Part shown: one piece after another, positions 1 through 64,000 of the stretch | Position numbering within the stretch: the stretch's first letter is position 1 | How the letters are laid out: every line of letters begins with the position of its first letter | The notes under the pieces: model-generated | Databases searched by the model: none | Told to the model about the DNA's origin: nothing | Seen by the model: only the letters and a program-made list of their open reading frames with translations | Made by a program: the position numbers and the translations under genes | Virus record (IMG/VR): IMGVR_UViG_3300049571_000258 | Span: 70,186-134,185 of that record | DNA: 64,000 bases | From: a virus | Taxonomy: Duplodnaviria; Heunggongvirae; Uroviricota; Caudoviricetes | Direction: 5' to 3' (one strand)

Positions 1-102
1 GTCGACCTCTACGTTCCACGGGTCGACCCCGAAGCGCCGGAGGAGATCTTGGCGCTGGCGAAGGTCCACGGGGACATCGTCTCCCGCTTCGGCGTCCTCT
101 AA
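1..102 (+). CDS. 3' end of an upstream gene (partial, C-terminal 33 aa)
   Basis: Open frame from window edge to TAA at 100-102; high GC3. Confidence 0.3.
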   Translation, partial: VDLYVPRVDPEAPEEILALAKVHGDIVSRFGVL

Positions 103-158
103 CTAGCCCCGACCGCGCACAAGACGTGTGCGGTCGGGTCCGACGGCGCGTCTAGGCT

Positions 159-449
159 GTGCTGGTGGCCAGGCACATCACAGCGAACGAGGCGCGCGCG
201 GCCTACTCCCCGAAGCTGCGTCGGGACCTCGCACAGGAGGACGTCACGTGTCCAGCGGGTACCGAGGTGGGGGGTTGCGGAGTCCACTGCGGGATCGAAC
301 GGCGCGTCGTGTCCGCAGAACACGAACCTACGTCGCTGCTGCTCTGGTGCTGTGGCTCCTATGTCGACTGCCCGACCTGGCGCGCAGCCAAGCACGCTAC
401 CTGGGCACAGCGGCACAAGCACTTCGTGCGGGAGATCGAGGGTCGCTGA
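159..449 (+). CDS. Cys-rich small hypothetical protein
   Basis: ORF track 159..449; strong GC3 bias; CxxG...C..C...CC...C pattern suggests metal binding. Confidence 0.5.
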   Translation: MLVARHITANEARAAYSPKLRRDLAQEDVTCPAGTEVGGCGVHCGIERRVVSAEHEPTSLLLWCCGSYVDCPTWRAAKHATWAQRHKHFVREIEGR

Positions 450-673
450 TGGTCGACGGCGTTAATCCCGCTGACCTGATCCCGGCTGAGGCTGTCTACC
501 TCACGGATGGCAAGCGCCTTGTCGAGGTGCTGCTACACGAGGAGGACGGCGACGTACGCGTGCACGACTGCCGCGACGCCGATGGGGCGACGTTCTTCCT
601 GATCCAGAGGTCCGAGATGAAGAAGTGGAAGCCGGTCATCCCGGCACGGGAGGCTGTTGATGGCACGGCGTAG
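449..673 (+). CDS. hypothetical protein
   Basis: ATG at 449 overlaps the TGA of the previous gene; in-frame tail of ORF 128..673; good GC3. Confidence 0.45.
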   Translation: MVDGVNPADLIPAEAVYLTDGKRLVEVLLHEEDGDVRVHDCRDADGATFFLIQRSEMKKWKPVIPAREAVDGTA

Positions 674-2729
674 CGGCGGCCTGGTGGGGCGCCTACAGGA
701 GGCCGTCGAGTCGGCCACGGGGATGACGCTGGCTGACCGCAACCAGCTGGAGATCCTGGAGGCAACCTACCGCGACCATCGCACGCTGTCGCGCGACCTG
801 GAGCTTCTGGGCTGGAACGTGCTCGACTACATGTCGGGCAACCCGCAGGAGTTGGACGCCAAGACGCGCCGCGAGTGGGCGCAGAAGGCGCGCAACGTGT
901 GGCTCCAGGACCCGCAGGCGGGCGCCGCCGTCGACCTGATGAACGACTTCGTCTTCGGCCGCGGCGTGCCCAAGCCGCGCGCGAAGGACGAGGACGTCCA
1001 GGAGGTCATCGACGAGGCCTGGGACGACCCCGACAACCGGCTGATCCTCACGAGCTACGAGGCGCAGTGCGCGCTGGGCACAGACCTGTCGCTCCAGTCC
1101 AACCTGTTCCTCCTCATGTTCGAGGCCGAGGACGGCAAGGTCAAGCTCGGCATCCTCAACCACGACGAGGTCGAGAACGTCGTCCGCGACCCGGACTTCC
1201 GCCAGCGCGTCCTCTACTACACCGCGCGCCACCGTCGCCAGGAGTGGGACTTCGAGCACGACCGACCGAAGGTCGACATGGCGAACCTCGACCAGCTGAA
1301 GGTCACCTACTACGAGCACTGGTGCAACGTCGAGCAGGCCGAGGAGGAGGACGCCGACGTCCCGAAGGCCCCGAAGTCGCGCGTCGGCGACGGCAGGGTC
1401 TACCACATCGCGATCAACCGCACCTCGGAGATGGCGTTCGGCGTTCCGACGATGCGGCGCCTGCTGCGCTGGTACTCGGCCTACAACGACTTCATGGCTG
1501 CGCGCGTCGACATGGCGCAGGCGGCGGCGGCGTTCATCATGCGCCGCAAGATCAAGGGCACGTCCAACCAGGTCGCGAGGATGGCGGCCAAGGCGATCTC
1601 GCGCAACTCGGAGTTGGCGGGCTTCACCGGCACTGGCGACTCCCCACCGCAGATGCCCCCGCGCGGCGGCTCGATCCTCACCGAGAACGAGAACGTCTCG
1701 CACGAGAACCTGTCGCTGAACTCCAACGCGGGCGCCGCGGCGCAGGACGCGCAGATGATCCGGGCGAACATCTCGGCGGGCACACGCTTCCCGCAGTCCT
1801 ACTACGGCGACGCCTCCAACTCGAACCTGGCGACAGCGACGTCGCTAGAGCTTCCGGTGCTCAAGGCGGTCGAGGCGCGCCAGGAGGTCTTCGAGGGCGT
1901 CTTCCGGTGGTTCCTGGACCGCGTCATCGAGAACGCCGTCGACTCGGGGCGCATCTCGAAGATGAAGGCCAACGACAAGAAGGAGGGCGAGGGCGGCGGC
2001 GACGACACCGGTCCGTACGGGCCTCCGGCGCTAGAGGATCCCACCGCCGACCTGGAGCAGGCCTACGAGGAGCAGGGCGACGACGAGGACATGGTCGAGC
2101 GCGACTTGGGCTACGACCTCTCGATGCCGTCGCCGCTGAAGCGCACCGCGACGGACCTGTCGACGATCATCTCGACGACGGCCAAGACGTTCGACCCCAA
2201 CGGGACGAACATGGAACTGTCGCGCATGCTGCTCACGATCCTGTTGGGCGAGGCGCTGGAGATCGACGACCCGGCGGGCGCCGTCGAGAAGATCTTCCCG
2301 GAGGGCTACGAGGACCCGATGATGGCGCAGGCGATGGGCGGCGCGGGCGGCTTCGCGCAGGACCCGTCCTTCCCGCAGGCGCCCCCACCACCCCCGACGC
2401 CGCCGGGCGCGCCGGGTGCACCGGAGGCGCAGAACCCGTATGGCGCGCCGGGCATGTCCTCGAACTACCAGAAGAACCAGGGCCAGATCCAGCAGGCGGT
2501 GTTCGTGCCGTCGGGCCGCTTCGGGCAGCCGCTCGTGGCGCCGCGCGAGCCGAACGACGGCGACGTCATCCGCGCGCTCATCGAGGCGCGCCTGTCGGAG
2601 ACGCAGCAGGTCGGCGTCCGCAACCACATCACCGAGGACGAGCAGGCCTTCGAGGAGGAGATCCTGCCCGTCGTCACCGATGTCCTCGCCACCGAGTTGC
2701 ACAGGACATTCCCGGCAGACGCTGACTAG
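657..2729 (+). CDS. phage portal protein (SPP1 gp6-like)
   Basis: 690 aa, the size and composition of a portal; acidic Pro/Gly-rich C-terminus; immediately followed by a MuF-domain gene, the canonical portal-MuF order. Confidence 0.75.
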   Translation: MMARRSGGLVGRLQEAVESATGMTLADRNQLEILEATYRDHRTLSRDLELLGWNVLDYMSGNPQELDAKTRREWAQKARNVWLQDPQAGAAVDLMNDFVFGRGVPKPRAKDEDVQEVIDEAWDDPDNRLILTSYEAQCALGTDLSLQSNLFLLMFEAEDGKVKLGILNHDEVENVVRDPDFRQRVLYYTARHRRQEWDFEHDRPKVDMANLDQLKVTYYEHWCNVEQAEEEDADVPKAPKSRVGDGRVYHIAINRTSEMAFGVPTMRRLLRWYSAYNDFMAARVDMAQAAAAFIMRRKIKGTSNQVARMAAKAISRNSELAGFTGTGDSPPQMPPRGGSILTENENVSHENLSLNSNAGAAAQDAQMIRANISAGTRFPQSYYGDASNSNLATATSLELPVLKAVEARQEVFEGVFRWFLDRVIENAVDSGRISKMKANDKKEGEGGGDDTGPYGPPALEDPTADLEQAYEEQGDDEDMVERDLGYDLSMPSPLKRTATDLSTIISTTAKTFDPNGTNMELSRMLLTILLGEALEIDDPAGAVEKIFPEGYEDPMMAQAMGGAGGFAQDPSFPQAPPPPPTPPGAPGAPEAQNPYGAPGMSSNYQKNQGQIQQAVFVPSGRFGQPLVAPREPNDGDVIRALIEARLSETQQVGVRNHITEDEQAFEEEILPVVTDVLATELHRTFPADAD

Positions 2730-2746
2730 CGCCGTACCATGTTGCT

Positions 2747-5700
2747 GTGCCGACGAAGCGCGCACAGCGTCCGACGGGCGCCTCACGCATCATCGCCGCG
2801 TTCGGCCGGTACTACAAGCGGTCACGCGCAGGCGCGTCTCGGCGCGTCCTGGCGCTCCTGAGGCGCGAGCACCCTGAGCAGTCTCCCGCCGCCCTGCGAG
2901 CGCTGTTGGCGCGTGAGCAGGTCTACGAGGCGGAGTTCCAGCGCAAGATGACGGCGCGTCTGGAACGCGACATCCCGGGGATCCTGGCTCACGACGACCC
3001 GGATCACCGCAACCAGGCGATCGCTGACGTGCTCGCACGCGAGCGTCGGTTCGTCCAGATGCGCGAGCAGGCGATGGCCGAGCGCGCACTGGCCGCCGCC
3101 GAGATCGTGACCCTAGAGAAGATCTCGCCGCAGGGCGCGTTCTGGACGCTCTCGCCAGACGTCCAGAACCACACGCTGGACTGCCTGGCGATGGCCAACC
3201 AGTTCTGGCCCTACGAGGTGCTGCACAACATCCACCCACCACTGCACGTCGGGTGCCAGTGCCGCCTGATCCCGCTGCGCGACGCGATCGCACAGGGCCT
3301 CATGCGCGCCGACCAGATCCCCGACGCCCGCGACGCCGTCGTTCGTGCGCAGGCGGCTATCAAGGCGGCGCAGTCACTGGAGGAGGCCGACGCCAAGGCG
3401 CTGATCGAGGCGGCTTTCGATGATCGCCTGCATCCCCGCGGGCGTGACGGCCGGTTCATCCGCAAGTTCTCCAACCTGATCCACACGAAGCCTCCGGCGC
3501 AGAGCAACGGCGGGCGCTGGACGTGGGTCGCCGGGCATCGCGTCTTCGTGCCGGAGGGCCGCACCTTCCAGCGCACGTTCGGCGGGCGGACGTACGTCTC
3601 TCCGGCGCAGTCGACGAACATCTACGCCGACGGCAAGCTCGTGCCCCCCTCGCGACGCTTCGCCCCATTGACGATGCCGGACGGCAAGCTGGACACCGGC
3701 ACGATCGAGCGCATCCGCTCGGAGGTCGGCGACTTCGCCAAGCCTCCGACGTCGGAGCCGAAGCCGGGTGGTCAGCTGATCGACCACACGTGGGCGAACT
3801 GGGGCGAGTTCCAGCAGGAGACCAACGCGCTGTCGGCTGCACTGGGGCGCGAGTTCCACGTCGATGCGCAGCAGGGCAACGTCGACTTCGACACGAGGAT
3901 GTTCGACCACGCCGGGGCCACGGACTACAGCGGCAACACGACCTTCGGCCCCGACGTCTTCAACACGATCGAGAAGGAAGCGACGCGCCCGACCACGGGC
4001 CTGCCGCCGACCGATCAGGAGTTGGCCGACATCTACAACACGTACCGCGTGCAGGCGCACGAGGTCTCCCATCGAGTCAACTGGGCCAATCACCACGCGT
4101 ACTCGATGCCCGGCGGAGCGGTGCTAGAGGAGGCGCTGTCAGAGGAGGTCGCGCATGCGCTGCTGAAGGCCAACCTCCAGCGCCACGGTCGCGAGGACGT
4201 GTTGCGCTGGGGCGAGCAGCACCCGAACGCTGACGAGGTGCTGGGCACGTACCGCGCCTACCGGCTGGCCCTGAAGACGGCCCTGGACCAGATGGGCGTA
4301 CCGGAGCGCGACCGCATCCCGATCCTGTTCAAGTTGAAGTTCCAGACCGACCCGGAGGATCGTCTCAACGAGATGGTCCGCATCGGGCGCGGCTACCTCG
4401 GCGATGCGGCCCCCGACCTTGACGACCTGCGCGAGACCCTGGACCGCAGCGACTACGACGCGGCGAAGTACCGCTCGATCATTCCGGGCGACACGGGCCT
4501 ACCGGACCCCGGGACGCCGCTGACCGAGCGCTCGCTGGTCACCTCGATGCTCGACGGCGCGCAGCTGCTCTCGCGGCAGCACGCCAACGCGTCGGTCCAC
4601 TTCTCCGGCGTCGACTGGGCGTCACCGGAGATCGAGTACCCCTTCAACGCGCGCTACTTCCCCGGGCGCGGGCGCGTGGAGACCGGCGCGGGGATCTACC
4701 CGGCGATCAAGCGTGCATGGGAGGCCGACCACGGCGGCCCACCGCTGTCTGACGACGAGGCGCGCGATGGGTGGATGGCGCTGGCCAACCTCCAGCACGA
4801 GTTCCAGCATGCGGTCAACCCGACGCCCCAGCTTCAGTACGGCCAGGGTTGGAAGCGCGTCCTGGAGGAGGGCATCAACGAGGAGATCGCTCGGCAGGAG
4901 GCGGTTGCGACGGCGCGGCGCTTGGGCATGCACTCGGTCGTCGGCTGGGCGGAGCGCAACCGCGACGACTTCGCCGTGGCTGGCACCTACCAGTCCTACC
5001 GCCAGGCGGTGCGCCAGGTGCTGGAGGACGCCAAGGTGCCCAAGGAGAACTGGCGCGACCTGCTGTACCGGATGAAGTTCGAGATGACGCAGGACGAGCG
5101 CATGGCGCTGCTGCGCGATCACATGGCCAAGGCCAACGGCTGGGGGCCGGACTATGCGCGCGACCTGACGGCGCTGGCGCTCTCGCGCGGCGACCACCCG
5201 CGCGAACTCAAGATCGACGACTTCGAGCCGATGTTGGGCTGGCCGGAGTCGATCGTCCGGCCGCCGAAGCGCGTGGGTAAGGCCGACCCCGGCACGAAGC
5301 CGCTGGGCGGGAGGCTGACGCCGGAGACCGAGGAGACGTTGAGCAACCCGTCGTGGAGCTTCGAGATCGACCACACGCGCCGCAACGCCTACTACGGGGA
5401 CACGCACGTGCTGCGCGTCGCGCCGCGGTCGACGCCGGGCACGCGCCGCGTCGGCTCCGGCGACGTGTTCACCTACGACACGAAGGTGGCCGACGTCTCG
5501 ATCGAGGACGGTCGCCCGACTCCGGCCTTCAAGGGCGGCGACGGCTGGTCGCTGGATCTGCCCGACGAGCCGCAGCGGGGCATCGTGTTCCGGGGCATGT
5601 CCCACGGCGAGATGGAGACGCTGCGCAAGACCGGGCAGATCCACTCTCGCGGGCGCTTCAACCTCGGTGAGTCGCAGGTCGGTCTGACCTTCTACTCGAC

Positions 5701-6943
5701 GCAGCCCGACGAGGCCGTGGCCTACGCGGGCAACTACGCGCCGTGGCAGTTCCGCCCGACCTTCGATCGCCCAGCCTACCTGGTCGGTGTTCGTCGCCCT
5801 CCGGCGGAGCGCACCCGTCAGACACCCGGCTCGCCCTTCGAGGTCGGCGTGGAGGGCGCGATCCCCGCGTCCGACATCGTCTCGGTGACCGAGGTGCGCC
5901 CGTACGCGATCTCGGACGGCAGGGTGACCGCGGCGCCGGGCACCGAGTACGGGCTGGACACCTCCGACTACGTCATCGGCGGGGCCAAGGCGCCCCGCAC
6001 GTACCTGGCCTACCGGTCGCTGACGCCTTCCGACGTGCTGGAGGAGGCCTACCTAGAGTCCCAGCACCCGCGCTCGCGCACGGGCCAGTGGAAGCAGAAG
6101 AATCAGGGGCACCCGGCGAAGCCGCGCAGGCGCAAGAAGCGCACGGCGCCGAGGGGTCGAGACGGCGGCGCCATCACGCTGACGCCTTCGACGCCAGCCA
6201 CACCCAAGCTGCCGGAGGTCCACCTCCCATCGCTGGCGCCCGAGGTTGCGGCGATCGACGGGCCGGAGGCAATGGACGCCTATCTGGCGTCGTTGGGGAT
6301 CGAGGGCCGCATGTCGCCGACGGAGGGCATCTCGTGGGGTCCGTACTCCGCGGAGTGGTACCAGGAGATCGCACAGGCGGTGCACGACGCCGTTGCCGAG
6401 TTTCCGGTGCTGCGTGAGGGGCCTGTGCCCCTTGGGCTGATCTCGCTGCGCTCGAAGGCCGACGACATCTCGCTGTCGGACGTCTCGCGCGCGAAGGGCA
6501 TCTATGCGGTGACGACGTTCGCGCCCGCCCGCGGCCAGGTTGGCATCGTCTTCAACGACTTGACGGCCCAGTTGAACCAGAGGCACAGCGGGCAGGGCGT
6601 GAGTCCGGCGGGCGTGCTCGACTATGGCTTGGTGATGCACGAGCTTGGCCACGCGGTCGCGGACGCATCGGGCCTGTCGTGGGCGATGGGCAAGGAGGAT
6701 GTCAGCGCGTACGGCACGCGTCTGGCGTCGGCCCTCGATGCGGTGGGCCTGACACCGGATGTTGTCGGCCAGCTGTCGGAGTATGGTGCGACGTCGCCGG
6801 TGGAGGCGTGGGCCGAGATCTTCTCGACGTTGCACACGCCGGGCGCGATGGAGCGGGTGGAGGAGACGAATCCAACCCTCGCCGGGATGCTGCGTAGGCT
6901 TCAGGCAGAGCATGGCACCTACAACGGGTATCGAGTCCTGTGA
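2747..6943 (+). CDS. MuF-domain minor head protein with giant C-terminal extension ending in an HExxH zincin-like domain
   Basis: GTG start. N-terminal ~190 aa ends with the MuF signature ...HVGCQCRL. Carries a LHPRGRDGRF peptide. Internal RG...STQ...E stretch. C-terminus is HELGHAV...EAWAEIF (HExxH plus downstream Glu). Confidence 0.85.
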   Translation: MPTKRAQRPTGASRIIAAFGRYYKRSRAGASRRVLALLRREHPEQSPAALRALLAREQVYEAEFQRKMTARLERDIPGILAHDDPDHRNQAIADVLARERRFVQMREQAMAERALAAAEIVTLEKISPQGAFWTLSPDVQNHTLDCLAMANQFWPYEVLHNIHPPLHVGCQCRLIPLRDAIAQGLMRADQIPDARDAVVRAQAAIKAAQSLEEADAKALIEAAFDDRLHPRGRDGRFIRKFSNLIHTKPPAQSNGGRWTWVAGHRVFVPEGRTFQRTFGGRTYVSPAQSTNIYADGKLVPPSRRFAPLTMPDGKLDTGTIERIRSEVGDFAKPPTSEPKPGGQLIDHTWANWGEFQQETNALSAALGREFHVDAQQGNVDFDTRMFDHAGATDYSGNTTFGPDVFNTIEKEATRPTTGLPPTDQELADIYNTYRVQAHEVSHRVNWANHHAYSMPGGAVLEEALSEEVAHALLKANLQRHGREDVLRWGEQHPNADEVLGTYRAYRLALKTALDQMGVPERDRIPILFKLKFQTDPEDRLNEMVRIGRGYLGDAAPDLDDLRETLDRSDYDAAKYRSIIPGDTGLPDPGTPLTERSLVTSMLDGAQLLSRQHANASVHFSGVDWASPEIEYPFNARYFPGRGRVETGAGIYPAIKRAWEADHGGPPLSDDEARDGWMALANLQHEFQHAVNPTPQLQYGQGWKRVLEEGINEEIARQEAVATARRLGMHSVVGWAERNRDDFAVAGTYQSYRQAVRQVLEDAKVPKENWRDLLYRMKFEMTQDERMALLRDHMAKANGWGPDYARDLTALALSRGDHPRELKIDDFEPMLGWPESIVRPPKRVGKADPGTKPLGGRLTPETEETLSNPSWSFEIDHTRRNAYYGDTHVLRVAPRSTPGTRRVGSGDVFTYDTKVADVSIEDGRPTPAFKGGDGWSLDLPDEPQRGIVFRGMSHGEMETLRKTGQIHSRGRFNLGESQVGLTFYSTQPDEAVAYAGNYAPWQFRPTFDRPAYLVGVRRPPAERTRQTPGSPFEVGVEGAIPASDIVSVTEVRPYAISDGRVTAAPGTEYGLDTSDYVIGGAKAPRTYLAYRSLTPSDVLEEAYLESQHPRSRTGQWKQKNQGHPAKPRRRKKRTAPRGRDGGAITLTPSTPATPKLPEVHLPSLAPEVAAIDGPEAMDAYLASLGIEGRMSPTEGISWGPYSAEWYQEIAQAVHDAVAEFPVLREGPVPLGLISLRSKADDISLSDVSRAKGIYAVTTFAPARGQVGIVFNDLTAQLNQRHSGQGVSPAGVLDYGLVMHELGHAVADASGLSWAMGKEDVSAYGTRLASALDAVGLTPDVVGQLSEYGATSPVEAWAEIFSTLHTPGAMERVEETNPTLAGMLRRLQAEHGTYNGYRVL

Positions 6944-8178
6944 CGACGATCATTGACCCAGCCCTGATCGAACAGGCGAAGCGCGACGCGCGCGAGCGCG
7001 GGCAGACGGGGACGACCTGGGTGCCCGAGCCACTGCCGGGGGTACTCCAGGAGGCCTTCGTGGAGCGTCTGCACCCGCGCGATCGCCTGGGTCGCTGGAT
7101 CGACAAGCCGGGTGAGAAGCGGCCGACGCGGCTCATGTGGGATCTCGCCGCGTCGCTCGAAAAGACCTTCATGACGGGCAGGTTGAACACGGTGAGGGCG
7201 CGCAATGACGACGGCGAGATCGAGACGTTCGAGCACGTCTCGATTGACCCCCCGAGCGGCGCGGCGCTGGCCAAGGTTTGGGGTACCTACGTCAAGGACG
7301 GGCAGGTGCTGAAGACCGGCTGGGACATCGACGAGATCGTCGACCTGACGCCCGAGGAGTCCAAGTCCAAGAGGCCGTCCATCGCCGACATCAAGTTCTC
7401 GCCGGAGGTGCAGAAGATCGCGACCGCGGAGGACGCGAATCGCTATCTGCGTAAGCTGGGCCTGGAGGATGCCGACCTGCGTCCCGGGGATCGCGCCCTG
7501 TCTGACCCATCGCCGTCGTTTTACCGGGGGGTGGTGCAGGCGGTGGCAGACGTCGCCGAGAAGTTCCCGGCGCTCCTCAACGGCAGGTACACCAAGCTGG
7601 GCGGCGTCCGGCTGACGTCGCAGTTCCCGGAGGACAAGCTCGACTCGGGGATCGAGCAGGCGTGGGCGGTCACCGGCCCGCTGCCATCCGATCGCTGGCG
7701 CTGGGACATGGTCGACTACGACCTAGAGGCCGACGGGGAACCACCGCTGCCGCCCGAGGCGATGCAGTACGTCGTCATCAACGACACGGTCCAGACCCAG
7801 TACGGCTTCGACAACGACGACGTCGACATGGCGCGGGGTGCGTCTGGACTTGCGGTCGCCGACCGCACGGTCTATGGGCGCACGGTGCACGAGCTTGGTC
7901 ATGCGCTCGCCTGGGCGTCGGGCCAGGACCCGGAGAACTCAGATGACGAGGCTTGGGGTGGGACGGAGCAGGCTCTCAACGAGGCGCGAGTCCCGATGAG
8001 CGGCATGGCGAAGATCTCCGGCTATGGCACCTCGAATGTGGTCGAGGCGTGGGCCGAGATCTTCACGACGCTCCACACGCCCGGTGCCTACGATTGGGTG
8101 GTGGAGCACGCGCCGGAAACCAAGAAGCCGCTGGACCGCCTGCGCGGGCACAAGTACAAGGGCCAGGTGATCATGTGA
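6940..8178 (+). CDS. HPRDR-motif / HExxH zincin-like protein, paralog 2
   Basis: ERLHPRDRLGRWIDKPG near the N-terminus; C-terminal HELGHALAW...VEAWAEIFTTLHTPGA is alignable to the C-terminus of 2747..6943. Confidence 0.8.
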   Translation: MTTIIDPALIEQAKRDARERGQTGTTWVPEPLPGVLQEAFVERLHPRDRLGRWIDKPGEKRPTRLMWDLAASLEKTFMTGRLNTVRARNDDGEIETFEHVSIDPPSGAALAKVWGTYVKDGQVLKTGWDIDEIVDLTPEESKSKRPSIADIKFSPEVQKIATAEDANRYLRKLGLEDADLRPGDRALSDPSPSFYRGVVQAVADVAEKFPALLNGRYTKLGGVRLTSQFPEDKLDSGIEQAWAVTGPLPSDRWRWDMVDYDLEADGEPPLPPEAMQYVVINDTVQTQYGFDNDDVDMARGASGLAVADRTVYGRTVHELGHALAWASGQDPENSDDEAWGGTEQALNEARVPMSGMAKISGYGTSNVVEAWAEIFTTLHTPGAYDWVVEHAPETKKPLDRLRGHKYKGQVIM

Positions 8179-9230
8179 CCCTGCCGATCAGCGAGGAGCA
8201 GCTGGCGCGTGCGCTGGAGCAGGCGCGCGAGAACGTCGCGCGCGGGTCGTTCCCGAAGGTCAAGAAGTCGCAGCTGCGCGAGTCCTTCGCCGAGCGCCTA
8301 CATCCGCGCGATCGGCTGGGCCGGTTCATCGACAAGCCGAACTTCGATCGCTACGAGACGATCGGCGACATGCTGGCGAAGACCGACTGGCACCAGTACA
8401 TGCCGACGAAGTTCGACCCCGACGTGGAGGCGATCAACTCGCCCGAAGACGCGACAAGGTTCCTTCAGGGTCTCGGCTTCCAGAAGTCCAGCATGACGCC
8501 GCCGGAGGGCTACGACACCCCGTCGGCGCACTGGTATCGCGAGGTCGCACAGGCGGTCAAGGACGCGTCGACGAAGTTCCCGGCGCTCAAGAACGGGGAG
8601 CATCCCCTGGCGGGTGTTGTGATCTTCGACCCCGACCTGATTGATCCTGACGAGTTCGACGACGACGCGCGCGGGGGTGTGTGGGCGTTCACGGGCAGCG
8701 ATCCAGCGGAAGGCCACGTCACCGTGGATAGGGTGAGGGATGGCACATCGGGCCTGTTCGTCGGAATCAACCCGGACGGCGAACCCTATAAGCGGGAGAT
8801 GGACGTCTCCAGCTTCGCGGCCCCGGCGGGCGGTTCGATCTACGGGCGCATGATGCACGAGATGGGCCACGCCGTCTCGCAGGCAAACGGCTTCTCGTTC
8901 GACGAGAAGATCATGCCTCAGGTCTTCAACGGGGTGCCCGAGTTTCGTGAGGGGTACGCCAACATCCTGCGCGACTACGAGTTCAGCCTCACCGACCCGG
9001 AGATCGCAATGTTCACGCTGGCCGACATCCGCCCGTCGGAGTTGGCGGCGGTGTCGAACTACTCGCAGAAGAACCCGGCCGAGGCGTTCGCGGAACTCTT
9101 CACGACCATGAACACGCCACACGGTGCCGACTTCCTCGACCCATCCCTACGCGACCACCTCTTCAAGGCGCGGGACGCGATCAATGCCGCCTGGGAGCGT
9201 CTGCGGCCCGGCAAGGGGGATCTGCTGTGA
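8175..9230 (+). CDS. HPRDR-motif / HExxH zincin-like protein, paralog 3
   Basis: GTG at 8175 in an ATGTGA overlap; ERLHPRDRLGRFIDKPN; C-terminal HEMGHAVSQ...AEAFAELFTTMNTP. Confidence 0.8.
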   Translation: MTLPISEEQLARALEQARENVARGSFPKVKKSQLRESFAERLHPRDRLGRFIDKPNFDRYETIGDMLAKTDWHQYMPTKFDPDVEAINSPEDATRFLQGLGFQKSSMTPPEGYDTPSAHWYREVAQAVKDASTKFPALKNGEHPLAGVVIFDPDLIDPDEFDDDARGGVWAFTGSDPAEGHVTVDRVRDGTSGLFVGINPDGEPYKREMDVSSFAAPAGGSIYGRMMHEMGHAVSQANGFSFDEKIMPQVFNGVPEFREGYANILRDYEFSLTDPEIAMFTLADIRPSELAAVSNYSQKNPAEAFAELFTTMNTPHGADFLDPSLRDHLFKARDAINAAWERLRPGKGDLL

Positions 9231-10294
9231 CCTGGTACAAGCCGAAGACCCCGTTCGAGGTCGCGCCCGATTGGATGTCGTTCCGCGGCAAGACGAAGCG
9301 CCTGCCCGACTTCCCTCATCTCGAAGATGTCCAGGAGGCCTTCGTCGAGCGCCTGCATCCCCGCAATCGTCTCGGCCGGTTCGTCGACAAGCCCGACGTG
9401 CTGGACGTGACCGCGACGCAGTCGACCGGCGCGGCGCACGGGGACCTCACCTTCAAGTACGACGACGACATCGCGAAGATCCACGACGCCAGCACCGCCT
9501 TTCGCGCGCTGATCGACATGGGTCTACCAGCGTCCGACCTGCGCCTCCCCGACGAGGTCGCCCGCGACCGGGGTGAGTCGAGCGACTACTACTGGCCCGC
9601 GCAGCAGCCCGACCCGGACTGGTATCGCCAGATCGTCCAGGCGGTGCGCGATGCGCAGCGCAGGTACCCCGTCCTCAAGGACGGCCCGCGGCCCTTCCGG
9701 GGCGTCATCGTGGCGCAGCCAGAGGACCCGGGTATGGAGACTTTCCGGCGGGCTGGCGATACCACCTGGGCGGTGACCGGACCCGATCCGCACGCCAACG
9801 AGATCGTGGGCTTCGGCCGGGCGGATCGCAACAAGCACGATCCGATCTACGTCACGATCAACCCCGGCGCCGTCGCGCTCGACGCGGCCATGGGCGGCGC
9901 GGGCGACCTGATGCCATCGTCGCGCACGTCGATCTACGGCCGCATGATGCACGAACTCGGACACGCCGTCTCGCAGTCGTCGGGGTTTCTGCTCGGCGAA
10001 GCCGATGGCGAATGGGGCGGTCCGCTGAAGGGGCGTGTCCCCTTCCAGTGGGGCATGCCCGAGATCGAGATGCTGAGCCACACCGACCTCACGCTCGACG
10101 ACGTCGCAGCGATGTCGAAGTATGGCGCCTCGAACGTCGCCGAGGCGTGGGCCGAGACCTTCTCGATGCTCAACACGCCGGGCGCGATGGAGCGCGTCAC
10201 CGACCCGACGATCAAGCAGCACATGCTCGACGCACGCGATACGATCAACAGGCTATGGCAGACAAGGCACCCAGGAACCGGCCCCCTGATGTGA
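9227..10294 (+). CDS. HPRDR-motif / HExxH zincin-like protein, paralog 4
   Basis: GTG in a GTGA overlap; ERLHPRNRLGRFVDKPD; C-terminal HELGHAVSQ...AEAWAETFSMLNTPGAMERV. Confidence 0.8.
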   Translation: MTWYKPKTPFEVAPDWMSFRGKTKRLPDFPHLEDVQEAFVERLHPRNRLGRFVDKPDVLDVTATQSTGAAHGDLTFKYDDDIAKIHDASTAFRALIDMGLPASDLRLPDEVARDRGESSDYYWPAQQPDPDWYRQIVQAVRDAQRRYPVLKDGPRPFRGVIVAQPEDPGMETFRRAGDTTWAVTGPDPHANEIVGFGRADRNKHDPIYVTINPGAVALDAAMGGAGDLMPSSRTSIYGRMMHELGHAVSQSSGFLLGEADGEWGGPLKGRVPFQWGMPEIEMLSHTDLTLDDVAAMSKYGASNVAEAWAETFSMLNTPGAMERVTDPTIKQHMLDARDTINRLWQTRHPGTGPLM

Positions 10295-10419
10295 TCCCCG
10301 CGTGGCCCGAGCGGGCGCGCGAGAACATCGAGCGCGGCGAGTGGGTTCCGTACGAGGGCGAGATCTGGCCGCCCGAGGCCGACCCCCGCACCGAGAAGAC
10401 CGACAAGCCTTCCCTGTAG
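10291..10419 (+). CDS. small hypothetical protein (42 aa)
   Basis: GTG in an ATGTGA overlap; good GC3; no recognisable motif. Confidence 0.3.
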   Translation: MIPAWPERARENIERGEWVPYEGEIWPPEADPRTEKTDKPSL

Positions 10420-10520
10420 GCCGCCGGTCTGCTACGCTGCGCGTCGTGTTCCTCCGAGAGCGAAATCCCGAGTCGGAAGCCAAGTAGGCGCGGCTAGTCG
10501 CCGCTGCCCGCTTTCGATCG

Positions 10521-10593
10521 GGGGACGTAGCTCAGAGGCCAGAGCAGGACTCTCTTAAAGTCACGCGCGTGGGTTCGACTCCCACCGTCCCCA
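10521..10593 (+). tRNA. tRNA-Lys: tRNA-Lys (CTT)
   Basis: Hand-folded cloverleaf: acceptor ggggacg/cgtcccc, D gctc/gagc, anticodon loop ctCTTaa, T-arm gtggg-ttcgact-cccac. Confidence 0.7.
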
Positions 10594-10607
10594 CCTCGTA
10601 GTACCCC

Positions 10608-10679
10608 GGCGCGTTCGACTAATCGGTAGGTCACCAGGCCCTCACCCTGGAAGCGCAGGTTCAAGTCCTGTACGCGTCA
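10608..10679 (+). tRNA. tRNA-Glu: tRNA, probably Glu (CTC); anticodon loop has C at position 33
   Basis: Acceptor ggcgcgt/acgcgtc (one GU), anticodon stem ccagg/cctgg, loop ccCTCac, T-arm gcagg-ttcaagt-cctgt. Confidence 0.5.
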
Positions 10680-10752
10680 TGGCCAGTAGCTCAGTCGGCA
10701 GAGCCATCGCCTGTTAAGCGAGGGGTCGCAGGTTCGAGTCCTGCCTGGCCAG
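10680..10752 (+). tRNA. tRNA-Asn: tRNA-Asn (GTT)
   Basis: Acceptor tggccag/ctggcca, D gctc/gagc, loop ctGTTaa, T-arm gcagg-ttcgagt-cctgc. Confidence 0.65.
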
Positions 10753-10802
10753 TCGCAGTACGTACCCTCCTAGCGTCCATCTACGCCTGGAGGGTTCTTC
10801 CC

Positions 10803-11114
10803 ATGGCACTCACATCGGTCGGAACGGCGCTCGCTGCGTCGAACCGCAACTCGCAGGTCGAGGTGCGCGCAGCTGTCAAGGAGCTTCAGGGCCTCAAGCA
10901 GGCCGTCGTCTCCGGCGCCGCGGCGAACACGAACATCGCGATCACCGGCATCTCCACCGCCGACAAGCTCGTCGGCGTCATCGAGGTCCCGGCGGCCACG
11001 ACCACTCTCGTCGACCGCACGTCGGTCGCGTCGATCACCTCGGCTGGCAACATCCAGCTGACGCAGTCGACGTCGGGCAACCAGCTGCTCGTGACGTACT
11101 TCGACGTCGCCTAG
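10803..11114 (+). CDS. hypothetical protein (103 aa, Ala/Thr/Ser-rich)
   Basis: ORF track; SD ggaggg upstream; followed by a GC hairpin. Confidence 0.55.
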   Translation: MALTSVGTALAASNRNSQVEVRAAVKELQGLKQAVVSGAAANTNIAITGISTADKLVGVIEVPAATTTLVDRTSVASITSAGNIQLTQSTSGNQLLVTYFDVA

Positions 11115-11121
11115 TGCACAA

Positions 11122-11149
11122 GCGGGCGGATCCTGTGCGGTCCGCCCGC
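11122..11149. terminator. GC-rich hairpin, likely terminator
   Basis: gcgggcgga / tccgcccgc 9-bp perfect stem directly after the stop of 10803..11114; weak U tail, as usual at high GC. Confidence 0.45.
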
Positions 11150-11174
11150 AAAGTGCGATGTTCCGTCGTCCGGT

Positions 11175-12371
11175 ATGTCTGCCAGTCTGTGCGACGTGGA
11201 CCTCACGGATGCAGACATCATCCAGACGGTCAGGCGCCACCGGGGGCAGATCCAGCCTGCCGCTCGTGCGCTCGGAATCGCTCCGTCCACACTACGCAGC
11301 CGGATCAACAACCGACCTGACGTGGTCGCGGCCATCGAGGCGATCCGTGCGGAGCACGGCTTCGGCGGCACGCCCACCGCGGCTCCCCTTGAGCCGACCG
11401 GCGCGCAGCAGGACGCGGACGAGTTCCATCACCGTCTGCACACACTCCTGAAGAAGCGCGGCGGCACGGTCGAGGAGATCGCCGACGCGCTCGACGTCGC
11501 GCCACGGCGCGTGCGGGAGGGCATCGAGCAGCTACAGCACAGGGGCTTCCGTGTCGGCAGCCCCACCGGCAACGACGAGCAGATCGTTCTGCATCGCGTC
11601 GCGCCGGACAAGCTAAACCTGCACAAGTCGCTGCTGGACGGCGACCATCTGCGGATCGGCGTCGTCTCCGACACGCACCTCGGCTCCAACGAGGAGGCGC
11701 TGGGCGAGCTTCACCTCGCCTACGACCGCTTCCAGGAGGAGGGGATCACCGAGGTCTATCACGCGGGCGACTTCGTCTGCGGCCTCGGGATCTTCCCGAC
11801 GCAGGGGTCCGAGATCCACGAGCACACCTTCGAGGACCAGGTCGAGTACCTGGTCGAGAACTACCCCAAGCGCGACGGCATCATCACACGCGGGATCTCC
11901 GGCAACCACGACATCGAGGGCCAGTTCGGGCGCATCGGTGCCGACCCGGTCGCCGCGGCTGCGCACCGGCGCGACGACATCGACTACCTGGGCGCGTACT
12001 CGGCCTGGGTGGAGCTTCCCAACGGGGCGTGGATGCATCTGCTCCACGGCAAGGGCGGGATGTCCTACGCGTATAGTTACAAAGCTCAGAAGCTAGTGGA
12101 CGGCTACCCGTCGGGCCGCAAGCCCGCGATCCTGTGCGTCGGCCACTGGCACGTGTCGGGCCACATCGAGGCGCGCGGCGTGCAGGTCATCTGGCCGGGG
12201 GCGTTCGAGTGGAAGTCGAAGTTCATGGAGCGCCTGGGCCTCTCGCCCTCGGTGGGCTTCCAGATCCTGGACATCGCTCTGGGCGAGGACGGGTCCCTGG
12301 TGCAGTTCACCCGCAACTGGTTCAGGTTCTGGGAGGGCCGAACCGTCGTCTCCACCCCCGATGCCTCATAA
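11175..12371 (+). CDS. N-terminal HTH fused to a calcineurin-like metallophosphoesterase
   Basis: N-terminus ALGIAPSTLRSRI (Fis-type HTH); phosphoesterase motifs DTHLG, GDFV, GNHD, GHWH. Confidence 0.7.
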   Translation: MSASLCDVDLTDADIIQTVRRHRGQIQPAARALGIAPSTLRSRINNRPDVVAAIEAIRAEHGFGGTPTAAPLEPTGAQQDADEFHHRLHTLLKKRGGTVEEIADALDVAPRRVREGIEQLQHRGFRVGSPTGNDEQIVLHRVAPDKLNLHKSLLDGDHLRIGVVSDTHLGSNEEALGELHLAYDRFQEEGITEVYHAGDFVCGLGIFPTQGSEIHEHTFEDQVEYLVENYPKRDGIITRGISGNHDIEGQFGRIGADPVAAAAHRRDDIDYLGAYSAWVELPNGAWMHLLHGKGGMSYAYSYKAQKLVDGYPSGRKPAILCVGHWHVSGHIEARGVQVIWPGAFEWKSKFMERLGLSPSVGFQILDIALGEDGSLVQFTRNWFRFWEGRTVVSTPDAS

Positions 12372-12777
12372 GGATCCGGCGGCGCGCAAGGCGTACATGG
12401 ACGCCTACAACGCGCGGCGACGCGCCGAGATGCGCGAGTATTGCCGCGAGTGGCGGCGCGAGCACCCGGAGAGGGCGAAGGCGGCGCACGACGCCTGGAA
12501 GGCGAAGTACCCCGATCGCGCGCGTGACCTGTGGCGACGGATGGCCCACCGGCGCGCGGGGGACCTCACGTCCGAGACACAGGAGTACGACACGATCCTG
12601 CGCGGCGACCCGTGCTGCTACTGCGGCGCGCCGACGAAGGAGGTCGACCACATCGTGCCCCTGGCGAGCGGTGGCGATGGGGCGTGGGACAACCTCACGG
12701 CGGCGTGCAGGCACTGCAACCGCTCGAAGCACGGTGCGCCCCTCTTGCACTTCCTCCTGCGCCGCGCTACGGTGTAG
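12361..12777 (+). CDS. HNH endonuclease
   Basis: CCYCG...EVDHIVPLASGG...DNL..ACRHCNRSK, the classic HNH zinc-finger nuclease motif. Confidence 0.8.
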   Translation: MPHKDPAARKAYMDAYNARRRAEMREYCREWRREHPERAKAAHDAWKAKYPDRARDLWRRMAHRRAGDLTSETQEYDTILRGDPCCYCGAPTKEVDHIVPLASGGDGAWDNLTAACRHCNRSKHGAPLLHFLLRRATV

Positions 12778-12846
12778 CCATGCGTCGAACCCGAACGCAA
12801 ACGCGACAGACTCAGCAGCGCTAGGCGCTGCACGTCGTCGTTCTAT

Positions 12847-12919
12847 TGCGGGTTCGTCTATCTGGCAAAGACACCGGGTCCTGGCCCCGGGAAGGTGGGT
12901 TCGAGTCCTACGCCCGCAG
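12847..12919 (+). tRNA. tRNA-Gln: tRNA, probably Gln (CTG); C at position 33, anticodon uncertain
   Basis: Acceptor tgcgggt/gcccgca, D gtct/agac, anticodon stem ccggg/cccgg, loop tcCTGgc, T-arm gtggg-ttcgagt-cctac. Confidence 0.45.
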
Positions 12920-12926
12920 CCTTCAA

Positions 12927-13000
12927 GCCGAAGTAGCTCACGCTGGTAGAGCAGCGCTCTTGTAAAGCGACGGTCGCGGGTTCGATTCCTGTCTTCGGCT
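12927..13000 (+). tRNA. tRNA-Thr: tRNA-Thr (TGT)
   Basis: Acceptor gccgaag/cttcggc perfect; loop ctTGTaa; T-arm gcggg-ttcgatt-cctgt. Confidence 0.7.
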
Positions 13001-13045
13001 CCTAGTCTGTGCATGCCTGTGCGCCCGCCCGGGTATCCCAGAATC

Positions 13046-13123
13046 ATGTCCCTTGAGCGCGCCATCGTCATCGTCATCCTCGTCGCGTTGGCCGTGTGGC
13101 TGCTGACGAGGATCTTCGGCTAG
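13046..13123 (+). CDS. small membrane peptide (25 aa)
   Basis: ATG...TAG; hydrophobic (IVIVILVALAVWLL); below the ORF-track cutoff. Confidence 0.3.
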   Translation: MSLERAIVIVILVALAVWLLTRIFG

Positions 13124-13252
13124 ATGCCCGTGAAGATCCTGTGCAGCTGCGGCCACTCGGCCGCGGCGCACGTCTACCACGCCCTGACGGGGATGTTCCC
13201 GTGCAAGCGTTGTCCGTGCCCGGCGTTCCAGCCGACGTCGCCGACGACTTGA
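13124..13252 (+). CDS. small Cys/His-rich zinc-finger-like protein (42 aa)
   Basis: CSCGH...H..H...CKRCPCP; high GC3; abuts the previous stop. Confidence 0.45.
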   Translation: MPVKILCSCGHSAAAHVYHALTGMFPCKRCPCPAFQPTSPTT

Positions 13253-13277
13253 CGTAGCACACGTCATGCGCTTTAAT
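13249..13277 (+). promoter_or_regulatory. promoter: TTGACG, 17 bp spacer containing palindrome gcacacgtcatgcgc, -10 TTTAAT; leaderless ATG 6 nt later
   Basis: Classic -35/-10 spacing; the spacer is one copy of the recurring GCACAC-N3-GTGTGC operator. Confidence 0.55.
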
Positions 13278-13283
13278 GGGTGC

Positions 13284-13388
13284 ATGACAAAGACCACTCC
13301 CATCCCAACCCCTTACCCCGAAATGGCGAAGCTGGAAGCCGCACACAAGGTGCGCATGACCGCGCTCGGCGTGAAGGGGGCCTACTAG
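13284..13388 (+). CDS. small hypothetical protein (34 aa), leaderless
   Basis: ATG 6 nt after the -10 box; GC3 only moderate. Confidence 0.3.
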   Translation: MTKTTPIPTPYPEMAKLEAAHKVRMTALGVKGAY

Positions 13389-13547
13389 TCGGTGCTCTAC
13401 ACGATCCTCCTGATCGTCGTCTTCCTGGCCGCGGTCGCCTGGGGGTGGGGCTGCCAGTGCCCGTACTGCGGCCACTCCAATCGCTGGCCGAAGTGGCTGT
13501 TCCCGGTGTGCCAGCGCTGCCTGCGCGACCGCACGCGCCACTCGTAG
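13389..13547 (+). CDS. small membrane plus zinc-ribbon protein (52 aa)
   Basis: GTG start; TM helix followed by CQCPYCGH...CQRC; strong GC3. Confidence 0.5.
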   Translation, partial: SVLYTILLIVVFLAAVAWGWGCQCPYCGHSNRWPKWLFPVCQRCLRDRTRHS

Positions 13548-13583
13548 TTGCACTCGCCGGAGGGACCCGCTAGTCTCTCCGGC

Positions 13584-13657
13584 GGGCCTGTAGCTCAGCT
13601 GGCGAGAGCGCCGCCCTTGCAAGGCGGAGGTCGGGGGTTCGAAGCCCCCTAGGTCCA
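13584..13657 (+). tRNA. tRNA-Ala: tRNA-Ala (TGC)
   Basis: Acceptor gggcctg/taggtcc (2 GU), anticodon stem ccgcc/ggcgg, loop ctTGCaa, T-arm ggggg-ttcgaag-ccccc. Confidence 0.65.
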
Positions 13658-13900
13658 CCTCACATAGCTGCGGGCCGAAGGGCCATCGGTTCTCTGACAC
13701 CTCCCGGGAGGTGGGACGCGAGTCCACACACCGGGTCTACCCGGGGATTCACGCGAGAGCGCCCCGTTCCGATCCCACCACATGACCGCAGCGCCCTCTT
13801 GGGGACGCGGGCCGAAGGGTCTGTCGGTTACCTGCTATTGGATCAGACGGGGCCTCTGGCCCCTTTCCGACTCCCGCACCACGACCGCGTCTCCTACTTT

Positions 13901-13973
13901 GCGCCGGTAGCTCATCGGGTAGAGCGACAGCCCCCCAAGCTGTAGGCGGTCGGTTCGAGACCGACTCGGCGCT
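13901..13973 (+). tRNA. tRNA-Gly: tRNA, probably Gly (CCC); C at position 33
   Basis: Acceptor gcgccgg/tcggcgc, anticodon stem acagc/gctgt perfect, loop ccCCCaa, T-arm gtcgg-ttcgaga-ccgac. Confidence 0.5.
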
Positions 13974-14042
13974 CCTGTTCGGTGTGGGCCGCTCAACGAT
14001 CCGCACTTGCGTGCGCGGGGAGTACGCGATATCGTCGGAGGC

Positions 14043-14116
14043 GCGCTAGTAGCTCACGCTGGCAGAGCGCCACCTTGCCATGGTGGAGGTAGCCGGATCG
14101 TCGCCGGTCTAGCGCT
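14043..14116 (+). tRNA. tRNA-Gly: tRNA-Gly (GCC) with non-canonical T-loop (atcgtcg)
   Basis: Acceptor gcgctag/ctagcgc perfect, anticodon stem ccacc/ggtgg, loop ttGCCat; T-loop lacks TTC. Confidence 0.55.
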
Positions 14117-14171
14117 TCTGGACGGGACAGGGGAGAGGCACAGGGGTGGTCTTCGGGCCGCCCCTTTGTGT

Positions 14172-14192
14172 GCTCACGTCGTGTGCTACCGT
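14172..14192 (+). promoter_or_regulatory. promoter/operator: gctcacgtcgtgtgc + TACCGT; leaderless ATG at 14201
   Basis: Member of the recurring palindrome plus extended -10 motif. Confidence 0.5.
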
Positions 14193-14200
14193 GCGCAGCC

Positions 14201-14464
14201 ATGGCCAGCATGTACGAGACGCAGGAGTGCCCGAAGTGTGGAGCGAGCCTCCGCGGGGACCCGATCCCGGAGAGGTCGCAGAGCATCTACGGCTCGACGC
14301 ACTTCTCGAACGTCATCGGCGTGCAGTACGCGTGGGACGACCCCAACCACTACGACGGGGTGTCGGAGTGGCGATGCCCTCACTGTGGGTATCGGGAGGG
14401 CCGGTGGTCGGGGCGCGCACTGGGACCGAACGAGACCGAGCCGCCCTTCGGGAGATCGCGGTGA
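14201..14464 (+). CDS. zinc-ribbon protein
   Basis: CPKCG...CPHCG; in-frame part of ORF 14168..14464; leaderless from the promoter at 14172. Confidence 0.55.
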   Translation: MASMYETQECPKCGASLRGDPIPERSQSIYGSTHFSNVIGVQYAWDDPNHYDGVSEWRCPHCGYREGRWSGRALGPNETEPPFGRSR

Positions 14465-14637
14465 TCTTCAGGGTGCTCTGGCACATCGTGTGGATCATGC
14501 TCGCCTGCGTGGCGGGCCTGAACCTCGGCTACGTGGCCAGCGGCCAGTGGGTCTACGCGCCGTTCGCGGTCATGTGGATCGCGCTGCTGATCCGACATAT
14601 CAGGGTGGGTATCAAGGGGGTAGGAGATGGGCAGTGA
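14461..14637 (+). CDS. small membrane protein (58 aa)
   Basis: GTG in a GTGA overlap; two hydrophobic helices. Confidence 0.35.
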   Translation: MIFRVLWHIVWIMLACVAGLNLGYVASGQWVYAPFAVMWIALLIRHIRVGIKGVGDGQ

Positions 14638-15439
14638 ACTGACGGTGCGCAAGGCTCAGGCGCGAGGACCGGTGATCATCTCGCGCGAGTTGTTGGGCAA
14701 GTCGAAGTTGACGCTCGGCGAGTGGGTGTGGGCGCATCACTACGCAGCCCGGGGCGTCGGCAGTCTCGCCGCCCTCCTGCTCGGTGTCGGGATCACCATC
14801 TTCGGCCCCCTGGTGCTCGGCGCCCTCATCATCACCGCGAGCGTGGTGGCGGCTGTCGTCGTGTGCATCCAGGCCGTCGACGCGTCCGACAATGGGATCA
14901 AGCCCCAGCTGCGCGTCGATGCTGTTCGACGCACGAAGCAGGCGCTCGGCGCCCCGCACGCCGCTGAGCGCATTGGACGCGCCAGGGACGTGCGTTACAG
15001 CGTGTACGTGCCCTACGTCTATCGGGACGGGTCATCGATCCTGGTGGCGATCAAGCGCATGTGGAACGCCGACGCGCGTCGGTCGGGCGACTATGGCCCG
15101 GTCATCAAGGGGGCGAACTGGCCGTACTTCTCCCACGAGGAGACGGTGCGCTTCGACTTCGACTCGGCTACCGGATCGTTCGGCCAGTACGAGGGCAAGC
15201 GCATCCGCATCTCCGAGCCGACGCTGGGGCGGGTCGACGCGGCCTACAGGGAGGTCGCGGAGGTCGCCGCGGCGCTGGAGCAGGCCTCCTACAACGAAGC
15301 CCTGCGCGAGCGCGAGATCCAGCGCCTGGCGTTGCTGTACTCACACCCGGAGGGGCCGAAGAAGGAGCGCGAGCGCATCGCGGCCGAGGAGACGAAGATG
15401 GACAAGGGGCTGGCCGATATCCTGCGGGGCAGGACGTGA
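14627..15439 (+). CDS. membrane-anchored hypothetical protein
   Basis: ORF track 270 aa; N-terminal TM helices (LAALLLGVGITIFGPLVLGALIITASVVAAVVV). Confidence 0.6.
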   Translation: MGSELTVRKAQARGPVIISRELLGKSKLTLGEWVWAHHYAARGVGSLAALLLGVGITIFGPLVLGALIITASVVAAVVVCIQAVDASDNGIKPQLRVDAVRRTKQALGAPHAAERIGRARDVRYSVYVPYVYRDGSSILVAIKRMWNADARRSGDYGPVIKGANWPYFSHEETVRFDFDSATGSFGQYEGKRIRISEPTLGRVDAAYREVAEVAAALEQASYNEALREREIQRLALLYSHPEGPKKERERIAAEETKMDKGLADILRGRT

Positions 15440-15975
15440 CCGAGCGCTCCTCCTACGACTTCGACCGGCTGTCGGACATCATGCTGCGCGCGATGCGTGA
15501 CAAGCCGCGCACGATGATGAACGACCACGCCACGCTCCGCCTCGATGACGGCGCGTACGATGCTGTGCGCGAACTGGTCGGCAACAAGATCCTGCCACCA
15601 CAGGGGTCCCCGTTCCCCGACAGCAAGCGCGACATGTGGGGCGGTGAGATCGAGCCTGTGCCGATCGAGGGCGGCAAGTGCATGGTGATGGCGGAGTTGT
15701 ACGGGCCGTTCTCGGACATGTCGGGCATGCTCGTCGTCAAGTTCGTCTACGGGACGCCGTCGCCGACGCGGACGATCGACGTCGGCGTGACGCGCTATCT
15801 CGGCGACTTCGGCTTCGAGCATGTGCGCATGCACCGCGGCGTCTACTTCTCGGACTTCTTCGAGACCGGCTACGAAGGCCATGGTGGGCGCGAGGTGAAG
15901 GCCGACCCCGACAAGTTCGCCGCGATCATCATGGCGCACATGCCGGAGAAGGACTTGAAGCGCTGCCGGTGGTGA
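15436..15975 (+). CDS. hypothetical protein (179 aa)
   Basis: GTG in a GTGA overlap; in frame with ORF 15061..15975; good GC3. Confidence 0.5.
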   Translation: MTERSSYDFDRLSDIMLRAMRDKPRTMMNDHATLRLDDGAYDAVRELVGNKILPPQGSPFPDSKRDMWGGEIEPVPIEGGKCMVMAELYGPFSDMSGMLVVKFVYGTPSPTRTIDVGVTRYLGDFGFEHVRMHRGVYFSDFFETGYEGHGGREVKADPDKFAAIIMAHMPEKDLKRCRW

Positions 15976-15990
15976 GCTAGGCTCCGCAGT

Positions 15991-16064
15991 GCCCCCGTAG
16001 CTCAGTGGTATAGAGCGCGACGCTGATAACGTCGAGGTCGGTGGTTCAATCCCACCCGGGTGCA
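15991..16064 (+). tRNA. tRNA-Ile: tRNA-Ile (GAT)
   Basis: D gctc/gagc, anticodon stem cgacg/cgtcg, loop ctGATaa, T-arm ggtgg-ttcaatc-ccacc; one mismatch in the acceptor. Confidence 0.6.
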
Positions 16065-16072
16065 CTGCACAA

Positions 16073-16144
16073 GCCCGCCTAGCTCAGAGGCAGAGCGCCG
16101 GTTCGACATACCGGAGGTCGGAGTCTCGGAATCTCCGGCGGGTA
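16073..16144 (+). tRNA. tRNA-Val: tRNA, probably Val (GAC); C at position 33
   Basis: Acceptor gcccgcc/ggcgggt, anticodon stem ccggt/accgg perfect, loop tcGACat. Confidence 0.45.
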
Positions 16145-16155
16145 CTTCACCCCTT

Positions 16156-16230
16156 GGGCGGGTAGCTCAGTCGGGAGAGCGCCGTGTTCACACCGCGGGT
16201 CCGTCGGAGGTTCGATCCCTCCTCCGCCTA
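16156..16230 (+). tRNA. tRNA-Val: tRNA-Val (CAC)
   Basis: Acceptor gggcggg/tccgcct (GU at both ends), loop ttCACac, T-arm ggagg-ttcgatc-cctcc. Confidence 0.55.
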
Positions 16231-16270
16231 CTGCTTCCGCCGCCGCGCGTGCGAACCTCACGTCGTGCGC

Positions 16271-16642
16271 ATGGGCGAGCGTCTATCCACCACGCGCGGC
16301 GAGCAGCAGCGCGTCGCCAACCAGCAGCGGATCGAGCCGTGGCCTGACGACGTGCCCGTGAACGGTCGCAACGCGCAGGATCTGCCGCCGCGGGTGCACC
16401 TGGGGCTGGGCGAGGACGAGGAGCAGCGCGCCCTGGTCGACCTGCGCGCGACGCTCGGCCACGCGCTGCCCGAGGCGGGCAAGAAGGGCCTCGCGACGGT
16501 CCTGCGCGACTACGCCTCCAAGAAGGAGAAGGGGTCGATGATCCAGGAGCGCGACGCGTGCGTGCGCGCGGCTGCGTGGTTCCTGCGCGAGGCGGTCCGC
16601 GTCGATCGTGTGCGACTGGCGAAGAGGGCCGACACCGAGTAG
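16271..16642 (+). CDS. hypothetical protein (123 aa)
   Basis: ATG at 16271, chosen downstream of tRNA-Val; in-frame tail of ORF 16184..16642. Confidence 0.45.
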   Translation: MGERLSTTRGEQQRVANQQRIEPWPDDVPVNGRNAQDLPPRVHLGLGEDEEQRALVDLRATLGHALPEAGKKGLATVLRDYASKKEKGSMIQERDACVRAAAWFLREAVRVDRVRLAKRADTE

Positions 16643-16652
16643 TCTTCCTGGC

Positions 16653-16723
16653 GGCGTGGTGCCGGAGCGGCCACGGGGCGGCCTGCAAAGCCGCAGACGA
16701 GGGTTCGAATCCCTCCCACGCCT
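16653..16723 (+). tRNA. tRNA-Cys: tRNA-Cys (GCA)
   Basis: Acceptor ggcgtgg/ccacgcc perfect, anticodon stem gcggc/gccgc, loop ctGCAaa, T-arm gaggg-ttcgaat-ccctc. Confidence 0.65.
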
Positions 16724-16732
16724 CTAGCGCCC

Positions 16733-16753
16733 GCACACGTCGTGTGCTACGGT
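16733..16753 (+). promoter_or_regulatory. promoter/operator: gcacacgtcgtgtgc + TACGGT, upstream of the Y-RNA-like element
   Basis: Perfect-half-site palindrome immediately followed by a TAnnnT -10 box. Confidence 0.5.
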
Positions 16754-16795
16754 GCATCCCGCCGGTTCGGAGTGACCCGGCAGACATAGACCTTA

Positions 16796-16933
16796 AGGCG
16801 GAGCGGGCCGACGGGCTGTCGGTTATCTCCTGTTAAGAGAGCGTTCCAGGTTCGAGTCCTGGCCCCCGCGCTCGTGGGGGTGGTGTAACGGCAACACGCT
16901 AACGGTCGACTCCCATTCCACGACCGCTCCGCC
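16796..16933 (+). ncRNA. yrlA: Y RNA (YrlA-like: tRNA-like module closed by a long terminal helix), the Rsr partner RNA
   Basis: 10-bp perfect long-range helix ggcggagcgg (16796-16805) with ccgctccgcc (16924-16933). It encloses a T-arm ccagg-TTCGAGT-cctgg, a D-arm-like gtgt-aacggca-acac and a GTT-loop hairpin, none of which folds as a normal tRNA. Sits between a promoter and the Ro60 gene. Confidence 0.55.
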
Positions 16934-16968
16934 CTTCGTCTTCGCACGCACGAGAGAAGAGGCCAGCC

Positions 16969-18735
16969 ATGTCGTACCTACACCAGGTCAGCACACGCCG
17001 CACGCCGCAGCGTGAGCGCATCCCGGGGCGCACCGACCAGGTGCAGAACTCCGAGGGCGGCTTCGTCTGGGCGGTCGACAAGTGGACGCGCCTGGAGCGC
17101 TTCCTGATCCTCGGCGCGGAGGGCGGCACCTACTACATCGGCGAGGCCGACCTGACGAAGCAGAACGTCGGCGTGCTCGACGACTGCCTGACGGACGACC
17201 CGGCGCGCACGGTCTCCACGATCGTCGCCGTGTCGGCTGCTGGGCGCAACGCGAAGCAGGAGCCGGTCGTCTTCGCCCTGGCGTACGCCGCCGGGTTCCG
17301 CACCGAGGCCGCTCGTCAGGCGGCGCTGCGCGCGCTGCCTGACGTTGTGCGCACCGGCTCGCACATGGGCCTGTTCCTGTCCTACGTGCAGAACTTCCGC
17401 GGCTGGGGCCGCTCGCTGCGCCGCGCCGTCGGCCAGTGGTACGTCTCGCGCGACCGCATCACGGTCGACGAGGAGACCGGCGAGGCGGTCGTCGCCGAGC
17501 GCGCCGTCGACCGGGTCGCCTTCCAGATGGTCAAGTACCGCTCGCGCTACGGGTTCTCGCAGCGCGACGCCCTGCGCAAGGCGCACCCGGCCAACCGGGT
17601 GTCGTCGCGCAACCCGACGGTCGAGGGCCTGACGGAGGACCACGAGCGGCTGTACAACTGGGTCGTCAACGGTGGGGCCGACGAGCGTCTGCCGCAGGTC
17701 GTGCACGCCTTCGAGGCGGCGCAGGCGTCCGAGTCGCCTGCGCAGACGGCGAAGCTGATCGAGCGCTACGGCAACCTGCTGACGCGCGAGATGCTGCACA
17801 CCGAGCACCTGACCGACCGGGACGTCAACCGCGCCCTGGTCGAGGCAGGCATGCCGATGGGCGCGCTCGTGCGCAACCTGGCCAATCTGACGCGCTACGG
17901 CGTCTTCGAGGACCGCGCCTACGTCAAGCAGGTCGTCGCACAGCTGACCAACCCGGACGCGGTGCGCCGGTCGCGCCTGCACCCGTACGCGGTGCTGACG
18001 GCGCTGTGCACGTACGCGGCGGGCTACTCGATGACCAACCCCGAGCAGCGCTGGAACCCGGTCGCGCAGATCGTGGACGCGCTCGACGCAGCGTTCTACC
18101 TGTCGTTCGGCAACGCCGAGCCGACGGGGAAGCGCATCCGCCTGGCGCTGGACGTGTCCGGCTCGATGGGCCACCCGATCATCACCGGCTACCGCAAGGG
18201 CCGCTACGGCATGGAGGCGGTCCCGTCAGCCGTGTCGTGCGCGGCGGGCGCGGGGGCGATGGCGCTCGTGACGGCGAACATCGAGGACGACTACGACATC
18301 GTCGCGTTCTCGGACGGCCAGACCGGCGGCAGGTACATCGGCGGGTCGTGGGGCTACAACGGGGACGCGTCGGGCGCGGTGCTGGCACCGTGCACGATCT
18401 CGCCGCGCCAGCGTCTCGACGACGTCGTCGGGCAGATGAACCGGCTGAACTTCGGGCGCACCGACTGCGCGCTACCGATCCTGGACGCGGCGCAGCGAGG
18501 CCTGGAGTTCGACGCGTTCGTGGTCTACACCGACAACGAGACGTGGTTCGGCAAGGTCCACCCGACGCAGGCGCTCGCGGAGTACCGCCAGAAGACCGGG
18601 ATCCCGGCGAAGCTGGTCGTCGTGTCGATGGAGGCCAACCAGTTCTCGATCGCTCACCCCGACGACCCGGGCATGCTCGACGTCGTCGGGTTCGACCCGG
18701 CTGCCCCGGCGGTGATCGCGGACTTCCTGCGATGA
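16969..18735 (+). CDS. rsr: Ro60 ortholog Rsr (TROVE domain plus C-terminal vWA/MIDAS domain)
   Basis: SEGGFVWAVDKWTRLERFLILGAEGGTYYI and GRNAKQEPVVFALAY match the Ro60 N-terminal signature (human [29 protein letters not shown] / GRTTKQEPMLFALAI); C-terminal LALDVSGSM...T...D MIDAS motif. Confidence 0.9.
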   Translation: MSYLHQVSTRRTPQRERIPGRTDQVQNSEGGFVWAVDKWTRLERFLILGAEGGTYYIGEADLTKQNVGVLDDCLTDDPARTVSTIVAVSAAGRNAKQEPVVFALAYAAGFRTEAARQAALRALPDVVRTGSHMGLFLSYVQNFRGWGRSLRRAVGQWYVSRDRITVDEETGEAVVAERAVDRVAFQMVKYRSRYGFSQRDALRKAHPANRVSSRNPTVEGLTEDHERLYNWVVNGGADERLPQVVHAFEAAQASESPAQTAKLIERYGNLLTREMLHTEHLTDRDVNRALVEAGMPMGALVRNLANLTRYGVFEDRAYVKQVVAQLTNPDAVRRSRLHPYAVLTALCTYAAGYSMTNPEQRWNPVAQIVDALDAAFYLSFGNAEPTGKRIRLALDVSGSMGHPIITGYRKGRYGMEAVPSAVSCAAGAGAMALVTANIEDDYDIVAFSDGQTGGRYIGGSWGYNGDASGAVLAPCTISPRQRLDDVVGQMNRLNFGRTDCALPILDAAQRGLEFDAFVVYTDNETWFGKVHPTQALAEYRQKTGIPAKLVVVSMEANQFSIAHPDDPGMLDVVGFDPAAPAVIADFLR

Positions 18736-18860
18736 CCTCGCTGCGCCACATCATCATCTGTCGCCTGCGCGGCTTCGGGACTCGTCCGTGTCGATGCTGG
18801 ATCTGCGCCGGTACGGACGAGCCGGGCACGGTCTGCGATCGCTGCGGGGTGATCCTGTGA
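18732..18860 (+). CDS. small zinc-ribbon protein (42 aa)
   Basis: ATG overlaps the rsr stop; CRLRGFGTRPCRCWICAG...CDRCG. Confidence 0.35.
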   Translation: MTSLRHIIICRLRGFGTRPCRCWICAGTDEPGTVCDRCGVIL

Positions 18861-19102
18861 GCGGGCCGCAGAACGTCGAGCAGCAGCCTGGTGAGTCCGA
18901 GGTCGAGTTCAGCGCGCGTCGCGCGAAGGCGCACGGCGCGATGCTCGAAGCCCTGCACGCCGATGACCGCCCGGCGAAGGAGAAGCGCCTGGAGGCGCTG
19001 AGCCGGGCGGTCGCGGTGTGGGGCGACGCCGCACCCGAGCCGCCGTACAAGGCCCCGCCGCTGCGCCGCAAGCGCAAGGCCAAGCGCACCCGCAAGAAGT
19101 GA
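18857..19102 (+). CDS. small basic hypothetical protein
   Basis: GTG in a GTGA overlap; Lys/Arg-rich C-terminus. Confidence 0.4.
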   Translation: MSGPQNVEQQPGESEVEFSARRAKAHGAMLEALHADDRPAKEKRLEALSRAVAVWGDAAPEPPYKAPPLRRKRKAKRTRKK

Positions 19103-19653
19103 CCCCTGAGGTGGTCATCTGGACCGACGGCTCGTGCCCGAAGCCGGACGGTCCCGGCGGGTGGGCGGCGATCCTTCAGCGGCGCAGCGCCGACGGTGAG
19201 GTGTTGGCCGAGCGCGAGATCACCGGCGGCTCGTCGCGCACGACGAACAACCGTGCCGAGTTGATGGCGGTGATCGTCGGCCTGGAGGCGCTGAAGCGCC
19301 CATGTCGCGTGAGGATCGTCATCGACTCGCAGTACGTGATGCACGGCTTCACGCGCGGCTGGGTCCAGCAGTGGAAGCGCAACGGCTGGCGCACGAAGGG
19401 TGAGGCGAACCTGCTGACGCACGCAGGGGACCCGACGAACGTGGTGAAGAACCGCGACCTGTGGGAGCGCCTGGACGCGCTCGTGGCTGAGCATCAGGTC
19501 GAGTGGCATCACGTGAAGGGGCACCTGAAGCCGTCGCATGCCGACTGGACGGAGTGGCACGCCAACAACATCCGCTGCGACGAGCTAGCCGGTGCCGAGA
19601 CGAAGCGCATCAAGGAGGCGCTGACCTTGGTCGAAGCACAAGCTGTGTGCTAG
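19099..19653 (+). CDS. rnhA: ribonuclease HI
   Basis: IWTDGSC...GGWAA...TNNRAELMAV...HHVKGH...N..DELA, the canonical RNase H1 catalytic motifs; GTG in a GTGA overlap. Confidence 0.85.
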   Translation: MTPEVVIWTDGSCPKPDGPGGWAAILQRRSADGEVLAEREITGGSSRTTNNRAELMAVIVGLEALKRPCRVRIVIDSQYVMHGFTRGWVQQWKRNGWRTKGEANLLTHAGDPTNVVKNRDLWERLDALVAEHQVEWHHVKGHLKPSHADWTEWHANNIRCDELAGAETKRIKEALTLVEAQAVC

Positions 19654-19656
19654 GGT
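19636..19656 (+). promoter_or_regulatory. promoter/operator: gcacaagctgtgtgc + TAGGGT
   Basis: Palindrome plus -10 motif overlapping the end of rnhA; SD ggaggtagg and ATG 19684 downstream. Confidence 0.45.
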
Positions 19657-19683
19657 CTGGCGTCCAACGACCGGAGGTAGGAG

Positions 19684-20091
19684 ATGTCTGAGGAGCAGCA
19701 GGTCGAGGTCGAGGTGGAGGAGCCTGCGGGGGCCTACGGCACGGAGGAGGCGGTGAGCACCCGCACGCTGCTGGTCAACCGCACCGGTGGCGAGCCGTTC
19801 GTCATCGAGATCCCGAAGAAGTGGCGCGTGACGTTCGCCGCGGTGAACCCAGCCGCCACGCAGGGCTATCGCGAGGGCCACTGTCTGCGCGTGTACGCCG
19901 GATCGAAGCTCGTCGCGGTCTACAGCAACGTCACCGAGTTCCGCGACTTGGCGATCCCGTACGCGCGCAAGGTCTCCTCGGAGACGGGCAACGCGGAGTG
20001 GAAGCGCGACTCGAACGGCACGTTCACCGAGAAGCGCTCGGTCAGCGTCGAGACGGCGTTCCTGCCCGAGGACACGGAGACGCCGTTCTGA
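19684..20091 (+). CDS. hypothetical protein (135 aa, acidic N-terminus)
   Basis: ORF track; SD ggaggtaggag. Confidence 0.6.
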   Translation: MSEEQQVEVEVEEPAGAYGTEEAVSTRTLLVNRTGGEPFVIEIPKKWRVTFAAVNPAATQGYREGHCLRVYAGSKLVAVYSNVTEFRDLAIPYARKVSSETGNAEWKRDSNGTFTEKRSVSVETAFLPEDTETPF

Positions 20092-20765
20092 TGTTCGAGC
20101 GATTCACGACGCGCGCCCGGATGGTGGTCACCCTCGCGCAGCAGGAGGCGTGGGAGTGCAGCCACGACTACATCGGGACCGAGCACGTCCTGCTCGGCCT
20201 ACTGCGCGAGGAGGACGGCGTCGCCGCACAGGTTCTTACCGGTCTCGGCGTCACCGTCGAGGAGGCGCGCAGGCGCATGGAGCAAGTGGTCGGCAAGGGC
20301 GCGCAGTCGCCCCCGTACCGCACTCCCCCCTTCACGCCGCGCACGAAGACGGTCTTCGACCTGTCGCTGCGCGAGGCCCTGAGCCTCGGCCACAACTACA
20401 TCGGCACCGAGCACCTGCTGCTCGGGATCCTCCGCGAGGGCCAGGGGCTGGGCTGCCGGATCCTCCGCGACATCGCCGGAGACGACCTCGATGGCGTGCG
20501 CACGGAGATCGCGCGCCGGGTCTCTCCTGGCCAGCCACAGACACACATCGTGGTGCCGGTGTTCTCTGGCAACCAGATGCCTCCCGGCGGCAACAAGTTC
20601 TTCACCATCCGCACGACCAACACCGATCCGGCGAAGATCGTCGAGATCGCGATCGGAACGGCCTACCAGGCGGTCCCCCGCTTCTTCGTGATCGACGTCA
20701 AGTCGGGGACGTGTGTGACGGTGGTCCGCAAGCCGTCGGTCCTCGTCGTCGAGGAGGCGGCATGA
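20091..20765 (+). CDS. protein made of a double Clp N-terminal (Clp_N) repeat
   Basis: Two repeats of F(T/R)xRA..V..LAQ.EA......YIGTEH(V/L)LLG(L/I)LRE..G.(A/G), the ClpA/B/C N-domain signature; ATG in a TGATG overlap. Confidence 0.75.
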   Translation: MFERFTTRARMVVTLAQQEAWECSHDYIGTEHVLLGLLREEDGVAAQVLTGLGVTVEEARRRMEQVVGKGAQSPPYRTPPFTPRTKTVFDLSLREALSLGHNYIGTEHLLLGILREGQGLGCRILRDIAGDDLDGVRTEIARRVSPGQPQTHIVVPVFSGNQMPPGGNKFFTIRTTNTDPAKIVEIAIGTAYQAVPRFFVIDVKSGTCVTVVRKPSVLVVEEAA

Positions 20766-21058
20766 GCCTCCCGCCGAGCCTGAAGCGCGGGTCGGCGCGC
20801 TCGACGGCAAACCGCGAGTCGGCGCTGCTGGACAACTTCGAGATGGTCCGCGAGATCGAGGCCGGGTGCCTGTCTAACCCGTCGGCCTACGACCTGATCG
20901 ACTCGGCGAAGAAGCTGGGGATGGAGGCCCACACCCTCGCCGCAGACGCGGAGGCCAACAAGCGCGTGTGGGCGATCCAGAACGGCGACGTCGTCGTGGC
21001 GATCCTCGTCTCGGTCGGCGGGTGCAACGACCTGTACCCGTCGGAGAACGCCTGGTGA
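20762..21058 (+). CDS. hypothetical protein (98 aa)
   Basis: ATG overlaps the previous stop; good GC3. Confidence 0.45.
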   Translation: MSLPPSLKRGSARSTANRESALLDNFEMVREIEAGCLSNPSAYDLIDSAKKLGMEAHTLAADAEANKRVWAIQNGDVVVAILVSVGGCNDLYPSENAW

Positions 21059-21270
21059 GTCGCCTCGCCTCGAACCTGCTGAGGGCGGCGTCGCATTGGC
21101 GCTTCCTGGCCGAGCACGACGACGAGGACGTGCACGTGCTTCCCCTCACGCACACAGAGGCGCGGCGCCTGCGTGCCTTCCTGCACGCCCACACTTCGCC
21201 GAGCGACACCGGCTCGGCCCTACGACGAATCTACAACCGGCTGGAGGAGATGTGCGGATCCAAGACCTGA
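21055..21270 (+). CDS. hypothetical protein (71 aa)
   Basis: GTG in a GTGA overlap; in frame with ORF 20968..21270. Confidence 0.4.
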   Translation: MSRLASNLLRAASHWRFLAEHDDEDVHVLPLTHTEARRLRAFLHAHTSPSDTGSALRRIYNRLEEMCGSKT

Positions 21271-21434
21271 TAGGCAAGTCGATCGCCGACATCAGGCTCA
21301 ACGAGGAGGAGGTGGAGTTCGTCTTCCGCGAGGCGGGCAAGCGCGACATCATCCTTCAGGTCGAGGCCGACATCAGTCCCTGGCCGCTCGACGACCCACG
21401 CCTGGTCGTCCGGCTCGACGGCCTGGCGATCTAG
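21252..21434 (+). CDS. hypothetical protein (60 aa)
   Basis: GTG start in frame with ORF 21096..21434; good GC3. Confidence 0.4.
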   Translation: MRIQDLIGKSIADIRLNEEEVEFVFREAGKRDIILQVEADISPWPLDDPRLVVRLDGLAI

Positions 21435-21435
21435 G

Positions 21436-21612
21436 TGGGCAACATCATCATCTGTCCGTGCGGGAGGCCATGGGTCTTCGACCCCTACAACGGGAGGGTT
21501 CGATGCCCAACGTGCGGATGTGCGCCAACGGGAGGTAGGAAGGGTGAGCAAGCCACACGAGTTGTCGGTCCGCCGCGTGCTTCGCGGCGCGCTGGCGAAG
21601 ATCCAAGATGAC
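21436..21612 (+). CDS. small zinc-ribbon protein; the 3' half overlaps the next gene in another frame
   Basis: CPCG...CPTCGC; no earlier stop; true extent uncertain. Confidence 0.3.
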
Positions 21613-21930
21613 GGGTGGACGCAGTACGAGTTGATCGACGCCGACGGCCAGGTGTGCGTCAACGGCGCGCTACTGGTCGGCCTGTACGGCGACCTGCCGA
21701 CGGGCAGGCGGGCTGAGTGGCCGAAGCCGGGCACGACCAACGCCGAGATCCTGACGGAGGCCGCGCTCCGCGTCTCCGACGCCGTCGGCGACACGTGGGT
21801 TCGCGCGCGGCACGATCGCCAGATGCACCTGTCGACGTTCCACCTGGCGCAGTGGAATAACAACCCGGAGCGCACACGCGAGGACGTTGAGGGCGCGCTG
21901 ACGGCTGCCCTTGATGTCCGGGGCGCCTGA
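21544..21930 (+). CDS. member of the small paralog family GWxQ...C..GAL...WN(N/D)
   Basis: SD gggaggtagg plus GTG; RGALAKIQDDGWTQYEL.DADGQVCVNGAL...AQWNNNPERTREDV, alignable to the 61371-63808 array. Confidence 0.55.
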   Translation: MSKPHELSVRRVLRGALAKIQDDGWTQYELIDADGQVCVNGALLVGLYGDLPTGRRAEWPKPGTTNAEILTEAALRVSDAVGDTWVRARHDRQMHLSTFHLAQWNNNPERTREDVEGALTAALDVRGA

Positions 21931-21964
21931 GAAGGTCTGACGGAACGAGACCTGGAGGTAGGTC

Positions 21965-22426
21965 ATGAGCAAGAAGTTGATCGTGCTGCGCGGGGCGCGC
22001 GCCCTACTGGACGACCCGGAGCGTTGGACTTGCGGCGCCCTCGGCCGCGATGACGGGTTCTCGCGCTCCTACTGCCTGATGGGCGCGCTGTGGAGTTCGT
22101 CGGGCGCCGACGTTGGGCGCTGGCTCGGTGGCGCCACGCTCACCGTCCGAGGGGGGGACTACTCGCGCTTCAAGCACATCGTGCATGCTGCGTCCGATGA
22201 GATCGAGCGCACCCTGATGTACCGCGGCGATCCCGGCATGTCGGTTGCGCAGTTCAACGACAGCCACGCGACACACCGCAAGGTGCTCGAAGTCCTCGAC
22301 GAGACGATCGCGCGCGTGGAGCGCGACGAGCGCGAGTTGGAGGAGGTCGACGTCGAGGAGGAGATCGAGGAGGCACGCGAGATCGACGAGGACGTCGAGA
22401 TCGTGCGCGAGGGGGCGGTGTCGTGA
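21965..22426 (+). CDS. member of the same small paralog family, with acidic C-terminal tail
   Basis: LRGARALLDDPERWTCGALGRDDG...YCLMGAL...AQFNDSHATHRKVLEVLDETIARVE. Confidence 0.55.
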   Translation: MSKKLIVLRGARALLDDPERWTCGALGRDDGFSRSYCLMGALWSSSGADVGRWLGGATLTVRGGDYSRFKHIVHAASDEIERTLMYRGDPGMSVAQFNDSHATHRKVLEVLDETIARVERDERELEEVDVEEEIEEAREIDEDVEIVREGAVS

Positions 22427-22986
22427 GGCGCGCGCTCGTGATCGTGGACGTGCAGCGCGACTTCTACTCCCCGGAGGGCGCGCTCTACGTCCCCGAGGGC
22501 TACCAGATCATCCCGGAGATCCAGCGCCTGGCGGCCGAGGGCGACTACGACGTCGTCGTCACCACGCAGGACTGGCACCCGCCGGAGGCCGACCACTTCG
22601 AGAAGTGGCCGGTGCACTGCGTCGCGGGGACGCCCGGCGCGCAACTGCACCCGGTCGTCCAGGCGTTCAACGTCCCGGCGTTCTACAAGGGGGTCGCCGG
22701 GGATGACGCCTACTCCGGCTTCGACGCGATCAACGACGACGGCGAGACGCTGGGCGACTTCCTGATCGAGCGCGGCGTTACACACGTCGACATCGTCGGC
22801 CTGGCGCTCGACTACTGCGTGGTGGAGACCGCCCTGGACTCCGCGACGCACTTCCGCACGACGGTGATGCACGAGGCGGTCCGGCCGGTCAACTGGGGCA
22901 CTGGGCGGGCGGCGATCGACCGCCTGGACGCCGGTGGTGTCTGCTACAAGATCCAGCGCCAGTGGGCGACAACCGCAGCGAGCTAG
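22423..22986 (+). CDS. pncA: nicotinamidase / isochorismatase-family hydrolase (PncA-like)
   Basis: ALVIVDVQRDF...DWHP.EADHF..WPVHCV.GTPGA..H...YSGF...GETL..FL...GVTHVDIVGLALDYCV, the PncA catalytic Asp/Lys/Cys pattern. Confidence 0.8.
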   Translation: MRRALVIVDVQRDFYSPEGALYVPEGYQIIPEIQRLAAEGDYDVVVTTQDWHPPEADHFEKWPVHCVAGTPGAQLHPVVQAFNVPAFYKGVAGDDAYSGFDAINDDGETLGDFLIERGVTHVDIVGLALDYCVVETALDSATHFRTTVMHEAVRPVNWGTGRAAIDRLDAGGVCYKIQRQWATTAAS

Positions 22987-23180
22987 CCCGCCTGGCGCAC
23001 ATCGCGGCCGGGATGACCGACGCCGTCGGTCTGCGCGACATCGCGCGGATGATGCGCGACCAGGCGACCCTGCATCGAGAGCAGGCGCGCAAGTACGAGA
23101 GGTACGCGGAGACGTACGAACAGCGGGCGGCCGAGGCGGCGCGCGATGCGCAGCCGCGACTGCCAGGGGCCGAAGGGTGA
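22962..23180 (+). CDS. hypothetical protein (72 aa)
   Basis: GTG start overlapping the pncA 3' end; helical, charged. Confidence 0.4.
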   Translation: MGDNRSELARLAHIAAGMTDAVGLRDIARMMRDQATLHREQARKYERYAETYEQRAAEAARDAQPRLPGAEG

Positions 23181-23201
23181 ATCGACCAGGAGGTAGCACC
23201 G

Positions 23202-23309
23202 ATGTTCTCCGCTGAGCAGGGGATGTCCTGGCCAGACGCGCTCGTCACGGTCGCGTTTCTCGCGCTTGTGGCGTTCGTGATCTGGGCCACGTTCGTGAGG
23301 GGGAAGTGA
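23202..23309 (+). CDS. small membrane peptide (35 aa)
   Basis: SD caggaggtag; TM segment LVTVAFLALVAFVIWATFV. Confidence 0.35.
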   Translation: MFSAEQGMSWPDALVTVAFLALVAFVIWATFVRGK

Positions 23310-23701
23310 TGCTGCGAAGGTTCAGGTCGGCGATCACCGGTCGGTTCGTGTCCAAGGGGGAGGCCTCGGCCTCTCCCGGCACGACGGTGTCGGAGGAGGT
23401 GAAGGTCGACGAGTTGGTCGACTTCCTGTCGAACTTCGTCTTCATCTACCCCGACCTCAGCGACACCTTCTCTTACGCCACGGCGGACGTGGAGAAGATC
23501 TACTTGGACGACTGGGAGGACCCCGACGTCGAGTGGACGAACATGCGCATGCTCGTGCGCATGTACCGCAAGCACGGCCGGGCGGGCATCCTCGCCTACG
23601 TCGGCCGCATGCGCAACGCCGACCCGATCCCGCCCTTGTGCACGGACGCCTACTATGCCGCGAAGGCGGACTTGGGCGCCTGGGCCTACGACCTGGGATA
23701 G
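23306..23701 (+). CDS. hypothetical protein (131 aa)
   Basis: ORF track; GTG/ATG start overlapping the previous stop. Confidence 0.5.
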   Translation: MMLRRFRSAITGRFVSKGEASASPGTTVSEEVKVDELVDFLSNFVFIYPDLSDTFSYATADVEKIYLDDWEDPDVEWTNMRMLVRMYRKHGRAGILAYVGRMRNADPIPPLCTDAYYAAKADLGAWAYDLG

Positions 23702-23761
23702 TTCCGTCCGGCGCACCTGAGAGGGTCTGCGCCGTTCAACGATCGAGGTAGGAGGCAACCC

Positions 23762-24118
23762 ATGGCGCGGGCCAGCGCGAGGGTTCCGGTTCACACACTG
23801 ACGTCCTACGAGCACGACGCAGTCGCGCTCTCGGAGTCAACGCTCCTCTCGCACCTTCTCGGTCTCGGTGGCGAGGCCGGGGAGGTGCAGGAGATCTTCA
23901 AGAAGCTGATGCGCAACGACGGGTGGCGCGAGGGCGACCCGATCCCGGAGGAGCGGCGGCAGAGGATCAAGCTGGAGTTGGGCGACCTGCTCTGGTACCT
24001 GGCCGCCGTCGGCCACCTGTGCGGCTTCTCGCTGGAGGAGATCGCGAACGCGAACCTCGACAAGCTCTACGCGCGGCGGGCGGAGGGCACGATCGCCGCC
24101 TACCGGGAGGACCGATGA
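23762..24118 (+). CDS. MazG-like nucleotide pyrophosphohydrolase
   Basis: GEAGEV.EI.KK......E...ELGDLLWYLA...L.G.SLEE....NL.KL, the MazG EExxE/D signature helices. Confidence 0.75.
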   Translation: MARASARVPVHTLTSYEHDAVALSESTLLSHLLGLGGEAGEVQEIFKKLMRNDGWREGDPIPEERRQRIKLELGDLLWYLAAVGHLCGFSLEEIANANLDKLYARRAEGTIAAYREDR

Positions 24119-24339
24119 TTGCACCGGCGATCGCGCGCGGCACGCTGTGGCGCGACGAAGGCTTCGGCGACGAGGACGTCGTCTTCGAGGTCGAGGCTGA
24201 CAACGGCCTGATCCATTTGCACGCGACGGTGGTCGGCAGGGAGAACGACGTTGTCACCTTCACGTTCCCCTGGCCCCAGGCGGCCGAGATGATGGCCCTG
24301 CGTCTACTGCGCGAGGCGTACCGCGGAGGCGAGGATTAG
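24115..24339 (+). CDS. hypothetical protein (74 aa)
   Basis: ATG in an ATGA overlap; good GC3. Confidence 0.45.
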   Translation: MIAPAIARGTLWRDEGFGDEDVVFEVEADNGLIHLHATVVGRENDVVTFTFPWPQAAEMMALRLLREAYRGGED

Positions 24340-24701
24340 TGCCGCATCCCGTAGTCACGACCTGCGTGAACGGCCATGTGATCGCCGAGGTCGGGCGCTA
24401 TCGCTCCGATCGGGACAGGTATGGCCCCTGCAAGGCGTGCAATCGGGAAGCTGTCCGCAAGCATCGCCGTCGTCGCGCCGACTACGTGCGCGCCCTGAAG
24501 CTAGAGCGGGGCTGCATGCGGTGTGGTTACGCGCGGTCTGCTGCGGCGCTCGATTTTCACCACCGCGATCCGTCGCTCAAGAAGTTCTCGATCAGCCAGG
24601 CGATCACGCGCCCGTGGGACGCGGTGCTCTCGGAGATCGAAAAGTGCGATGTCATTTGCCGTAACTGCCACGCCGAACTCCACGAAGGGGAGGATCGATG
24701 A
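24339..24701 (+). CDS. HNH-type zinc-finger nuclease-like protein
   Basis: C..GH...C..C...H..RC.YC...LDFHH.D...K....CRNCHAELH. Confidence 0.55.
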   Translation: MPHPVVTTCVNGHVIAEVGRYRSDRDRYGPCKACNREAVRKHRRRRADYVRALKLERGCMRCGYARSAAALDFHHRDPSLKKFSISQAITRPWDAVLSEIEKCDVICRNCHAELHEGEDR

Positions 24702-25483
24702 AGGTCTATGTCGCTGGCCCCATGTCGCATGTTCCACGTTTCAACTTCCCCGCCTTCGACGCCGCTGCGGCGGACCTGCGCGCGCGCGGCTACGACGTCG
24801 TCTCCCCGGCGGAGATCGACGACCCCGAGATCCGTGAGATGGCGCTCGCGTCGCCAGATGGCAACCCGACGGGCACGCGCGGCACGTGGGGCGACTTCCT
24901 CGCGCGCGACGTGAAGCTGATCGCCGACTCGGGTGTGGAGGCGGTCGTCGTGCTGCCGGGCTGGGATGGGTCGAAGGGCGCGCGCCTGGAGACGTTCATC
25001 GCGAAGCTGACGCAGCTGGGCGTCTACCACTACGGCCCGGACGACCCGTTGGCCGAGGTGCCCTACCGTGACCTCGTCAACGCGTGGGCCGAGGGCGAGC
25101 AGGTTCCCGCGGTCGACATGGGCGAGGTCCGGGTCGTCAACGAGAAGACCGGCGGGGCGAAGGGCCAGAAGATGATCCGCTGGTCGCTCGTGCCCGACGA
25201 GCAGATGGCGAAGGTCGCGCAGCTGTACGCCGTCGGCGCGATGAAGTACGCCGCACATAACTGGCGCAAAGGCTACGACTGGAGCCTGTCCTACGACGCG
25301 CTCCGGCGTCACCTGAGCGCGTTCTGGAACAACGGCGAGTCGCTGGACACCGAGCACGCCGACGGCATGACGACGCATCACCTCGCCGCGGTGATCTTCC
25401 ACGCGCTGGCGTTGATGCACTTCGAGGACCACTACCCGGAGGGCGACGACCGTCCGAAGCCGGGCCTGAATACGGAGGGCTGA
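24698..25483 (+). CDS. DUF4406-like (nucleoside 2-deoxyribosyltransferase-like) domain fused to a C-terminal domain resembling the N-terminal domain of dATP/dGTP diphosphohydrolases
   Basis: N-terminus MKVYVAGPMS..P.FNFP.F......L...GY.V.SPAE...LPGW..S.GA..E (DUF4406 pattern); C-terminus KYAAHNWRKG...THHLAAV.FHALALMHF. The C-terminal assignment is tentative. Confidence 0.6.
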   Translation: MKVYVAGPMSHVPRFNFPAFDAAAADLRARGYDVVSPAEIDDPEIREMALASPDGNPTGTRGTWGDFLARDVKLIADSGVEAVVVLPGWDGSKGARLETFIAKLTQLGVYHYGPDDPLAEVPYRDLVNAWAEGEQVPAVDMGEVRVVNEKTGGAKGQKMIRWSLVPDEQMAKVAQLYAVGAMKYAAHNWRKGYDWSLSYDALRRHLSAFWNNGESLDTEHADGMTTHHLAAVIFHALALMHFEDHYPEGDDRPKPGLNTEG

Positions 25484-25484
25484 G

Positions 25485-25739
25485 ATGATCAGGACATACC
25501 GCAAGAAGCCGGTCGTGATCCAGGCGGTGCAGTTCACCGGCACCAACGACGCGGAGGTGTTGGCGTTCACCGGCGATCACGCGTTCGATCCGCGCGACAA
25601 CCGACCGACGATCGTTGTGCGCGCACTGGGGGGCGACGTGACGGCGGAGGTCGGCGACTTCATCATCAAGGGGGTCGAGGGCGAGTTCTACCCGTGCAAG
25701 GCAGACGTCTTCTCCCGCACGTATGAGGCGGCGTCGTGA
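25485..25739 (+). CDS. hypothetical protein (84 aa)
   Basis: ORF track; ATG overlaps the previous stop. Confidence 0.5.
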   Translation: MIRTYRKKPVVIQAVQFTGTNDAEVLAFTGDHAFDPRDNRPTIVVRALGGDVTAEVGDFIIKGVEGEFYPCKADVFSRTYEAAS

Positions 25740-26002
25740 GCGACAACGTCGAGCACTACCTGTCGGCCGAGCAGGTCGTGGCGCTGTACACGATGATGAC
25801 GAAGGCGAACTGCCGGGGCGTGTACGTCGGCGAGGGTGTCGTCGGCCTCGCGCGCCTTCGCCTCGCGCACAGAGAGCACGAGAGCCTTTTCACCGGCGAG
25901 TACACCAGGAACGCCGCCTACACGACACACCTCTTCAACCGTGACGGCTTCGAGGTCCATCGACTGGGCGACAACCCGGCGCTGCCGGAGCGATCACGAT
26001 GA
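25736..26002 (+). CDS. hypothetical protein (88 aa)
   Basis: ORF track; overlap-coupled start. Confidence 0.5.
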   Translation: MSDNVEHYLSAEQVVALYTMMTKANCRGVYVGEGVVGLARLRLAHREHESLFTGEYTRNAAYTTHLFNRDGFEVHRLGDNPALPERSR

Positions 26003-26379
26003 TCGGCCCGCTGCTGGAGTGCGGTCACTTCTGCCACCAGGGCGATCAGTGTGACCCGCTCGACGAGCGTGAGGAAGCCTTCCTGCTGTGGTTGGGCGAG
26101 CACTGCCTGCGCGACGACCTGCGCGCGCCCTTCAGCGCCCACTCGACACACCGGGCCGACCAGGAGCCGTTCATGCGCGACGCGCCCAACCGGCGCCAGG
26201 ACGGCAACGCGTGGTTGATGCTGGACAAGAAGGGCGTCATAACCTGGGCCTACGACCACAAGGGCAAGGGCAACGCGACGATGCGCTACCGGCTGACGGC
26301 GCGCGGGGAGCAGCTGCTGCGTGCGCTGCGGCCGGAGCCGCCGGAGCAGCTGACGATCGAGGAGGGTGTTGATGGCTGA
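25999..26379 (+). CDS. hypothetical protein (126 aa)
   Basis: ORF track; overlap-coupled start. Confidence 0.5.
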   Translation: MIGPLLECGHFCHQGDQCDPLDEREEAFLLWLGEHCLRDDLRAPFSAHSTHRADQEPFMRDAPNRRQDGNAWLMLDKKGVITWAYDHKGKGNATMRYRLTARGEQLLRALRPEPPEQLTIEEGVDG

Positions 26380-26899
26380 CTGGGATGGGCGCTACCTGGC
26401 GATGGCGAAGCTCGTCGCCTCGTTCTCGAAGGATCCGAGCACGCAGTGCGGCGCGGTGATCGTGCGGCCAGACCGCACGCTGGCGAGCGTCGGCTTCAAC
26501 GGGTTCCCGATCGGTTGCGACGACGACGAAGCGCTGTACGCCGACCGCGAGACGAAGTACAGCCGGGTGGTGCACGCGGAGGTCAACGCTGTGCTGCTGG
26601 CGCGCGAGCCGGTGCACGGCTACACGCTGTACACGTACCCGGAGGGGTTCGGCCCGACGTGCGATCGCTGCGCGACGGTCGTGATCCAGGCGGGCATCAA
26701 GAGGGTCGTCCACGTCTTCGCTGACTCGCCGTTCGCGTCGCGCTGGCGCGAGGCCAACGAGCGCGGCCTGGCGATGTACGAGGAGGCGGGCGTCGAGGTT
26801 GTGCGCTACTGCTGGCACGACTACCAGATGCACCCCGGCTCCGACGACTTCGGCGTCTGCTCCCTGTGCGGCACGGAACGTTACGGGGACGAGCAGTAG
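26372..26899 (+). CDS. dCMP / cytidine deaminase-family zinc enzyme
   Basis: VHAEVNA (H-A-E zinc motif) and PTCDRCA (PCxxC) at canonical spacing; SD gaggag 8 nt upstream of ATG 26372. Confidence 0.8.
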   Translation: MADWDGRYLAMAKLVASFSKDPSTQCGAVIVRPDRTLASVGFNGFPIGCDDDEALYADRETKYSRVVHAEVNAVLLAREPVHGYTLYTYPEGFGPTCDRCATVVIQAGIKRVVHVFADSPFASRWREANERGLAMYEEAGVEVVRYCWHDYQMHPGSDDFGVCSLCGTERYGDEQ

Positions 26900-26945
26900 A
26901 TCAACCGGGTGCCGCGGATGGCGCGCCCAACGGGAGGTGGGACAC

Positions 26946-27077
26946 ATGAAGGTCACGAAGCCGGTCGCGGAGAAGTTCAAGGCGATGTTGGAGGAGTCCA
27001 CCGACAAGCGTCGCGACGAGTGGCTGACGGAGATGCTGACGATCTGCTACCCGAAGACGTCGATCCAGAACTCCTGA
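26946..27077 (+). CDS. small hypothetical protein (43 aa)
   Basis: SD gggaggtggg plus ATG; good GC3. Confidence 0.4.
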   Translation: MKVTKPVAEKFKAMLEESTDKRRDEWLTEMLTICYPKTSIQNS

Positions 27078-27490
27078 TGCTCTACCACAAGCAGTCCATC
27101 TGCAATGGGGAGACCGGCGACTGCCTGCGCACGGCAGTCGAGTGCATCCTGGAGCTTCCCCTGGCCACGCTGCGCAACTACACCGAGCCGGAGTACCGCG
27201 CCTTGTGGTTTTCGTACCTGTGCAACGACCTGTGGCGCCTGGGGAAGATCCGGACGTACACCTTCGAGGGCGGCGCCTTGTGGTGGCCCGAGGGGTATTG
27301 GGTCGCCACGGTGCCGTCGCTCAACGTGCCCAAGTCCCACCATGCCGTCGTGATGTACGGTGACCAGCTGGCGTGGGACGTGTCCCCCAACAAGCGCTAC
27401 GAGATGGTGCCGATGTGGCTCGTGTGCGACGGGATCGTCCTGCACGGCTACGAGGCCTACCTGGACAGTCGCTACCAGGAGGCGGCGTAG
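27077..27490 (+). CDS. hypothetical protein, possible papain-like Cys/His fold
   Basis: TGATG overlap start; CNGETGDC...HHAVVMYGD gives a Cys...His spacing typical of C39-like peptidases; weak. Confidence 0.45.
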   Translation: MLYHKQSICNGETGDCLRTAVECILELPLATLRNYTEPEYRALWFSYLCNDLWRLGKIRTYTFEGGALWWPEGYWVATVPSLNVPKSHHAVVMYGDQLAWDVSPNKRYEMVPMWLVCDGIVLHGYEAYLDSRYQEAA

Positions 27491-27545
27491 TTGGTAACGA
27501 TTTGTGCTAGCGTGGCGCGCGCAAATCCGTCCAGGAGGTAGAACC

Positions 27546-28175
27546 TTGCGAAAGACCATCGTCGCGTGTGCGGCGACGGCGGCGCTGCTGTTGGCCCCGG
27601 GCACCGCGTTGGCGGGTTGGGGCTACGGTCATCATCACGACTCGGGCGGGCACGAGTGCCATCCGACGCCGCCTCCGCCTCCTCCGCCACCCCCTCCGCC
27701 GCCACCGCCGCCGCCACCGCCCCCTCCGCCTCCTCCGCCGCCACCGCCGCCTCCTCCGGCTCCCCCGGAGACGCCGCCCGCGCCGCCGGAGACGCCACCG
27801 GTGTCGCCGGAGCAGCCTCCGGCTCTCCCGGAGGCCCCGCAGCCGCCACAGGCGCCGCCCGCGCCCCCGCAGAAGCCGAAGCAGCCCAAGGCCAAGCCGA
27901 AGCCCCCGAAGCGGCCGAAGTTCGTCGCTCGCGCGAACTGCGCGACGGCGACGTCGACCGTGAGGGTGCGCGGCACCGGCATCAAGTCGGTCCGGTTCTC
28001 AGTGAAGGGCAAGACGATCCAGTCCGGCAAGCGGCACACGCTGCGCATGTCGGCGCGGGACTTCGCCGACGGGTGGTACAAGGTCAAGGCCCACGTCCGG
28101 TTCGACGGCGGCCAGACCCGCACCTACACCGTGGACGTCTACGTGTGCGAGAAGTTCTGGCCCGGCACGGGCTAG
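27546..28175 (+). CDS. secreted protein with ~50-residue polyproline tract and a C-terminal beta-rich domain
   Basis: SD caggaggtag plus TTG; signal peptide KTIVACAATAALLLAPGTALA; His/Cys patch GHHHDSGGHECH; ccgcc/ccncc repeats 27661-27770 encode poly-Pro. Confidence 0.6.
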   Translation: MRKTIVACAATAALLLAPGTALAGWGYGHHHDSGGHECHPTPPPPPPPPPPPPPPPPPPPPPPPPPPPPPPAPPETPPAPPETPPVSPEQPPALPEAPQPPQAPPAPPQKPKQPKAKPKPPKRPKFVARANCATATSTVRVRGTGIKSVRFSVKGKTIQSGKRHTLRMSARDFADGWYKVKAHVRFDGGQTRTYTVDVYVCEKFWPGTG

Positions 28176-28222
28176 GTGCCAGACGTATCCAGAGGCCCGC
28201 TTCGGCGGGCCTCTCTCGTAAG

Positions 28223-28243
28223 CGCACGTCGTGCGCTAGCATG
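28223..28243 (+). promoter_or_regulatory. promoter/operator: gcgcacgtcgtgcgc + TAGCAT; leaderless ATG at 28249
   Basis: Perfect palindrome GCGCAC-gtc-GTGCGC abutting the -10 box; ATG 5 nt after the -10. Confidence 0.5.
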
Positions 28244-28248
28244 CGGGC

Positions 28249-28473
28249 ATGACGATCTGGAATACTACGAAGACGACATCCGCGGTGCTGCTCGGCGAGA
28301 AGGAGATCGCCTCCGCCGTCGCCTCCGCCAAGAAGGTATGCGCGAAGATCGCGCTCGACCAGAAGCTGACCGACGAGCAGCGCGCGATCCTGTTCGGGCG
28401 CGCGCTGGACGAGTGCCTGGGCCACGAGCGGCTGCGCATGCTCCGGGAGCAGGAGCACCGTGACGAGTCCTGA
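28249..28473 (+). CDS. hypothetical protein (74 aa)
   Basis: Leaderless ORF from the promoter at 28223; ORF track. Confidence 0.5.
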   Translation: MTIWNTTKTTSAVLLGEKEIASAVASAKKVCAKIALDQKLTDEQRAILFGRALDECLGHERLRMLREQEHRDES

Positions 28474-28804
28474 GGCGTACCTGACTCCTCGTGGCGTGGA
28501 GACGTTCGAGCGCGAGTTGAACGGGGTGCAGCAGCGCGCCCTCCTGCGCTACTTCGAGCAGCTGCACGGCTTCGCGTCGTACGAGGCGACGTACTACGAC
28601 GGGGTGCTCTACGCGGTTGTCGACCACAGCTACGAGGCGCCGGGCACGGCGGGCGCGCGGGCGAAGTTCTTCCGCAACTTCCTCGCCGTCTGCCAGGAGC
28701 GCCACCTGGATCCGAGCGACCCGAAGGTGCCGCTGGCGCTCCTCTATGACGCGGCGCTCGACATCACGCTCGACATCGTGCACGAGGCAGACGGCGGCGA
28801 GTGA
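28460..28804 (+). CDS. hypothetical protein (114 aa)
   Basis: ORF track; overlap-coupled. Confidence 0.5.
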   Translation: MTSPEAYLTPRGVETFERELNGVQQRALLRYFEQLHGFASYEATYYDGVLYAVVDHSYEAPGTAGARAKFFRNFLAVCQERHLDPSDPKVPLALLYDAALDITLDIVHEADGGE

Positions 28805-29106
28805 GCGAGTGGGAGTGCCCCAACTGTGGCCAGGGCCAGGGTGACCACCACTACGCCTGCGTGGTCGAACGAGTCCTCGCCGAACTGGAGGCGATGGGCC
28901 AGGGGCGGCCGACGTCGATCGTGGGCGAGGCGCAGGCCTATCACGAACACCTCATCCGCAAGATGATGATCCAGATGGGCTACGACACCGGCGAGGTCGT
29001 CAGGGCGACGTCGTCCGTCGTGGTTCGATCGTGCGACGGCGACCGGATCACGTGGGCCGCCGACCTGCCGCCCGCGGTGCAGGCGCGCATTCGTCGCTTG
29101 CAGTAG
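28801..29106 (+). CDS. hypothetical protein with N-terminal CPNCG zinc knuckle
   Basis: GTG in a GTGA overlap; ORF track. Confidence 0.5.
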   Translation: MSEWECPNCGQGQGDHHYACVVERVLAELEAMGQGRPTSIVGEAQAYHEHLIRKMMIQMGYDTGEVVRATSSVVVRSCDGDRITWAADLPPAVQARIRRLQ

Positions 29107-29136
29107 TTGACACAGCTGACAACGGTCGGCTAGGCT
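29107..29136 (+). promoter_or_regulatory. sigma70-like promoter TTGACA, 18 bp spacer, TAGGCT
   Basis: Consensus -35 and a TAnnnT -10 at near-canonical spacing, directly after a stop; 5'UTR hairpin gcgaggc/gcctcgc, then SD ggaggtagg. Confidence 0.5.
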
Positions 29137-29185
29137 GGCGACCGTGCGAGGCATGCACGCCTCGCTTCCGACCAGGAGGTAGGAG

Positions 29186-29419
29186 ATGTTGGATCGCGGC
29201 GAGTATGTGGACGCCCTCGCCGAGGCGTTCGAGACCGTCAAGGCCGCGCGGGAGAAGCCGGGTGCCGCGCTCTCCCCCGACATGGAGACGGCCGCCTTCG
29301 AGCGGATCTTGAACGACCTGCTCATGGAGAGGATCGTGCTGGCGGAGTCGCCACCCCCCCCGCCACCGACACAGGCGGACATCGTCGCGCAGCGCTTGCA
29401 GACCGGCTCCGTCCGCTAG
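29186..29419 (+). CDS. hypothetical protein (77 aa)
   Basis: SD ggaggtaggag plus ATG. Confidence 0.5.
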   Translation: MLDRGEYVDALAEAFETVKAAREKPGAALSPDMETAAFERILNDLLMERIVLAESPPPPPPTQADIVAQRLQTGSVR

Positions 29420-29427
29420 GTGTCGCC

Positions 29428-29631
29428 ATGCTCGACAACAAGGTGCTGCGGACGCCGTCCGGGCTGCTCGTGTACGACGACGAGCAGCTGGCCATTCGTC
29501 TCGCGCGGTCGCGCAACCTGACCATCACGGTCATCGACGCCAACATGCGCGTGTGCCCTCCGCCGGACTGGGATCGTCTCTACTGGTGCCATCCGAAGCG
29601 CGAGGCACACATCATGAGCGAAGTCTGCTAA
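29428..29631 (+). CDS. hypothetical protein (67 aa)
   Basis: ORF track. Confidence 0.45.
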   Translation: MLDNKVLRTPSGLLVYDDEQLAIRLARSRNLTITVIDANMRVCPPPDWDRLYWCHPKREAHIMSEVC

Positions 29632-29642
29632 CGTCTTGAGCT

Positions 29643-29840
29643 ATGGAGAGCGTGATCGACACGTCCAGCCCCTCGAAGGTGGCGAAGCTGATCGAGCAGT
29701 CCATCAACGACGGGCCGACGCTGCTGCGCCTGAGGCGTGCGATCACGAACTCCGGCGACCTGACGAGCGGGCAGAAGAACCTGCTGCTGAGCCGCGTTCA
29801 GCGGTTCCTGGACGACATCGACATCGAGGAGGTGTCCTAG
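29643..29840 (+). CDS. hypothetical protein (65 aa)
   Basis: ORF track; lower GC3 than neighbours. Confidence 0.4.
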   Translation: MESVIDTSSPSKVAKLIEQSINDGPTLLRLRRAITNSGDLTSGQKNLLLSRVQRFLDDIDIEEVS

Positions 29841-30080
29841 ATGGTGACGACAGCCGAGAACATCGCGCCGTACTTCCGGACCTGGGGCACCCTTCACGAG
29901 GGTCAGCGCCACCAGGTGGAGCGCATCTGGCGCGCCCTGCCGGGCACGCCGGAGGACAAGCGCGCGTGGTTCCTCGTGCGCAACGACGAGGGCATGACGC
30001 GCATCGGCCGGGTTGCGTCCGGCGAGGGCGATGCCGTCCTCGGTGACGCGATGACCGAGTTCGAGCTTCCGCGCGCCTGA
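29841..30080 (+). CDS. hypothetical protein (79 aa)
   Basis: ORF track; SD ggagg in the previous gene's tail. Confidence 0.45.
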   Translation: MVTTAENIAPYFRTWGTLHEGQRHQVERIWRALPGTPEDKRAWFLVRNDEGMTRIGRVASGEGDAVLGDAMTEFELPRA

Positions 30081-30328
30081 TGGCCTACTGCCGGTTCCTC
30101 GACGCCGACGCCTACTTCTACCTGGACGTCAACGGCTACTACACGTGCTGCGCGTGCACGATGGCCGAGGACCAGCGGTTCTACACGACCGACTCGGCCA
30201 TCGCGCACCTGCGCGCGCACGAGGCCGCGGGCGACCGCATCCCCGACTACGCGTTCTCCCGCCTGGAGGGCGACCGCGCCGAGAACGACCGGTGGATCGA
30301 GGAGCAGTCCATCCGGCCAGCCACGTAG
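30080..30328 (+). CDS. hypothetical protein with CCAC cluster (82 aa)
   Basis: ORF track; TGATG overlap. Confidence 0.45.
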   Translation: MAYCRFLDADAYFYLDVNGYYTCCACTMAEDQRFYTTDSAIAHLRAHEAAGDRIPDYAFSRLEGDRAENDRWIEEQSIRPAT

Positions 30329-30494
30329 GCTCACGACATGCGATTGGTAGAAGGGAGTTCCCCTTCGTAGCTGGCGGCCCGACGGCCTTAGACCGGCGGC
30401 GGCGTCGGGGACGGATCGGAGCTTCACGCACGCGACCTCGTGCCGATCCGGTAGTGACCACGCCAGCCGGTTCCCCTACTACCCCTACACGCAC

Positions 30495-30668
30495 ATGAGC
30501 AACGGCGTCCCCAACTGGTTCGCGAACGAGACCGACCAGCGCGGCTTCGAGCAGTTCCTGCGCGACCGCAACGAGCACCCTGAGCAGCTGAAGGCGCGCC
30601 GGGAGAAGAAGCGCGCGAAGCGACGCGCGGCGAAGAAGGCGCGCAAGACCACCGGGAGGAACCGATGA
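30495..30668 (+). CDS. small basic protein (57 aa)
   Basis: ATG...TGA; Lys/Arg-rich C-terminus; below the ORF-track cutoff. Confidence 0.35.
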   Translation: MSNGVPNWFANETDQRGFEQFLRDRNEHPEQLKARREKKRAKRRAAKKARKTTGRNR

Positions 30669-30952
30669 GCCGTGACGCATCGCAGGATCCGAGCAGCCCG
30701 GAGTTCGGGCGCACGTGGGCGGAGCCGACAGTGGAGGCGAACCTCTCCGACGTCCAGGATCTCGTGCACCAGATCAAGACGCTGACGGGGCGCGTGAGGC
30801 GCTATCAGGCGCAGATCGACGACCAGAATCAGGCGATCGCAGCGAAGAACGCGCGCATCGCCGAACTGGAGAAGACGATGGCCGCGATCGCCGACGGCGC
30901 GAACCACTCGATCGCCGCGGGCCTCGCCGCCGAGGCGCTGGAGACGCGATGA
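30665..30952 (+). CDS. coiled-coil hypothetical protein (95 aa)
   Basis: ATGA overlap; heptad-like QAQIDDQNQAIAAKNARIAELEK. Confidence 0.5.
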   Translation: MSRDASQDPSSPEFGRTWAEPTVEANLSDVQDLVHQIKTLTGRVRRYQAQIDDQNQAIAAKNARIAELEKTMAAIADGANHSIAAGLAAEALETR

Positions 30953-31233
30953 ACCCGGATGTCGACATCTTTGCGGTCGCGCGGGATCTGCGCGAGCAGA
31001 ACCGCAAGCACAACATCTGGCACGGCGAGCTTCAGGCGCAGATCGCGCGGCGCGATGGGGCGCTGTCGGCGATCAAGTCGGCGCTCTACCGGATCTTCGA
31101 CTTGGACGGCGTGAAGGGGTCGCCGGAGGAGGTCGAGGCGGCGATCGCCGACTGCATGCTTGCGCTCGGCGAGGTCGAGTTGGCGGAGATGTCCGACGCG
31201 CAGATCACCGCGGCGATCGAGAAGCACTCCTAG
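30949..31233 (+). CDS. hypothetical protein (94 aa)
   Basis: ATGA overlap; in frame with ORF 30715..31233. Confidence 0.45.
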   Translation: MNPDVDIFAVARDLREQNRKHNIWHGELQAQIARRDGALSAIKSALYRIFDLDGVKGSPEEVEAAIADCMLALGEVELAEMSDAQITAAIEKHS

Positions 31234-31242
31234 CGGATCCGC

Positions 31243-31282
31243 CATAGACTGTCATGGGGATGTGCTATGGTCTTTCCCCATG
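31243..31282 (+). promoter_or_regulatory. nested inverted repeats plus extended -10 TGcTATGGT overlapping the leaderless start of the XRE regulator gene
   Basis: ccatag...ctatgg and catgggga...tccccatg inverted repeats; TATGGT -10 lies 8 nt before ATG 31280. Confidence 0.45.
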
Positions 31283-31624
31283 AGCGATGAGTTCACAGAC
31301 CGCATCTCCGAGGCGCTGAAGCGCGCTCGCGAGACGGCGGGCATCTCTCAGACGGAGGCGGCGAAGCGGTCTGGCATCCACCAGACCACGATCTCCGACT
31401 ACGAGAACGGCCACTCCGAGCCACGGCTGCGGAACCTGGCCAGCCTCGCCGCTGCGTACGGCGCGAAGACCGGTGACCTGGTCGACGCGCTCAACCTCGA
31501 CCACACCTCCCTCGCGTCGGTCGCTGCGCGCATCGCGCCGGTCGCGTCGACCGAGGGGATGTCGCTGGAGGAGCGCTTGCGCTCCCTGGAGGCGCGCGTG
31601 GCCGACCTAGAGAACCGGAGGTAG
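31280..31624 (+). CDS. XRE-family HTH transcriptional regulator
   Basis: ISQTEAAKRSGIHQTTISDYENG, a Cro/C1-type HTH; C-terminal coiled coil. Confidence 0.7.
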   Translation: MSDEFTDRISEALKRARETAGISQTEAAKRSGIHQTTISDYENGHSEPRLRNLASLAAAYGAKTGDLVDALNLDHTSLASVAARIAPVASTEGMSLEERLRSLEARVADLENRR

Positions 31625-31628
31625 GCAC

Positions 31629-32441
31629 ATGTCCACCACCACCCGACGTCGCCCGAGCAAGGCGACAGGCAAGGGCCAGTCGTTCTACACGCTGGTCACG
31701 TTCGACACGTCAAGCAACCGCCCGAACGTGCGCTTTCTGCGCGAGGGCATCGCATTCGACGACGCGCCGGTGCTGACGTACGCCGACTACGCGCCGCACG
31801 GCGGCACGCCGCTGTACGACGCCACGAAGGCGACGATCTACGCGCTCGACAAGGCGGTCACCGAGAAGCCCGACGGCGTGCACTTCGCGATCGTGCTGGA
31901 CGAGTCCGGCTCGATGGGCCACCTGCGCCAGTCGGTCATCGATGGCGCGAACGAGTTCGTCAACGCCCTGCGTGGCCAGAAGCCCGAGGGCGAGGGCCGC
32001 GTGATGATGGTCCTGTTCACCGACGGCTACGAGAACGCCTCCGAGACGACCGCCGAGGAGATCCAGGGCCTCATCAAGGAGCGCGAGGCGATCGGCTGGG
32101 ACATCGTCTACATGGGGGCCAACCAGGACGCGCAGCAGGCGGCGCGCGGCATGGGGATCGACGTCTCCAAGCCGGGGTCCTACTTCAACTACACGGCGAC
32201 GCGCCGCGGGACGCAGGTGGCCAACGCCGCGATCTCCAGCCTGAGCGTCGGCTACCTGGCCGAGGACGGCAAGGCCAACCTGCGCTCGCAGGCGTCGGCG
32301 CTTGGCGACACGCTCGGTGGGGAGCCGGACATCCCGGTGGCGCCGTCGAACGTGGCGGCGGCCCCACGCGAGCAGGCCGGGTCGGCGTATGACCTCTCCG
32401 ACGTCCTGAAGAAGGCTCGCGGGGAGGGCGACAAGTCGTGA
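31629..32441 (+). CDS. von Willebrand factor A (vWA) domain protein
   Basis: MIDAS motif VLDESGSM...TPL...FTDGYEN; SD ggaggtagg. Confidence 0.7.
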   Translation: MSTTTRRRPSKATGKGQSFYTLVTFDTSSNRPNVRFLREGIAFDDAPVLTYADYAPHGGTPLYDATKATIYALDKAVTEKPDGVHFAIVLDESGSMGHLRQSVIDGANEFVNALRGQKPEGEGRVMMVLFTDGYENASETTAEEIQGLIKEREAIGWDIVYMGANQDAQQAARGMGIDVSKPGSYFNYTATRRGTQVANAAISSLSVGYLAEDGKANLRSQASALGDTLGGEPDIPVAPSNVAAAPREQAGSAYDLSDVLKKARGEGDKS

Positions 32442-32592
32442 CCTGTCCGAACTGCGGCTACTGCCCGGCGTGCGGCCGGGTCGGCTGGCCATACGCGCGA
32501 GACTGGCGTGTGCGGCCCTGCCTGCCTCCGAGGCCCTGGTATTGGGAGGCGCGCGACCGAGATTTCATGCCGGTCGGCGGAGCCATCGCTAG
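32438..32592 (+). CDS. small zinc-ribbon protein (51 aa)
   Basis: GTGA overlap; CPNCGYCPACG. Confidence 0.3.
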
Positions 32593-32618
32593 GGCACAAG
32601 AAGCCCTTCGGAGCTAAA

Positions 32619-32641
32619 AGCCCCGGAAACGGGCTGTTTGG
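32619..32641. terminator. hairpin plus U-rich tail (intrinsic terminator)
   Basis: agccc-cggaaac-gggct followed by gtttgg. Confidence 0.45.
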
Positions 32642-32901
32642 AAAGTGGGGGTTTGACCCTCAGCGAAGTGGGGTAGTGCGCGTGCATCACCATCCCTACT
32701 TCGCTAGCGTGGTGTGCGAAGCCGGAGCGTGCTGGCCCACCTTCCGGCTTCGCAGGAACACCGAACAGGGTTCCTACCTCCCCTGTTCGTGTGCGTGCAT
32801 AGGGCGGGGCGGCTCCAGGAAGGAGTCGTCCCCCCTCCTATCTCTCCTAACGTTCTCCTCCCGTATCGACACTCCTGCTCAGAACCTTGAGCGGGAGTTG
32901 T

Positions 32902-32922
32902 AGCACATGACATGTGCTACAG
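32902..32922 (+). promoter_or_regulatory. promoter/operator: gcacatgacatgtgc + TACAGT, upstream of the SPFH gene
   Basis: Palindrome GCACAT-gac-ATGTGC abutting a TAnnnT box; SD gaggaggg and TTG 32962 downstream. Confidence 0.5.
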
Positions 32923-32961
32923 TGCGCGCCGCACGCAACCTAATCCCAACGAGGAGGGACA

Positions 32962-33945
32962 TTGTCTAGCGGTGCGCAGCCTCTCAAGTGGCTCGGTGTA
33001 GCAATCGGCGCGCTCGTCGCGATCTTCGTCGTCATCTGGTTCTTCAGCTGGGTGACGGCCTTCAAGGGGACGGACGTCGGCCAGATCTGCGTCGTGCGCG
33101 AGGGCGGCCTTTTCGACGGGCGAGACATCGCCTACGTCCGCCAGCCGGGCGAGGGCGTGAAGAACATCGGCACCTGGAACCACCAGGACTGCCTGCCAGC
33201 CACGGAGCGCGACTCCAACGACGTGCTGGAGAAGGACCCGCAGTTCCCGACTCGTGACGGCGTGCTGCTGACCGCAGACGCTCAGGTGCTGTTCTCCCTG
33301 ACACGAGACGAGAGCAAGGTCAAGCAGTTCTACAAGTCGTACGGCCGTCGCAAGTGGGGTGACGCCCAGATGACGACCGACGCCGGGTGGCTCAACTTCC
33401 TGCGCGAGCGCTTCGCGCCGGTCGTGCTGGACGCCTACCGCGAGACGATCGGCGAGTACGACTGCGTCCAGCTGAACAACCTCTGCCAGTACGTGCTCGA
33501 CCCGACGAGGGTCGCGACCGAGGGCAAGGTCGACGAGGCCAACAACGACCAGAACCTCGCCGAGGCGCAGACGAAGATCCAGGAGACGCTGAAGGCGCGC
33601 CTGCGCGCCGCGTTCGGCGACGACTACTTCGAGAACGTCCGGGTGCAGAACCTCCGGGTGCGATTCGAGCCGGACGTCCAGGCGCAGATCACGCAGGCGC
33701 AGGCCAAGCGTGCCGAGGTCGCCAAGGCCAAGCTGGAGGCCGACCGGCAGGTCGAGGTGGCCGAGGGCCAGCGTCGCGCGGCGAAGGAACTCGCCGAGGC
33801 CCGCATCGAGGCCAAGCGCGGCTACGACAACAACCCCGTCCAGGCCGACATCGACAAGATCAAGGCCTTCTGCGGCGACGACGGGTGCGACCCGAAGGTC
33901 GTCGGCGGCGGGGACGTCATCACCTCCATCACGGGAGGCAAGTAG
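32962..33945 (+). CDS. SPFH/Band-7 (stomatin/prohibitin/HflK-like) domain protein
   Basis: N-terminal TM helix; SPFH core ...YVRQPGE...TRDGVLLTADAQVLFSL...; long Ala/Glu/Lys coiled coil. Confidence 0.7.
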   Translation: MSSGAQPLKWLGVAIGALVAIFVVIWFFSWVTAFKGTDVGQICVVREGGLFDGRDIAYVRQPGEGVKNIGTWNHQDCLPATERDSNDVLEKDPQFPTRDGVLLTADAQVLFSLTRDESKVKQFYKSYGRRKWGDAQMTTDAGWLNFLRERFAPVVLDAYRETIGEYDCVQLNNLCQYVLDPTRVATEGKVDEANNDQNLAEAQTKIQETLKARLRAAFGDDYFENVRVQNLRVRFEPDVQAQITQAQAKRAEVAKAKLEADRQVEVAEGQRRAAKELAEARIEAKRGYDNNPVQADIDKIKAFCGDDGCDPKVVGGGDVITSITGGK

Positions 33946-33948
33946 GAC

Positions 33949-34242
33949 ATGCGCGTCATCGGCCCCCTGATCCTCCTGTTGGTCGTCCTCGTGGTCGCCT
34001 TCGTGATCGTCTGGGTGCGTGGCGCCTGGCGAGAGTTCCGTCGGCGGCGCTACCAGGTCACGACGTTCGTGGATGGCGGGGGGTCGATGATCGTCGCCGT
34101 GGAGAAGGAGTTGCCCGGCGGCACCGCGCGACGCGTGGTGAAGACGCTGCCGCCCGGCATGGAGCCGATCGACTTCAAGGTCGAGCTACAGGAAGCTCTC
34201 GCTGAGGCGACGCAAGTCCGCGACAGTCTGAACGAGAGGTAG
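33949..34242 (+). CDS. small membrane protein following the SPFH gene (possible NfeD-like partner)
   Basis: N-terminal TM (LILLLVVLVVAFVIVWV), then a short soluble domain; the SPFH-partner position is the only argument. Confidence 0.45.
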   Translation: MRVIGPLILLLVVLVVAFVIVWVRGAWREFRRRRYQVTTFVDGGGSMIVAVEKELPGGTARRVVKTLPPGMEPIDFKVELQEALAEATQVRDSLNER

Positions 34243-34245
34243 GCC

Positions 34246-34731
34246 ATGAGGCTGCTGAAGGTCGAGCACACGCGCTGCGGCGAGGCCGCAGGCCACACCT
34301 ACGTGTGGATCGATGACGACGTCGATGCGCTGGCCGTTGTGGATGCCGCGAAGAGGGACTACTTGCGGGCGATCGCCGACCTGGCGGCGCAGCGCAAGCC
34401 GCCGAACGACTACCGCCCCTACGGTAGCCCGCCCTACGACAAGTTCCCCGACAAGACGGTGGCCGAGGTCAAGGCGGAGTGGGAGGCCAAGAAGGTCGAG
34501 TGGACGGCGTGGAACGAGAAGAGGATGGGGGCGAGGCTCGCCTTCGAGGACTTCCTCGCGCGCCAGGAGGGCGTTAAGACGTGGGCGTGGCACGAGAGCG
34601 AGGTCGTCGCCCTCGATTGGGGTCACCTCCACGGCACGAGCATTGACTACAGCCTGACCGACGTCGACACGATCCCCCGACCGGACGAGGTGCTGGGACT
34701 CGCCGAGGACGAGGACGAGTACCGCTTCTAG
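34246..34731 (+). CDS. hypothetical protein (161 aa)
   Basis: ORF track. Confidence 0.55.
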   Translation: MRLLKVEHTRCGEAAGHTYVWIDDDVDALAVVDAAKRDYLRAIADLAAQRKPPNDYRPYGSPPYDKFPDKTVAEVKAEWEAKKVEWTAWNEKRMGARLAFEDFLARQEGVKTWAWHESEVVALDWGHLHGTSIDYSLTDVDTIPRPDEVLGLAEDEDEYRF

Positions 34732-34785
34732 CCGTCCGGCGGCGGAGGTAGGTTTCCGCCGCTACCAACCCCCCGGAGGCCAGTC

Positions 34786-35775
34786 ATGGGGCTGAGCGAC
34801 GCGCTCACGCAGGTCGAGAAGACGTTCGGCAAGAACACCGTCATCCGCATGGGCGACAACTATGCGGACATGGAGATCCAGCGGAACCCGACCGGGGCAC
34901 TGTCGCTCGATCTTGCGCTCGGCGGCGGTGTCCCTCGCGGACGCATCGTCGAGATCTACGGGCCGCAGTCGGCGGGCAAGACGACGCTGCTGTACCACAT
35001 CATCGCCGAGGGCCAGCGACTCGGCGGCACGTGCGCGTTCGTTGACGCCGAGCACGCGATCGACCCGGTCTACGCGCGGGCGATCGGCGTGGACATCGAC
35101 GAGATGTTGGTCTGCCAGCCCGACTACGGCGAGCAGGGCCTGGAGGTTGCCGACATCCTGATCCGCTCCGGCGACGTCGGGATCGTCGTCGTCGACTCTG
35201 TCGCCGCCCTGACGCCGCGCGCCGAGCTTGAGGGCGCGATGGGTGACCAGACGGTCGGCCTCCAGGCGCGGATGATGTCGCAGGCCATGCGCAAGCTGGC
35301 GGGCAACACGCGCAAGGCGGGCACGCTGCTCGTGTTCACCAACCAGATCCGCGAGAAGGTCGGCGTGATCTATGGCTCGCCGGAGACGCAGCCGGGCGGG
35401 CGCGCGCTGCCGTTCTACGCGTCGCAGCGCATCGACATCCGGCGCAAGGAGACGCTGAAGGACGGCGCCGACAGCGTCGGCATCCGGGTGAAGGCGAAGG
35501 TCGTCAAGAACAAGACGGCCGCCCCCTACAAGGAGGCGGAGTTCGACATCGAGTTCGGCAAGGGCATCTCGAAGTCGGGCTGCCTGTTGGACATCGGCCT
35601 GGACCGCGACCTCGTGCAGAAGTCTGGCTCGTTCTACTCGTTCGCGGGCGATCGCCTGGGGCAGGGCCGCGGGAACGCGAAGGCCTACCTGGACGAGAAT
35701 CCCGAGGTGGCCCAGAAGCTGGAGGGGTGCATCCGGACCGGCGAGGTCCCGGCGGTCGAGGCCAAGGCGGCATGA
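34786..35775 (+). CDS. recA: RecA recombinase
   Basis: [10 protein letters not shown] (Walker A), [10 protein letters not shown]1/L2 loop regions and 329 aa length are all canonical RecA. Confidence 0.9.
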
Positions 35776-35776
35776 C

Positions 35777-36001
35777 GTGTACGCGCACCACTACGGCATG
35801 TGGTGCGAGCCGTGGATCCGCGAGGTCTGTCGGCGCGCCGGAGTCGAAGAGGTGTTTGTGAGTACGCCGGCACCCTTCGAGACGCACGTGCGCCTGTTCA
35901 CGCGCGACCTGGATCCAGTGCACCCGGCACTATGCCTGAAGGTGGAGCGTGTCCTGGACGCCTACCGGCCGGTCAACTTCTCGCTCACGGTGGAGACGTG
36001 A
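35777..36001 (+). CDS. hypothetical protein (74 aa)
   Basis: GTG 2 nt after the recA stop; ORF track. Confidence 0.45.
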   Translation: MYAHHYGMWCEPWIREVCRRAGVEEVFVSTPAPFETHVRLFTRDLDPVHPALCLKVERVLDAYRPVNFSLTVET

Positions 36002-36348
36002 GGGAGACCGACGGCCGACGCTTCCTGCTGCTGTACCCGGACGGCAGCGAGAAGTCCCTGCGCGACTTCCTGGCCGAGGCCGCGGAGGCGCACGGGCTGC
36101 CGCTTCAGGAGGGGTTCGAGATCGACGTGACCGACCTCTCTCACGACGGGACACTGCACGTCAAGGTCGATGGTCATCTGGCTCACACGATCGAGTGGGC
36201 GGACATGAAGGTGGTGAAGGTCGATGGGGTGGGCCGATCTCACGGTGAGGCAGCTACAGGACGGGATGGCGGTGACGTTGAGGCCGCCGGGCCGCTCGAT
36301 GGAGCCGACGATCAGGCACCGCGGCCTGGTTCACCTGGAGCCGTGTAG
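35998..36348 (+). CDS. hypothetical protein; 3' end uncertain (overlaps the next gene out of frame)
   Basis: GTG in a GTGA overlap; the first ~75 codons look real, the tail looks like read-through. Confidence 0.35.
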   Translation: MRETDGRRFLLLYPDGSEKSLRDFLAEAAEAHGLPLQEGFEIDVTDLSHDGTLHVKVDGHLAHTIEWADMKVVKVDGVGRSHGEAATGRDGGDVEAAGPLDGADDQAPRPGSPGAV

Positions 36349-36526
36349 TGCCGACGACGTCCAGAAGGGCGACATCGTCCTGTGCCGGGTGCACGGCACG
36401 ACGTTCCTACACCGCGTGAAGGGGCGCGACGCGCGCACTGGGCGTGTGCTGATCGGCTCAGACCGTGGGAGCATCAACGGGTGGACGAAGATGGTCTTCG
36501 GTCGAGTCACACGGGTGGAGAACTGA
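36224..36526 (+). CDS. S24 LexA/UmuD-like peptidase domain protein
   Basis: GRSMEPTI (Ser-nucleophile GDSMxP motif) and downstream KGDIVL...HRVKG (Lys general base region). Confidence 0.65.
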   Translation: MGWADLTVRQLQDGMAVTLRPPGRSMEPTIRHRGLVHLEPCSADDVQKGDIVLCRVHGTTFLHRVKGRDARTGRVLIGSDRGSINGWTKMVFGRVTRVEN

Positions 36527-36529
36527 GCG

Positions 36530-36715
36530 GTGACGCACTGGGTCTGCGTGTTCTGTCGCAACCGCCTGGACGACGTCGAGATCCGACCGACGGCTCAGGG
36601 GTCGAAGCGCGTCGTGGTCCTGCGTCAGCAGCCGGTGTGCACCTGTCGCCCGAACGGCTCGACCATGCGGCGTGTCACCGCGGGGGATCGGAATGCTGAA
36701 GCGCATCAAGCGTGA
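36530..36715 (+). CDS. small zinc-ribbon protein (61 aa)
   Basis: GTG start; CVFC...CTC. Confidence 0.4.
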   Translation: MTHWVCVFCRNRLDDVEIRPTAQGSKRVVVLRQQPVCTCRPNGSTMRRVTAGDRNAEAHQA

Positions 36716-36905
36716 CCCACGCCCGGCGCTGATCGGCGCGCTGGCGCGCCAGTATTGGATGACGGCCGACCAGGTCGCGTCCATCACCGGCTACCCGCCG
36801 ACCTTCGTCTCTGCGCAGCTGCGCATGCTGTGGAAGGACGGCAAGGTCGAGCGCATGAACGGGGACGGCAACAAGCTCGTCTACCGGAGGGTGAGGGCGA
36901 AGTGA
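36693..36905 (+). CDS. small winged-helix DNA-binding protein
   Basis: TADQVASITGYPPTFVSAQLRMLWKDGKVER, a MarR/wHTH-like recognition helix plus wing. Confidence 0.5.
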   Translation: MLKRIKRDPRPALIGALARQYWMTADQVASITGYPPTFVSAQLRMLWKDGKVERMNGDGNKLVYRRVRAK

Positions 36906-37105
36906 AGACGGCCCTCTCCGCTCGCTGTCGCCATTGCGGCGTCTCGAACCACCTATTCATGGTGGACCGCGAGCTTCGCCATGGCACCCCCTTCACGGAC
37001 GCCGAGCGCGAGATGGTCTTGGATCACGCCGACGACTCGTGCGTCGGCTGTGGCTACTCCCTGTGGGGCGCGACGATCGAGGCGGACATTCTGTCCGACG
37101 GGTAG
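36902..37105 (+). CDS. small zinc-ribbon protein (67 aa)
   Basis: GTGA overlap; CRHCG...CVGCG. Confidence 0.4.
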   Translation: MKTALSARCRHCGVSNHLFMVDRELRHGTPFTDAEREMVLDHADDSCVGCGYSLWGATIEADILSDG

Positions 37106-37153
37106 CGCACCATCCGCTGTGCCATCACCCGCAAACGACCGAGGAGGTTGGGG

Positions 37154-37537
37154 ATGAGCATCTACGACGAAGGCTCCCTTGCGGAGCAGAAGGTCCGGCG
37201 TCCGAACGTGACGGCCGCCGAGGAGCACCTGTTCTCCACCGACATGGCACCGGTAGTCCGGCTCGCGGGGAACGCGGTGGTCGAACTGCGGTCGGCGCTG
37301 AAGCTGCTGGCCGACATGGTCAACGAGTCGCGGGCGAACCGCACGGACGGCGCAGAGCTTCCCCTGTGGGCGAAGGAGTGGCTGGGCGCGTTCAGCGCGC
37401 TGTCCGAGCCACACGACAGGCTCATGGATGCCTACCGTGAGGTCGCGAAGATCGCGATGGACCAGGCCGAGGCGCAGACGGCGAACCCAAGGGTCGGCGA
37501 CGGGCGCGTCGGCTTCGTCCTGAGCCTGGACTCCTGA
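37154..37537 (+). CDS. hypothetical protein (127 aa)
   Basis: SD gaggagg plus ATG; helical. Confidence 0.5.
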   Translation: MSIYDEGSLAEQKVRRPNVTAAEEHLFSTDMAPVVRLAGNAVVELRSALKLLADMVNESRANRTDGAELPLWAKEWLGAFSALSEPHDRLMDAYREVAKIAMDQAEAQTANPRVGDGRVGFVLSLDS

Positions 37538-38064
37538 TGAGGTGGCGCATCCTCGCCGCGATCGCGTTGGTCGCGCTGCTGGCGGGCATCGTCGTCGCCA
37601 AGGCGCAGGCGCGCACGATGATCGTGGGCGACTCGCTTGCGGTGGGGATGTCGCCCTACCTGAAGGCACGGTTGCCGGGCCGGGTGGACGTGGACGCGCG
37701 CGTCGGCCGCCCGTTGCGCGAGGGCATGTGGCGCCTGGACTCGCTCGGCCGGGTGCGCGTCCTCGTGGTCTCGCTGTTCACCAACGACGATCCACACAAC
37801 ACGGCCGACCTGCGTCGGGCGATCGCCAACGCCAAGGGGCACGCTGACTGCGTCGTGTGGGGCACGGTGTCGCGCCCGCCGGTTGGCGGGAAGTCCTATG
37901 AGGCCGCCAACAGGATCATCCGGCGCAACACACACGAGGTGCGTTGGGCGCGCTACGTCCAGCGCCATCCCGGCGTTCTCGGGACGGATCGAGTGCACCC
38001 TGGCCCGTCCGGCTACCGGCAGCTGGCGAAGCTGTACCGCGCCGCCGTGCGCACTTGTGCGTAG
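37537..38064 (+). CDS. secreted SGNH/GDSL-family hydrolase
   Basis: Signal peptide; block I IVGDSLAVG (GDS); block V DRVHPGPSGY (DxxH). Confidence 0.7.
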   Translation: MRWRILAAIALVALLAGIVVAKAQARTMIVGDSLAVGMSPYLKARLPGRVDVDARVGRPLREGMWRLDSLGRVRVLVVSLFTNDDPHNTADLRRAIANAKGHADCVVWGTVSRPPVGGKSYEAANRIIRRNTHEVRWARYVQRHPGVLGTDRVHPGPSGYRQLAKLYRAAVRTCA

Positions 38065-38085
38065 CGCATGTCGTGTGCTATAGTC
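38065..38085 (+). promoter_or_regulatory. promoter/operator: gcgcatgtcgtgtgc + TATAGT
   Basis: Starts 1 nt after the SGNH stop; a hairpin terminator follows ~55 nt downstream. Confidence 0.5.
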
Positions 38086-38139
38086 CCTCGTGCGCATATA
38101 GCGCTCGTCCCTATCAACCGGGGCGGGGCACCAGAGAGA

Positions 38140-38167
38140 GACCCCGCTGAGATGCGGGGTCTTTCCA
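38140..38167 (+). terminator. intrinsic terminator (8-bp GC stem plus TTTCC)
   Basis: gaccccgc-tgagat-gcggggtc-tttcc. Confidence 0.55.
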
Positions 38168-38266
38168 CGACCATGACCGTTCGCTGATCGACACCTCATC
38201 CGCTGGTCGCCCGTGCGACCCGGCCAGCACAGCACTCCGTCCCTACGACCGGAGGCTCGATGAGCC

Positions 38267-38476
38267 ATGTCTGGAAGCAAGAACCGCTCTGCCGCCCGGC
38301 AGGCGGTCAAGACGGCGCGCCGGATCAAGCGCAAGGGCCGTCGCCGGTGGATGCAGGGTGACGACCTCGCCGAGGCGTCCAAGCTGCTGACCTACTCCGG
38401 CAACGGCGGCACCGACAAGTCCGGCTCGAAGAAGAAGTCGATCGTCTACTACAGCGACAAGCCCGCGCGGAAGTAG
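38267..38476 (+). CDS. small basic protein (69 aa)
   Basis: ORF track; Lys/Arg-rich. Confidence 0.45.
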   Translation: MSGSKNRSAARQAVKTARRIKRKGRRRWMQGDDLAEASKLLTYSGNGGTDKSGSKKKSIVYYSDKPARK

Positions 38477-38578
38477 TAGGATCACCGCAGGACGCCGACC
38501 CCTCTGACTCAAGTCGGCTTCAGCAAGTTGTGGACCCCCGAGCGGAGGGGTAGGGGGTTCACTCCGAGAGGTAGGAAC

Positions 38579-39874
38579 TTGGCCAGGGTTCGCGAGTCGT
38601 GCAAGGAGCGCATCCGCGAGGCTGTCGACTTCGCCGAGTTGGTCGGCAAGAAGGTGGAGCTTCGCCGGGTGTCGGCGCGCAACTACATCGGCCGGTGCCC
38701 GATCCACGAGGAGCGCACCGGGTCGTTCTCGATCGACATCGAGAAGAAGGTCTTCAACTGCTTCGGCTGCGGGGCGTCGGGAGACGTCTTCCGCTACATC
38801 GAGTTGACGGAGGGCGTCGACTTCAGGACGGCCATGGAGTTGCTGGCCGAGCGTCACGGCATCGAGTTGGAGTTGGAGGAGGAGGACCCGAGGGAGAAGG
38901 AGCGGCGCGAGCGCCACGGTCGCCTGACGGGCCTGCTGGAGCGCGCCGCGGAGTTCTACGTGCGCTGCCTGTGGTCGATGCCGGAGGCCGAACCGGCGCG
39001 GCGCTACCTGCTGGAGGAGCGCGGCTTCACCGAGGAGACGCTGCGGACGTTCCGCGTCGGGTGGTCGCCGTCGGGCTGGACGACGATGGTCGACGGCGCG
39101 ACCCGCTCCGGCTATAGCCCACAGGACTTGTACGCGGTCGGCCTGGCGGCGCGGCGCGACGACGGCCGCACCTACGACCGCTTCCGCGAGCGGATCATGT
39201 TCCCACTGGCGGAGGCGCGCGGGCGCATCGTCGGCTTCGGCGCTCGCGTGCTCGGCGACGCCAAGCCGAAGTACATCAACACCCGCGAGAGCGAGATCTT
39301 CCATAAGGGTCAGATCCTCTACGGCGCGCACCTGGCCCGCGAGGTCGCGGCCAAGCGCGACCAGGTGATCGTCTGCGAGGGCTACACCGACGTCCTCGCG
39401 CTACACCAGGCGGGCATCGTCGAGGTGGTCGCGTGCATGGGTACGTCGCTGACGGAGGAGCAGGTCCAGGCGCTGGCGAAGATGGCCCACACGGCGCACC
39501 TCGCATTCGACGCCGACGCCGCCGGGGCCGAGGCGATGATCCGCGCGCAGCGGATCGCGGCCGATGTCGGCGTGAACCTCAAGGTCATGCGCATGCCCGA
39601 GGGCAAGGACCCGGCCGACGTCGCGCAGGACGGCACGATCTCCGGGATCGCCTCGATGCCCTTCGCACGCTTCCACGTGGAGCACATCCTGGCGTCAGCG
39701 GACCTGTCGACGCCGGAGGGCTGTGACGCGGCGCTCGACGAGTTGAGGCCGGTCTTCAAGGTGTTGCGCCCTGGCGCGACGTGGGACGACCTGTTGCGCA
39801 AGGTCGCGGACGCGACGAACATCTCGCCGCGACTGGCACAGCTTGTGCTGTCCGGTGACCAGGTCTGGGCGTAG
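38579..39874 (+). CDS. DnaG-type DNA primase (CHC2 zinc finger plus TOPRIM)
   Basis: CPIHEERTGSFSID...CFGCGASGDVFRYI (CHC2 finger); VIVCEGYTDVLALHQAG (TOPRIM); start set at TTG 38579 after SD gagaggtagg (the ORF track allows ATG 38528). Confidence 0.8.
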   Translation: MARVRESCKERIREAVDFAELVGKKVELRRVSARNYIGRCPIHEERTGSFSIDIEKKVFNCFGCGASGDVFRYIELTEGVDFRTAMELLAERHGIELELEEEDPREKERRERHGRLTGLLERAAEFYVRCLWSMPEAEPARRYLLEERGFTEETLRTFRVGWSPSGWTTMVDGATRSGYSPQDLYAVGLAARRDDGRTYDRFRERIMFPLAEARGRIVGFGARVLGDAKPKYINTRESEIFHKGQILYGAHLAREVAAKRDQVIVCEGYTDVLALHQAGIVEVVACMGTSLTEEQVQALAKMAHTAHLAFDADAAGAEAMIRAQRIAADVGVNLKVMRMPEGKDPADVAQDGTISGIASMPFARFHVEHILASADLSTPEGCDAALDELRPVFKVLRPGATWDDLLRKVADATNISPRLAQLVLSGDQVWA

Positions 39875-39886
39875 TAGTCTTCGGCC

Positions 39887-40228
39887 ATGCACATCAAGGT
39901 GGGTGCCAGCGACGAGGTCACGACCGGCAACGAGGCGGTCGATCTGGGCCAGGTCATCGACGTGCGCAACATCGACCGCGGCGCGGTGATGGTCGAGAAC
40001 ACCGGCGACACGAACACCGCGAGCTTCACGGCGCTCGGCAGCTTCGACCGTGAGACCTGGAGCCAGATCGGCGACGCGGTCGAGGTCGACGCCGGGGAGA
40101 CGGGGGTCATCGAACTCGTCGGCAGCGGGATGACCCCGTTCGCGTTCGCGAAGGTGCAGGTGGCCAGCGCGGTCGAGGACTCCGACACCGACGCCCGCAT
40201 CGTCGGTGGCGGCCTCTCCAGCTTCTGA
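39887..40228 (+). CDS. hypothetical protein (113 aa)
   Basis: ORF track. Confidence 0.5.
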   Translation: MHIKVGASDEVTTGNEAVDLGQVIDVRNIDRGAVMVENTGDTNTASFTALGSFDRETWSQIGDAVEVDAGETGVIELVGSGMTPFAFAKVQVASAVEDSDTDARIVGGGLSSF

Positions 40229-40260
40229 GGATACGTCCGCGAGTGCCGTAGACTTGTGCC

Positions 40261-41814
40261 GTGGCCACCGGCACAGCTAACGCGCTGCGTGACGAGATCG
40301 AGAACGCCGCACAGGATGAGTCCATCGACCCGTCCGCGCGCCTGCGCATGCTCTCCGCGCTTCGCGGCGACCTCGTGTCTGTGCTCGGAGCGTGCGACCA
40401 GTACATCGGCGCGCTAGAGCGCCACGCACAGTCCCTCGCCGCGGCGCAGCGCGAGAACGTGGAGATCGCGCGCCGGTTCGCCTCGCTGCGCGAGGGCATG
40501 ATCGAGGAGGGTGTCGCGACGGGCGACGAACTCGATCTCGTGGGCATCCTCTCCGAGGCCGAGCTAGACCAGCTGGAGGAGGAGGGCCTGCTCCTGGAGG
40601 CCGTTGGATACCTGCGCAAGAAGTGGGATGAGGCGCTGCACCCGCGTGGTCGTGGCGGCCAGTTCGTTGCCAAGCCGGGGGCGCCCGAGGCGCCGAAGAT
40701 CCGCAAGTCCACCTACGGCACCGACTACCAGGCGGTCGGGCCGGGCGGCGAGATCGCGGTTCGTGGCACGCGCAAGGAGGCCGAGGACGCGCTGAAGGGG
40801 ATCCGCTCGACGCAAGTCAAGCGCGATCCGGGCACGGGCAAGGGCGACACGGGCACGAAGCCTTATCAGGACCCGACCACCACCGAACTGCTCACGGACC
40901 CGGAGACGGTGCGCGAGGCGCGCAAGATGATCCTGTCCGGCAACCCGACTACGCGTGACCGCTACGCCACGGTGAAGGACGGGAAGGTCGTCTACGACAG
41001 GTCTCGCCAGAAGCTGCACAAGGAGATCATCGAGAAGTTGCTCACCGAGGACGGCGAGCACCAGGCGCAGGAGCATCCGGTGGCGTTCTTCACCGGCGGC
41101 GGAATGGCCAGCGGCAAGGGTGGCGTCGTGGACGCCATGAACGGCGGCAAGGGTCACGAGTGGAAGCCGCAGGACGCCGTCACGATCGACCCCGACAAGG
41201 TCAAGGCGCTGATGCCCGAGTTCGCGCAGCTGACCAACGCGGGCGACCCGGAGGCCAACATTCGCGTCTCTGATGAGGCGTGGGACATCTCGCAGGCGCT
41301 GGCCGCGGAGGTCCGCAAGCGCAAGTACAACGTGATCGTGGACGGCGTCGGCAACACATCGGCCGACATGGTGAGGAAGCGCGTCGACTCCTACGTGAGC
41401 GCCGGGTACACCCCACGCGCGGTGTATGTTGCGACGCCCGCGCCGGTCGCGGTCCGCAACGCGCGGATGCGCATGCAGAAGGCGATCAAGGCCGGGAAGC
41501 TGGAGTCGATCCGCTACATCCCCGACGAGATCATGTACGACACGCACGCGCGCGTGTCGAAGGTGTTCCCCGACATCTTGAAGATGTGGCCCGGCGAGAT
41601 CGAGTTGTACGACACGAACACGTGGGATGAGGAGAAGAAGGTCTTCCACACCCCGCGCCTGCTGTTGAAGAAGTCGGGCAAGGGGGAGGAGCCGGAGATC
41701 TTGGACAACGACACCTACGAGAAGTTCCTGGAGAAGGCGCGCAACCCGTACGTCGAGTGGTTCGTGCCTCCGCCGGAGGGTTCTGACGACGAGGGTTCGG
41801 AGGTCGCGGTCTGA
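40261..41814 (+). CDS. HPR-motif protein with degenerate P-loop kinase-like domain (zeta-toxin / polynucleotide-kinase-like)
   Basis: WDEALHPRGRGGQFVAKPG peptide; FFTGGGMASGKGGV (Walker-A-like GxxxxGKG); ...IVDGVGNT...R....GY...VYVATP...R...R, as in the zeta/UNAG-kinase fold. GTG at 40261 preceded by TAGACT. Confidence 0.55.
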   Translation: MATGTANALRDEIENAAQDESIDPSARLRMLSALRGDLVSVLGACDQYIGALERHAQSLAAAQRENVEIARRFASLREGMIEEGVATGDELDLVGILSEAELDQLEEEGLLLEAVGYLRKKWDEALHPRGRGGQFVAKPGAPEAPKIRKSTYGTDYQAVGPGGEIAVRGTRKEAEDALKGIRSTQVKRDPGTGKGDTGTKPYQDPTTTELLTDPETVREARKMILSGNPTTRDRYATVKDGKVVYDRSRQKLHKEIIEKLLTEDGEHQAQEHPVAFFTGGGMASGKGGVVDAMNGGKGHEWKPQDAVTIDPDKVKALMPEFAQLTNAGDPEANIRVSDEAWDISQALAAEVRKRKYNVIVDGVGNTSADMVRKRVDSYVSAGYTPRAVYVATPAPVAVRNARMRMQKAIKAGKLESIRYIPDEIMYDTHARVSKVFPDILKMWPGEIELYDTNTWDEEKKVFHTPRLLLKKSGKGEEPEILDNDTYEKFLEKARNPYVEWFVPPPEGSDDEGSEVAV

Positions 41815-42080
41815 TGGCGTACGAGGACGACTATCCCGAGGCCCCCGACGGCACCGAGGAGAGCTTCCCGGCGCCGGACAACATGCGAGCACTGTGGGGC
41901 GAGGGCCTGGTGCTGGACACCGGCGACGAGTTCGCCGGTGCTGAGGAGATCACCTACGACGACCTGGGTGACGAGAAGCAGTACCACGAGGGAGATGAGG
42001 TAGAGGCGCAGTCCTTCGACGACGAGGATGACGCCGACGAGGATGGCGACGAGGGCGACGACGAGGAGGTCGACGCGTAG
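41814..42080 (+). CDS. highly acidic small protein (88 aa, ~40% Asp/Glu)
   Basis: ATG in a TGATG overlap; composition reminiscent of DNA-mimic anti-restriction proteins. Confidence 0.5.
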   Translation: MAYEDDYPEAPDGTEESFPAPDNMRALWGEGLVLDTGDEFAGAEEITYDDLGDEKQYHEGDEVEAQSFDDEDDADEDGDEGDDEEVDA

Positions 42081-42122
42081 GCCGGGTGTGTGCTCCGACC
42101 ATGACCACATCAAGGAGCACCC

Positions 42123-42488
42123 ATGGTCCCAGCGACGCTCGAAGCGGCACCCGCTGCCGTTGATCCCCCCGTTCAGGCGGCGGTCCCGCGCAAGAAGGCC
42201 TGCCCCGTCTGTCGTGCTATCCCCAACTGCAACCACACGCCCCCGCATCAACTGCGCGTGATGCTGGCGATCTCCCGGCGCCACGGGATCGTGTTCGACG
42301 ACGCCTGGGAGAAGGCGTGGATCCGCGTGCGCTGGCCGCACGACACCGAGCACCGGCGCGACTACAAGAAGATCCTGCTGGAGCAGTTGGACGTCTGGCG
42401 CAGTGCCTACGCCCGCATGGGCGCCGTGAACGAACGACTCAACGCCGTCTACTCGCTGCTGATCTACGCGTCGGGCGAGGGCGGCTGA
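42123..42488 (+). CDS. hypothetical protein (121 aa)
   Basis: ORF track. Confidence 0.5.
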   Translation: MVPATLEAAPAAVDPPVQAAVPRKKACPVCRAIPNCNHTPPHQLRVMLAISRRHGIVFDDAWEKAWIRVRWPHDTEHRRDYKKILLEQLDVWRSAYARMGAVNERLNAVYSLLIYASGEGG

Positions 42489-42862
42489 CCGGCGGGGTAC
42501 CACCGCAGCGGCGCGTGCGGTAGGGGGGCGTGACTCTCTAGCTCGCCGCGGTCGCGCAGTCGGCTGAGCGTCACGCGGGTGCTCTGCGCCGGGAAGCCGA
42601 GCGCCGCGGAGATGTCAGACGCGAGCGCACCGGGGTTGGCGGTGACGTAGTCGCGGATCGCGAGGGTCTTCTGGCCGGTCGACCGACCAGCCCCGCCGAC
42701 AGGACGCTTCTCGTCATTGCCTCGCAGCGCGCTCATGGCGGCGCGCACCTGGCGAGCCTGTGCGTGGAGGTCGGTCAAGGTCTTCTCGTGTGCCTTGATC
42801 TCCGCTTCGATCTCGGTGAGGTTGTCGGCGAGGTCTTGGACGTGCTCGGCGATGGTCTTCAC
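42464..42862 (-). CDS. winged-HTH regulator, candidate repressor; the only minus-strand gene in the window
   Basis: High GC3 in the minus frame; GTG at 42862; C-terminal KTLAIRDYVTANPGALASDISAALGFPAQSTRVTLSRLRDRGELE (wHTH); transcribed divergently from the shared operator at 42878-42892. Confidence 0.65.
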   Translation of the reverse strand: MKTIAEHVQDLADNLTEIEAEIKAHEKTLTDLHAQARQVRAAMSALRGNDEKRPVGGAGRSTGQKTLAIRDYVTANPGALASDISAALGFPAQSTRVTLSRLRDRGELESHAPLPHAPLRWYPAGQPPSPDA

Positions 42863-42870
42863 GCCGGTGC

Positions 42871-42898
42871 AGAGTAGCGCATGACGTGTGTTAGGATC
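42871..42898. promoter_or_regulatory. bidirectional promoter pair sharing one palindromic operator (TAGGAT on +, TACTCT on -)
   Basis: The + strand reads gcgcatgacgtgtgt-TAGGAT then GTG 42904. The - strand reads acacacgtcatgcgc-TACTCT then GTG 42862. Both are leaderless. Confidence 0.55.
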
Positions 42899-42903
42899 CC
42901 CCC

Positions 42904-43332
42904 GTGAGCGTGATCCCCCTTCGCCTGCGCCACGCGCTGACGTTCTACCACCTCCGCGCGAACCGCAGTCCCTCGTCGAAGTTGGCCATCTGCTCGTGCG
43001 GGTGGCGCTGCTGGCCGTTCCGCAAGACGAGGTGGAAGACACGCGTGCGCTCGCTCGTGTGCGCTGTGCACTTCGGGCACGTGTGGGACGAGCCGTCTCC
43101 GGTGATGGTCGGGCCGGTCGGCTTCGAGGCGACGCTGGAGAGCATCGTTGGCCTGCACAAGCAGTGCGAGCGCTGCTGGACGGTCGTCGAGGTCTCGGTC
43201 GACGACGCGGTCGAGCAGTGGGTCGACGAGCACACCGGGCAGCCGGGCTACTGGCAGCAGATCAGGGTCGGCGATGAGATGGCCGATCACTGGCGGCAGC
43301 TGTGGCTGGACCACGTCACGGAGGACGACTGA
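42904..43332 (+). CDS. Cys-rich hypothetical protein (142 aa)
   Basis: Leaderless GTG 5 nt after the -10; CSCGWRC...C..H...C..C; good GC3. Confidence 0.6.
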   Translation: MSVIPLRLRHALTFYHLRANRSPSSKLAICSCGWRCWPFRKTRWKTRVRSLVCAVHFGHVWDEPSPVMVGPVGFEATLESIVGLHKQCERCWTVVEVSVDDAVEQWVDEHTGQPGYWQQIRVGDEMADHWRQLWLDHVTEDD

Positions 43333-43461
43333 CGGTGCGGGTCGGCGAACGGCTTGATGTGCTGCGAGCGCCGAAGTACGACGTCGAGAAGCATGCGGCG
43401 TGGGACACTGCACGATCTGTGGCGAGGCGGGGCACAACAAGCGGACCTGTGGGAGGTCACG

Positions 43462-43878
43462 ATGACCGTCAAGCAGCGCAAGAAGAAGGCCCGGCGCGTC
43501 TACCGAGCGTGCAAGACCATGACGAAGATGAACCGCCCGTACGTCTACGGCGGCGGGCACAAGCCGTGGCGCTTCTGGCGAGCGCACGAGGGGGTCGACT
43601 GCTCGGCCTCTGTCTGCCGGGTGCTCGACAAGACGGGGATCATCAACATCGACATGCCCGCGACGTCCGGCGCGATGATGTCGTGGTTCGAGCCGGGGCC
43701 GGGCAGGTGGGTGACGATGTACGCGTCGCCGGAGCACGTGTGGCTGAAGTTCCGCGGCCTGGGGATCTACGTCCGCTTCGACACGTCGCCGTGGGGCTGG
43801 GGTCGACCGGGGCCGCGGCTGCGCATGGGCTGGCGCTCGACGGCGGGGTTCGTCGCACGACACCCGAAGGGGCTGTGA
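43462..43878 (+). CDS. NlpC/P60-family cysteine peptidase (cell-wall hydrolase-like)
   Basis: YVYGGG-x6-GVDCSASVCRVL (YxxGG...DCSG.V motif) and downstream His (PEHVW); SD gggagg plus ATG. Confidence 0.7.
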   Translation: MTVKQRKKKARRVYRACKTMTKMNRPYVYGGGHKPWRFWRAHEGVDCSASVCRVLDKTGIINIDMPATSGAMMSWFEPGPGRWVTMYASPEHVWLKFRGLGIYVRFDTSPWGWGRPGPRLRMGWRSTAGFVARHPKGL

Positions 43879-44207
43879 TGTCGGACATCGAGACCGAAGT
43901 TCTCGTACGTGCTCGGGAGATCTTCGAGGCGCGCCCATCCCACCACACGTCACAGCGCCACGCGCCCGGTGCCTATGGAGAGACCCCTCAAGAGGTCACG
44001 CCCGAGTGGGCGCTTGGGATGGCCGTGACAGAGGTCGACGGTGATCTGGACCTTCACGAGCGCGTTTTCAGGGACGCCTACCGACGCCTCATGAACGCGC
44101 TGCCGACCGATCCGCCCCATCGCGTGTGTCCGATCAACACCTACTGTGCCGCCCACACGACGGACGAGATGTTGCGGGTGTTCGACGTCGCGATCTCGAA
44201 GATCTAG
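43878..44207 (+). CDS. hypothetical protein (110 aa)
   Basis: ATG in a GTGATG overlap; in frame with ORF 43302..44207. Confidence 0.45.
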   Translation: MSDIETEVLVRAREIFEARPSHHTSQRHAPGAYGETPQEVTPEWALGMAVTEVDGDLDLHERVFRDAYRRLMNALPTDPPHRVCPINTYCAAHTTDEMLRVFDVAISKI

Positions 44208-44228
44208 CGCACGACATGTGCTAGAGTG
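44208..44228 (+). promoter_or_regulatory. promoter/operator: gcgcacgacatgtgc + TAGAGT
   Basis: Directly after a stop codon; SD agagaggtagag plus ATG 44297 downstream. Confidence 0.5.
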
Positions 44229-44296
44229 ATCGCGCGCGGCCAGAGCTTGAACCCACACCCAATGACGGTTCGCCGCGCACGACTAGAGAGGTAGAG

Positions 44297-44776
44297 ATGA
44301 CCCTACGAGAGCGAGTGCGTCAGTTCCTCGGCGAGACACGCATCCCCGATCCAGTGGACTGCGCCGAAGCGTTTCTAGAGACGCTGACCACCGAAGACTT
44401 GCGCGAGGCGCTACGCGAGTCCCTGCCGGATGTCTTCCGTGCGGAGATGAGCAAGGATCGCATGCGACCCGAGCCGCGCAACAGGAGCGCGAAGTGGAAG
44501 ATGGTCACACGCGGGTGGCTGGAGCGCCAGCACCTCCTCGCCGGTGGTGAGGCCGTGATGCTGTTGGACGCGACCGCTGAGCGCCTGCGCGCCGCGGCGG
44601 CCTACCACTTCGAGAAGGCCGCCCGCGAGGCGTCCACCGGTGACGCCTACGCCGAGATCGCCTCCGAGATGGAGTCGCGCGGCGTCAACACCGTGCGCGA
44701 CTTCGTGGAAGTCGTCGGCGAGGACGCGTTCATCGCCCTCTACAAGCCGCGCGTCGAGATGGAGGCCGCGGCATGA
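44297..44776 (+). CDS. hypothetical protein (159 aa)
   Basis: ORF track. Confidence 0.55.
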   Translation: MTLRERVRQFLGETRIPDPVDCAEAFLETLTTEDLREALRESLPDVFRAEMSKDRMRPEPRNRSAKWKMVTRGWLERQHLLAGGEAVMLLDATAERLRAAAAYHFEKAAREASTGDAYAEIASEMESRGVNTVRDFVEVVGEDAFIALYKPRVEMEAAA

Positions 44777-45699
44777 CCGCCTTGCTCGACCAGAAGCGAC
44801 GCGACACCCAAACGTCCGTTGTCGAGCGCGTCGCCGACCAAGGATCCCACGACGCCCCTGGAAGGATCGTCGGCGGCGCAAAATCTTCCCCCGGCCAGAC
44901 GCTGAGCGACACCCAATCACTTCCCGCCGGGGACCATCTTGGCGTCGGCCATGCTCACACCGACATCCAAAATTCGTTCGCCGACGCCTCGTACGCAGAC
45001 CTCCTGTTCTGGGCCGCCACGGTCGACGATCTGGAGAAGGCGCGCATCGCGGCCGAGAACCGCTTGCGCAGTTGGGAGGCCGAGCCGTCCAACGAGTTCG
45101 ACACCGCGAAGGCGCTCGCCGGTGACCCGAAGCTCGCTGCCGCGCAAGCAACGGTCGACGGCCTCCGTCTCCTGGAGGTCGACGCGATCAAGTCGCTGGA
45201 GAAGGCGATGAAGCAACACCCGCTCGGCGCGTTCGTGAAGGCGACGCCCGGCCTGGGGTTGAAGCAGACCGCCCGCCTCCTCGCTGCGATCGGGCCGGTC
45301 ACGCACTACGAGGACGACGAGGGCATCTACGAGCGCACCGTCGGCGGCTTGTGGCGCTACTGCGGGATGGACGTGCGCGACGGCGAAGCCCCGCGGCATC
45401 GCAAGGGCGAGTTCGGGGGCTGGAACGACGAGGCGCGCATGCGTGTCCGCCTGGTGGCCGAGTCGTGCATCAAGGCGCGCACTAGCCCCTACCGCGACGC
45501 CTACGACCGGGCGCGCGAGAAGTACGCCGACGCGAAGCACAAGGTCCCGTGCGTGCGCTGCGGTCCGGCCGGGAAGCCCGCGCAGCCGGGGTCTGACCTG
45601 AGCGATGGGCACAAGCACGCCCGCGCCCTGCGGATCGTCGCGAAGTCCGTCCTGCGTGACCTGTGGCGTGTGGCGAACGGGTACCCGCCGAAGTTCTGA
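44773..45699 (+). CDS. protein resembling the C-terminal Tnp domain of IS110-family recombinases, but lacking a recognisable RuvC/DEDD N-terminal domain and the SG catalytic serine
   Basis: Coiled coil, then HPLGAFVKATPGLGLKQTARLLAAIG...RTVGGLWRYCGM...RHRKGE...EARMRVRLVAESCIK, which follows the hP..l.siPGiG...aGl.P...G...R..l.. pattern of the IS110 C-terminal domain. Confidence 0.4.
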   Translation: MTALLDQKRRDTQTSVVERVADQGSHDAPGRIVGGAKSSPGQTLSDTQSLPAGDHLGVGHAHTDIQNSFADASYADLLFWAATVDDLEKARIAAENRLRSWEAEPSNEFDTAKALAGDPKLAAAQATVDGLRLLEVDAIKSLEKAMKQHPLGAFVKATPGLGLKQTARLLAAIGPVTHYEDDEGIYERTVGGLWRYCGMDVRDGEAPRHRKGEFGGWNDEARMRVRLVAESCIKARTSPYRDAYDRAREKYADAKHKVPCVRCGPAGKPAQPGSDLSDGHKHARALRIVAKSVLRDLWRVANGYPPKF

Positions 45700-45749
45700 A
45701 AGACCTGACCGCGACACCCAGATTCGCGCCGCCCCACCGTAGGGCACCG

Positions 45750-45778
45750 TTGACATCTCGTCGGCGGTGCCCTACACT
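45750..45778 (+). promoter_or_regulatory. sigma70-like promoter TTGACA, 17 bp spacer, TACACT, heading the second tRNA island
   Basis: Consensus -35/-10 at canonical spacing; followed by a leader hairpin and tRNA-Ser at 45934. Confidence 0.5.
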
Positions 45779-45812
45779 GCCGTCCCATGCGTGACCCGCG
45801 CCGATTTTATTC

Positions 45813-45853
45813 ATCCCCGCTGAGCTTGCTACTGCTTCGGTAGCGGCGGGGAT
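45813..45853 (+). other. long imperfect hairpin in the tRNA-operon leader
   Basis: atccccgc...gcggggat outer 8-bp stem with inner gctac-tgcttcg-gtagc stem-loop. Confidence 0.4.
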
Positions 45854-45933
45854 CGCGCACGGTCACATACTCACCGTCCCCCGCCGCCTAGCTCAGCGGG
45901 TGTCGTGCTTCGGCCAAGGCACTCGCTCTTCTC

Positions 45934-46021
45934 GGAGGGTGACCCTGGGCGACGGGCCTGGGACCGGATTCGAAACCCGGTGGTCTCTCACGAGGCAGGG
46001 GTTCGATTCCTCCGCCCTCCG
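45934..46021 (+). tRNA. tRNA-Ser: tRNA-Ser (CGA), type II (long variable arm)
   Basis: Acceptor ggagggt/gccctcc, anticodon loop ttCGAaa, 17-nt variable arm, T-loop ttcgatt. Confidence 0.55.
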
Positions 46022-46036
46022 CTTGCAGTACCTCAT

Positions 46037-46120
46037 GCCGAGGTGGCTGGAACGGTAGACGCGGGAGGCTCAGACCCTCCTGGGGGAGACCCCGTGCAGG
46101 TTCGACTCCTGTCCTCGGTA
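46037..46120 (+). tRNA. tRNA-Leu: tRNA-Leu (CAG), type II
   Basis: Resembles bacterial tRNA-Leu: gccgagg-tg-gc...ggtagacgc; anticodon stem ggagg/cctcc, loop ctCAGac; variable hairpin ggggg-aga-ccccg; T-arm gcagg-ttcgact-cctgt. Confidence 0.7.
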
Positions 46121-46124
46121 CTTC

Positions 46125-46214
46125 GGGCGGTGTCCGTGGTGGCACGAGGGGCGGCGTTGCTAGCGCCGTAGCGCCGGTCCTCCGGCGTCCAGGGTTCGAA
46201 GCCCTGACCGCCCG
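46125..46214 (+). tRNA. tRNA-Ser: tRNA-Ser (GCT), type II
   Basis: Acceptor gggcggt/accgccc perfect; anticodon stem cggcg/cgccg, loop ttGCTag; variable hairpin gccgg-tcct-ccggc; T-arm caggg-ttcgaag-ccctg. Confidence 0.65.
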
Positions 46215-46273
46215 CTCCAGCGGAGGACCCGTGGGTGTCGCCGCTCTCCTGGCTGAAGCGGGCGGTCTTTCTC

Positions 46274-46348
46274 GGAACGGTAGCTCAGTCGTGGTCAGAG
46301 CGCGGGCTTGAAACACCCGAGGTCGTCGGTTCAACTCCGACCCGTTCC
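46274..46348 (+). tRNA. tRNA-Phe: tRNA-Phe (GAA)
   Basis: Acceptor ggaacgg/ccgttcc perfect, D gctc/gagc, loop ttGAAac, T-arm gtcgg-ttcaact-ccgac. Confidence 0.65.
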
Positions 46349-46354
46349 GCTCGT

Positions 46355-46435
46355 GTCGGGGATGCCCCCTGGGAGGTGGCAGCTGCCTGTAAAGCAGTGG
46401 CCTCGTGCGTGTGGGTTCGAATCCCTCCCCCGGCA
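46355..46435 (+). tRNA. tRNA-Tyr: tRNA-Tyr (GTA), long variable region
   Basis: Acceptor gtcgggg/ccccggc, anticodon stem gctgc/gcagt, loop ctGTAaa, T-loop ttcgaat. Confidence 0.55.
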
Positions 46436-46439
46436 CCTA

Positions 46440-46460
46440 GCTCACAACGTGTGCTATAGT
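46440..46460 (+). promoter_or_regulatory. promoter/operator: gctcacaacgtgtgc + TATAGT
   Basis: Immediately after tRNA-Tyr; followed ~80 nt later by a strong terminator; no ORF in between. Confidence 0.5.
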
Positions 46461-46544
46461 GCCCGGCACATACTGATCCTCGTGATGTAGCCCATCGCGG
46501 GCGGAGGTCAGGCACGAGAGCACAGCCGCATCTGAGTAGGCTGA

Positions 46545-46576
46545 GCGCCCCGGCATCCGTCGGGGCGCTTCTTGTT
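46545..46576 (+). terminator. intrinsic terminator (8-bp GC stem plus TTCTTGTT)
   Basis: gcgccccg-gcatccgt-cggggcgc-ttcttgtt. Confidence 0.6.
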
Positions 46577-46593
46577 GAGCGCCGAGAAGATCT

Positions 46594-46602
46594 CTGCTAC
46601 GC
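46594..46602 (+). promoter_or_regulatory. extended -10 TGcTACGCT placing the TSS at the 5' end of the tRNA (CAT)
   Basis: The -10 ends 7 nt before the first tRNA nucleotide. Confidence 0.4.
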
Positions 46603-46609
46603 TCTCGCG

Positions 46610-46683
46610 AGCGCGGTGGAGCAGTCCGGTAGCTCGTCTGGCTCATAACCAGAAGGTCGCGGGTTCGAATCCCGCTCGCGCCA
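46610..46683 (+). tRNA. tRNA-Met: tRNA with CAT anticodon (Met; initiator-like 1:72 mismatch, or Ile2)
   Basis: Closely resembles E. coli tRNA-fMet (tggagcag.c.ggtagctcgtc.ggctcataacc.gaaggtcg.gggttcaaatcc); A1/C72 unpaired; only 2 GC pairs at anticodon stem 29-31. Confidence 0.65.
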
Positions 46684-46830
46684 CCTCTCATGCAGAAGCG
46701 ACCCGACACCTCGGCCGTCCTGACGGCTGCGCGACGACCGCGCAGGCGACGGCCAGTTGTGCTCTAGGGTCGCTCCCACCTCACGGGAGCCATCCCCGCC
46801 GTCGACCGTAGGGTCCATGGGCGGGCGCTC

Positions 46831-46902
46831 CCGGGTGTAGCTCAATGGCAGAGCGCGTGGTTTGGGACCACGAGGCCGCAGGATCGGTACCTGCCTCCCG
46901 GA
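46831..46902 (+). tRNA. tRNA-Pro: tRNA-Pro (TGG), non-canonical T-loop
   Basis: D gctc/gagc, anticodon stem cgtgg/ccacg, loop ttTGGga, T-arm gcagg-atcggta-cctgc; one T-T mismatch in the acceptor. Confidence 0.55.
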
Positions 46903-46909
46903 CTGACTT

Positions 46910-47116
46910 GCCCTCTCCGCGGGATTGCGGCTCCGGGTCTACGAAGCCTGGCAGGGTGGTTCGACTCCATCAGGGGGTACTCCCTCATCGGCGGTCCGAC
47001 GCCGGGTGTCCGAAGCCTGGACGGGCGGTTCAACTCCGCCTGGGGGCATGCCCTGCGGATGGATCCCGGCTGGCCTCCTAAGCTGGCAACGCGTCGTTCG
47101 ACTCGGCGGCGGGGTA
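46910..47116 (+). repeat. three tandem ~68-70 nt tRNA-like units, each with a T-arm and acceptor-like closing stem but no canonical D/anticodon arms
   Basis: R1 46910-46979, R2 46981-47048, R3 47050-47116. Each carries a stem-TTCGACT/TTCAACT-stem T-arm followed by a 7-nt 3' strand complementary to its own 5' end, and shares ..cgaagcctgg.. in the middle. Confidence 0.4.
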
Positions 47117-47119
47117 CCT

Positions 47120-47140
47120 GCTCACGATGTGTGCTACGGT
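47120..47140 (+). promoter_or_regulatory. promoter/operator: gctcacgatgtgtgc + TACGGT
   Basis: Followed by SD ggagaggtaggtag plus ATG 47181. Confidence 0.5.
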
Positions 47141-47180
47141 GTCCGGCGTGTGTAGTGCCAACGACCGGAGAGGTAGGTAG

Positions 47181-47522
47181 ATGGAAACCATGACGGAGTC
47201 GCCGACGGGGACCTACAAGCTGATCCCCGACTTCGACGCGGCGATCCTGGCCCGGCTTCAGGACGAGGGCGCGAAGGTCGGCTTCCGGCCGCGCGCGAAG
47301 CAGGTCCGGCAGCTGGTCAAGGAGCTTCAGCCGTTCGACCCGGAGATCACGTCGGCGGAGGTGCAGACGCGTCTGCGCGTCATGCATCACCACAAGCTCG
47401 TGACGAAGGTCGTCGTGCAGCCGGTGTCGCACGGCGCGGGCTGGCAGCGGACGGCCGATGGTCGCCAGTTCGCCATCGACAACGGAGCGCTGACCGAGTC
47501 CGGCGCGCTCCCCAACGCGTAG
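47181..47522 (+). CDS. hypothetical protein (113 aa)
   Basis: ORF track; strong SD. Confidence 0.55.
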   Translation: METMTESPTGTYKLIPDFDAAILARLQDEGAKVGFRPRAKQVRQLVKELQPFDPEITSAEVQTRLRVMHHHKLVTKVVVQPVSHGAGWQRTADGRQFAIDNGALTESGALPNA

Positions 47523-47535
47523 GAGGTAGGTACGC

Positions 47536-48465
47536 ATGGCTACCGCAGCAGCGGAGACCACTCAGGGTCCGAACGTGTCCGGCCTGGGTGACGCGCCGCA
47601 GTACGACACGGATCTGATCGGCGAGGTCGTCGGGTACGGCAAGATCGAGGTGGTGCGCTGCGCCGACCTCAACGTCGACCCGAAGTACCAGCGCGAACTC
47701 TCGCGTGCCCTGGTCGACCGCATCAAGGACGACTGGAACACCGCGGGCGCGGGCTACATCACCGTGTCGAGGCGTTCCAACGGCGCGCTGTACATCGTCA
47801 ACGGCCAGCACCGCGTCGCGGCCCGCATGGACCTGGCGCTGGAGCAGGGCGACGAGACCGGCGGCGAGATCGTCGCGCAGGTCTTCGAGGGCCTGACGCC
47901 GCAGCAGGAGGCGCAGCTGCGCCTTATCGGCAACACGAAGCGCACGGACTCCTCGCAGGAGCGGTTCCGCGCGCAGCTGGCGGCCGGTGACCCGACGTCG
48001 GTCGCGATCCAGTCGACGCTGCGCGAGTTCGGCACTCGGATCAACCCGGCACCCGACGTCAACACCGGCATCAACGCGGTGTCGGCGGTCGAGGCGATCT
48101 ACGAGATCGACAACGGGCGCACCCTCCAGCGCGTGCTGGAGACGCTGAAGGACGCGTTCGGGGAGATCGGCGGCAAGTCGGCCACGGTCGGCATGCTCAA
48201 GGGGGCGACGTGGTTCGTCGCCCGCCATGCCCGCGAGGCGGACATCCGCCGGTTCGTTGACCGTCTGGCCGCGGTCGGCGAGGATCACATCGAACGCTTG
48301 GCGCGCAACTACAAGGCTGCCGCCGGTGGCGCGCTGTGGCTCAACTACTACCGGGCCATGATCGAGGTCTACAACTACCGACTGGGCGACGGCGCCAAGC
48401 TGGAGCCGCGCGCTGGCGGCTGGTCGAAGTCGAGCCTCCGCACCGGCGACGGCGGCACCTGGTAG
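47536..48465 (+). CDS. ParB-like nuclease domain protein
   Basis: DPKYQRELS...IKDDWN...GYITVSRRSNGALYIVNGQHRVAA (ParB/Srx N-domain with DGxHR-like NGQHR); SD ggaggtagg. Confidence 0.65.
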   Translation: MATAAAETTQGPNVSGLGDAPQYDTDLIGEVVGYGKIEVVRCADLNVDPKYQRELSRALVDRIKDDWNTAGAGYITVSRRSNGALYIVNGQHRVAARMDLALEQGDETGGEIVAQVFEGLTPQQEAQLRLIGNTKRTDSSQERFRAQLAAGDPTSVAIQSTLREFGTRINPAPDVNTGINAVSAVEAIYEIDNGRTLQRVLETLKDAFGEIGGKSATVGMLKGATWFVARHAREADIRRFVDRLAAVGEDHIERLARNYKAAAGGALWLNYYRAMIEVYNYRLGDGAKLEPRAGGWSKSSLRTGDGGTW

Positions 48466-48479
48466 TTCAATCAAGCTGG

Positions 48480-48507
48480 GGGGCCGAGGACTGGGAGGCT
48501 CGGCCCC
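48480..48507. terminator. 9-bp GC hairpin after the ParB-like gene
   Basis: ggggccgag-gactgggagg-ctcggcccc. Confidence 0.4.
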
Positions 48508-48536
48508 TCACCCATTCATCGACTAGGGGTAGGACG

Positions 48537-48926
48537 ATGCTGAGCAGGAAAGAGATCGAGGAGATCGTCGCGCGCGTCGAGTTCGACGGCTTCAACTTCC
48601 GGGTCCACGAGGAAGTGACCTTCGTCAACGAGGCGCAGGAGATGACCACGGGCCTGTACCTCCAGCTGCACTGGCGCGCGCCAGACAACGTCACCGGCGA
48701 GCCGGATACGTACCAGTCGTCGCGCAAGTGGCGGCTGTCGCCGTTCATGACCCGCAGCGAGATCGTGTCGACTTGCTTCAAGGCGGTCATGACCGCGATC
48801 GAGCACGAGGCCCGCGAGCAGTTCACCTACCGGGGGGCTGCGATCTACGGGCCGCACTTCGACGTCGAGGCGCTGGTCGACCTGGCGACCACCGGTCACG
48901 AGGACGTGCGGGAGGTGGCCGCGTGA
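48537..48926 (+). CDS. hypothetical protein (129 aa)
   Basis: SD ggggtagg plus ATG; in frame with ORF 48336..48926. Confidence 0.5.
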   Translation: MLSRKEIEEIVARVEFDGFNFRVHEEVTFVNEAQEMTTGLYLQLHWRAPDNVTGEPDTYQSSRKWRLSPFMTRSEIVSTCFKAVMTAIEHEAREQFTYRGAAIYGPHFDVEALVDLATTGHEDVREVAA

Positions 48927-49210
48927 ACGGGATCGTCGCGGTCGCAGCACTTGCGTCGCTGGGCGTCCTGATCTTCATCGCGACGAAGCTGACGGTCCGC
49001 CCGGCCCCTGAGCATGAGCCGGAGGCGCGCTTGCGGGTGCGCCGGGAGCCGGAACTGTTCGTCGAGGGCGATCTGGAGGCGATCGAGCACCTGCGCCTGA
49101 TCGTGCATACCGCCGACCAGATGCGCGCCGAGTTGGGGATGGTGCATCGCTCGTCGTTCGCGGCGCGCGCGTACGACCGGATCCGTGGCGAGCGGGAGAC
49201 GTCGACATGA
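48923..49210 (+). CDS. membrane-anchored hypothetical protein (95 aa)
   Basis: GTGA overlap; N-terminal TM helix. Confidence 0.45.
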   Translation: MNGIVAVAALASLGVLIFIATKLTVRPAPEHEPEARLRVRREPELFVEGDLEAIEHLRLIVHTADQMRAELGMVHRSSFAARAYDRIRGERETST

Positions 49211-49416
49211 CCGGCTACGAGCGCCAGTGGGACTGCCTTGTGTGCGGCCGGTCGCAGCGATCCATCGACCGCCCGAAGGTCGAGGTCTGCGATACATGCG
49301 TCGGGGCCGAGAACATCCTTCTGAACCAGTACCCGTCGCTGACCGACGCGCTGCGCAGGGTCGCCACACGCGCCTATGAGCGTGGATTCGAGCACGGCCG
49401 GAGGGTCCAGCGATGA
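49207..49416 (+). CDS. zinc-ribbon protein (69 aa)
   Basis: ORF track; CLVCG...CDTC. Confidence 0.5.
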   Translation: MTGYERQWDCLVCGRSQRSIDRPKVEVCDTCVGAENILLNQYPSLTDALRRVATRAYERGFEHGRRVQR

Positions 49417-49967
49417 AGATGGCCGAGCGCATCGAGCAGCTGAAGCGCAGCCGCGCGATCGCCGCCCAAATGAAGCCGAAGGGCGCTGCGGCGGCCAGGC
49501 GCCGAGCGCAGGCCGAGCGACGCGCGGAGCGCGAGGCGGAGATCGTCGCGGCGCGCGCCCGACTGACTCCCGAGGATCGGCTGTTGGCGGCGACGTTCCG
49601 CTGCCCGGACGACCCCATGGGGAAGCGGCGCGTCGCGCACGAGTTGCTGGCCGGGCCGGGCGGTCGCCGACGTCGCCAGTGGGAGATCGCGGCGATCATG
49701 GGCGTGCCGGTCGGCAGCGTCTCGTTCTACATGAGGGACCCCGACGGCACCTATCACGACGAGTTGCGGGCGCGACGCGTCGACCAGGAGCCTCATCCAG
49801 ACATGCCGTTCGCCGAATGGGTGAAGCGGCAGCGGCGCACGCACGGCCTGTCGCAGGCGGCGTTCGATCGCAAGCTGGGCTGGGAGTCGGGCACGACGAA
49901 GCGCCTAGAGGCACGTAAGCGGTGGGACTTCGCGAAGGCTGACGAGGTCCGCCGGGCGCTGGCCTAG
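49413..49967 (+). CDS. putative DNA-binding regulator with two HTH-like segments
   Basis: QWEIAAIMGVPVGSVSFYM (sigma-region-4-like HTH) and THGLSQAAFDRKLGWESGTTKRLE (XRE-like HTH). Confidence 0.5.
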   Translation: MKMAERIEQLKRSRAIAAQMKPKGAAAARRRAQAERRAEREAEIVAARARLTPEDRLLAATFRCPDDPMGKRRVAHELLAGPGGRRRRQWEIAAIMGVPVGSVSFYMRDPDGTYHDELRARRVDQEPHPDMPFAEWVKRQRRTHGLSQAAFDRKLGWESGTTKRLEARKRWDFAKADEVRRALA

Positions 49968-50020
49968 CACGGGACAAGCTCGGCTGCGGAGGCGACGGGC
50001 ATCGCCGGTACCCTTCGCGC

Positions 50021-53000
50021 ATGCCTGGGGCCTCCATTCGCCTACGCCACGACGCGGGTGCCACCGGCACGGGGCTTGTCGTCGCCGAAGGCCTCCTCCT
50101 CACGCTCACCGACCCGCGCTCGAAGAAGCAGCACATCACTCGCGCGGCCGACACGGCACGCCAGCTGCTGAGTCTCGACGAAGCAGACACGACGAAGGTC
50201 GCGCGCGCCCTGGCGGAGCACATCGAGAAGATCCGCCCGGCGGTCCAGGAGGCGGCCACGATGCCGTCGATCTCGGTCAAGAAGGGCGGGGGCCAGGTCG
50301 GCGCCGCAACCGGCGCACAGGGCGCGCAGGTGCGCATGGAGACCAAGTCGAAGGCCAAGCCGAAGACGCGCGGTGGCGTGGCGGGCGAGGTCGGCGCGAA
50401 GGGCGCGCCAGCGGCCAGCAACCCCAACTTCGAGAAGCTGCACCCACGCGATCGCACCGGCCGGTGGGTCAAGGCGGGCGACGGCTACGATCAGCCCAAC
50501 CCGACGGTCTCGCAGCTTCAGCGTCGCCTGGCGCAGCTGGGCTACGGTCCCGGCGCGCCGGACGGCAAGTTCGGCCCGTTGACACAGCAGGCGCTCGCCA
50601 AGTTCCAGGCCGACTACGGCCTCCAGGGCGACGGTTCGCACGTCGACCCCGCTACGCTCCAGGTGCTCCAGAACCCTCCGGCGCAGAAGCTGCGCCAGAT
50701 CCAGGCCGAGCAGCAGGCGCTGGCCAACGTGCCGGACGCCAACGGCAAGGTGGCTGGCGCCACCGGCGGATCTACTGGCGGTACGGGTAGCAGCACTAGC
50801 GCGGGTGCCAGCGGGTCGGCCACGACGACGCTGGATACCACCGATCCCGAGGCGGTCAAGAAGTTCCAGCAGGCGCACGGCCTGAAGCCGGACGGCGTCG
50901 TCGGCCCCAACACCGAGGCACTGATGAAGGGGCTTGGCGTCCACCCCAAGGGCGACTACGTCAACCCGGACGGCACGGTGACGAGCGTCGATCACGCGGC
51001 CGAGGAGAGGGACAATGCGAAGAAGGACTCCTCCAAGTCGTCGTCCTCCTCGTCGGGCACTGGCAGCGCCAGCGGCAGCGCGAGCGGGGCGGCGTCGAAG
51101 GGCGCGAACTCCGAGACGCTGGCGCCGGGTGACGGGCTGAAGGAGCCGAGCGCCGACGTCAAGGCGCTTCAGCAGGTGCTCGACGCGCTGGGCTATGACC
51201 TGGGTGAGAGCGGCATCGACGGCCGCTACGGCAGCGATACCGAGAAGGCGATCCGCAAGCTCCAGAAGCGCTACGGCCTGAAGGTCGACGGTGTTGCCGG
51301 ACCGCGCACGATGCGCCTGCTCAAGCGGCTGGGCGAGCAGGCCAAGAAGAAGGCCAAGGACGACGACATCAAGTCGGGTGACGAGGTCACCGAGGCGCAG
51401 ATCGTCGCGGCGGTCGAGAAGCGCAAGCTGGCCGAGGCCGCGGGCGACGTGGACGCGTTCATTGCGGCGCGCGCCGCGGAGGTTCACCTGCGCGAGAACT
51501 TCATCGAGCGCCTGCATCCACGTGACCGACTGGGCAAGTTCGCGGACGTGCCGGGTGGCTCGAAGGGTTCCTCGTTCAAGTACGGCCCCGGCGACCGGGT
51601 CGTCATCGAGCCTGCGACGAGGCACTACGGCGACCGGGTGCACCCTGGTCGGGTCCACGATCGCTACGTCGACAAGTTCGGCGGGCGCTGGTACACGGTC
51701 GCGACCGGCAACGGCAACGAGGATGTGCTGGAGGATCAGCTGCGCAGGCCTTCCGAGCGCGAGGGTGTGAAGATGGACCCGGGCACGGGGTCGAAGCCGA
51801 AGAAGTCGCGCATCATCCTCACCGACGAGGATCGCGCGTTCCCCGAGACGGCGATGTGGCCCGAGGCGATCGCCGAGCGTCGCCGGGCGCAGGGCAAGCG
51901 GAGGTTCGGCATGAGGTCTGTTCTGGATCGGCTCACCGAGGCGGCAGAGATCCGTGAGTCCGCGACGCCGGGCACGCCCGAGCACATCGAGGCGCGTGCC
52001 CGTGAGGTCGAACTGGCTCGCCAGGTCATGGAGGAGGGCGTGCTGAACGCCGCGGCGCGCAAGGCGTCGGCGACGGTCGTGCGCCAGAAGGGCGGCAAGA
52101 CCGAGTACAAGTTCCCGATCCCCGACAAGGCGCACGCGAAGGCGGCGCTGGCCTACCTGAACTCCAGCGACCTGACGCCCGAGGAGAAGGCGAAGGTGCG
52201 CGCGCGGGCGATGGCGGTGCTGGCCGAGGCGCGGCGCGCCGAGCGCGAGGCGGAGATGGTCGCGGCGCTCGACGAGGCCGAGGTGCTGATGATCGCCGAG
52301 GCGGTGGACTCCCTGCGCAAGGCGTCCACGCACAAGCACGGGCTGGAGTCCAAGAAGGGGCCGAACGACAACTGGATCGAGCGCTCCAGCGCCGACGGGC
52401 GTGGCCAGCTGCCCGCCTACATTCAGCACATCGCACTGGCGCTCGTGCGCAAGCGCGGGATGCCGAAGTCACGCGCGATCGCCATCGCGATCGGCACGGT
52501 CAAGCGCTGGGCGCGCGGTGGCGGCGACGTGGACGCCAACACGCGTGCGGCGGCGGCCAAGGCGGTCGCCGAGTGGGAGGCGCTGAAGGCCAAGAACAAG
52601 GCCAAGAAGGTCACCGAGGCGTGGGACTCCGACTTGATCGACACGGTGTTCGAGTGCGGCCTGATGGAGGCCGACACGAAGGCCGACTACGACGACATGA
52701 CCTGCACGGCGCACGGGCGCAAGAAGTGCAAGTCCTGCCTGATGGAGGCGGTGTTCGAGGATCGCCTGCACCCGCGCAACCGCTTCGGTCGGTTCATCCA
52801 CAGCTTCGGCGGGCGCCGCAACGGCGGCGGTGCTATGGATGGGTTCGTGCACAACGGCAAGCGGGAGCGGATCGACAGCCGCATCGGCGACGGCGGGTCC
52901 TTCGAGGCGCGTACGCGGCGCACGCAGCGCTACGCCGAGCACATGGCTCGCGTGCCCGAGACGCCGCAGGAGCGGGGCCAGCGCGAGGCGGATGAGCGCT

Positions 53001-53503
53001 ATCAGGCCGCGCTGCTGGGCAAGCGCGACCCCGGCACAGCGTCGCCGCAGGCGGTGCAGCGAGTCGCCTACAGCGCCTTCACCGGCGAACCAGCCGAACG
53101 TCGAGCGTCCTTCGATGCGATGGACCTGATGACCAACGATCAGCTGAACACGCTCGACGACACGAACCTCATCACGATCCACACGGCCACCCTGCCCGGC
53201 GGGGAGCGCGGCGCCTATTCGTCGCTGCACAGCCGCGTGGCGCAGATCCTCAAGGGTCGCGACAGCGATCAGGCCTCGCGCTACATGCGTGGGCTGAACA
53301 TCTTCGAGTCGTTGACCGACGCGGCGCTGGCGTTGCGCGAGTCCTGGACGCCGACGTTCGAGGCGCGCCCGTACGTGGACGCGCTGGCCGAGGGCGTGAC
53401 CGACGCTGTGATCGTGCGCGCGCTGCTGAGCGCGATGGGGCAGGCGAGCGGCCCCGACGTCGCGAAGGTCCGCCGCACGCTGCGCGCCCACCTGGAGGGC
53501 TAG
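50021..53503 (+). CDS. very large (1160 aa) protein with three peptidoglycan-binding (PG_binding_1-like) repeats and three HPRDR peptide motifs
   Basis: PG-binding repeats LQRRLAQLGYGPGAPDGKFGPLTQQALAKFQ, VKKFQQAHGLKPDGVVGPNTEALMKGLG and LQKRYGLKVDGVAGPRTMRLLKRLG; motifs FEKLHPRDRTGRW, FIERLHPRDRLGKF and FEDRLHPRNRFGRF; Ser/Gly-rich linkers. N-terminal start uncertain. Confidence 0.65.
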   Translation: MPGASIRLRHDAGATGTGLVVAEGLLLTLTDPRSKKQHITRAADTARQLLSLDEADTTKVARALAEHIEKIRPAVQEAATMPSISVKKGGGQVGAATGAQGAQVRMETKSKAKPKTRGGVAGEVGAKGAPAASNPNFEKLHPRDRTGRWVKAGDGYDQPNPTVSQLQRRLAQLGYGPGAPDGKFGPLTQQALAKFQADYGLQGDGSHVDPATLQVLQNPPAQKLRQIQAEQQALANVPDANGKVAGATGGSTGGTGSSTSAGASGSATTTLDTTDPEAVKKFQQAHGLKPDGVVGPNTEALMKGLGVHPKGDYVNPDGTVTSVDHAAEERDNAKKDSSKSSSSSSGTGSASGSASGAASKGANSETLAPGDGLKEPSADVKALQQVLDALGYDLGESGIDGRYGSDTEKAIRKLQKRYGLKVDGVAGPRTMRLLKRLGEQAKKKAKDDDIKSGDEVTEAQIVAAVEKRKLAEAAGDVDAFIAARAAEVHLRENFIERLHPRDRLGKFADVPGGSKGSSFKYGPGDRVVIEPATRHYGDRVHPGRVHDRYVDKFGGRWYTVATGNGNEDVLEDQLRRPSEREGVKMDPGTGSKPKKSRIILTDEDRAFPETAMWPEAIAERRRAQGKRRFGMRSVLDRLTEAAEIRESATPGTPEHIEARAREVELARQVMEEGVLNAAARKASATVVRQKGGKTEYKFPIPDKAHAKAALAYLNSSDLTPEEKAKVRARAMAVLAEARRAEREAEMVAALDEAEVLMIAEAVDSLRKASTHKHGLESKKGPNDNWIERSSADGRGQLPAYIQHIALALVRKRGMPKSRAIAIAIGTVKRWARGGGDVDANTRAAAAKAVAEWEALKAKNKAKKVTEAWDSDLIDTVFECGLMEADTKADYDDMTCTAHGRKKCKSCLMEAVFEDRLHPRNRFGRFIHSFGGRRNGGGAMDGFVHNGKRERIDSRIGDGGSFEARTRRTQRYAEHMARVPETPQERGQREADERYQAALLGKRDPGTASPQAVQRVAYSAFTGEPAERRASFDAMDLMTNDQLNTLDDTNLITIHTATLPGGERGAYSSLHSRVAQILKGRDSDQASRYMRGLNIFESLTDAALALRESWTPTFEARPYVDALAEGVTDAVIVRALLSAMGQASGPDVAKVRRTLRAHLEG

Positions 53504-55999
53504 GTGTCGCTGGAGGGGATGGCAGCCGGGCGCCGCATGGCCGCGGCGCTGATCTTGCAGGAGGCCAAGGGAGCCATCCCCGAGGGCTACTTTGTCACGC
53601 GCCTGGTGGACGCTGGCGCCACCGAGGAGCAGGCGCAGGAGATCGCCGACAAGTTCATCGAGATCGGCAAGGTCATCCCCGACAAGAAGTTCAACAAGGT
53701 GGCCAAGAAGATCACCGAGAAGGACCGCGACGCGCAGCACTTCATCAACATCGAGGAGGGGGTCATCGCCGACTTCCTCGCGCCCGGCGCGCTGGCTGTC
53801 CACGCCAACATGAAGGCCTACAAGGAGTGGGAGCCAGACAAGCACCCTCGCGATCGAGAGGGCAAGTTCCTCAAGGTGCTCAAGTCGCTCGACGTCGGCC
53901 AGGCCGAGACCCATGAGGGCGTGACGATCACGCGCAACTCGCGCAAGGAGTTCCACCTCAGCGGCGGCGTCGACCGCGGTGAGCGGACGATCGTCGGGCA
54001 CCGGGCCGCCGCGCGCGACGCGGCCGAGCGCGCGGAAGTGGCGGCCAAGGCGAAGGCCAGCGGCGTCAAGATGGATCCTGGCACCTTCCCGAAGGAGGAG
54101 GGGAAGTCGACGCACTTCTCGCGCGCAAAGGCGATGGCCTACACCGTGGGCGTCCCCGGGTTCGTCGCCTGGGATCACGACGAGGTCGATACGTGGTTCC
54201 CCTTCAACGGCTACGGCGACACACACGGCGTGCTGTGGGCGCCGGTGACCGACAAGATCGAGCACGCGTCTGTCGACCTGGCCACGACGCTGATCTCGCA
54301 GCTGCACCTGATCCCTCAGGTGGCCGAGTCGCTGCTGCATCTCATCGCCGCGCGCGAGGACCGGCGTGCGGCGCAGCTGGCCAACGACCCTGACGCGCTG
54401 GTACGTGCACACGCACTAGAGACCGCCCTGATCTCGCATCTGCGCGCCGCCGGACTGCACGACGACACGCTGCGCGAGGCGGTCAGCTACGCGGAGGCAC
54501 TGCACCCGCGTGACCGCAACGGCAAGTGGATCCGCAAGCTAACCGGCGGGAACTCCAAGGGTCTGCGCGCGCTGCCTCAGGGCAAGCGCGTCCAGGTGCC
54601 CGGCACGCACGTCAACGTGACGCGCGTCGGGCGCGACGAGTACGACATCGCCGACTCGCGGTCGGGGCGCGGCAAGCGCCGGATCCAGGGCCACGAGCAC
54701 GCGGCCAACGAGATCCACGAGCGTGCCCGCACGAGCGACGTCGCCAAGCGCGACCCGGGCATCGACAGCGACGCCTACGAGAAGGGCTTCACCCCGAAGG
54801 AGACACACGAGCGCACGCGCTGGTTCAGGCGCAAGGAGCGCAACGAGGCGGCCGAGAGGTTCGAGGAGGTGCTGCCTGGCCACGTCGCGGACGCCATCGG
54901 CTACAGCGCCCTGAAGGTGTCCAGCGAGACACCCGGCCTCAACAAGCTGGGCAAGCCTGCCTACAACGCCTACGAGTGGATCATCAACGGTGGCAAGATC
55001 CCCGACGAGCACGCCACGGCTGCGACTGGGCACGCGTCGCAGCACATCACGTCGGCGGCCGACCACCTAGCCGCCGCGGCGCCGCAACTTGATGATCGGG
55101 TGGCGCACGCCGCGATCAGTGTCGCTGACACCCTCGTGAACTTCATCTCCAGTGGTGGTGGCGACGTCGCACAGGCGCTGATCCACCTGATTGCGTCGCG
55201 CTGGGATGGGGCGCGGGCCGCACGCATCGAGGCCGAGCGCACCGGCGACACGACGGCATGGGCGCGCGCTCGCGCGATCGAGGAGGCGGCGCTGGCGCAG
55301 CTGCTGGAGGTCAAGTACGACCCGCGCAAGCACCCGCGCGACCGGAACGGCAAGTGGATCGACACGCCGGACATCACGCACGCGATCAAGGCGATGATCT
55401 CCGGCGAGTTCCACGGCGACGACCCGAGGCCCCAGACGCCGACGAAGCTGGGCGTCACGCCGTACTACAAGACGAACGACCCCAACTACCCGCAGCGCAC
55501 GTACGCGTCGGCCAAGGCGCTGTTCAACGAGCCGGACTGGCGCAAGACGTTCCGCGAGTTCGAGCGTGACGTCCACCGGCTGGCCAAGGAGCACAACGTC
55601 GAGGTCGTGCACAGCGAGCGCGGCGTGGGCGTGTTCGAGGGCGAGTTCGAGCCGAGCTACAGCATCGACGTCACGGGCGACCCGAAGGACATCTCGGCCT
55701 ACAACACGGCGCTGGGCAAGAAGTGGAAGCAGGACGCCGTGGTGTCCTTCAAGCGCGACAAGCGAGGCAAGGACACCGAGGTGCACGTGCCGGTGAAGAA
55801 TCCGGAGGCGTTCCTGGCGGCGCTGCGCAAGCGCTCCAAGGGCGAGGTCGGCGCGACCTTCGAGGACGGGATGGCGCGCGTGTTCGTGTACGCCTCCGAC
55901 GCGGCGGGCATCAAGGCGGTGGCCAAGGCGGCGGAGGACGTCGGCGCGAAGGCGCGCGCGTTCCGCGGCACCGGTGAGTACATCGAGACGAAGGCCTAG
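53504..55999 (+). CDS. large (831 aa) hypothetical protein with three HPRDR peptide motifs
   Basis: GTG after TAG; DKHPRDREGKF, EALHPRDRNGKW and RKHPRDRNGKW; otherwise no recognisable domain. Confidence 0.6.
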   Translation: MSLEGMAAGRRMAAALILQEAKGAIPEGYFVTRLVDAGATEEQAQEIADKFIEIGKVIPDKKFNKVAKKITEKDRDAQHFINIEEGVIADFLAPGALAVHANMKAYKEWEPDKHPRDREGKFLKVLKSLDVGQAETHEGVTITRNSRKEFHLSGGVDRGERTIVGHRAAARDAAERAEVAAKAKASGVKMDPGTFPKEEGKSTHFSRAKAMAYTVGVPGFVAWDHDEVDTWFPFNGYGDTHGVLWAPVTDKIEHASVDLATTLISQLHLIPQVAESLLHLIAAREDRRAAQLANDPDALVRAHALETALISHLRAAGLHDDTLREAVSYAEALHPRDRNGKWIRKLTGGNSKGLRALPQGKRVQVPGTHVNVTRVGRDEYDIADSRSGRGKRRIQGHEHAANEIHERARTSDVAKRDPGIDSDAYEKGFTPKETHERTRWFRRKERNEAAERFEEVLPGHVADAIGYSALKVSSETPGLNKLGKPAYNAYEWIINGGKIPDEHATAATGHASQHITSAADHLAAAAPQLDDRVAHAAISVADTLVNFISSGGGDVAQALIHLIASRWDGARAARIEAERTGDTTAWARARAIEEAALAQLLEVKYDPRKHPRDRNGKWIDTPDITHAIKAMISGEFHGDDPRPQTPTKLGVTPYYKTNDPNYPQRTYASAKALFNEPDWRKTFREFERDVHRLAKEHNVEVVHSERGVGVFEGEFEPSYSIDVTGDPKDISAYNTALGKKWKQDAVVSFKRDKRGKDTEVHVPVKNPEAFLAALRKRSKGEVGATFEDGMARVFVYASDAAGIKAVAKAAEDVGAKARAFRGTGEYIETKA

Positions 56000-56014
56000 T
56001 AGACTGGCCCGGTC

Positions 56015-56179
56015 ATGACCTTCTCGCGCGACCCCAAGGACTTCGAGGACGGCTTCCTGGAGAAGCTGTCGCCGTCGCAGCGTGCTGCGTGGGAAGCGGG
56101 CATCCCGTTCGCGACCGACGACGAGTACACCGACGAGGTCACGACTCTGGTCTTCACACCGAAGCCGCAGAAGAAGTGA
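56015..56179 (+). CDS. small hypothetical protein (54 aa)
   Basis: ATG...TGA; below the ORF-track cutoff; good GC3. Confidence 0.35.
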   Translation: MTFSRDPKDFEDGFLEKLSPSQRAAWEAGIPFATDDEYTDEVTTLVFTPKPQKK

Positions 56180-56239
56180 AGCCCCCCGGCTCCGTCGTCA
56201 CGCTCAGGTACGGTCCTACCCCAGGGGATCAACGGTCAG

Positions 56240-56914
56240 ATGCAGAGCACAGTTGAACTAGAGTTCTGTTCGCGTACTGATCCGCGTTACGTGGAGATGC
56301 GCGATCGACACTACATTCCCAATCGAGGCTCCCAGGGACAGCAGCTGCACTTCATCGTATGGGATGGTCCTATCCGTGCGGGCATCATCTCGGCTGGCTC
56401 TGGCGTCTACGCAGTCAAGAGCCGGGACGAGTTCTTTGGCATTCCCAGCGACAAGCGCGAGCGCGAAACGCTGTGGCTGCCAGCGATCGTGAACAACACG
56501 GTGTTTCGGCTAGAGAAGACTCGTCCCAACCTCGGGACTCAAGTGCTGTCACGCTGGCAGCGCGTGACTCGAAAGCTCTGGCCGCTGCTGTACAACGTGG
56601 ATGTGATCGGGTTCGAGACGTTCATCGTCGAGAACCCTACGCGTCGAGGAGCGCTGTACAAGGCGGCGAACTGGACCCATGTCGGCACAACTGTGGGGCG
56701 CACCAAGTCGCACTCGACCGCAGGAGGCATGAAGGACAAGCGCGATCATCTTGACACGGAGCCAAAGATGGTCTACTGCGCTGTGGCAGGCAAGAAGTTG
56801 CGCGTTCCTTCGCGGGAGTACGTTTCTAGCTGGAGGCGGTCTACTCCCGAGGAGCGTGCGGCAGACAAGCGGCTACGCGATCTGCGTAGCGAACTCAACG
56901 GTAGGAGGTTCTGA
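56240..56914 (+). CDS. hypothetical protein on a low-GC (~55%) island
   Basis: ORF track 224 aa; base composition clearly differs from its flanks; no confident motif. Confidence 0.55.
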   Translation: MQSTVELEFCSRTDPRYVEMRDRHYIPNRGSQGQQLHFIVWDGPIRAGIISAGSGVYAVKSRDEFFGIPSDKRERETLWLPAIVNNTVFRLEKTRPNLGTQVLSRWQRVTRKLWPLLYNVDVIGFETFIVENPTRRGALYKAANWTHVGTTVGRTKSHSTAGGMKDKRDHLDTEPKMVYCAVAGKKLRVPSREYVSSWRRSTPEERAADKRLRDLRSELNGRRF

Positions 56915-56960
56915 GCCACGTCACGCGCTCCAGCAGGTAGCGATGGTTCTGGACACCGCG

Positions 56961-56989
56961 TTGACGCAGCACACGACGTTAGCTATACT
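56961..56989 (+). promoter_or_regulatory. promoter TTGACG, 17 bp spacer with gcacacgacgttagc, TATACT
   Basis: Canonical -35/-10; the spacer carries the left half-site GCACAC of the recurring operator. Confidence 0.5.
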
Positions 56990-57047
56990 TCTCTCTGTGC
57001 AAGGGACCCGACACCGGTCCCCAGACCAAAGAGAGGTAGAGGTAGGA

Positions 57048-57365
57048 ATGGCTGCTGTTTATGGGCGGTTGCAGGGCAATCGCGGCGAGGTGACCCGCAC
57101 GGGTTCCTCTTCGAGCGGCGTGAGCACGAGCGCGGAGATGTGGCGCTCCAGCGTCAAGACGATGATGGAGGCGGACGGCACGGCGACGGTGCGCCTGGGC
57201 GAGAAGGGCTACGCCAACACGCTCAAGTTCACGGTCAACGCCGACGATCTGGTGGCCCACCGGGATCACCCGACCGTGGCCGAGGCCGTGCTGGACGTGG
57301 AGGCCGCGGTCAAGGCGCTCCAGGACGCCCTGGACAGGCTCAGCGCTGAGGCGGTGGTCGCGTGA
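57048..57365 (+). CDS. hypothetical protein (105 aa)
   Basis: SD gagaggtagaggtagg plus ATG. Confidence 0.5.
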   Translation: MAAVYGRLQGNRGEVTRTGSSSSGVSTSAEMWRSSVKTMMEADGTATVRLGEKGYANTLKFTVNADDLVAHRDHPTVAEAVLDVEAAVKALQDALDRLSAEAVVA

Positions 57366-57784
57366 CCCCCGACTGCGATTGCGGGCGCTGTAGGCACCGC
57401 GGCAACGGTCCCCAGTTCCGGGGGATCGTCAACAGGAAGGAGTTCCGTCGGCTGTGCAACCGGCTGGGCGTGACCCTGCCGGTGAAGGTGTACCTCGGAA
57501 GCGAGGTGGAGACCGCAGTCGGTCACCACCGCTTCAACTACGCCGAGGCGTGCCACGAGATCCACCTGATCGACAACGACTGCACGTGCGCCGGTGCGAA
57601 CGAGGTGCTGATCCACGAACTCACGCACGCGGCGCAGTTCGAGCAGATCGACGACTTCTCCAACGCCTACTGGGAGGAGAACGAGCGCGTCGGCTACCGC
57701 AACAACCGCTACGAGCATGAGGCCAACCGCAACGCACTCACGCTCGGCCCGCTGTTCGACATCTGCCCGGCGGTGGCCGCATGA
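57362..57784 (+). CDS. small HExxH metallopeptidase-like protein with N-terminal Cys cluster
   Basis: CDCGRCRHRG... then VLIHELTHAAQFEQ (HExxH plus downstream E). Confidence 0.6.
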   Translation: MTPDCDCGRCRHRGNGPQFRGIVNRKEFRRLCNRLGVTLPVKVYLGSEVETAVGHHRFNYAEACHEIHLIDNDCTCAGANEVLIHELTHAAQFEQIDDFSNAYWEENERVGYRNNRYEHEANRNALTLGPLFDICPAVAA

Positions 57785-57966
57785 CGACTGTGACGATCGA
57801 CCACGAGGCGGTCCTGGCGGCGGCGGCAACCGGGAAGCGGTCGAGGCGGTCGAGTGTGCGCTGTCGGTCCAGTCCATCTGGGCGGAGGTCGGACAGGGGC
57901 TACGCGCTCGCGACTGGTACCTGCCTGCACCCGAGGTCGTGCCAGACACACCACAGGAGGAGCACC

Positions 57967-58227
57967 ATGCCTGACCCGGCGATGGCCAAGCACTACCTGC
58001 CCGGCCCGACGCGGTCCCTGATGGCCGTCGAGTCGTCGGCCTACCTGATGAACCGCGTCAAGTGGCTCAGCACGTGGATCGGCGACGAGCGACCGGCGCC
58101 GGAGCCGCCTGAGAGCCTGTCGCGCGACATCATCACGATGCTCGACGACATCGCGCAGAACATCTGCGAGCACTCGCCGACGCTGGCCCAGGAGGAAGCG
58201 CTGCTGCGTGCGGCGCGCCCCTCGTGA
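57967..58227 (+). CDS. hypothetical protein (86 aa)
   Basis: SD caggaggagcacc plus ATG; same frame as ORF 57781..58227, whose upstream part has poor GC3. Confidence 0.45.
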   Translation: MPDPAMAKHYLPGPTRSLMAVESSAYLMNRVKWLSTWIGDERPAPEPPESLSRDIITMLDDIAQNICEHSPTLAQEEALLRAARPS

Positions 58228-58442
58228 GTACATCCGACGGCGGCGAGAGGATGCCCAGCATGCACGGCAGTGAGCGCCCGATGGATCGGCTCGACGCTGA
58301 GGCCGCCGACGCGGTCACCGAGGGCCTGGACATGGACGACGTCGACATGTGGTCGGGCATGGCCATGACGATCGAGGACTACCTGAAGATGCGCGCCGAC
58401 CTGGCGGGCATGACCGTGGAGGAGTACCTAGATGCCTCGTGA
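58224..58442 (+). CDS. hypothetical acidic protein (72 aa)
   Basis: GTGA overlap; ORF track. Confidence 0.45.
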   Translation: MSTSDGGERMPSMHGSERPMDRLDAEAADAVTEGLDMDDVDMWSGMAMTIEDYLKMRADLAGMTVEEYLDAS

Positions 58443-58896
58443 GGCGTTGCCCTGCATTGTGTGCGGGCGCGAGCTACGCAACATCTTCGACGACGCGACC
58501 AACCAGCCGGGTGACGGCACCACGTTCGAGACGCACGGCCACTACGGCTCGACGGCGTTCGACCCGATGGACGGCACCTACCTGGAGATCAACGTCTGCG
58601 ACCCATGCCTGACCGCCGCGCGCGAGAGGGGCGTGGTGCTGCACGGCATGGACCGCAAGGTGGTCGTCTGTGAGGGGGTCGGCGTGGGCTGGACGAAGGC
58701 GCTGCGACCCCTGTTGCCGTGGACGGGCGACGAGCCGGAGCAGGACTACCAGCGCCCCGGCGAGAACGTCCTGGAGGTCGACCTAGACGACGTCGGCAAC
58801 CATACGTTGTATCCCGAGATCGAGTGGCATCACGGCGCGGTCATCTGGGCGCAAGACGAGCGCAAGGCGCGCGCCGGAGAGGATGAGGGCGAATGA
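58432..58896 (+). CDS. zinc-ribbon hypothetical protein (154 aa)
   Basis: ORF track; CIVCG...CDPC. Confidence 0.5.
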   Translation: MPREALPCIVCGRELRNIFDDATNQPGDGTTFETHGHYGSTAFDPMDGTYLEINVCDPCLTAARERGVVLHGMDRKVVVCEGVGVGWTKALRPLLPWTGDEPEQDYQRPGENVLEVDLDDVGNHTLYPEIEWHHGAVIWAQDERKARAGEDEGE

Positions 58897-59140
58897 GGAC
58901 GGCTGGCGCGACGCCAGTCCTGCGGCGGAACCCGAGGAGGACGATGTGCCCGAGGACATGAAGATGATCGCGATGCACCCGGCGCTCGTGCCAGCGTTCG
59001 AGGAGTGGCTGGCGTCGCGTCACCTGCACTTGTTTCGGATCCCTGGCGGGTTCGAGGCCGATCCCGTGTTCGCCGTCGGCATCTCCGACAGCCACCCTGT
59101 CCTGCGTCTCGCTGACGCGCTCGACCCGGACATCGACTGA
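58883..59140 (+). CDS. hypothetical protein (85 aa)
   Basis: ORF track. Confidence 0.45.
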   Translation: MRANEDGWRDASPAAEPEEDDVPEDMKMIAMHPALVPAFEEWLASRHLHLFRIPGGFEADPVFAVGISDSHPVLRLADALDPDID

Positions 59141-59210
59141 TGCTGAAGCTGTACTGGGCGATCCGGTGGTGGTGGTGGGACCGGCGAGAGGCGATCGAGG
59201 AGGCGATGCG

Positions 59211-59513
59211 GTGAGCCTGCACTACGAGATGCGCGAGCCGCGCCCAAGGCCCCAGGAGCACGTCCTGACCGGCGCGACATGCGACGCCTGCGGTGGCGAC
59301 GCGTACTACCCGGCGCACCGAAGCCCGGACGCCACCCTGACCTACGTGCGGGACGACGGCAAGTCCAACATGGACATCTGGCAGCTAGACCTGTGCACGA
59401 CTTGCAAAGACGCCGTGATGCAGCTGCTGGCTTCGATCGCCAAGCGCGAGGGACACGACATGCCGATGACGCGCAGGGAGACCTTCGCGGCAACGCTGGA
59501 GATCGACGGATGA
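59211..59513 (+). CDS. hypothetical protein with CxxC...CxxC (100 aa)
   Basis: GTG start in frame with ORF 59166..59513. Confidence 0.45.
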   Translation: MSLHYEMREPRPRPQEHVLTGATCDACGGDAYYPAHRSPDATLTYVRDDGKSNMDIWQLDLCTTCKDAVMQLLASIAKREGHDMPMTRRETFAATLEIDG

Positions 59514-59646
59514 CCGCCTGGGAGATCGTGCCGCGCGACAAGGGCAAGGTCCAGGTCATCATGGAGGCCACCACCTGGATCCTGGACGTCGACTGGTACC
59601 TCGTGACGGTGCGCGAGAGGTGCGGGCGCTGTGGGGCGTCGCGATG
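59510..59646 (+). CDS. small hypothetical protein (45 aa)
   Basis: ATGA overlap; ends CGRCG. Confidence 0.35.
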
Positions 59647-59886
59647 AGGTCCACCTACCGCGGCTACGACATCAACGTGGAGCGCGCGCGGTGCCTGGGT
59701 GGCTGGGATCTCATCTACTACCAGATCGTGCGCAAGTCCGACGGGTGGTTCGCGCTCGACGCGTTCACGGACTCCGACGAGACGGTGCGCGAGGTCATGC
59801 GCTCGATGAAGATCCGCATCGACAACGAGCACAACGAGGAGGACCCATGGGGCGAGAGGGCGGAAGCCGAGGAGTGGGGTCGGTGA
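59644..59886 (+). CDS. hypothetical protein (80 aa)
   Basis: ATGA overlap; in frame with ORF 59620..59886. Confidence 0.45.
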   Translation: MRSTYRGYDINVERARCLGGWDLIYYQIVRKSDGWFALDAFTDSDETVREVMRSMKIRIDNEHNEEDPWGERAEAEEWGR

Positions 59887-59890
59887 AGCG

Positions 59891-60115
59891 ATGAGCGACC
59901 GGACGATCCATGCCACGACGCCAGACGGCGGCATGATCGTGCGCTACGAGAGGGCGGGCAAGTGGTACGTCGAGTGGCCCGCCGACCGGATGGTCCCGCG
60001 GCGCGCGATCTCGCTGAACGAGGCGGTGCGCCTGGCGACGCAGCGGGGCGCGTACGTGTATCTCGGCCAGCCCGGCGGGAGGGCGTTCGACGCCAAGGTC
60101 AGGGCGGCAGCGTGA
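59891..60115 (+). CDS. hypothetical protein (74 aa)
   Basis: ORF track. Confidence 0.45.
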   Translation: MSDRTIHATTPDGGMIVRYERAGKWYVEWPADRMVPRRAISLNEAVRLATQRGAYVYLGQPGGRAFDAKVRAAA

Positions 60116-60351
60116 GCGCGCTAGACGATGCGCGTCGCCTGATGGCGAGACGCGCACAACGCAAGGTGGCGATCCGGCGACTGGAGGAGGTCGCCTCGAT
60201 CGTGCACACGCTTCACGACAACCCGGTGTCCAAGGCCACCTTCGGCACAGAGCTAGACGAGGATGTGCGCGAGCGTCTGCGTGCGGTGGAGGATGAGGTG
60301 CGCGCGATCGCTCTCACGCTCGACAGCTACAACGAGGGCGAGGCCGTTTGA
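60112..60351 (+). CDS. hypothetical protein (79 aa)
   Basis: GTGA overlap; helical. Confidence 0.45.
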   Translation: MSALDDARRLMARRAQRKVAIRRLEEVASIVHTLHDNPVSKATFGTELDEDVRERLRAVEDEVRAIALTLDSYNEGEAV

Positions 60352-60373
60352 AGCACACGACGTGTGCTATCAT
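60348..60373 (+). promoter_or_regulatory. promoter/operator: TTGAAG ... gcacacgacgtgtgc + TATCAT
   Basis: Perfect half-sites GCACAC/GTGTGC; SD gagaggtag plus ATG 60433 downstream. Confidence 0.5.
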
Positions 60374-60432
60374 GCATCTCAGCAAATGACCCACGACCAG
60401 GGTCACGACCAAACAACCGAGAGAGGTAGACG

Positions 60433-61050
60433 ATGGACGTCATGGAGCAGGTGGCACAGACCGGCACCGACGAGCAGAAGAACGCGCTCGTGCAGGCCGC
60501 GCGCACCGTGCTGCGCGAGAAGCGCAAGCGCGACACGCTGGAGCAGCTGGCGGTCGACGAGTTCGAGAAGGACCAGACGCCCGACACCGCGCGACGACTG
60601 ATCGACGAGATCATCGAGACCAACGCCAACTACGCCGACAAGGTCAAGGCGGCGTACGTGGGTTTCCAGAAGGAGATCACCGGCCTGGACCCCGAGGAGA
60701 CCGAGCGCCGGTTCGCGATGGCGATCATGCAGTCCGGCATCACCGGCTTCACGATGACCCCCGACGGCGTGCGCCCGCTGGGCCAGGACGGCGAGCCGAT
60801 GGAGGCCGACGCGCTGGGCACCGACCTCCTCGCGGCGATGCGCGACATGATCGCCTCGCACCCCGGGGCGCTGCCCGACGAGATCGCCGAGGCGATCCAG
60901 ACCCTGATCGACGAACGGCTCGGCGACGAGATCGCGCCGCTGGCCGAGGCCGACCTGACCGGCGCGTTCGACGACCTGCCGGTCATGGAGAAGCCGTCCG
61001 ACGCGCACGAGGCGTTCGAGCGCTACCTGGACGACACCGGGAGGCGGTAG
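60433..61050 (+). CDS. hypothetical acidic protein (205 aa)
   Basis: ORF track. Confidence 0.55.
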   Translation: MDVMEQVAQTGTDEQKNALVQAARTVLREKRKRDTLEQLAVDEFEKDQTPDTARRLIDEIIETNANYADKVKAAYVGFQKEITGLDPEETERRFAMAIMQSGITGFTMTPDGVRPLGQDGEPMEADALGTDLLAAMRDMIASHPGALPDEIAEAIQTLIDERLGDEIAPLAEADLTGAFDDLPVMEKPSDAHEAFERYLDDTGRR

Positions 61051-61052
61051 AC

Positions 61053-61367
61053 GTGGATCACGGCAACGTCCGTGTCAAGGCGACCCGTAGCGAGGTGCTG
61101 CGGGTCGCCAGTGAGGTGACGAAGCTCCACCCGCTCCCACCCGAGGCGGAGCGTCAGCTGGAGGAGTACCTGACGACCGCGCCGCGGGTGGCGCGCGGCG
61201 CCACGAGGGCCTGGGCCGGGCCGGGCCTCACGTGCATGTGCCCGATGCGCGCCGTGTTCGGCGACGACTGGACCGACTACGAGAAGTGGGCGCACGAGTG
61301 GGACCGGGAGACGCGCTACGCGTTCCGCTCCATGCTCGCGACCATCATCGAGATCGAGGAGGACTGA
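61053..61367 (+). CDS. hypothetical protein, possibly a distant member of the small paralog family
   Basis: GTG start; ...WAGPGLTCMCPMRAVFGDDWTDYEKW... Confidence 0.45.
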   Translation: MDHGNVRVKATRSEVLRVASEVTKLHPLPPEAERQLEEYLTTAPRVARGATRAWAGPGLTCMCPMRAVFGDDWTDYEKWAHEWDRETRYAFRSMLATIIEIEED

Positions 61368-61370
61368 AGG

Positions 61371-61661
61371 GTGAAGACGTCAGAGGTCCTGCGCGCCGCG
61401 CGCGAGCAGCTGTCAGACCCGGCGAAGTGGTGGAAGGGCGAGCGCCCGCAGGCGGAGGGGACCGAGTGCGCGTTCACGGTGATGTACGGCGGCGGCCACG
61501 GCCTGGAGGCGTCACGGCATCTGCGTGACGCACTGGGCGTGACGAGCCTCGGTGCCCTGTTTCGCTGGAACGACGACCCGGCGACCACGCACGACGACCT
61601 GATGGCGCTCTACGATCGAGCCATCGAGATCGCCGAGGCCGAGGAGGGGGTGGCGGCATGA
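61371..61661 (+). CDS. small paralog family member (GWxQ...C..GAL...WND)
   Basis: VLRAAREQLSDPAKWWKGE...TECAFTVMYGG...RWNDDPATTHDDLMALYDRAIEIAE. Confidence 0.55.
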   Translation: MKTSEVLRAAREQLSDPAKWWKGERPQAEGTECAFTVMYGGGHGLEASRHLRDALGVTSLGALFRWNDDPATTHDDLMALYDRAIEIAEAEEGVAA

Positions 61662-61930
61662 AGACGGCGCGCGAGATCTTGCGCGAGGCGGCGGACCTGA
61701 TCGAGCGGGACGGCTGGGTGCAGGGCGTCTACCACTCCGAAGACGGGCGTCACTGCGCGGCCGGTGCGCTGAGTCGCGCACTGGCCGACGTGGACGACCC
61801 CGTCGCCTACGAGACGTACTCACTGCTGCTGGACGAGATCGGGTGGGTGGGCGTCCCGATGTGGAACGACACGGTCGCGACGTCGGGCCAGCAGGTGGTC
61901 GACACTCTGCGCAGGGCGGCGGAGCGATGA
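61658..61930 (+). CDS. small paralog family member
   Basis: AREILREAADLIERDGWVQGVYHSEDGRHCAAGALSRAL...MWNDTVATSGQQVVDTLRRAAE. Confidence 0.6.
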   Translation: MKTAREILREAADLIERDGWVQGVYHSEDGRHCAAGALSRALADVDDPVAYETYSLLLDEIGWVGVPMWNDTVATSGQQVVDTLRRAAER

Positions 61931-62337
61931 TCGACCTGCTGAGGGCGCGACGCGACGCGAGGAGGGCGCAGCGACAGGCGCGCGAGGCGCAAGCTACTGC
62001 GCGCCTCGCGGAGATCGCTGCCGACGAGGCGGAGGAGGCCCGTGACCGGGCGCTCGACGCAGCGGCTCGGACGGCGCTGCTGCTGGCGGCTGAGTACATC
62101 GAGCGCCACGGCTGGATCCAGGGCAGGATGGCGTCTCCCGAGGGCCTGTGCGCGATCGGGGCGCTGTCGAAGGCGTGCGACTCTTCAGCGCTCCGCAACG
62201 ACATCTACTTCGCGGCGGTGCGGCGTCTGCGCGGCGAGATCGACGAGGGCAACGTCGGGCAGTGGAACGACCAGCCGGGCATGCGCAAGGAGTTTGTGGT
62301 GGCGGCGCTGCGCAAGGCCGCCAGACTCACGACGTGA
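61927..62337 (+). CDS. small paralog family member with N-terminal coiled-coil extension
   Basis: ATGA overlap; ...AAEYIERHGWIQGRMASPEGLCAIGALSKA...QWNDQPGMRKEFVVAALRKAA. Confidence 0.55.
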   Translation: MIDLLRARRDARRAQRQAREAQATARLAEIAADEAEEARDRALDAAARTALLLAAEYIERHGWIQGRMASPEGLCAIGALSKACDSSALRNDIYFAAVRRLRGEIDEGNVGQWNDQPGMRKEFVVAALRKAARLTT

Positions 62338-62373
62338 GCTAGACTGCCTGAACGAAACGACTAGGAGGTAGGC

Positions 62374-62697
62374 ATGAGCATGAGGGAGTTGGACGAGGCC
62401 GAGAAGGTTCGCTCCGGGCGTCGGCTGCTCTCCGACGCAGCCGACGCGATCGAGCGCAACGGCTGGACGCAAGGCGAGACGATCAGTTCGACGGGCGGGG
62501 TGTGTGCGCTCGGCGCGATCGGTCTGGCGGCGGCCGAGCTGCCCGACCGCGACGCGCGATGCTGGGCGATCGTCGTCACGGCCAAGCGCATACTGCGCAA
62601 CGCGCTGCATGGGCCGATCGCCGAGTGGAACGACGCGCCGCGCCGCACGAAGGACGAGGTCGTGGCGAAGCTGCGGGAGGTGGCACAGAGTGGCTGA
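62374..62697 (+). CDS. small paralog family member
   Basis: SD ctaggaggtagg; ...DAADAIERNGWTQGETISSTGGVCALGAIGLA...EWNDAPRRTKDEVVAKLREVA. Confidence 0.6.
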   Translation: MSMRELDEAEKVRSGRRLLSDAADAIERNGWTQGETISSTGGVCALGAIGLAAAELPDRDARCWAIVVTAKRILRNALHGPIAEWNDAPRRTKDEVVAKLREVAQSG

Positions 62698-63133
62698 GAC
62701 GAAGAAGGCGCGTCGGTTGCGCTGGGCGCGCGCGCTGGAGTCGGGTGAGTTCCAGCAGGGCCGGTCGGCGCTGTCGGAGGATGACCGCTACTGCTGCCTA
62801 GGGGTAGCGTGCGAACTCATGGCGCGCGACGGTCTCCTGGAGCGCGAGGTGTCGTCGTGGGGCGGCGTGACGTACACGGACCCCAACGACCCGAACGACT
62901 ACGAAGTCGCGAACCTGCCGAAGGTCGTACAGGACTACTATGGGCTGAGCGGCGAGGACCCACGGGTCGACCTGCTCCATCTGCCCGAGGGCGCGATCCA
63001 CCCACGCTCGTCCGTGGACCGGAGGCTGCGCAACGCCAATTCGCTCGTGTCGCTCAACGACGGCTATGAGGCCTCGTTCGCGACGATCGCGCGCGTCATC
63101 CGCCTGGAGCCGGAAGGGATGGTGAAGCGATGA
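62690..63133 (+). CDS. small paralog family member (divergent)
   Basis: GTG start; ...GEFQQGRSALSEDDRYCCLGVACEL... Confidence 0.5.
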   Translation: MAETKKARRLRWARALESGEFQQGRSALSEDDRYCCLGVACELMARDGLLEREVSSWGGVTYTDPNDPNDYEVANLPKVVQDYYGLSGEDPRVDLLHLPEGAIHPRSSVDRRLRNANSLVSLNDGYEASFATIARVIRLEPEGMVKR

Positions 63134-63450
63134 GGGCGCGCGAGATCCTGAATGGCGCCGCCGACGTCCTGGAGAGCGCCGGGTGGTGCCAGCACGCGTA
63201 CGCGCGCACGGCGGATGGCGTGCCGGTCGCCTCCGGTCACGACGAGGCGGTCGAGTTCTGCGCCGTCGGCGCGATGAACCGCACCATCAAGGACACGTCG
63301 CCCGACGCTGGCGAGTACGGCGTCGCGCTCGACATGCTGGAGATCGCGATCGGCGGCTCGTACACGATCACGGAGTGGAACGACCGCGAAGGTCAGACCG
63401 CGCGGAACGTGATCTCGACGCTGAGGAGGGCGGCGGGGTGGCCGTCGTGA
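63130..63450 (+). CDS. small paralog family member
   Basis: AREILNGAADVLESAGWCQHAYARTADG...EFCAVGAMNRT...TEWNDREGQTARNVISTLRRAAG. Confidence 0.6.
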   Translation: MRAREILNGAADVLESAGWCQHAYARTADGVPVASGHDEAVEFCAVGAMNRTIKDTSPDAGEYGVALDMLEIAIGGSYTITEWNDREGQTARNVISTLRRAAGWPS

Positions 63451-63490
63451 CGAAGATGCATCAGACGGCCGAGTGGTTGGAGTTGAAGTC

Positions 63491-63808
63491 ATGACCCGCC
63501 GGACGATCACGCGCGAGCAGGCGATCGCGATGATGGAGCAGGCGCTCGAACTGACCTGGGTGAAGTACGGGGTGTGGTTGCCGCCGGAGGTGGCCGAGGC
63601 GCTGCGCGAGCATGCGCGCACCGCGCCGGTGCTCCTGCGCTCGATGTGGCAGGCGACCGACCCGAAGACGGGCGAGAAGTGCTACTGCCCGGCGGGGTCG
63701 ATCGGCGCCCCGATGGCCGCGAGGACGATGTTCGCGTGGGCGTGGGACGACGTGACGCCGTACGTGGAGCGGGGCGACATCGTGAGGCTGCTCGATGTCG
63801 TCGACTGA
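63491..63808 (+). CDS. small paralog family member (divergent)
   Basis: ...GEKCYCPAGSIGAPMAA...WAWDDVTP... Confidence 0.5.
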   Translation: MTRRTITREQAIAMMEQALELTWVKYGVWLPPEVAEALREHARTAPVLLRSMWQATDPKTGEKCYCPAGSIGAPMAARTMFAWAWDDVTPYVERGDIVRLLDVVD

Positions 63809-64000
63809 GCCGACGTACACCCTGCTGTACGACCCGGTGCAGCGGCGGCCGGGCTGCGTGTTGCTCCAGGCGGTGGCCGGGGCCGACATGGCGTTCTTCA
63901 ACGAGGTGTTCGGCGGCGCCGACAACTGGATCATCAACATGACCCCGGGCCTGCGTCGCGGGACCGCGACGCGCGCGGAGTGGGAAGCGGCGATAAGAGA
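63795..64000 (+). CDS. hypothetical protein, 5' part (runs off the window end)
   Basis: ATG 63795, open to the last base. Confidence 0.4.
   Translation, partial: MSSTEPTYTLLYDPVQRRPGCVLLQAVAGADMAFFNEVFGGADNWIINMTPGLRRGTATRAEWEAAIR

Follow-up and report, generated by a model that had tools for sequence, protein, structure and literature searches.

Tandem lethal-factor-like zincin modules and a recurrent peptide tag behind the portal gene of a tailed phage

Polyvalent proteins are thought to enter the cell alongside phage or plasmid DNA, where their own zincin domains split them into separate weapons. The zincin metallopeptidase (MPTase) is the commonest domain of such proteins, with autoprocessing as a predicted activity (Iyer et al. 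2017, PMC5512222), and HHpred comparisons in that paper grouped it with lethal factor (PDB 4dv8). The MPTase region is needed for encapsidation in the case of the N4 vRNAP, or for processing in the case of P1 DdrB (PMC5512222). Among the MuF polymorphic toxins that temperate phages encode, metallopeptidase tips are also common, at 20% (Jamet et al. 2017, PMC5576092). Neither a mapped cleavage site nor a described packaging signal for polyvalent proteins was found in the literature searched. Zincin-bearing polyvalent proteins are already known, and the locus described here differs from the known kind by a tandem array of solo proteases and by a conserved peptide tag. Tandem solo copies of a terminal protease were not found by a term search of PMC5512222 or by literature string searches, and neither was a conserved inter-domain tag.

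The window, meaning the whole 64-kb stretch of DNA that was analysed, from an uncultivated high-GC tailed phage, contains terminase and portal genes directly upstream of a giant gene (g1). Three shorter genes (g2 to g4) follow, then tRNAs, and nuclease and replication genes also lie downstream of the array. The product of g1 starts with a MuF-like N-terminus, followed by a tag, two internal zincin-like domains, a segment resembling ADP-ribosyltransferases (ART), a second tag and a zincin domain resembling lethal factor (LF):

657..2729, plus strand: portal protein gene, directly 5' of g1 (phrog_10963 portal, E 3.7e-35)
2747..6943, plus strand: g1, polyvalent protein of 1398 aa
2804..3391, plus strand: putative MuF-like N-terminal domain of g1 (aa ~20-215), with HVGCQC at aa 167 (nt 3245-3262)
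3398..3469, plus strand: first tag copy in g1 (ALIEAAFDDRLHPRGRDGRFIRKF; motif HMM E 3.5e-11)
3800..4486, plus strand: internal zincin-like domain A1 of g1 (HEVSH at aa 438, nt 4058-4072)
4640..5230, plus strand: internal zincin-like domain A2 of g1, a repeat of A1 (HEFQH at aa 684, nt 4796-4810)
5555..5887, plus strand: ART-like segment of g1 (aa 937-1047), with FRGMS at 5588-5602 (aa 948), YSTQ at 5693-5704 (aa 983) and FEVGV at 5837-5851 (aa 1031)
6035..6094, plus strand: second tag copy in g1 (VLEEAYLESQHPRSRTGQWK; motif HMM E 1.1e-6), just 5' of the C-terminal protease
6230..6940, plus strand: predicted LF-like zinc metalloprotease domain of g1 (domain HMM E 1.8e-59), with HELGH at 6638-6652 and YGATSPVEAWAE at 6782-6817

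The architecture of g1 is that of a polyvalent protein. Several unrelated domains are joined in one chain encoded among virion genes, and the cargo differs between homologs. Giant size, a MuF-type N-terminus, one to several zincins and the swapping of cargo (ART, NUDIX, 2H, zeta toxin, Rho_N) between relatives are shared with the proteins described by Iyer et al. No match to the Pfam polyvalent models (MPTase-PolyVal, ART-PolyVal, LPDs) was found for g1 to g4, and g1 has no match, whole or in pieces, in Pfam, PHROG or NCBIfam. Three relatives (P0001, P0002 and P0003) share the N-terminal domain of g1 and carry 2H/NUDIX, ART or other cargo, which bears out the view of swappable cargo on a portal-adjacent head protein. 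Across relatives, the cargo comprises 2H/NUDIX, ART, a CCA-adding enzyme, HicA, cytidylate kinase and GNAT. The original prediction correctly had g1 end in a zincin-like module and overlooked the two internal HExxH domains. In this domain, HExxH and a Glu 20 aa further on are invariant in five copies (alignment A6), and no PDB sequence match was found.

The proposed MuF identity of g1 can be upheld only tentatively. The gene adjoins the portal gene, an order from portal to polyvalent gene that recurs in three relatives (L001, L002 and L020), and the expected HVGCQC signature lies near the end of the domain. Five residues (H142, C146, H167, C170 and C172) are invariant in a 21-sequence alignment (A5). 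An AF2 model of the domain (pLDDT 90.4) retrieved mostly head-morphogenesis, minor capsid and MuF-like proteins among its top 50 BFVD Foldseek matches, all of them weak (E 0.03-0.5, probabilities up to 0.99, TM 0.2-0.5). Neither g1 nor its N-terminal 240 aa matched Pfam, including Phage_Mu_F, or PHROGs at E up to 10, and no head-morphogenesis or Phage_Mu_F (PF04233) match was found in the relatives scanned (8 with Pfam, 20 with PHROGs). Synteny and signature tentatively point to a divergent MuF-like domain. Anchoring of g1 in the head depends on this identity, which is matched by no profile HMM. In common with the MuF polymorphic toxins (PMC5576092), g1 has a MuF-like domain at its N-terminus and an enzymatic domain that varies between relatives at its C-terminus. 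MuF toxin loci consist of a toxin and an immunity gene (PMC5576092), whereas no cognate immunity gene lies directly downstream of the g1 tip, where paralogs of the tip and then tRNAs are found.

The segment between the internal zincins and the second tag was suspected to carry the R-S-E pattern of ADP-ribosyltransferases. The motifs are present, and FRGMS, [YF]ST and E[VI]GV with the spacing R-35-S-48-E are kept in the one homolog found, aa ~1152-1262 of the "large polyvalent protein" of Planktothrix phage Pag-Yong1 (48% identity). Profile comparisons lend the assignment no support, with no Pfam match at E up to 10, no PDB profile match and a hhalign probability of 4.8% against two PF03496 domains.

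The three genes following g1 are true paralogs of its C-terminus, as anticipated, with an N-terminal tag and overlapping gene ends:

6940..8178, plus strand: g2, 412 aa; leader, tag at 7042-7116, predicted LF-like zincin (HELGH 7888-7902; Y..E..AE 8023-8058)
8175..9230, plus strand: g3, 351 aa; leader, tag at 8274-8342, predicted LF-like zincin (HEMGH 8856-8870; Y..E..AE 9060-9095)
9227..10294, plus strand: g4, 355 aa; leader, tag at 9323-9397, predicted LF-like zincin (HELGH 9950-9964; Y..E..AE 10121-10156)
10291..10419, plus strand: leader-only mini-ORF of 42 aa with a decayed tag (..DPRTEKTDKPSL), overlapping the g4 stop (GTGA)

The g1/g2, g2/g3 and g3/g4 junctions are three identical GTGA start/stop overlaps. 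A GC3 of 0.81-0.90 in g1 to g4 is as expected for real genes in a genome of 68% GC. The mini-ORF is also called by the Logan gene caller on L030. An alternative g3 start at 7953 was rejected, with an independent database gene call (P0006) being 100% identical from the GTG at 8175. In BLASTP comparisons, the g1 C-terminus matches g2, g3 and g4 at E 7e-19 to 1e-22, and g3 matches g4 at E 5e-52. Paralogy is therefore far beyond chance. The homology to the g1 C-terminus spans ~260-300 aa, so the C-termini align well beyond HExxH. Conservation had been placed in the last ~100 aa; it extends over the whole ~260-aa domain. Divergence among the paralogs is greatest in the loop that separates the HExxH helix from the SxY motif.

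The zincin assignment of the C-terminal domain can be made more exact. HELGH or HEMGH and Y-x6-E-x-x-A-E (E-A-[WF]-A-E) are intact in all four copies, which thus contain the HExxH and downstream Glu ligand of gluzincins. H242, E243, H246, Y299, E306 and E310 (g4 numbering for Y299/E306/E310) are invariant in 51 family members. A PDB profile search matched the catalytic core of LF (E 1e-7 to 2e-6), and the fold resembles that of solved members of the LF and Pro-Pro endopeptidase (PPEP) family. HExxH and SYG..E..FAE align with LF, and a catalytic Tyr stands 7 residues before the Glu ligand, followed by the counterpart of E739; the Y/E/E spacing is identical to Y728/E735/E739 of LF, with g4 Y299/E306/E310 aligning to LF SYGRTNEAEFFAE (HMMER alignment). 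Judged by sequence and fold, the modules are gluzincins of the anthrax lethal factor/Pro-Pro endopeptidase (MEROPS M34-like) type, predicted to be catalytically competent. Pfam assigns 0 families to g1 to g4, including ATLF (PF07737), which matched only 2 of the 51 relatives (best E 3e-5). Because g1 to g4 fall below the ATLF threshold, we file them as LF-like rather than as PF07737 members. Sequence identity to LF and PPEP-1/2/3 (MEROPS M34) is only 11-13%. Unlike these, the array proteins are encoded by a phage and have neither a signal peptide nor a PA-binding domain. An additional helical part stands at their N-terminus, and their C-terminus follows the conserved pattern G-x-[KR]-hydrophobic-[LM].

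Other phages keep the array as well. In L025, a MuF-polyvalent gene with the same C-terminal domain precedes three solo copies coupled by overlaps and a final 55-aa leader-only ORF, identity to the copies in the window being only 29-38%. Tandem copies also occur in L027 and L029. The LF-like copies cluster by lineage, suggesting repeated lineage-specific expansion. An array kept in other phages is not simply a local diversifying duplication. A main gene followed by modules that lack a delivery domain and keep a pre-domain motif also recalls the orphan C-terminal cassettes of CDI, Rhs and MuF loci. Genes g2 to g4 would then be a recombination reservoir for the g1 tip, with the shared tag as homology and demarcation motif, and tip swapping is indeed evident among relatives. 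We consider this very improbable. All cassettes have the same fold, with no immunity genes interleaved; each starts from its own codon within a GTGA overlap, has a leader that is kept from phage to phage, is high in GC3 and retains its catalytic residues; and the layout of one fused plus three solo copies is kept at ~30% identity. With proteins 34-40% identical, the underlying DNA differs too much to recombine by homology.

The tag has the consensus [FYW]-x-E-x-L-H-P-R-D-R-x-G-[RK]-[WF]-x-D-K and is ~20 residues long. A motif HMM found exactly 12 matches in seven plus-strand genes of the window (E 1e-14 to 9e-6), the next-best match having E above 2. The HPR peptide lies at aa 43-45 in g2 to g4 and at aa 229 and 1107 in g1. 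The HPRDRLGR(F/W) peptide is thus present in g2 to g4 as first noted, but it is not private to them, since it occurs twice in g1 and in three other window genes:

40261..41814, plus strand: zeta-toxin-domain protein (Pfam Zeta_toxin E 9e-25) with one tag at 40618-40686 (motif HMM E 1.5e-10)
50021..53503, plus strand: peptidoglycan-binding giant of 1160 aa; three PG_binding_1 repeats; three tags, from 50432, 51488 and 52739
53504..55999, plus strand: 831-aa protein of no assigned family with three tags, from 53825, 54476 and 55301

Relatives contain ~160 tag copies, mostly between cargo domains or behind short N-terminal leaders, with up to eight per protein exactly between cargo domains. Cargo domains start 15-50 aa past a tag and have tags on both flanks. 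Tags at 386 and 493 enclose a HicA domain (418-473), tags at 1008 and 1273 enclose an ART domain (1061-1214), and a cytidylate kinase (316-509) comes after a tag at 298. The tag is a phage-wide and lineage-wide mark on large effector-like proteins. HExxH occurs in 22 of 36 tag-bearing proteins without an LF-like domain (shuffles, mean 3.2), although part of this enrichment may stem from MPTases being common in polyvalent proteins generally. Multi-domain giants of IMG/VR phages often have a single tag, placed 13-90 aa from their N-terminus, a pattern more in keeping with targeting than with separation of domains. The window-type LF-like domain was not found in the flanks examined of tag-bearing IMG/VR contigs, nor in IMG/VR. 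The fused copy of L025 and P0001 have no HPR tag, and P0001 has xSPGRR between domains. A tag of ~20 conserved residues is also longer than cleavage sites usually are.

The internal proteins and Alt of T4 are packed into the head and ejected with the DNA. A short N-terminal leader, their capsid-targeting sequence, directs packaging and is removed by the prohead protease. P1 DdrB and the N4 vRNAP are further proteins packed in the head and ejected (cited in PMC5512222). Compared with the T4 sequence, the tag is longer, bears no resemblance to it and recurs within proteins, and the candidate proteases here are zincins, whereas T4 uses a serine prohead protease.

We suggest, with a probability of roughly 45%, that g1 to g4 are LF-like zinc proteases within a polyvalent arsenal, delivered with the virion and acting on the tagged proteins at the tag. 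Genomic context points to packaging and ejection of g1 to g4, while their proteolytic activity and cleavage at the tag are predicted. The MuF-like domain of g1 would presumably anchor the protein in the capsid, with two zincin-like domains and the ART-like segment as cargo and the LF-like protease last. Genes g2 to g4 are translationally coupled solo copies of the last g1 unit, consisting of leader, tag and protease. With the tag as processing site, the zincins would act in cis as well as in trans, either within the head or once ejected, freeing cargo modules from the MuF anchor and removing the leaders of the solo proteases. A more specific version, in which the tag is a dedicated cleavage signal and giant virion-delivered proteins are cut into effectors by co-packaged LF-like or related zincins, is possible yet doubtful. 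It would resemble RNA-virus polyproteins cut by their own proteases, and the four paralogs would differ in when they act or in which subset of sites they serve.

Alternatively, the tag might be no cleavage site and instead direct packaging or ejection, for example by binding to the portal, MuF, scaffold or capsid interior, or by guiding proteins into the tail channel. The four proteases would then be host-directed effectors delivered with the DNA and diversified towards different host proteins, such as those of defence or the envelope. This seems unlikely, though by no means negligible. The single N-terminal tag on many IMG/VR giants, found directly 3' of the portal in L014 and L016, fits such a role, as do the retention of its own tag by each solo protein, the variable HExxH-SxY loop and the repeated expansion implied by lineage clustering. 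LF and PPEPs themselves are toxins or secreted proteases against foreign or surface proteins, and a fifth of MuF toxins end in a metallopeptidase (PMC5576092). However, up to eight tags exactly between cargo domains exceed what targeting needs, tags are strongly associated with zincins of several subtypes in the same polypeptide, and no host target can be named.

The nearest viral fold match of the LF-like domain is gp8 of Mycobacterium phage Indlulamithi (MN585993, 646 aa; cluster AC; Foldseek E 3.4e-5; domain HMM E 8e-8). It consists of a MuF domain and a C-terminal HExxH zincin and, like g1, is encoded shortly after the portal. It differs in having the canonical MuF signature PHPHCRCY (GCICE..PHPHCRCY) in place of the HVGCQC of g1 (hhalign probability of the two MuF parts, 18.6%), and in being a single copy without solo paralogs, HPR tag or other cargo, in a standard head module with adjoining scaffold and capsid genes. 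The position of this MuF and zincin fusion between portal and scaffold/major capsid genes, and its UniProt name "capsid maturation protease", raise the question of whether the LF-like zincins replace the serine prohead protease in head maturation or scaffold processing. The array sits where a head protease is usually encoded, behind portal and MuF, and the window yielded no recognisable serine prohead protease. Such a role is nevertheless improbable: no major capsid or scaffold gene was found near the array in the window, which is part of the genome, and a canonical protease may lie outside it. The GenBank record now lists gp8 as hypothetical, the tags are on effector-like proteins rather than on a recognised capsid protein, and the four copies would be left unexplained.

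The proteolysis and packaging hypotheses are directly testable with peptides and mass spectrometry. The locus provides a short peptide of high conservation that falls exactly between cargo domains, four small proteases with separate coding sequences and a well-understood fold, each suited to expression by itself, and a set of seven tagged candidate substrates in one genome. If the tag is a cleavage signal, it would supply the missing sites for the autoprocessing predicted in 2017; should it direct packaging or ejection instead, it could serve to load phage heads with foreign proteins. The locus further points to a little-explored group of large, high-GC phages rich in tRNAs. Among 50,697 isolated-phage records, sequence relatives of their lineage are almost absent, and matches were only to single cargo domains.

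The number of protease copies deserves a remark of its own. Twelve sites that are nearly identical would need no more than one protease, which speaks against cleavage at the tag, and four diverged copies with lineage-specific expansions resemble arms-race effectors more.

Four intact LF-like zincin units, resembling anthrax lethal factor (LF) and PPEP proteases (MEROPS M34-like), follow the portal gene. One is fused to a portal-adjacent polyvalent protein (g1), and three stand as solo paralogs of its last domain (g2 to g4). The window has ~68% GC and carries every gene on the plus strand, with the array laid out as follows:

657-2729, plus strand, portal gene (phrog_10963, E 3.7e-35)
2747-6943, plus strand, g1, 1398 aa, beginning 17 bases after the portal gene
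6940-8178, plus strand, g2, 412 aa
8175-9230, plus strand, g3, 351 aa, GTG start
9227-10294, plus strand, g4, 355 aa
10291-10419, plus strand, leader-only ORF of 42 aa with a paralog-type leader and a decayed tag, in GTGA overlap with the g4 stop

A GTGA start/stop overlap is found at all three junctions of g1 to g4, with each next gene in the -1 frame. Frameshift fusion of the four genes into a single polyprotein was rejected since the GTGA junctions contain no slippery sequence and every gene carries a conserved leader of its own. A g3 start at 7953 was also discarded, as the extension overlaps g2 and a gene call in the database (P0006) agrees at 100% identity from 8175 onward. The sole other contig for the window, L030 from the same phage (24.8-kb Logan contig), is 100% identical across 18.5 kb, with no differing sites and identical gene calls. 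Upstream of the portal, L030 encodes a GpA-type terminase containing an intein. The terminase large subunit (GpA_ATPase) and intein-splicing domain matches fall at 1-753 of L030, before the window start.

The four C-termini are alignable as paralogs, as the original prediction had it (BLASTP E 7e-19 to 5e-52). The C-terminus of g1 matches g3 over 303 aa (E 1e-22), g4 (E 7e-22) and g2 (E 7e-19), and g4 is matched by g2 (E 2e-26) and g3 (E 5e-52). The original prediction placed strong conservation in the last ~100 aa, but homology extends over ~260-300 aa. Identity among the window copies is 34-40% (204 ungapped columns), and the motifs HE[LM]GH and Y-x6-E-A-[WF]-A-E are complete in all four. 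Pseudogenised duplication of g2 to g4 was rejected given intact catalytic residues and high GC3. It is also very improbable that g2 to g4 serve as a reservoir of orphan cassettes, as the leaders are conserved, the starts coupled and the copies deeply diverged.

No model in Pfam, PHROG or NCBIfam matches g1 to g4 or six pieces of g1. Word-indexed protein searches gave only 3, 2 and 0 matches; finding the family took an exhaustive HMM search. Among 1.84 billion representatives, this search recovered 183 relatives of the LF-like domain at E <= 1e-3, including 27 at E <= 1e-30, either as solo proteins of 250-520 aa or as domains within giants of up to 4972 aa. Among 51 aligned solo-type members, H242, E243, H246, Y299, E306 and E310 (g4 numbering) are invariant. 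The profile of these members matches the LF catalytic core in the PDB (2l0r at E 1e-7; 1j7n and 4dv8 at ~2e-6), which bears out the proposal of a C-terminal zincin module. HExxH and SYG..E..FAE align in the match to LF, and the Y/E/E spacing therefore equals that of LF Y728/E735/E739. On sequence grounds, the shared domain is predicted to be an LF/PPEP-like (M34-like) zinc metalloprotease whose active site is complete. The Pfam family ATLF is reached by 2 of the 51 relatives; the window proteins fall below its threshold, and we therefore use the term LF-like for them without assigning them to the ATLF family. Searching 50,697 phage records by megablast and tblastn with the region, g4, the 23-aa tag peptide and the domain consensus matched the ART-like segment of g1 alone. 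No relatives turned up in IMG/VR, GTDB genomes or JGI metagenomes when these were scanned with conserved domain peptides.

The LF-like domain is mostly C-terminal in giants. Solo proteins and giants of up to 4972 aa share a conserved C-terminal tail, G-x-[KR]-hydrophobic-[LM] (G-x-[KR]-[VILF]-[LMI]-COOH), located in the window at 6920-6940, 8155-8175, 9207-9227 and 10271-10291. The start/stop overlap does not explain the tail, which could act as a product-like autoinhibitory or docking tail.

A conserved peptide of ~20 residues, the HPR tag, marks the LF-like units and other effector-like proteins. The window contains exactly 12 copies, all in plus-strand genes, found by regular expression and then with an HMM built from relatives (E 1e-14 to 9e-6; next-best score in the window at E above 2):

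g1, two tags; g2, g3 and g4, one tag each
40261-41814, plus strand, Zeta-toxin protein, one tag
50021-53503, plus strand, 1160-aa protein with three PG_binding_1 repeats, three tags
53504-55999, plus strand, 831-aa protein with no family match, three tags

The latter three proteins look like additional tagged effectors that are possibly ejected. Across 160 distinct instances in relatives from the HMM search, the tag reads L-x-E-[EA]-A-[FYW]-x-E-x-L-H-P-R-[DG]-R-x-G-[RKQ]-[WF]-x-D-K-x-G. Solo LF-like proteins carry it at aa 12-135. The first tag of MuF-type giants is ~60 aa past the HxxCxC signature, and later tags flank cargo domains, as in the following relatives (aa positions):

418-473, HicA, between tags at 386 and 493
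1061-1214, ART, between tags at 1008 and 1273
316-509, cytidylate kinase, after a tag at 298
starting at 397, PolyA_pol, after a tag at 381

In one IMG/VR contig (L005), the tag alternates with another zincin subtype, and HExxH occurs in 22 of the 36 tag-bearing proteins without an LF-like domain, where shuffles expect 3.2. We favor the reading in which the tag would be the processing site of the zincins, because it sits precisely between cargo modules, one protein can have as many as eight copies, and zincins of several subtypes accompany it. We place the probability of this whole model at roughly 0.45, slightly short of even odds. A codon-pattern scan of IMG/VR yielded 22 further tag contigs (GC 50-72%), in which giants of 700 to over 2200 aa typically carry the tag 13-90 aa from their N-terminus. 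Four of the six IMG/VR giants scanned had Pfam matches, comprising Rho_N, PI3/PI4-kinase-like, Zeta-toxin and DUF6900 domains. Such single N-terminal tags, together with lineage-specific expansions, favor the main rival explanation, in which the tag would signal packaging or ejection and the proteases would be host-directed effectors. We consider this rather unlikely, while still a serious contender. P0001, a relative of g1, is without the HPR tag; xSPGRR stands six times between its domains, along with two looser SPGxR variants, a hint that a sister lineage uses another punctuation motif.

Polyvalent proteins, MuF-metallopeptidase fusions and LF-like MPTases are already known. Apparently undescribed so far are the tandem array of solo proteases, the leader-only ORF at its end and, most notably, the conserved inter-domain tag; no account of the tag turned up in the literature searched, string searches included. 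For polyvalent proteins, whose processing or packaging is predicted but unmapped, the locus now offers a simple peptide-and-protease experiment.

Only three proteins in a word-indexed collection of 5.8 billion resemble g1. P0001, P0002 and P0003 are 40-43% identical to it over the N-terminal ~200 aa, and portal homologs lie upstream of their genes. P0001 (2057 aa; 1492-7665 of contig L001) also has the internal HExxH domain of the g1 type and a C-terminal LF-like domain. The cargo of P0002 consists of 2H phosphoesterase and NUDIX domains, and P0003 ends in an ADP-ribosyltransferase. Polyvalent proteins as described by Iyer et al. 2017 (PMC5512222) share this architecture; their most frequent domain is the zincin MPTase, for which cleavage of the protein into parts is predicted. 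The literature search on virion proteomics of polyvalent proteins was unproductive. Within g1, a second zincin-like domain occurs twice:

3800-4486, plus strand, copy 1, HEVSH at aa 438
4640-5230, plus strand, copy 2, HEFQH at aa 684

Both copies have an invariant Glu 20 residues after HExxH. The domain is also found in P0001, P0002 and the relative contig L025, and has neither a Pfam match nor a PDB sequence relative by profile search. Separately, a short conserved module GRWTWVAGHRVFVPEGRTFQRTFGGRTYVSPAQSTNIY after the first tag (3494-3646; g1 aa ~250-300) is also present in P0002, P0003 and L025.

The N-terminus of g1 had been called MuF. Portal synteny, the Cys/His signature and the Foldseek list speak for this assignment, and the lack of Pfam and PHROG matches speaks against it. 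Pfam Phage_Mu_F and the PHROG head-morphogenesis families give no match in g1 as a whole, in its N-terminal 240 aa or in the relatives scanned (8 for Pfam, 20 for PHROG), and the profile of the region matches nothing in the PDB. H142, C146, H167, C170 and C172 are invariant across 21 relatives. The AF2 model of the N-terminus (pLDDT 90.4) retrieves mostly "phage head morphogenesis", "minor capsid" and "MuF-like" proteins among the best 50 BFVD Foldseek matches, all at E >= 0.03. An hhalign comparison with the canonical MuF part of gp8 of Mycobacterium phage Indlulamithi (formerly named "capsid maturation protease") gave 18.6% probability with the right register. We treat the N-terminus as a divergent MuF-like domain of unproven membership. 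From this domain, portal synteny and the polyvalent and MuF literature, we infer packaging and delivery of the proteins. Gene position would also suit a maturation-protease role of the LF-like zincins, as would Indlulamithi gp8, a MuF and zincin fusion lying between portal and scaffold/capsid genes. We regard such a role as improbable; a literature search on metalloprotease capsid-maturation proteases was unproductive.

The ART-like segment of g1 (aa 937-1047) has 48% identity to an unannotated segment of a 2772-aa "large polyvalent protein" of Planktothrix phage Pag-Yong1, with FRGMS, [YF]ST and E[VI]GV kept. A jackhmmer search of all fetched sequences gave no second homolog, and neither Pfam nor PDB profile searches provided significant support. 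Comparison by hhalign with two PF03496 domains was not significant at 4.8%, with the FRG motifs aligned.

The array arrangement is conserved in other phages. In L025 (GC 0.71), the LF-like domain is at the end of a MuF-type polyvalent protein at least 1643 aa long, after which come three overlap-coupled solo paralogs (506, 363 and 361 aa), each with leader and tag. A leader-only ORF of 55 aa (8617-8784) ends this array as well; such terminal ORFs could be duplication relics or small functional peptides. More tandem copies are present in two further contigs (L027 and L029). Identity is 49-55% among the L025 copies and 29-38% between L025 and window copies. A neighbor-joining tree unites the L025 copies with P0017 in a 100% clade and places g3 and g4 with P0008 and P0011 (91%), the branches to g2 and to the g1 copy being deep. 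The arrays therefore stem from repeated expansion as well as old duplication.

Among the larger window ORFs scanned, a part of all ORFs, no capsid, tail or prohead-protease genes were recognized. Genes in mid-window encode transposase-like (44773-45699; phrog_4285), ParB-like (47536-48465), UvsX-like recombinase (34786-35775) and primase (38528-39874) proteins. The window also contains 20 tRNA genes in three clusters (10521-10752, directly after the protease array; 12847-16871; 46037-46980), with a Ro60/TROVE protein carrying a vWA domain amid them (16969-18735; Pfam E 2e-32 and 4e-54). The tRNA clusters suggest that the phage is large and supplements translation with genes of its own.

Follow-up and report, generated by a model that had tools for sequence, protein, structure and literature searches.

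A short HPR peptide ahead of the modules of phage polyvalent proteins: a possible leader for loading and release

One short peptide recurs in seven long proteins encoded within 64,000 nucleotides of DNA from a tailed phage (the window, meaning the whole stretch that was analysed), and the question is what function such a peptide could serve. Genes A to D lie directly downstream of the portal gene, and genes E, F and G are found at 40-56 kb among replication and other genes, away from the head genes. A near-identity search of the window region against sequenced phages gave no match. The portal gene and the seven carrier genes are as follows.

657..2729, + strand: portal protein gene, without the motif
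2747..6943, + strand: protein A, 1398 aa, a polyvalent protein whose gene lies directly 3' of the portal gene
6940..8178, + strand: protein B, 412 aa, N-terminal motif and zincin (HELGH, nt 7888-7902)
8175..9230, + strand: protein C, 351 aa with the start corrected, N-terminal motif and zincin (HEMGH, nt 8856-8870)
9227..10294, + strand: protein D, 355 aa, N-terminal motif and zincin (HELGH, nt 9950-9964)
40261..41814, + strand: protein E, 517 aa, an N-domain, the motif and a Zeta-toxin P-loop kinase domain (aa 266-436, nt 41056-41568)
50021..53503, + strand: protein F, 1160 aa, three motifs, three PG_binding_1 repeats (about aa 160-435) and helical domains, function unassigned
53504..55999, + strand: protein G, 831 aa, three motifs dividing four segments of unassigned function

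By a six-frame regular-expression search of the window, HPRxRxG[RKQ][FW] was matched 12 times, always on the + strand and always within these seven long ORFs (His codons at nt 3431, 6065, 7072, 8301, 9356, 40639, 50441, 51515, 52769, 53843, 54503 and 55331). The initial annotation had listed 11 copies in seven proteins; the seven proteins and all 11 positions were reproduced within a few bases, and the count was raised to 12, protein A having two copies instead of the one given for it (the missed copy, at aa 1107, nt 6065, is more degenerate). The consensus proposed there needs three corrections: the first aromatic residue can also be Y, E(-3) is replaced by P in two copies and L(-1) is replaced by K or Q in three. 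The 12 copies, with their scores against a family profile, are listed below.

3416..3457, + strand: copy 1, protein A aa 224-237, FDDRLHPRGRDGRF, right behind the MuF-like N-domain, 34.6 bits
6050..6091, + strand: copy 2, protein A aa 1102-1115, YLESQHPRSRTGQW, the most degenerate, ahead of the C-terminal zincin module, 20.7 bits
7057..7098, + strand: copy 3, protein B aa 40-53, FVERLHPRDRLGRW, 40.4 bits, the top score in the window
8286..8327, + strand: copy 4, protein C aa 38-51 counted from the corrected start, FAERLHPRDRLGRF, 35.2 bits
9341..9382, + strand: copy 5, protein D aa 39-52, FVERLHPRNRLGRF, in the low-confidence N-terminal tail of the AF2 model, 33.0 bits
40624..40665, + strand: copy 6, protein E aa 122-135, WDEALHPRGRGGQF, N-terminal domain upstream and Zeta-toxin domain downstream, 38.8 bits
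50426..50467, + strand: copy 7, protein F aa 136-149, NFEKLHPRDRTGRW, ends the disordered linker 81-135 and precedes the first PG-binding domain, 22.3 bits
51500..51541, + strand: copy 8, protein F aa 494-507, FIERLHPRDRLGKF, opens the low-confidence linker 493-610, 33.4 bits
52754..52795, + strand: copy 9, protein F aa 912-925, FEDRLHPRNRFGRF, within the low-confidence linker 869-961, 27.2 bits
53828..53869, + strand: copy 10, protein G aa 109-122, WEPDKHPRDREGKF, 25.2 bits
54488..54529, + strand: copy 11, protein G aa 329-342, YAEALHPRDRNGKW, 34.0 bits
55316..55357, + strand: copy 12, protein G aa 605-618, YDPRKHPRDRNGKW, 36.6 bits

These copies are real: the peptide pattern was never matched in 2000 residue shuffles of the seven proteins, and its DNA version gave no match in 100 dinucleotide shuffles compared to 9 in the actual sequence. 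The family profile, which was built from 448 copies taken nearly all from other organisms, picked exactly the 12 window sites, which score 20.7-40.4 bits; no other site, whatever the frame, exceeds 3.6 bits. Among the 12 copies the invariant residues are encoded by varied synonymous codons, with all four used for Pro, and the mean nucleotide identity is 0.69, indicating that the conservation lies at the peptide level and that the copies are no DNA repeat.

Protein A consists, from N- to C-terminus, of a MuF-like N-domain (aa 11-225, nt 2777-3421), a motif, two zincin signatures (HEVSH, nt 4058-4072, and HEFQH, nt 4796-4810), a second motif and a third zincin (HELGH, nt 6638-6652) that is paralogous to proteins B, C and D. 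The label 'MuF' that had been given to this protein is weakly supported: protein A itself did not match Phage_Mu_F (PF04233) even at E<=5, 3 of 11 N-domains homologous to it gave sub-threshold matches (best E 0.0067), and one full-length relative matched at 5e-6. Its place after the portal gene and the Cys/His signature of its N-domain, which we take to resemble that of MuF, are consistent with a MuF identity. The label 'zincin paralogs' for B, C and D is supported: HExGH and EAWAE are invariant in their alignment, and the best fold matches of the D zincin in the PDB were anthrax lethal factor and Pro-Pro endopeptidases, although weak (E 0.02, probability 0.8-0.9). The AF2 model of D has a confident core (aa 78-355) and the motif is not docked on the zincin domain in it, the underlying alignment being shallow (10 sequences). 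The start of gene C was moved from 7953 to 8175 on the basis of an identical 351-aa database protein, which puts the motif of protein C at aa 43, in register with those of B (45) and D (44). The carriers had also been described as otherwise unrelated; this applies to E, F and G, but not to B, C, D and the C-terminus of A, which are paralogs. Protein E, encoded among replication genes distant from the portal, matched Zeta toxin (PF06414) at aa 266-436 with E = 9.3e-25 (87.7 bits; cutoff 22.3). A homolog search with protein G found nothing, and the last segment of G gave a weak, sub-threshold match to S-AdoMet lyase.

The motif is kept in homologs of the window proteins, position by position: copy 1 in 13 of 20 homologs, copy 2 in both homologous blocks (2/2), copy 6 in the homolog P0147, copies 7 and 8 in 5 of 6 non-self homologs each, and copy 9 in 1 of 5. 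Among zincin homologs that are 27-35% identical, the motif residues are kept as strongly as the catalytic residues; a fused paralog (P0002) has a degenerate copy. Two observations had been named in the initial annotation as ones that would speak against a shared signal, namely positions not conserved in homologous phages and broad occurrence in unrelated cytosolic proteins. Homologs of A, E and F keep the positions, and no genuine copies were found in ordinary cellular proteins.

The regular-expression and profile searches that had been suggested as a check gave 12 copies in the window and a large family in other phages. The motif was searched for by back-translated DNA patterns, an AGR-codon pattern, tblastn and an exhaustive HMMER profile search, the last of which covered 1.84 billion proteins and gave 627 protein clusters matching at E<=0.001 and 113 at E<=1e-10. 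At least two copies are present in 135 of the 149 top carriers, with as many as 16 in some; across the family the consensus reads [FWY]-[DE]-E-x-x-H-P-R-[DG]-x-x-G-[RKQ]-[FW]. The GC content of the loci ranges from 39% to 74%, and the hosts include Pseudomonas and Actinomycetota. An apparent restriction to phages of Actinomycetota or of high GC content was rejected, as the first DNA pattern was biased towards CGN Arg codons only: genuine copies occur at 39-40% GC (loci L103 and L105) and in a Pseudomonas phage, and the 40% GC contig L103 encodes the same peptide with AGR Arg codons. No curated model in Pfam, NCBIfam or PHROG covers the motif in the window proteins and 67 other carriers, no PDB chain matched either of the two motif profiles at E<=10, and no description of it was found by motif-string literature searches or in the full texts of Iyer 2017 and Jamet 2017. 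The motif is widespread and, by these searches, apparently undescribed.

The domains found in the carriers are ART-PolyVal, ADPrib_exo_Tox, Zeta toxin, NUDIX, GNAT, HicA, RelA/SpoT, InPase, 2H phosphoesterase, CCA-adding enzymes, PG-binding and zincins; conjugation domains were found in none of the 67 carriers scanned. Judged by this repertoire, as far as it was sampled, the carriers appear to be phage-type polyvalent effector proteins, whose packaging and injection are predicted. Several effector or enzymatic domains are combined in one large polypeptide in A, F, E and relatives, lethal factor-related zincin-like MPTase domains are present (with weak fold matches), and A to D as well as the carriers at L003, L010, L103, L104 and L034 are encoded beside portal or terminase head genes, but E, F and G are not. 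Carriers are highly mosaic, with modules that reappear in differing orders.

With respect to its position within proteins, the motif has a clear N-to-C polarity. Of 586 copies, 82 lie within 60 aa of the N-terminus and only 2 within 60 aa of the C-terminus, and the last copy stands a median of 336 aa before the protein end, indicating that the tag always precedes a domain. Many carriers of 700-2400 aa have it in the first 30 residues. N-terminal and internal copies are equally conserved (30.7 and 30.1 bits, p=0.65, 586 copies), and therefore both positions are functional. The window had hinted that internal copies are decaying relics of fused genes, since the copy at A-1107 scores worst and those of the stand-alone proteins B, C and D score best, but this fails over the same 586 copies. 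If the motif only separated domains, stand-alone proteins would have no use for it at aa 8-30; if it were only an address, one chain would have no use for 16 copies. In AF2 models the motif sits in flexible linkers ahead of modules, and the four modelled copies all have a short helix leading into a 7-residue loop closed by a beta bridge, with a slight local rise in confidence. The downstream flank is enriched in Gly (14% compared to 9%), and the layout of the unit is an A/E/L-rich short helix, the motif, a Gly/Ser-rich flexible linker and a folded domain.

Carrier genes often adjoin, or are fused to, genes for portal, MuF-like or head-protease proteins. The order is portal, portal/protease-like gene and carrier at L003 and L010, and terminase, portal and carrier at L103; at L104 a Zeta-toxin gene and then Phage_cap_E come after a tandem pair of giants. 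In A and about 20 relatives the MuF-like domain, the motif and the cargo form a single chain, and at L034 a gene of its own encodes the MuF-like domain, the motif being retained at aa 29 of the cargo. In gp4 of Pseudomonas phage Orisa03, a portal (aa 85-517) is joined to an ADP-ribosyltransferase (537-685) and the only motif copy (522-535) lies exactly at the portal-toxin junction; L002 has the same order of portal, motif and ART. A toxin tethered to the portal could reach the host only if it is released at that junction. Targeting is superfluous where cargo is already fused to a portal or MuF domain. The portals alongside carriers belong to several families (Portal_Mu, phrog_10963, phrog_776 and phrog_2662), so a fast-evolving structural partner fits poorly with a motif that is so strictly conserved. 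A MuF-like domain as the universal partner was not supported, the MuF-like profile having matched only 3 of 42 motif loci within the DNA available; it may nevertheless hold, as the loci are short and MuF is divergent. The motif is absent from the head-anchored or polyvalent effectors Pag-Yong1, F116 p60, Tunturi_5 gp225, Jess A gp39, McProf gp54 and RP180 gp4 of cultured phages, indicating that it is not required for packaging in general.

The reading that we prefer, with a probability of roughly 0.45, is that the motif serves each module as a leader, docking the cargo in the head and marking the site of release, in the manner of the T4 capsid-targeting sequence (CTS). Some conserved part of the assembling head would recognise the leader and so keep each module in the procapsid, and the leader would also mark the junction at which the module leaves its anchor, be it the portal, a MuF-like domain or a neighbouring module. 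In the window, protein A, with its MuF-like domain and its gene beside the portal gene, would serve as the anchor and proteins B to G as clients in trans; for the cutting step, the obvious candidates are the zincins of A to D. We infer the packaging, docking and cleavage of the carriers as well as the identity of the receptor and the protease, and assume that E, F and G are located in the virion. The initial annotation had likewise suggested a targeting, docking or processing signal of co-delivered virion proteins; this is partly supported, by the effector repertoire, the adjacency to head genes and the placement in linkers ahead of modules. We find it doubtful that a broader version holds, in which a single portable signal of ~20 residues serves loading and release across tailed phages of very different bacteria and is either read by a conserved head component, for example the portal, or self-cutting.

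The CTS of T4 is also the point of proteolytic maturation, being removed by the head protease. It is a leader common to unrelated, fast-diversifying injected effectors (IPI-III and Alt) and directs their encapsidation (PMC3012670). The carriers resemble these effectors in having a short shared leader N-terminal to cargo, with ADP-ribosyltransferase among the cargo, and the leader is common to otherwise unrelated proteins; on the other hand, the CTS occurs in T-even phages only, once per protein and at the extreme N-terminus, whereas the present motif occurs in phages of very different hosts and is repeated up to 16 times within one polypeptide, and packaging by it is a prediction. To our knowledge there is no evident sequence resemblance between the two, so that the likeness is one of analogy, not of membership. 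MARTX toxins and viral polyproteins are giant chains in which effector domains are joined by flexible linkers and cut apart by built-in proteases, the MARTX sites being minimal (Leu-X) and cut by a cysteine protease. The carriers share the single giant chain, the several effector domains, the flexible linkers and the internal protease domains, but their linker element of ~20 residues is also N-terminal on single-domain proteins and occurs in a zincin-less genome. In phage P1, the first 30 residues of DarB, a 250-kDa polyvalent protein, suffice to send a reporter into the capsid, and no consensus shared by the Dar proteins was found (PMC9024508). The many carriers with the motif in their first 30 residues are alike in this respect, and differ in that a strict consensus over many proteins and many phages defines the motif. 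Polyvalent proteins with zincin-like MPTases were predicted to be processed and injected by Iyer, Burroughs, Anand, de Souza and Aravind (2017); the carriers share their giant multi-effector make-up, MuF and portal fusions and lethal-factor-like zincins, but no inter-domain signature or cleavage site is named in that paper, from which the string 'HPR' is absent, and the motif marks only a subset, several polyvalent proteins of cultured phages being without it. Likewise, MuF polymorphic toxins have a head-anchoring MuF followed by C-terminal toxins of various kinds, among them ART, RelA-like and metallopeptidase domains (Jamet et al. 2017), and a putative MuF-like domain fused to C-terminal cargo is also seen here; however, no linker motif was described for them, and the MuF-ART proteins McProf gp54 and RP180 gp4 have none.

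Few viral proteins are as large or as poorly understood as the polyvalent proteins of phages, and the motif may bear on how they enter the head, whether and where they are cut and how their enzymes are released in the host. A tag ahead of every module in hundreds of protein families of unrelated phages turns these questions into direct experiments. It is also a simple annotation marker for candidate injected effectors, even where, as with E, F and G, the genes are distant from the head cluster, and flags module boundaries within giant ORFs. Should the tag be sufficient for loading, it would provide a general handle for putting foreign proteins into phage particles, and a truly portable loading and release signal would account for the organisation of giant polyvalent proteins, for their packaging and for the way they are taken apart, and would allow arbitrary cargo to be placed in diverse capsids.

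The motif could instead be purely a cleavage site of the co-encoded lethal-factor-like zincins (MPTases), which would split polyproteins into enzymes and leave no docking role. HExxH is 7-fold enriched in carriers (84 observed, 12 expected) and typically lies downstream of the motif (median 174 aa); in the window the motif stands 185-272 aa ahead of every zincin, and the unrelated 39% GC phage L105 repeats the combination of a motif-led stand-alone zincin and a multi-motif giant. The exposed linkers in which the motif lies would suit such a site, and Iyer et al. (2017) predicted MPTase processing and named no site. However, the complete Orisa03 genome has a genuine motif copy and no HExxH in any annotated gene, HExxH is present in only 57 of the 149 top carriers (38%), and, within about 5 kb, zincins are no more frequent around carriers whose single copy is N-terminal than at control loci. 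We therefore rejected a universal zincin cleavage site as the general mechanism. In addition, a strictly conserved footprint of 14-20 residues is long for a cleavage site, and a pure separator leaves unexplained why copies at aa 8-30 of stand-alone proteins match internal ones in conservation. Altogether, a pure zincin site is unlikely. The motif could also be an autoproteolytic linker, which would free the downstream module without a dedicated protease and perhaps be triggered inside the filled head. In Orisa03 it fills essentially all of the 20-residue portal-toxin junction, and no other conserved element is shared by the contexts that have zincins, those that have serine-type head proteases and those in which no protease was recognised; its invariant E-x-x-H, P, R and G would fit a site that is chemically active or binds metal. 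We give this reading very little credence, since a ~20-residue peptide is unlikely to act as a catalyst outside a folded context, the PDB profile search found the motif in no solved structure, and self-cleavage of copies at aa 8-30 would free only a tiny peptide. We know of no autoproteolytic motif that resembles it.

Another reading places the role of the motif after injection, in the host cell: it would prime each module for refolding or for its way through portal and tail channel, or dock a universally conserved host component. Conservation over phages of very different hosts suggests a partner common to bacteria or to all tailed phages, and the N-to-C polarity suits N-terminus-first threading. 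Nevertheless, some genuine copies might be expected in cellular proteins if a host hub were recognised, and none were found; moreover, a portal-fused toxin cannot leave uncleaved, whatever the leader does. We regard this as distinctly unlikely. Alternatively, the motif may have no specific recognition function, being a linker or junction sequence carried along with shuffled domain cassettes or a DNA recombination site. The mosaic carriers with modules in varying order and the degenerate copy in P0002 would fit. This is strongly disfavoured by the peptide-level conservation with free synonymous variation, 0.69 nucleotide identity and AGR codons in L103, by a motif as invariant as catalytic residues at 27-35% identity, and by the strict polarity and position; a DNA-level repeat or recombination site was rejected on the synonymous codon variation. 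A DNA-binding hook was also judged unlikely, the family consensus being about charge-neutral.

A six-frame search of the window for HPRxRxG[RKQ][FW], the core of a peptide tag of about 20 residues, gave 12 matches, all in seven + strand ORFs (proteins A–G), and no match in shuffled proteins or shuffled DNA. All 11 sites listed in the initial annotation were recovered, whereas protein A, described as having a single copy, proved to bear a second, more degenerate one at nt 6065. With a family profile built from 448 motif copies, almost all from other organisms, the 12 sites scored 20.7–40.4 bits versus 3.6 bits for the next best site in any frame, indicating that neither the portal nor any other part of the window hides a further copy. 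At the DNA level the copies share only 69% identity, and their invariant residues are encoded by varied synonymous codons, indicating selection on the peptide.

657–2729, + strand: portal gene, motif absent in the family-profile scan
2747–6943, + strand: A, 1398 aa, immediately 3′ of the portal gene; conserved N-domain, motif, two HExxH signatures, second motif, then a third zincin that is a paralog of B, C and D
6940–8178, + strand: B, zincin, motif at aa 45
8175–9230, + strand: C, zincin, motif at aa 43
9227–10294, + strand: D, zincin, motif at aa 44
40261–41814, + strand: E, N-domain, motif, Zeta-toxin domain
50021–53503, + strand: F, three motifs and three PG-binding repeats
53504–55999, + strand: G, three motifs, no recognisable domains

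The assignment of B, C and D as zincin paralogs was borne out by HExGH plus a downstream EAWAE in each. The longest ORF for gene C (from 7953) overlaps gene B by 225 nt (7953–8178); its true start, 8175, was taken from an identical 351-aa database protein, which is present in JGI metagenomes, once on a contig of ~134 kb, so that the phage genome must be two or more times as long as the window. An AF2 model of D had a confident zincin core, whose best, albeit weak, PDB matches were anthrax lethal factor and Pro-Pro endopeptidases; the lethal-factor-type matches agree with the placement of polyvalent-protein metallopeptidases by Iyer et al. The 'MuF' label given to A is tentative: A itself has no Pfam match, but homologous N-domains gave sub-threshold matches, Phage_Mu_F being the only family that recurs below threshold in A-type N-domains (3/11), and a single full-length relative matched it at 5e-6. 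The last module of G (aa 619–831, nt 55358–55999) gave a weak, sub-threshold match to S-adenosylmethionine lyase (E = 0.006); a true match would make this module an anti-restriction effector like the T3 SAMase.

In viral contigs, a back-translated DNA pattern picked out 40 motif loci, ~38 of which have an aromatic residue at −5 though the pattern did not demand it. Applied to bacterial and archaeal genomes (596 Gb), the same pattern gave 60 matches, of which ~52 were chance matches in junk frames and the 8 genuine ones were all giant ORFs in Actinomycetota. Since this pattern is biased to CGN Arg codons, 1.84 billion representative proteins were searched with the profile, and 627 matched at E ≤ 0.001 (113 at E ≤ 1e-10). 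The family consensus was [FWY]-[DE]-E-x-x-H-P-R-[DG]-x-x-G-[RKQ]-[FW]-x-x-x-G-G; the second Arg, fixed in the window, marks a sub-variant. At least two copies occur in 135 of the 149 top proteins. Genuine copies were also found at 39–40% GC (loci L103 and L105) and in Orisa03, a cultured phage of Pseudomonas syringae.

L104 1–32005 (NCBI GCA_040384245.1, JAWVHA010000049.1; 409-kb contig): two tandem prophage giants (5313 and 7334 aa; several ART-PolyVal/ADP-ribosyltransferase domains, ~16 motif copies each by profile), then a Zeta-toxin gene, then a Phage_cap_E capsid gene
L110 5421–8513, gp17 of the cultured Gordonia phage Tangerine: probable motif variant FTEGKHKRDLRGRF at aa 877–890 of 1030, only 4.8 bits, with Lys replacing the invariant Pro

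Annotations of Tangerine gp17 vary between capsid maturation protease and RNA ligase.

Upstream, the motif is flanked by helix-like sequence rich in A, E and L; downstream, by sequence rich in Gly and Ser with few hydrophobic residues. Each of the four copies covered by the AF2 models of D and F falls within, or borders on, a long low-confidence linker, and all four have one local shape: a short helix, then a 7-residue loop that a beta-bridge closes, with a slight local rise in confidence. The motif is strictly polar: of 586 copies, 82 are found no more than 60 aa from an N-terminus and 2 no more than 60 aa from a C-terminus, and the last copy is followed by a median of 336 aa. Conservation is the same for N-terminal and internal copies (p = 0.65), and in zincin homologs of 27–35% identity the residues of the motif are kept as strictly as those of the catalytic site. 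The motif, initially described as conserved, does keep its position in homologs (copies named by protein and residue: A-229, 13/20; F-141 and F-499, each 5/6 non-self; E-127, 1/1), F-917 being kept in only 1/5. P0002, an A-like fused-protein fragment homologous to the A/B/C/D zincin module, has a degenerate KRKSPGDPGVRIMD at the motif place (alignment columns ~214–227), showing that an internal fused module can lose the tag.

Pfam domains in 67 carriers correspond to the repertoire known from phage-type polyvalent proteins (ART-PolyVal, ADPrib_exo_Tox, Zeta toxin, CCA/polyA nucleotidyltransferases, HD, NUDIX, GNAT, HicA, RelA/SpoT, InPase, 2H phosphoesterase, PG-binding, LPD1, Portal_Mu and Phage_Mu_F), and a conjugation domain was absent from all 67. 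Carriers with available context sit in head modules. The motif is missing from several cultured-phage proteins of the polyvalent or MuF-ART type and therefore marks a subset of polyvalent proteins. In Orisa03 gp4 the portal ends at ~aa 517 and an ExoS/Vip2-type ADP-ribosyltransferase starts at ~aa 537, the motif (522–535) filling the gap; locus L002 has the same order. A and ~20 relatives have a MuF-like domain fused to cargo with the motif in between, and locus L034 has separate genes for the MuF-like domain and the motif-led cargo.

We favour, at a probability of about 0.45, a reading of the motif as a per-module leader that would hold its module within the assembling head and would also mark where the module is released, because this fits N-terminal copies, repeated internal copies and junction cases together. 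We infer packaging of the carriers, a docking partner and a cutting enzyme, for which the zincins would be candidates in the window. Functional parallels for such a leader would be the T4 capsid-targeting sequence and the P1 DarB N-terminal signal.

That the motif is a zincin cleavage site only is unlikely and fails alone, even though HExxH is 7-fold enriched in carriers, typically after a motif, a motif precedes every zincin in the window, and the 39% GC phage L105 has the same design: Orisa03, whose genome is complete, carries a single genuine copy and encodes no zincin, HExxH occurs in only 38% of top carriers, zincin enrichment is absent near carriers with a single N-terminal copy, and well-conserved copies at aa 8–30 of stand-alone proteins separate nothing. 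A pure address tag, which also fails on its own, accounts for N-terminal copies and for the carriers E, F and G, whose genes are remote from the head genes, but leaves unexplained 16 equally conserved copies in one chain and copies in proteins already fused to a portal. Action after injection seems less likely still, self-cleavage is improbable, and a passive linker or recombination junction is very hard to credit.

Leader and processing signals of packaged phage proteins are already a known kind of thing; what appears new here is a form that is conserved, repeated and shared across lineages. Motif strings returned no relevant paper in open-access text, although an earlier mention is possible, and the motif is not mentioned in Iyer et al. 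2017 (polyvalent proteins) or Jamet et al. 2017 (MuF toxins). No model in Pfam, NCBIfam or PHROG covers it, and no PDB chain has it.

The window, whose genes all lie on the + strand, belongs to a high-GC (68%) tailed-phage genome; a search of 50,697 sequenced phages gave no close relative. The stretch 3′ of the portal/A–D block (window 10300–16900) yielded no recognisable major capsid protein, scaffold or conventional prohead protease. The three stand-alone zincins occupy the usual place of a head protease or scaffold. Twenty tRNA genes form two + strand clusters (13 at 10521–16871, 7 at 46037–46980), the first of which begins directly after zincin gene D, breaking the expected head-gene block.

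11175–12371, + strand: 398-aa ORF, weak PHROG match to a 'DNA repair exonuclease' family
12361–12777, + strand: ORF resembling an HNH endonuclease of locus L104
16969–18735, + strand: 588-aa protein immediately 3′ of the first tRNA cluster, matching phrog_850 'RNA-binding protein' (E = 6e-75)
24698–25483, + strand: 261-aa apparent fusion protein, its N-half like a nucleoside 2-deoxyribosyltransferase and its C-half like a MazG/dNTP pyrophosphohydrolase
44773–45699, + strand: 308-aa ORF just 5′ of the second tRNA cluster, phrog_4285 transposase family (E = 2.8e-73)

The 588-aa protein may serve in RNA repair or RNA quality control tied to the tRNA set, and the 308-aa ORF may be an insertion sequence within the phage genome.
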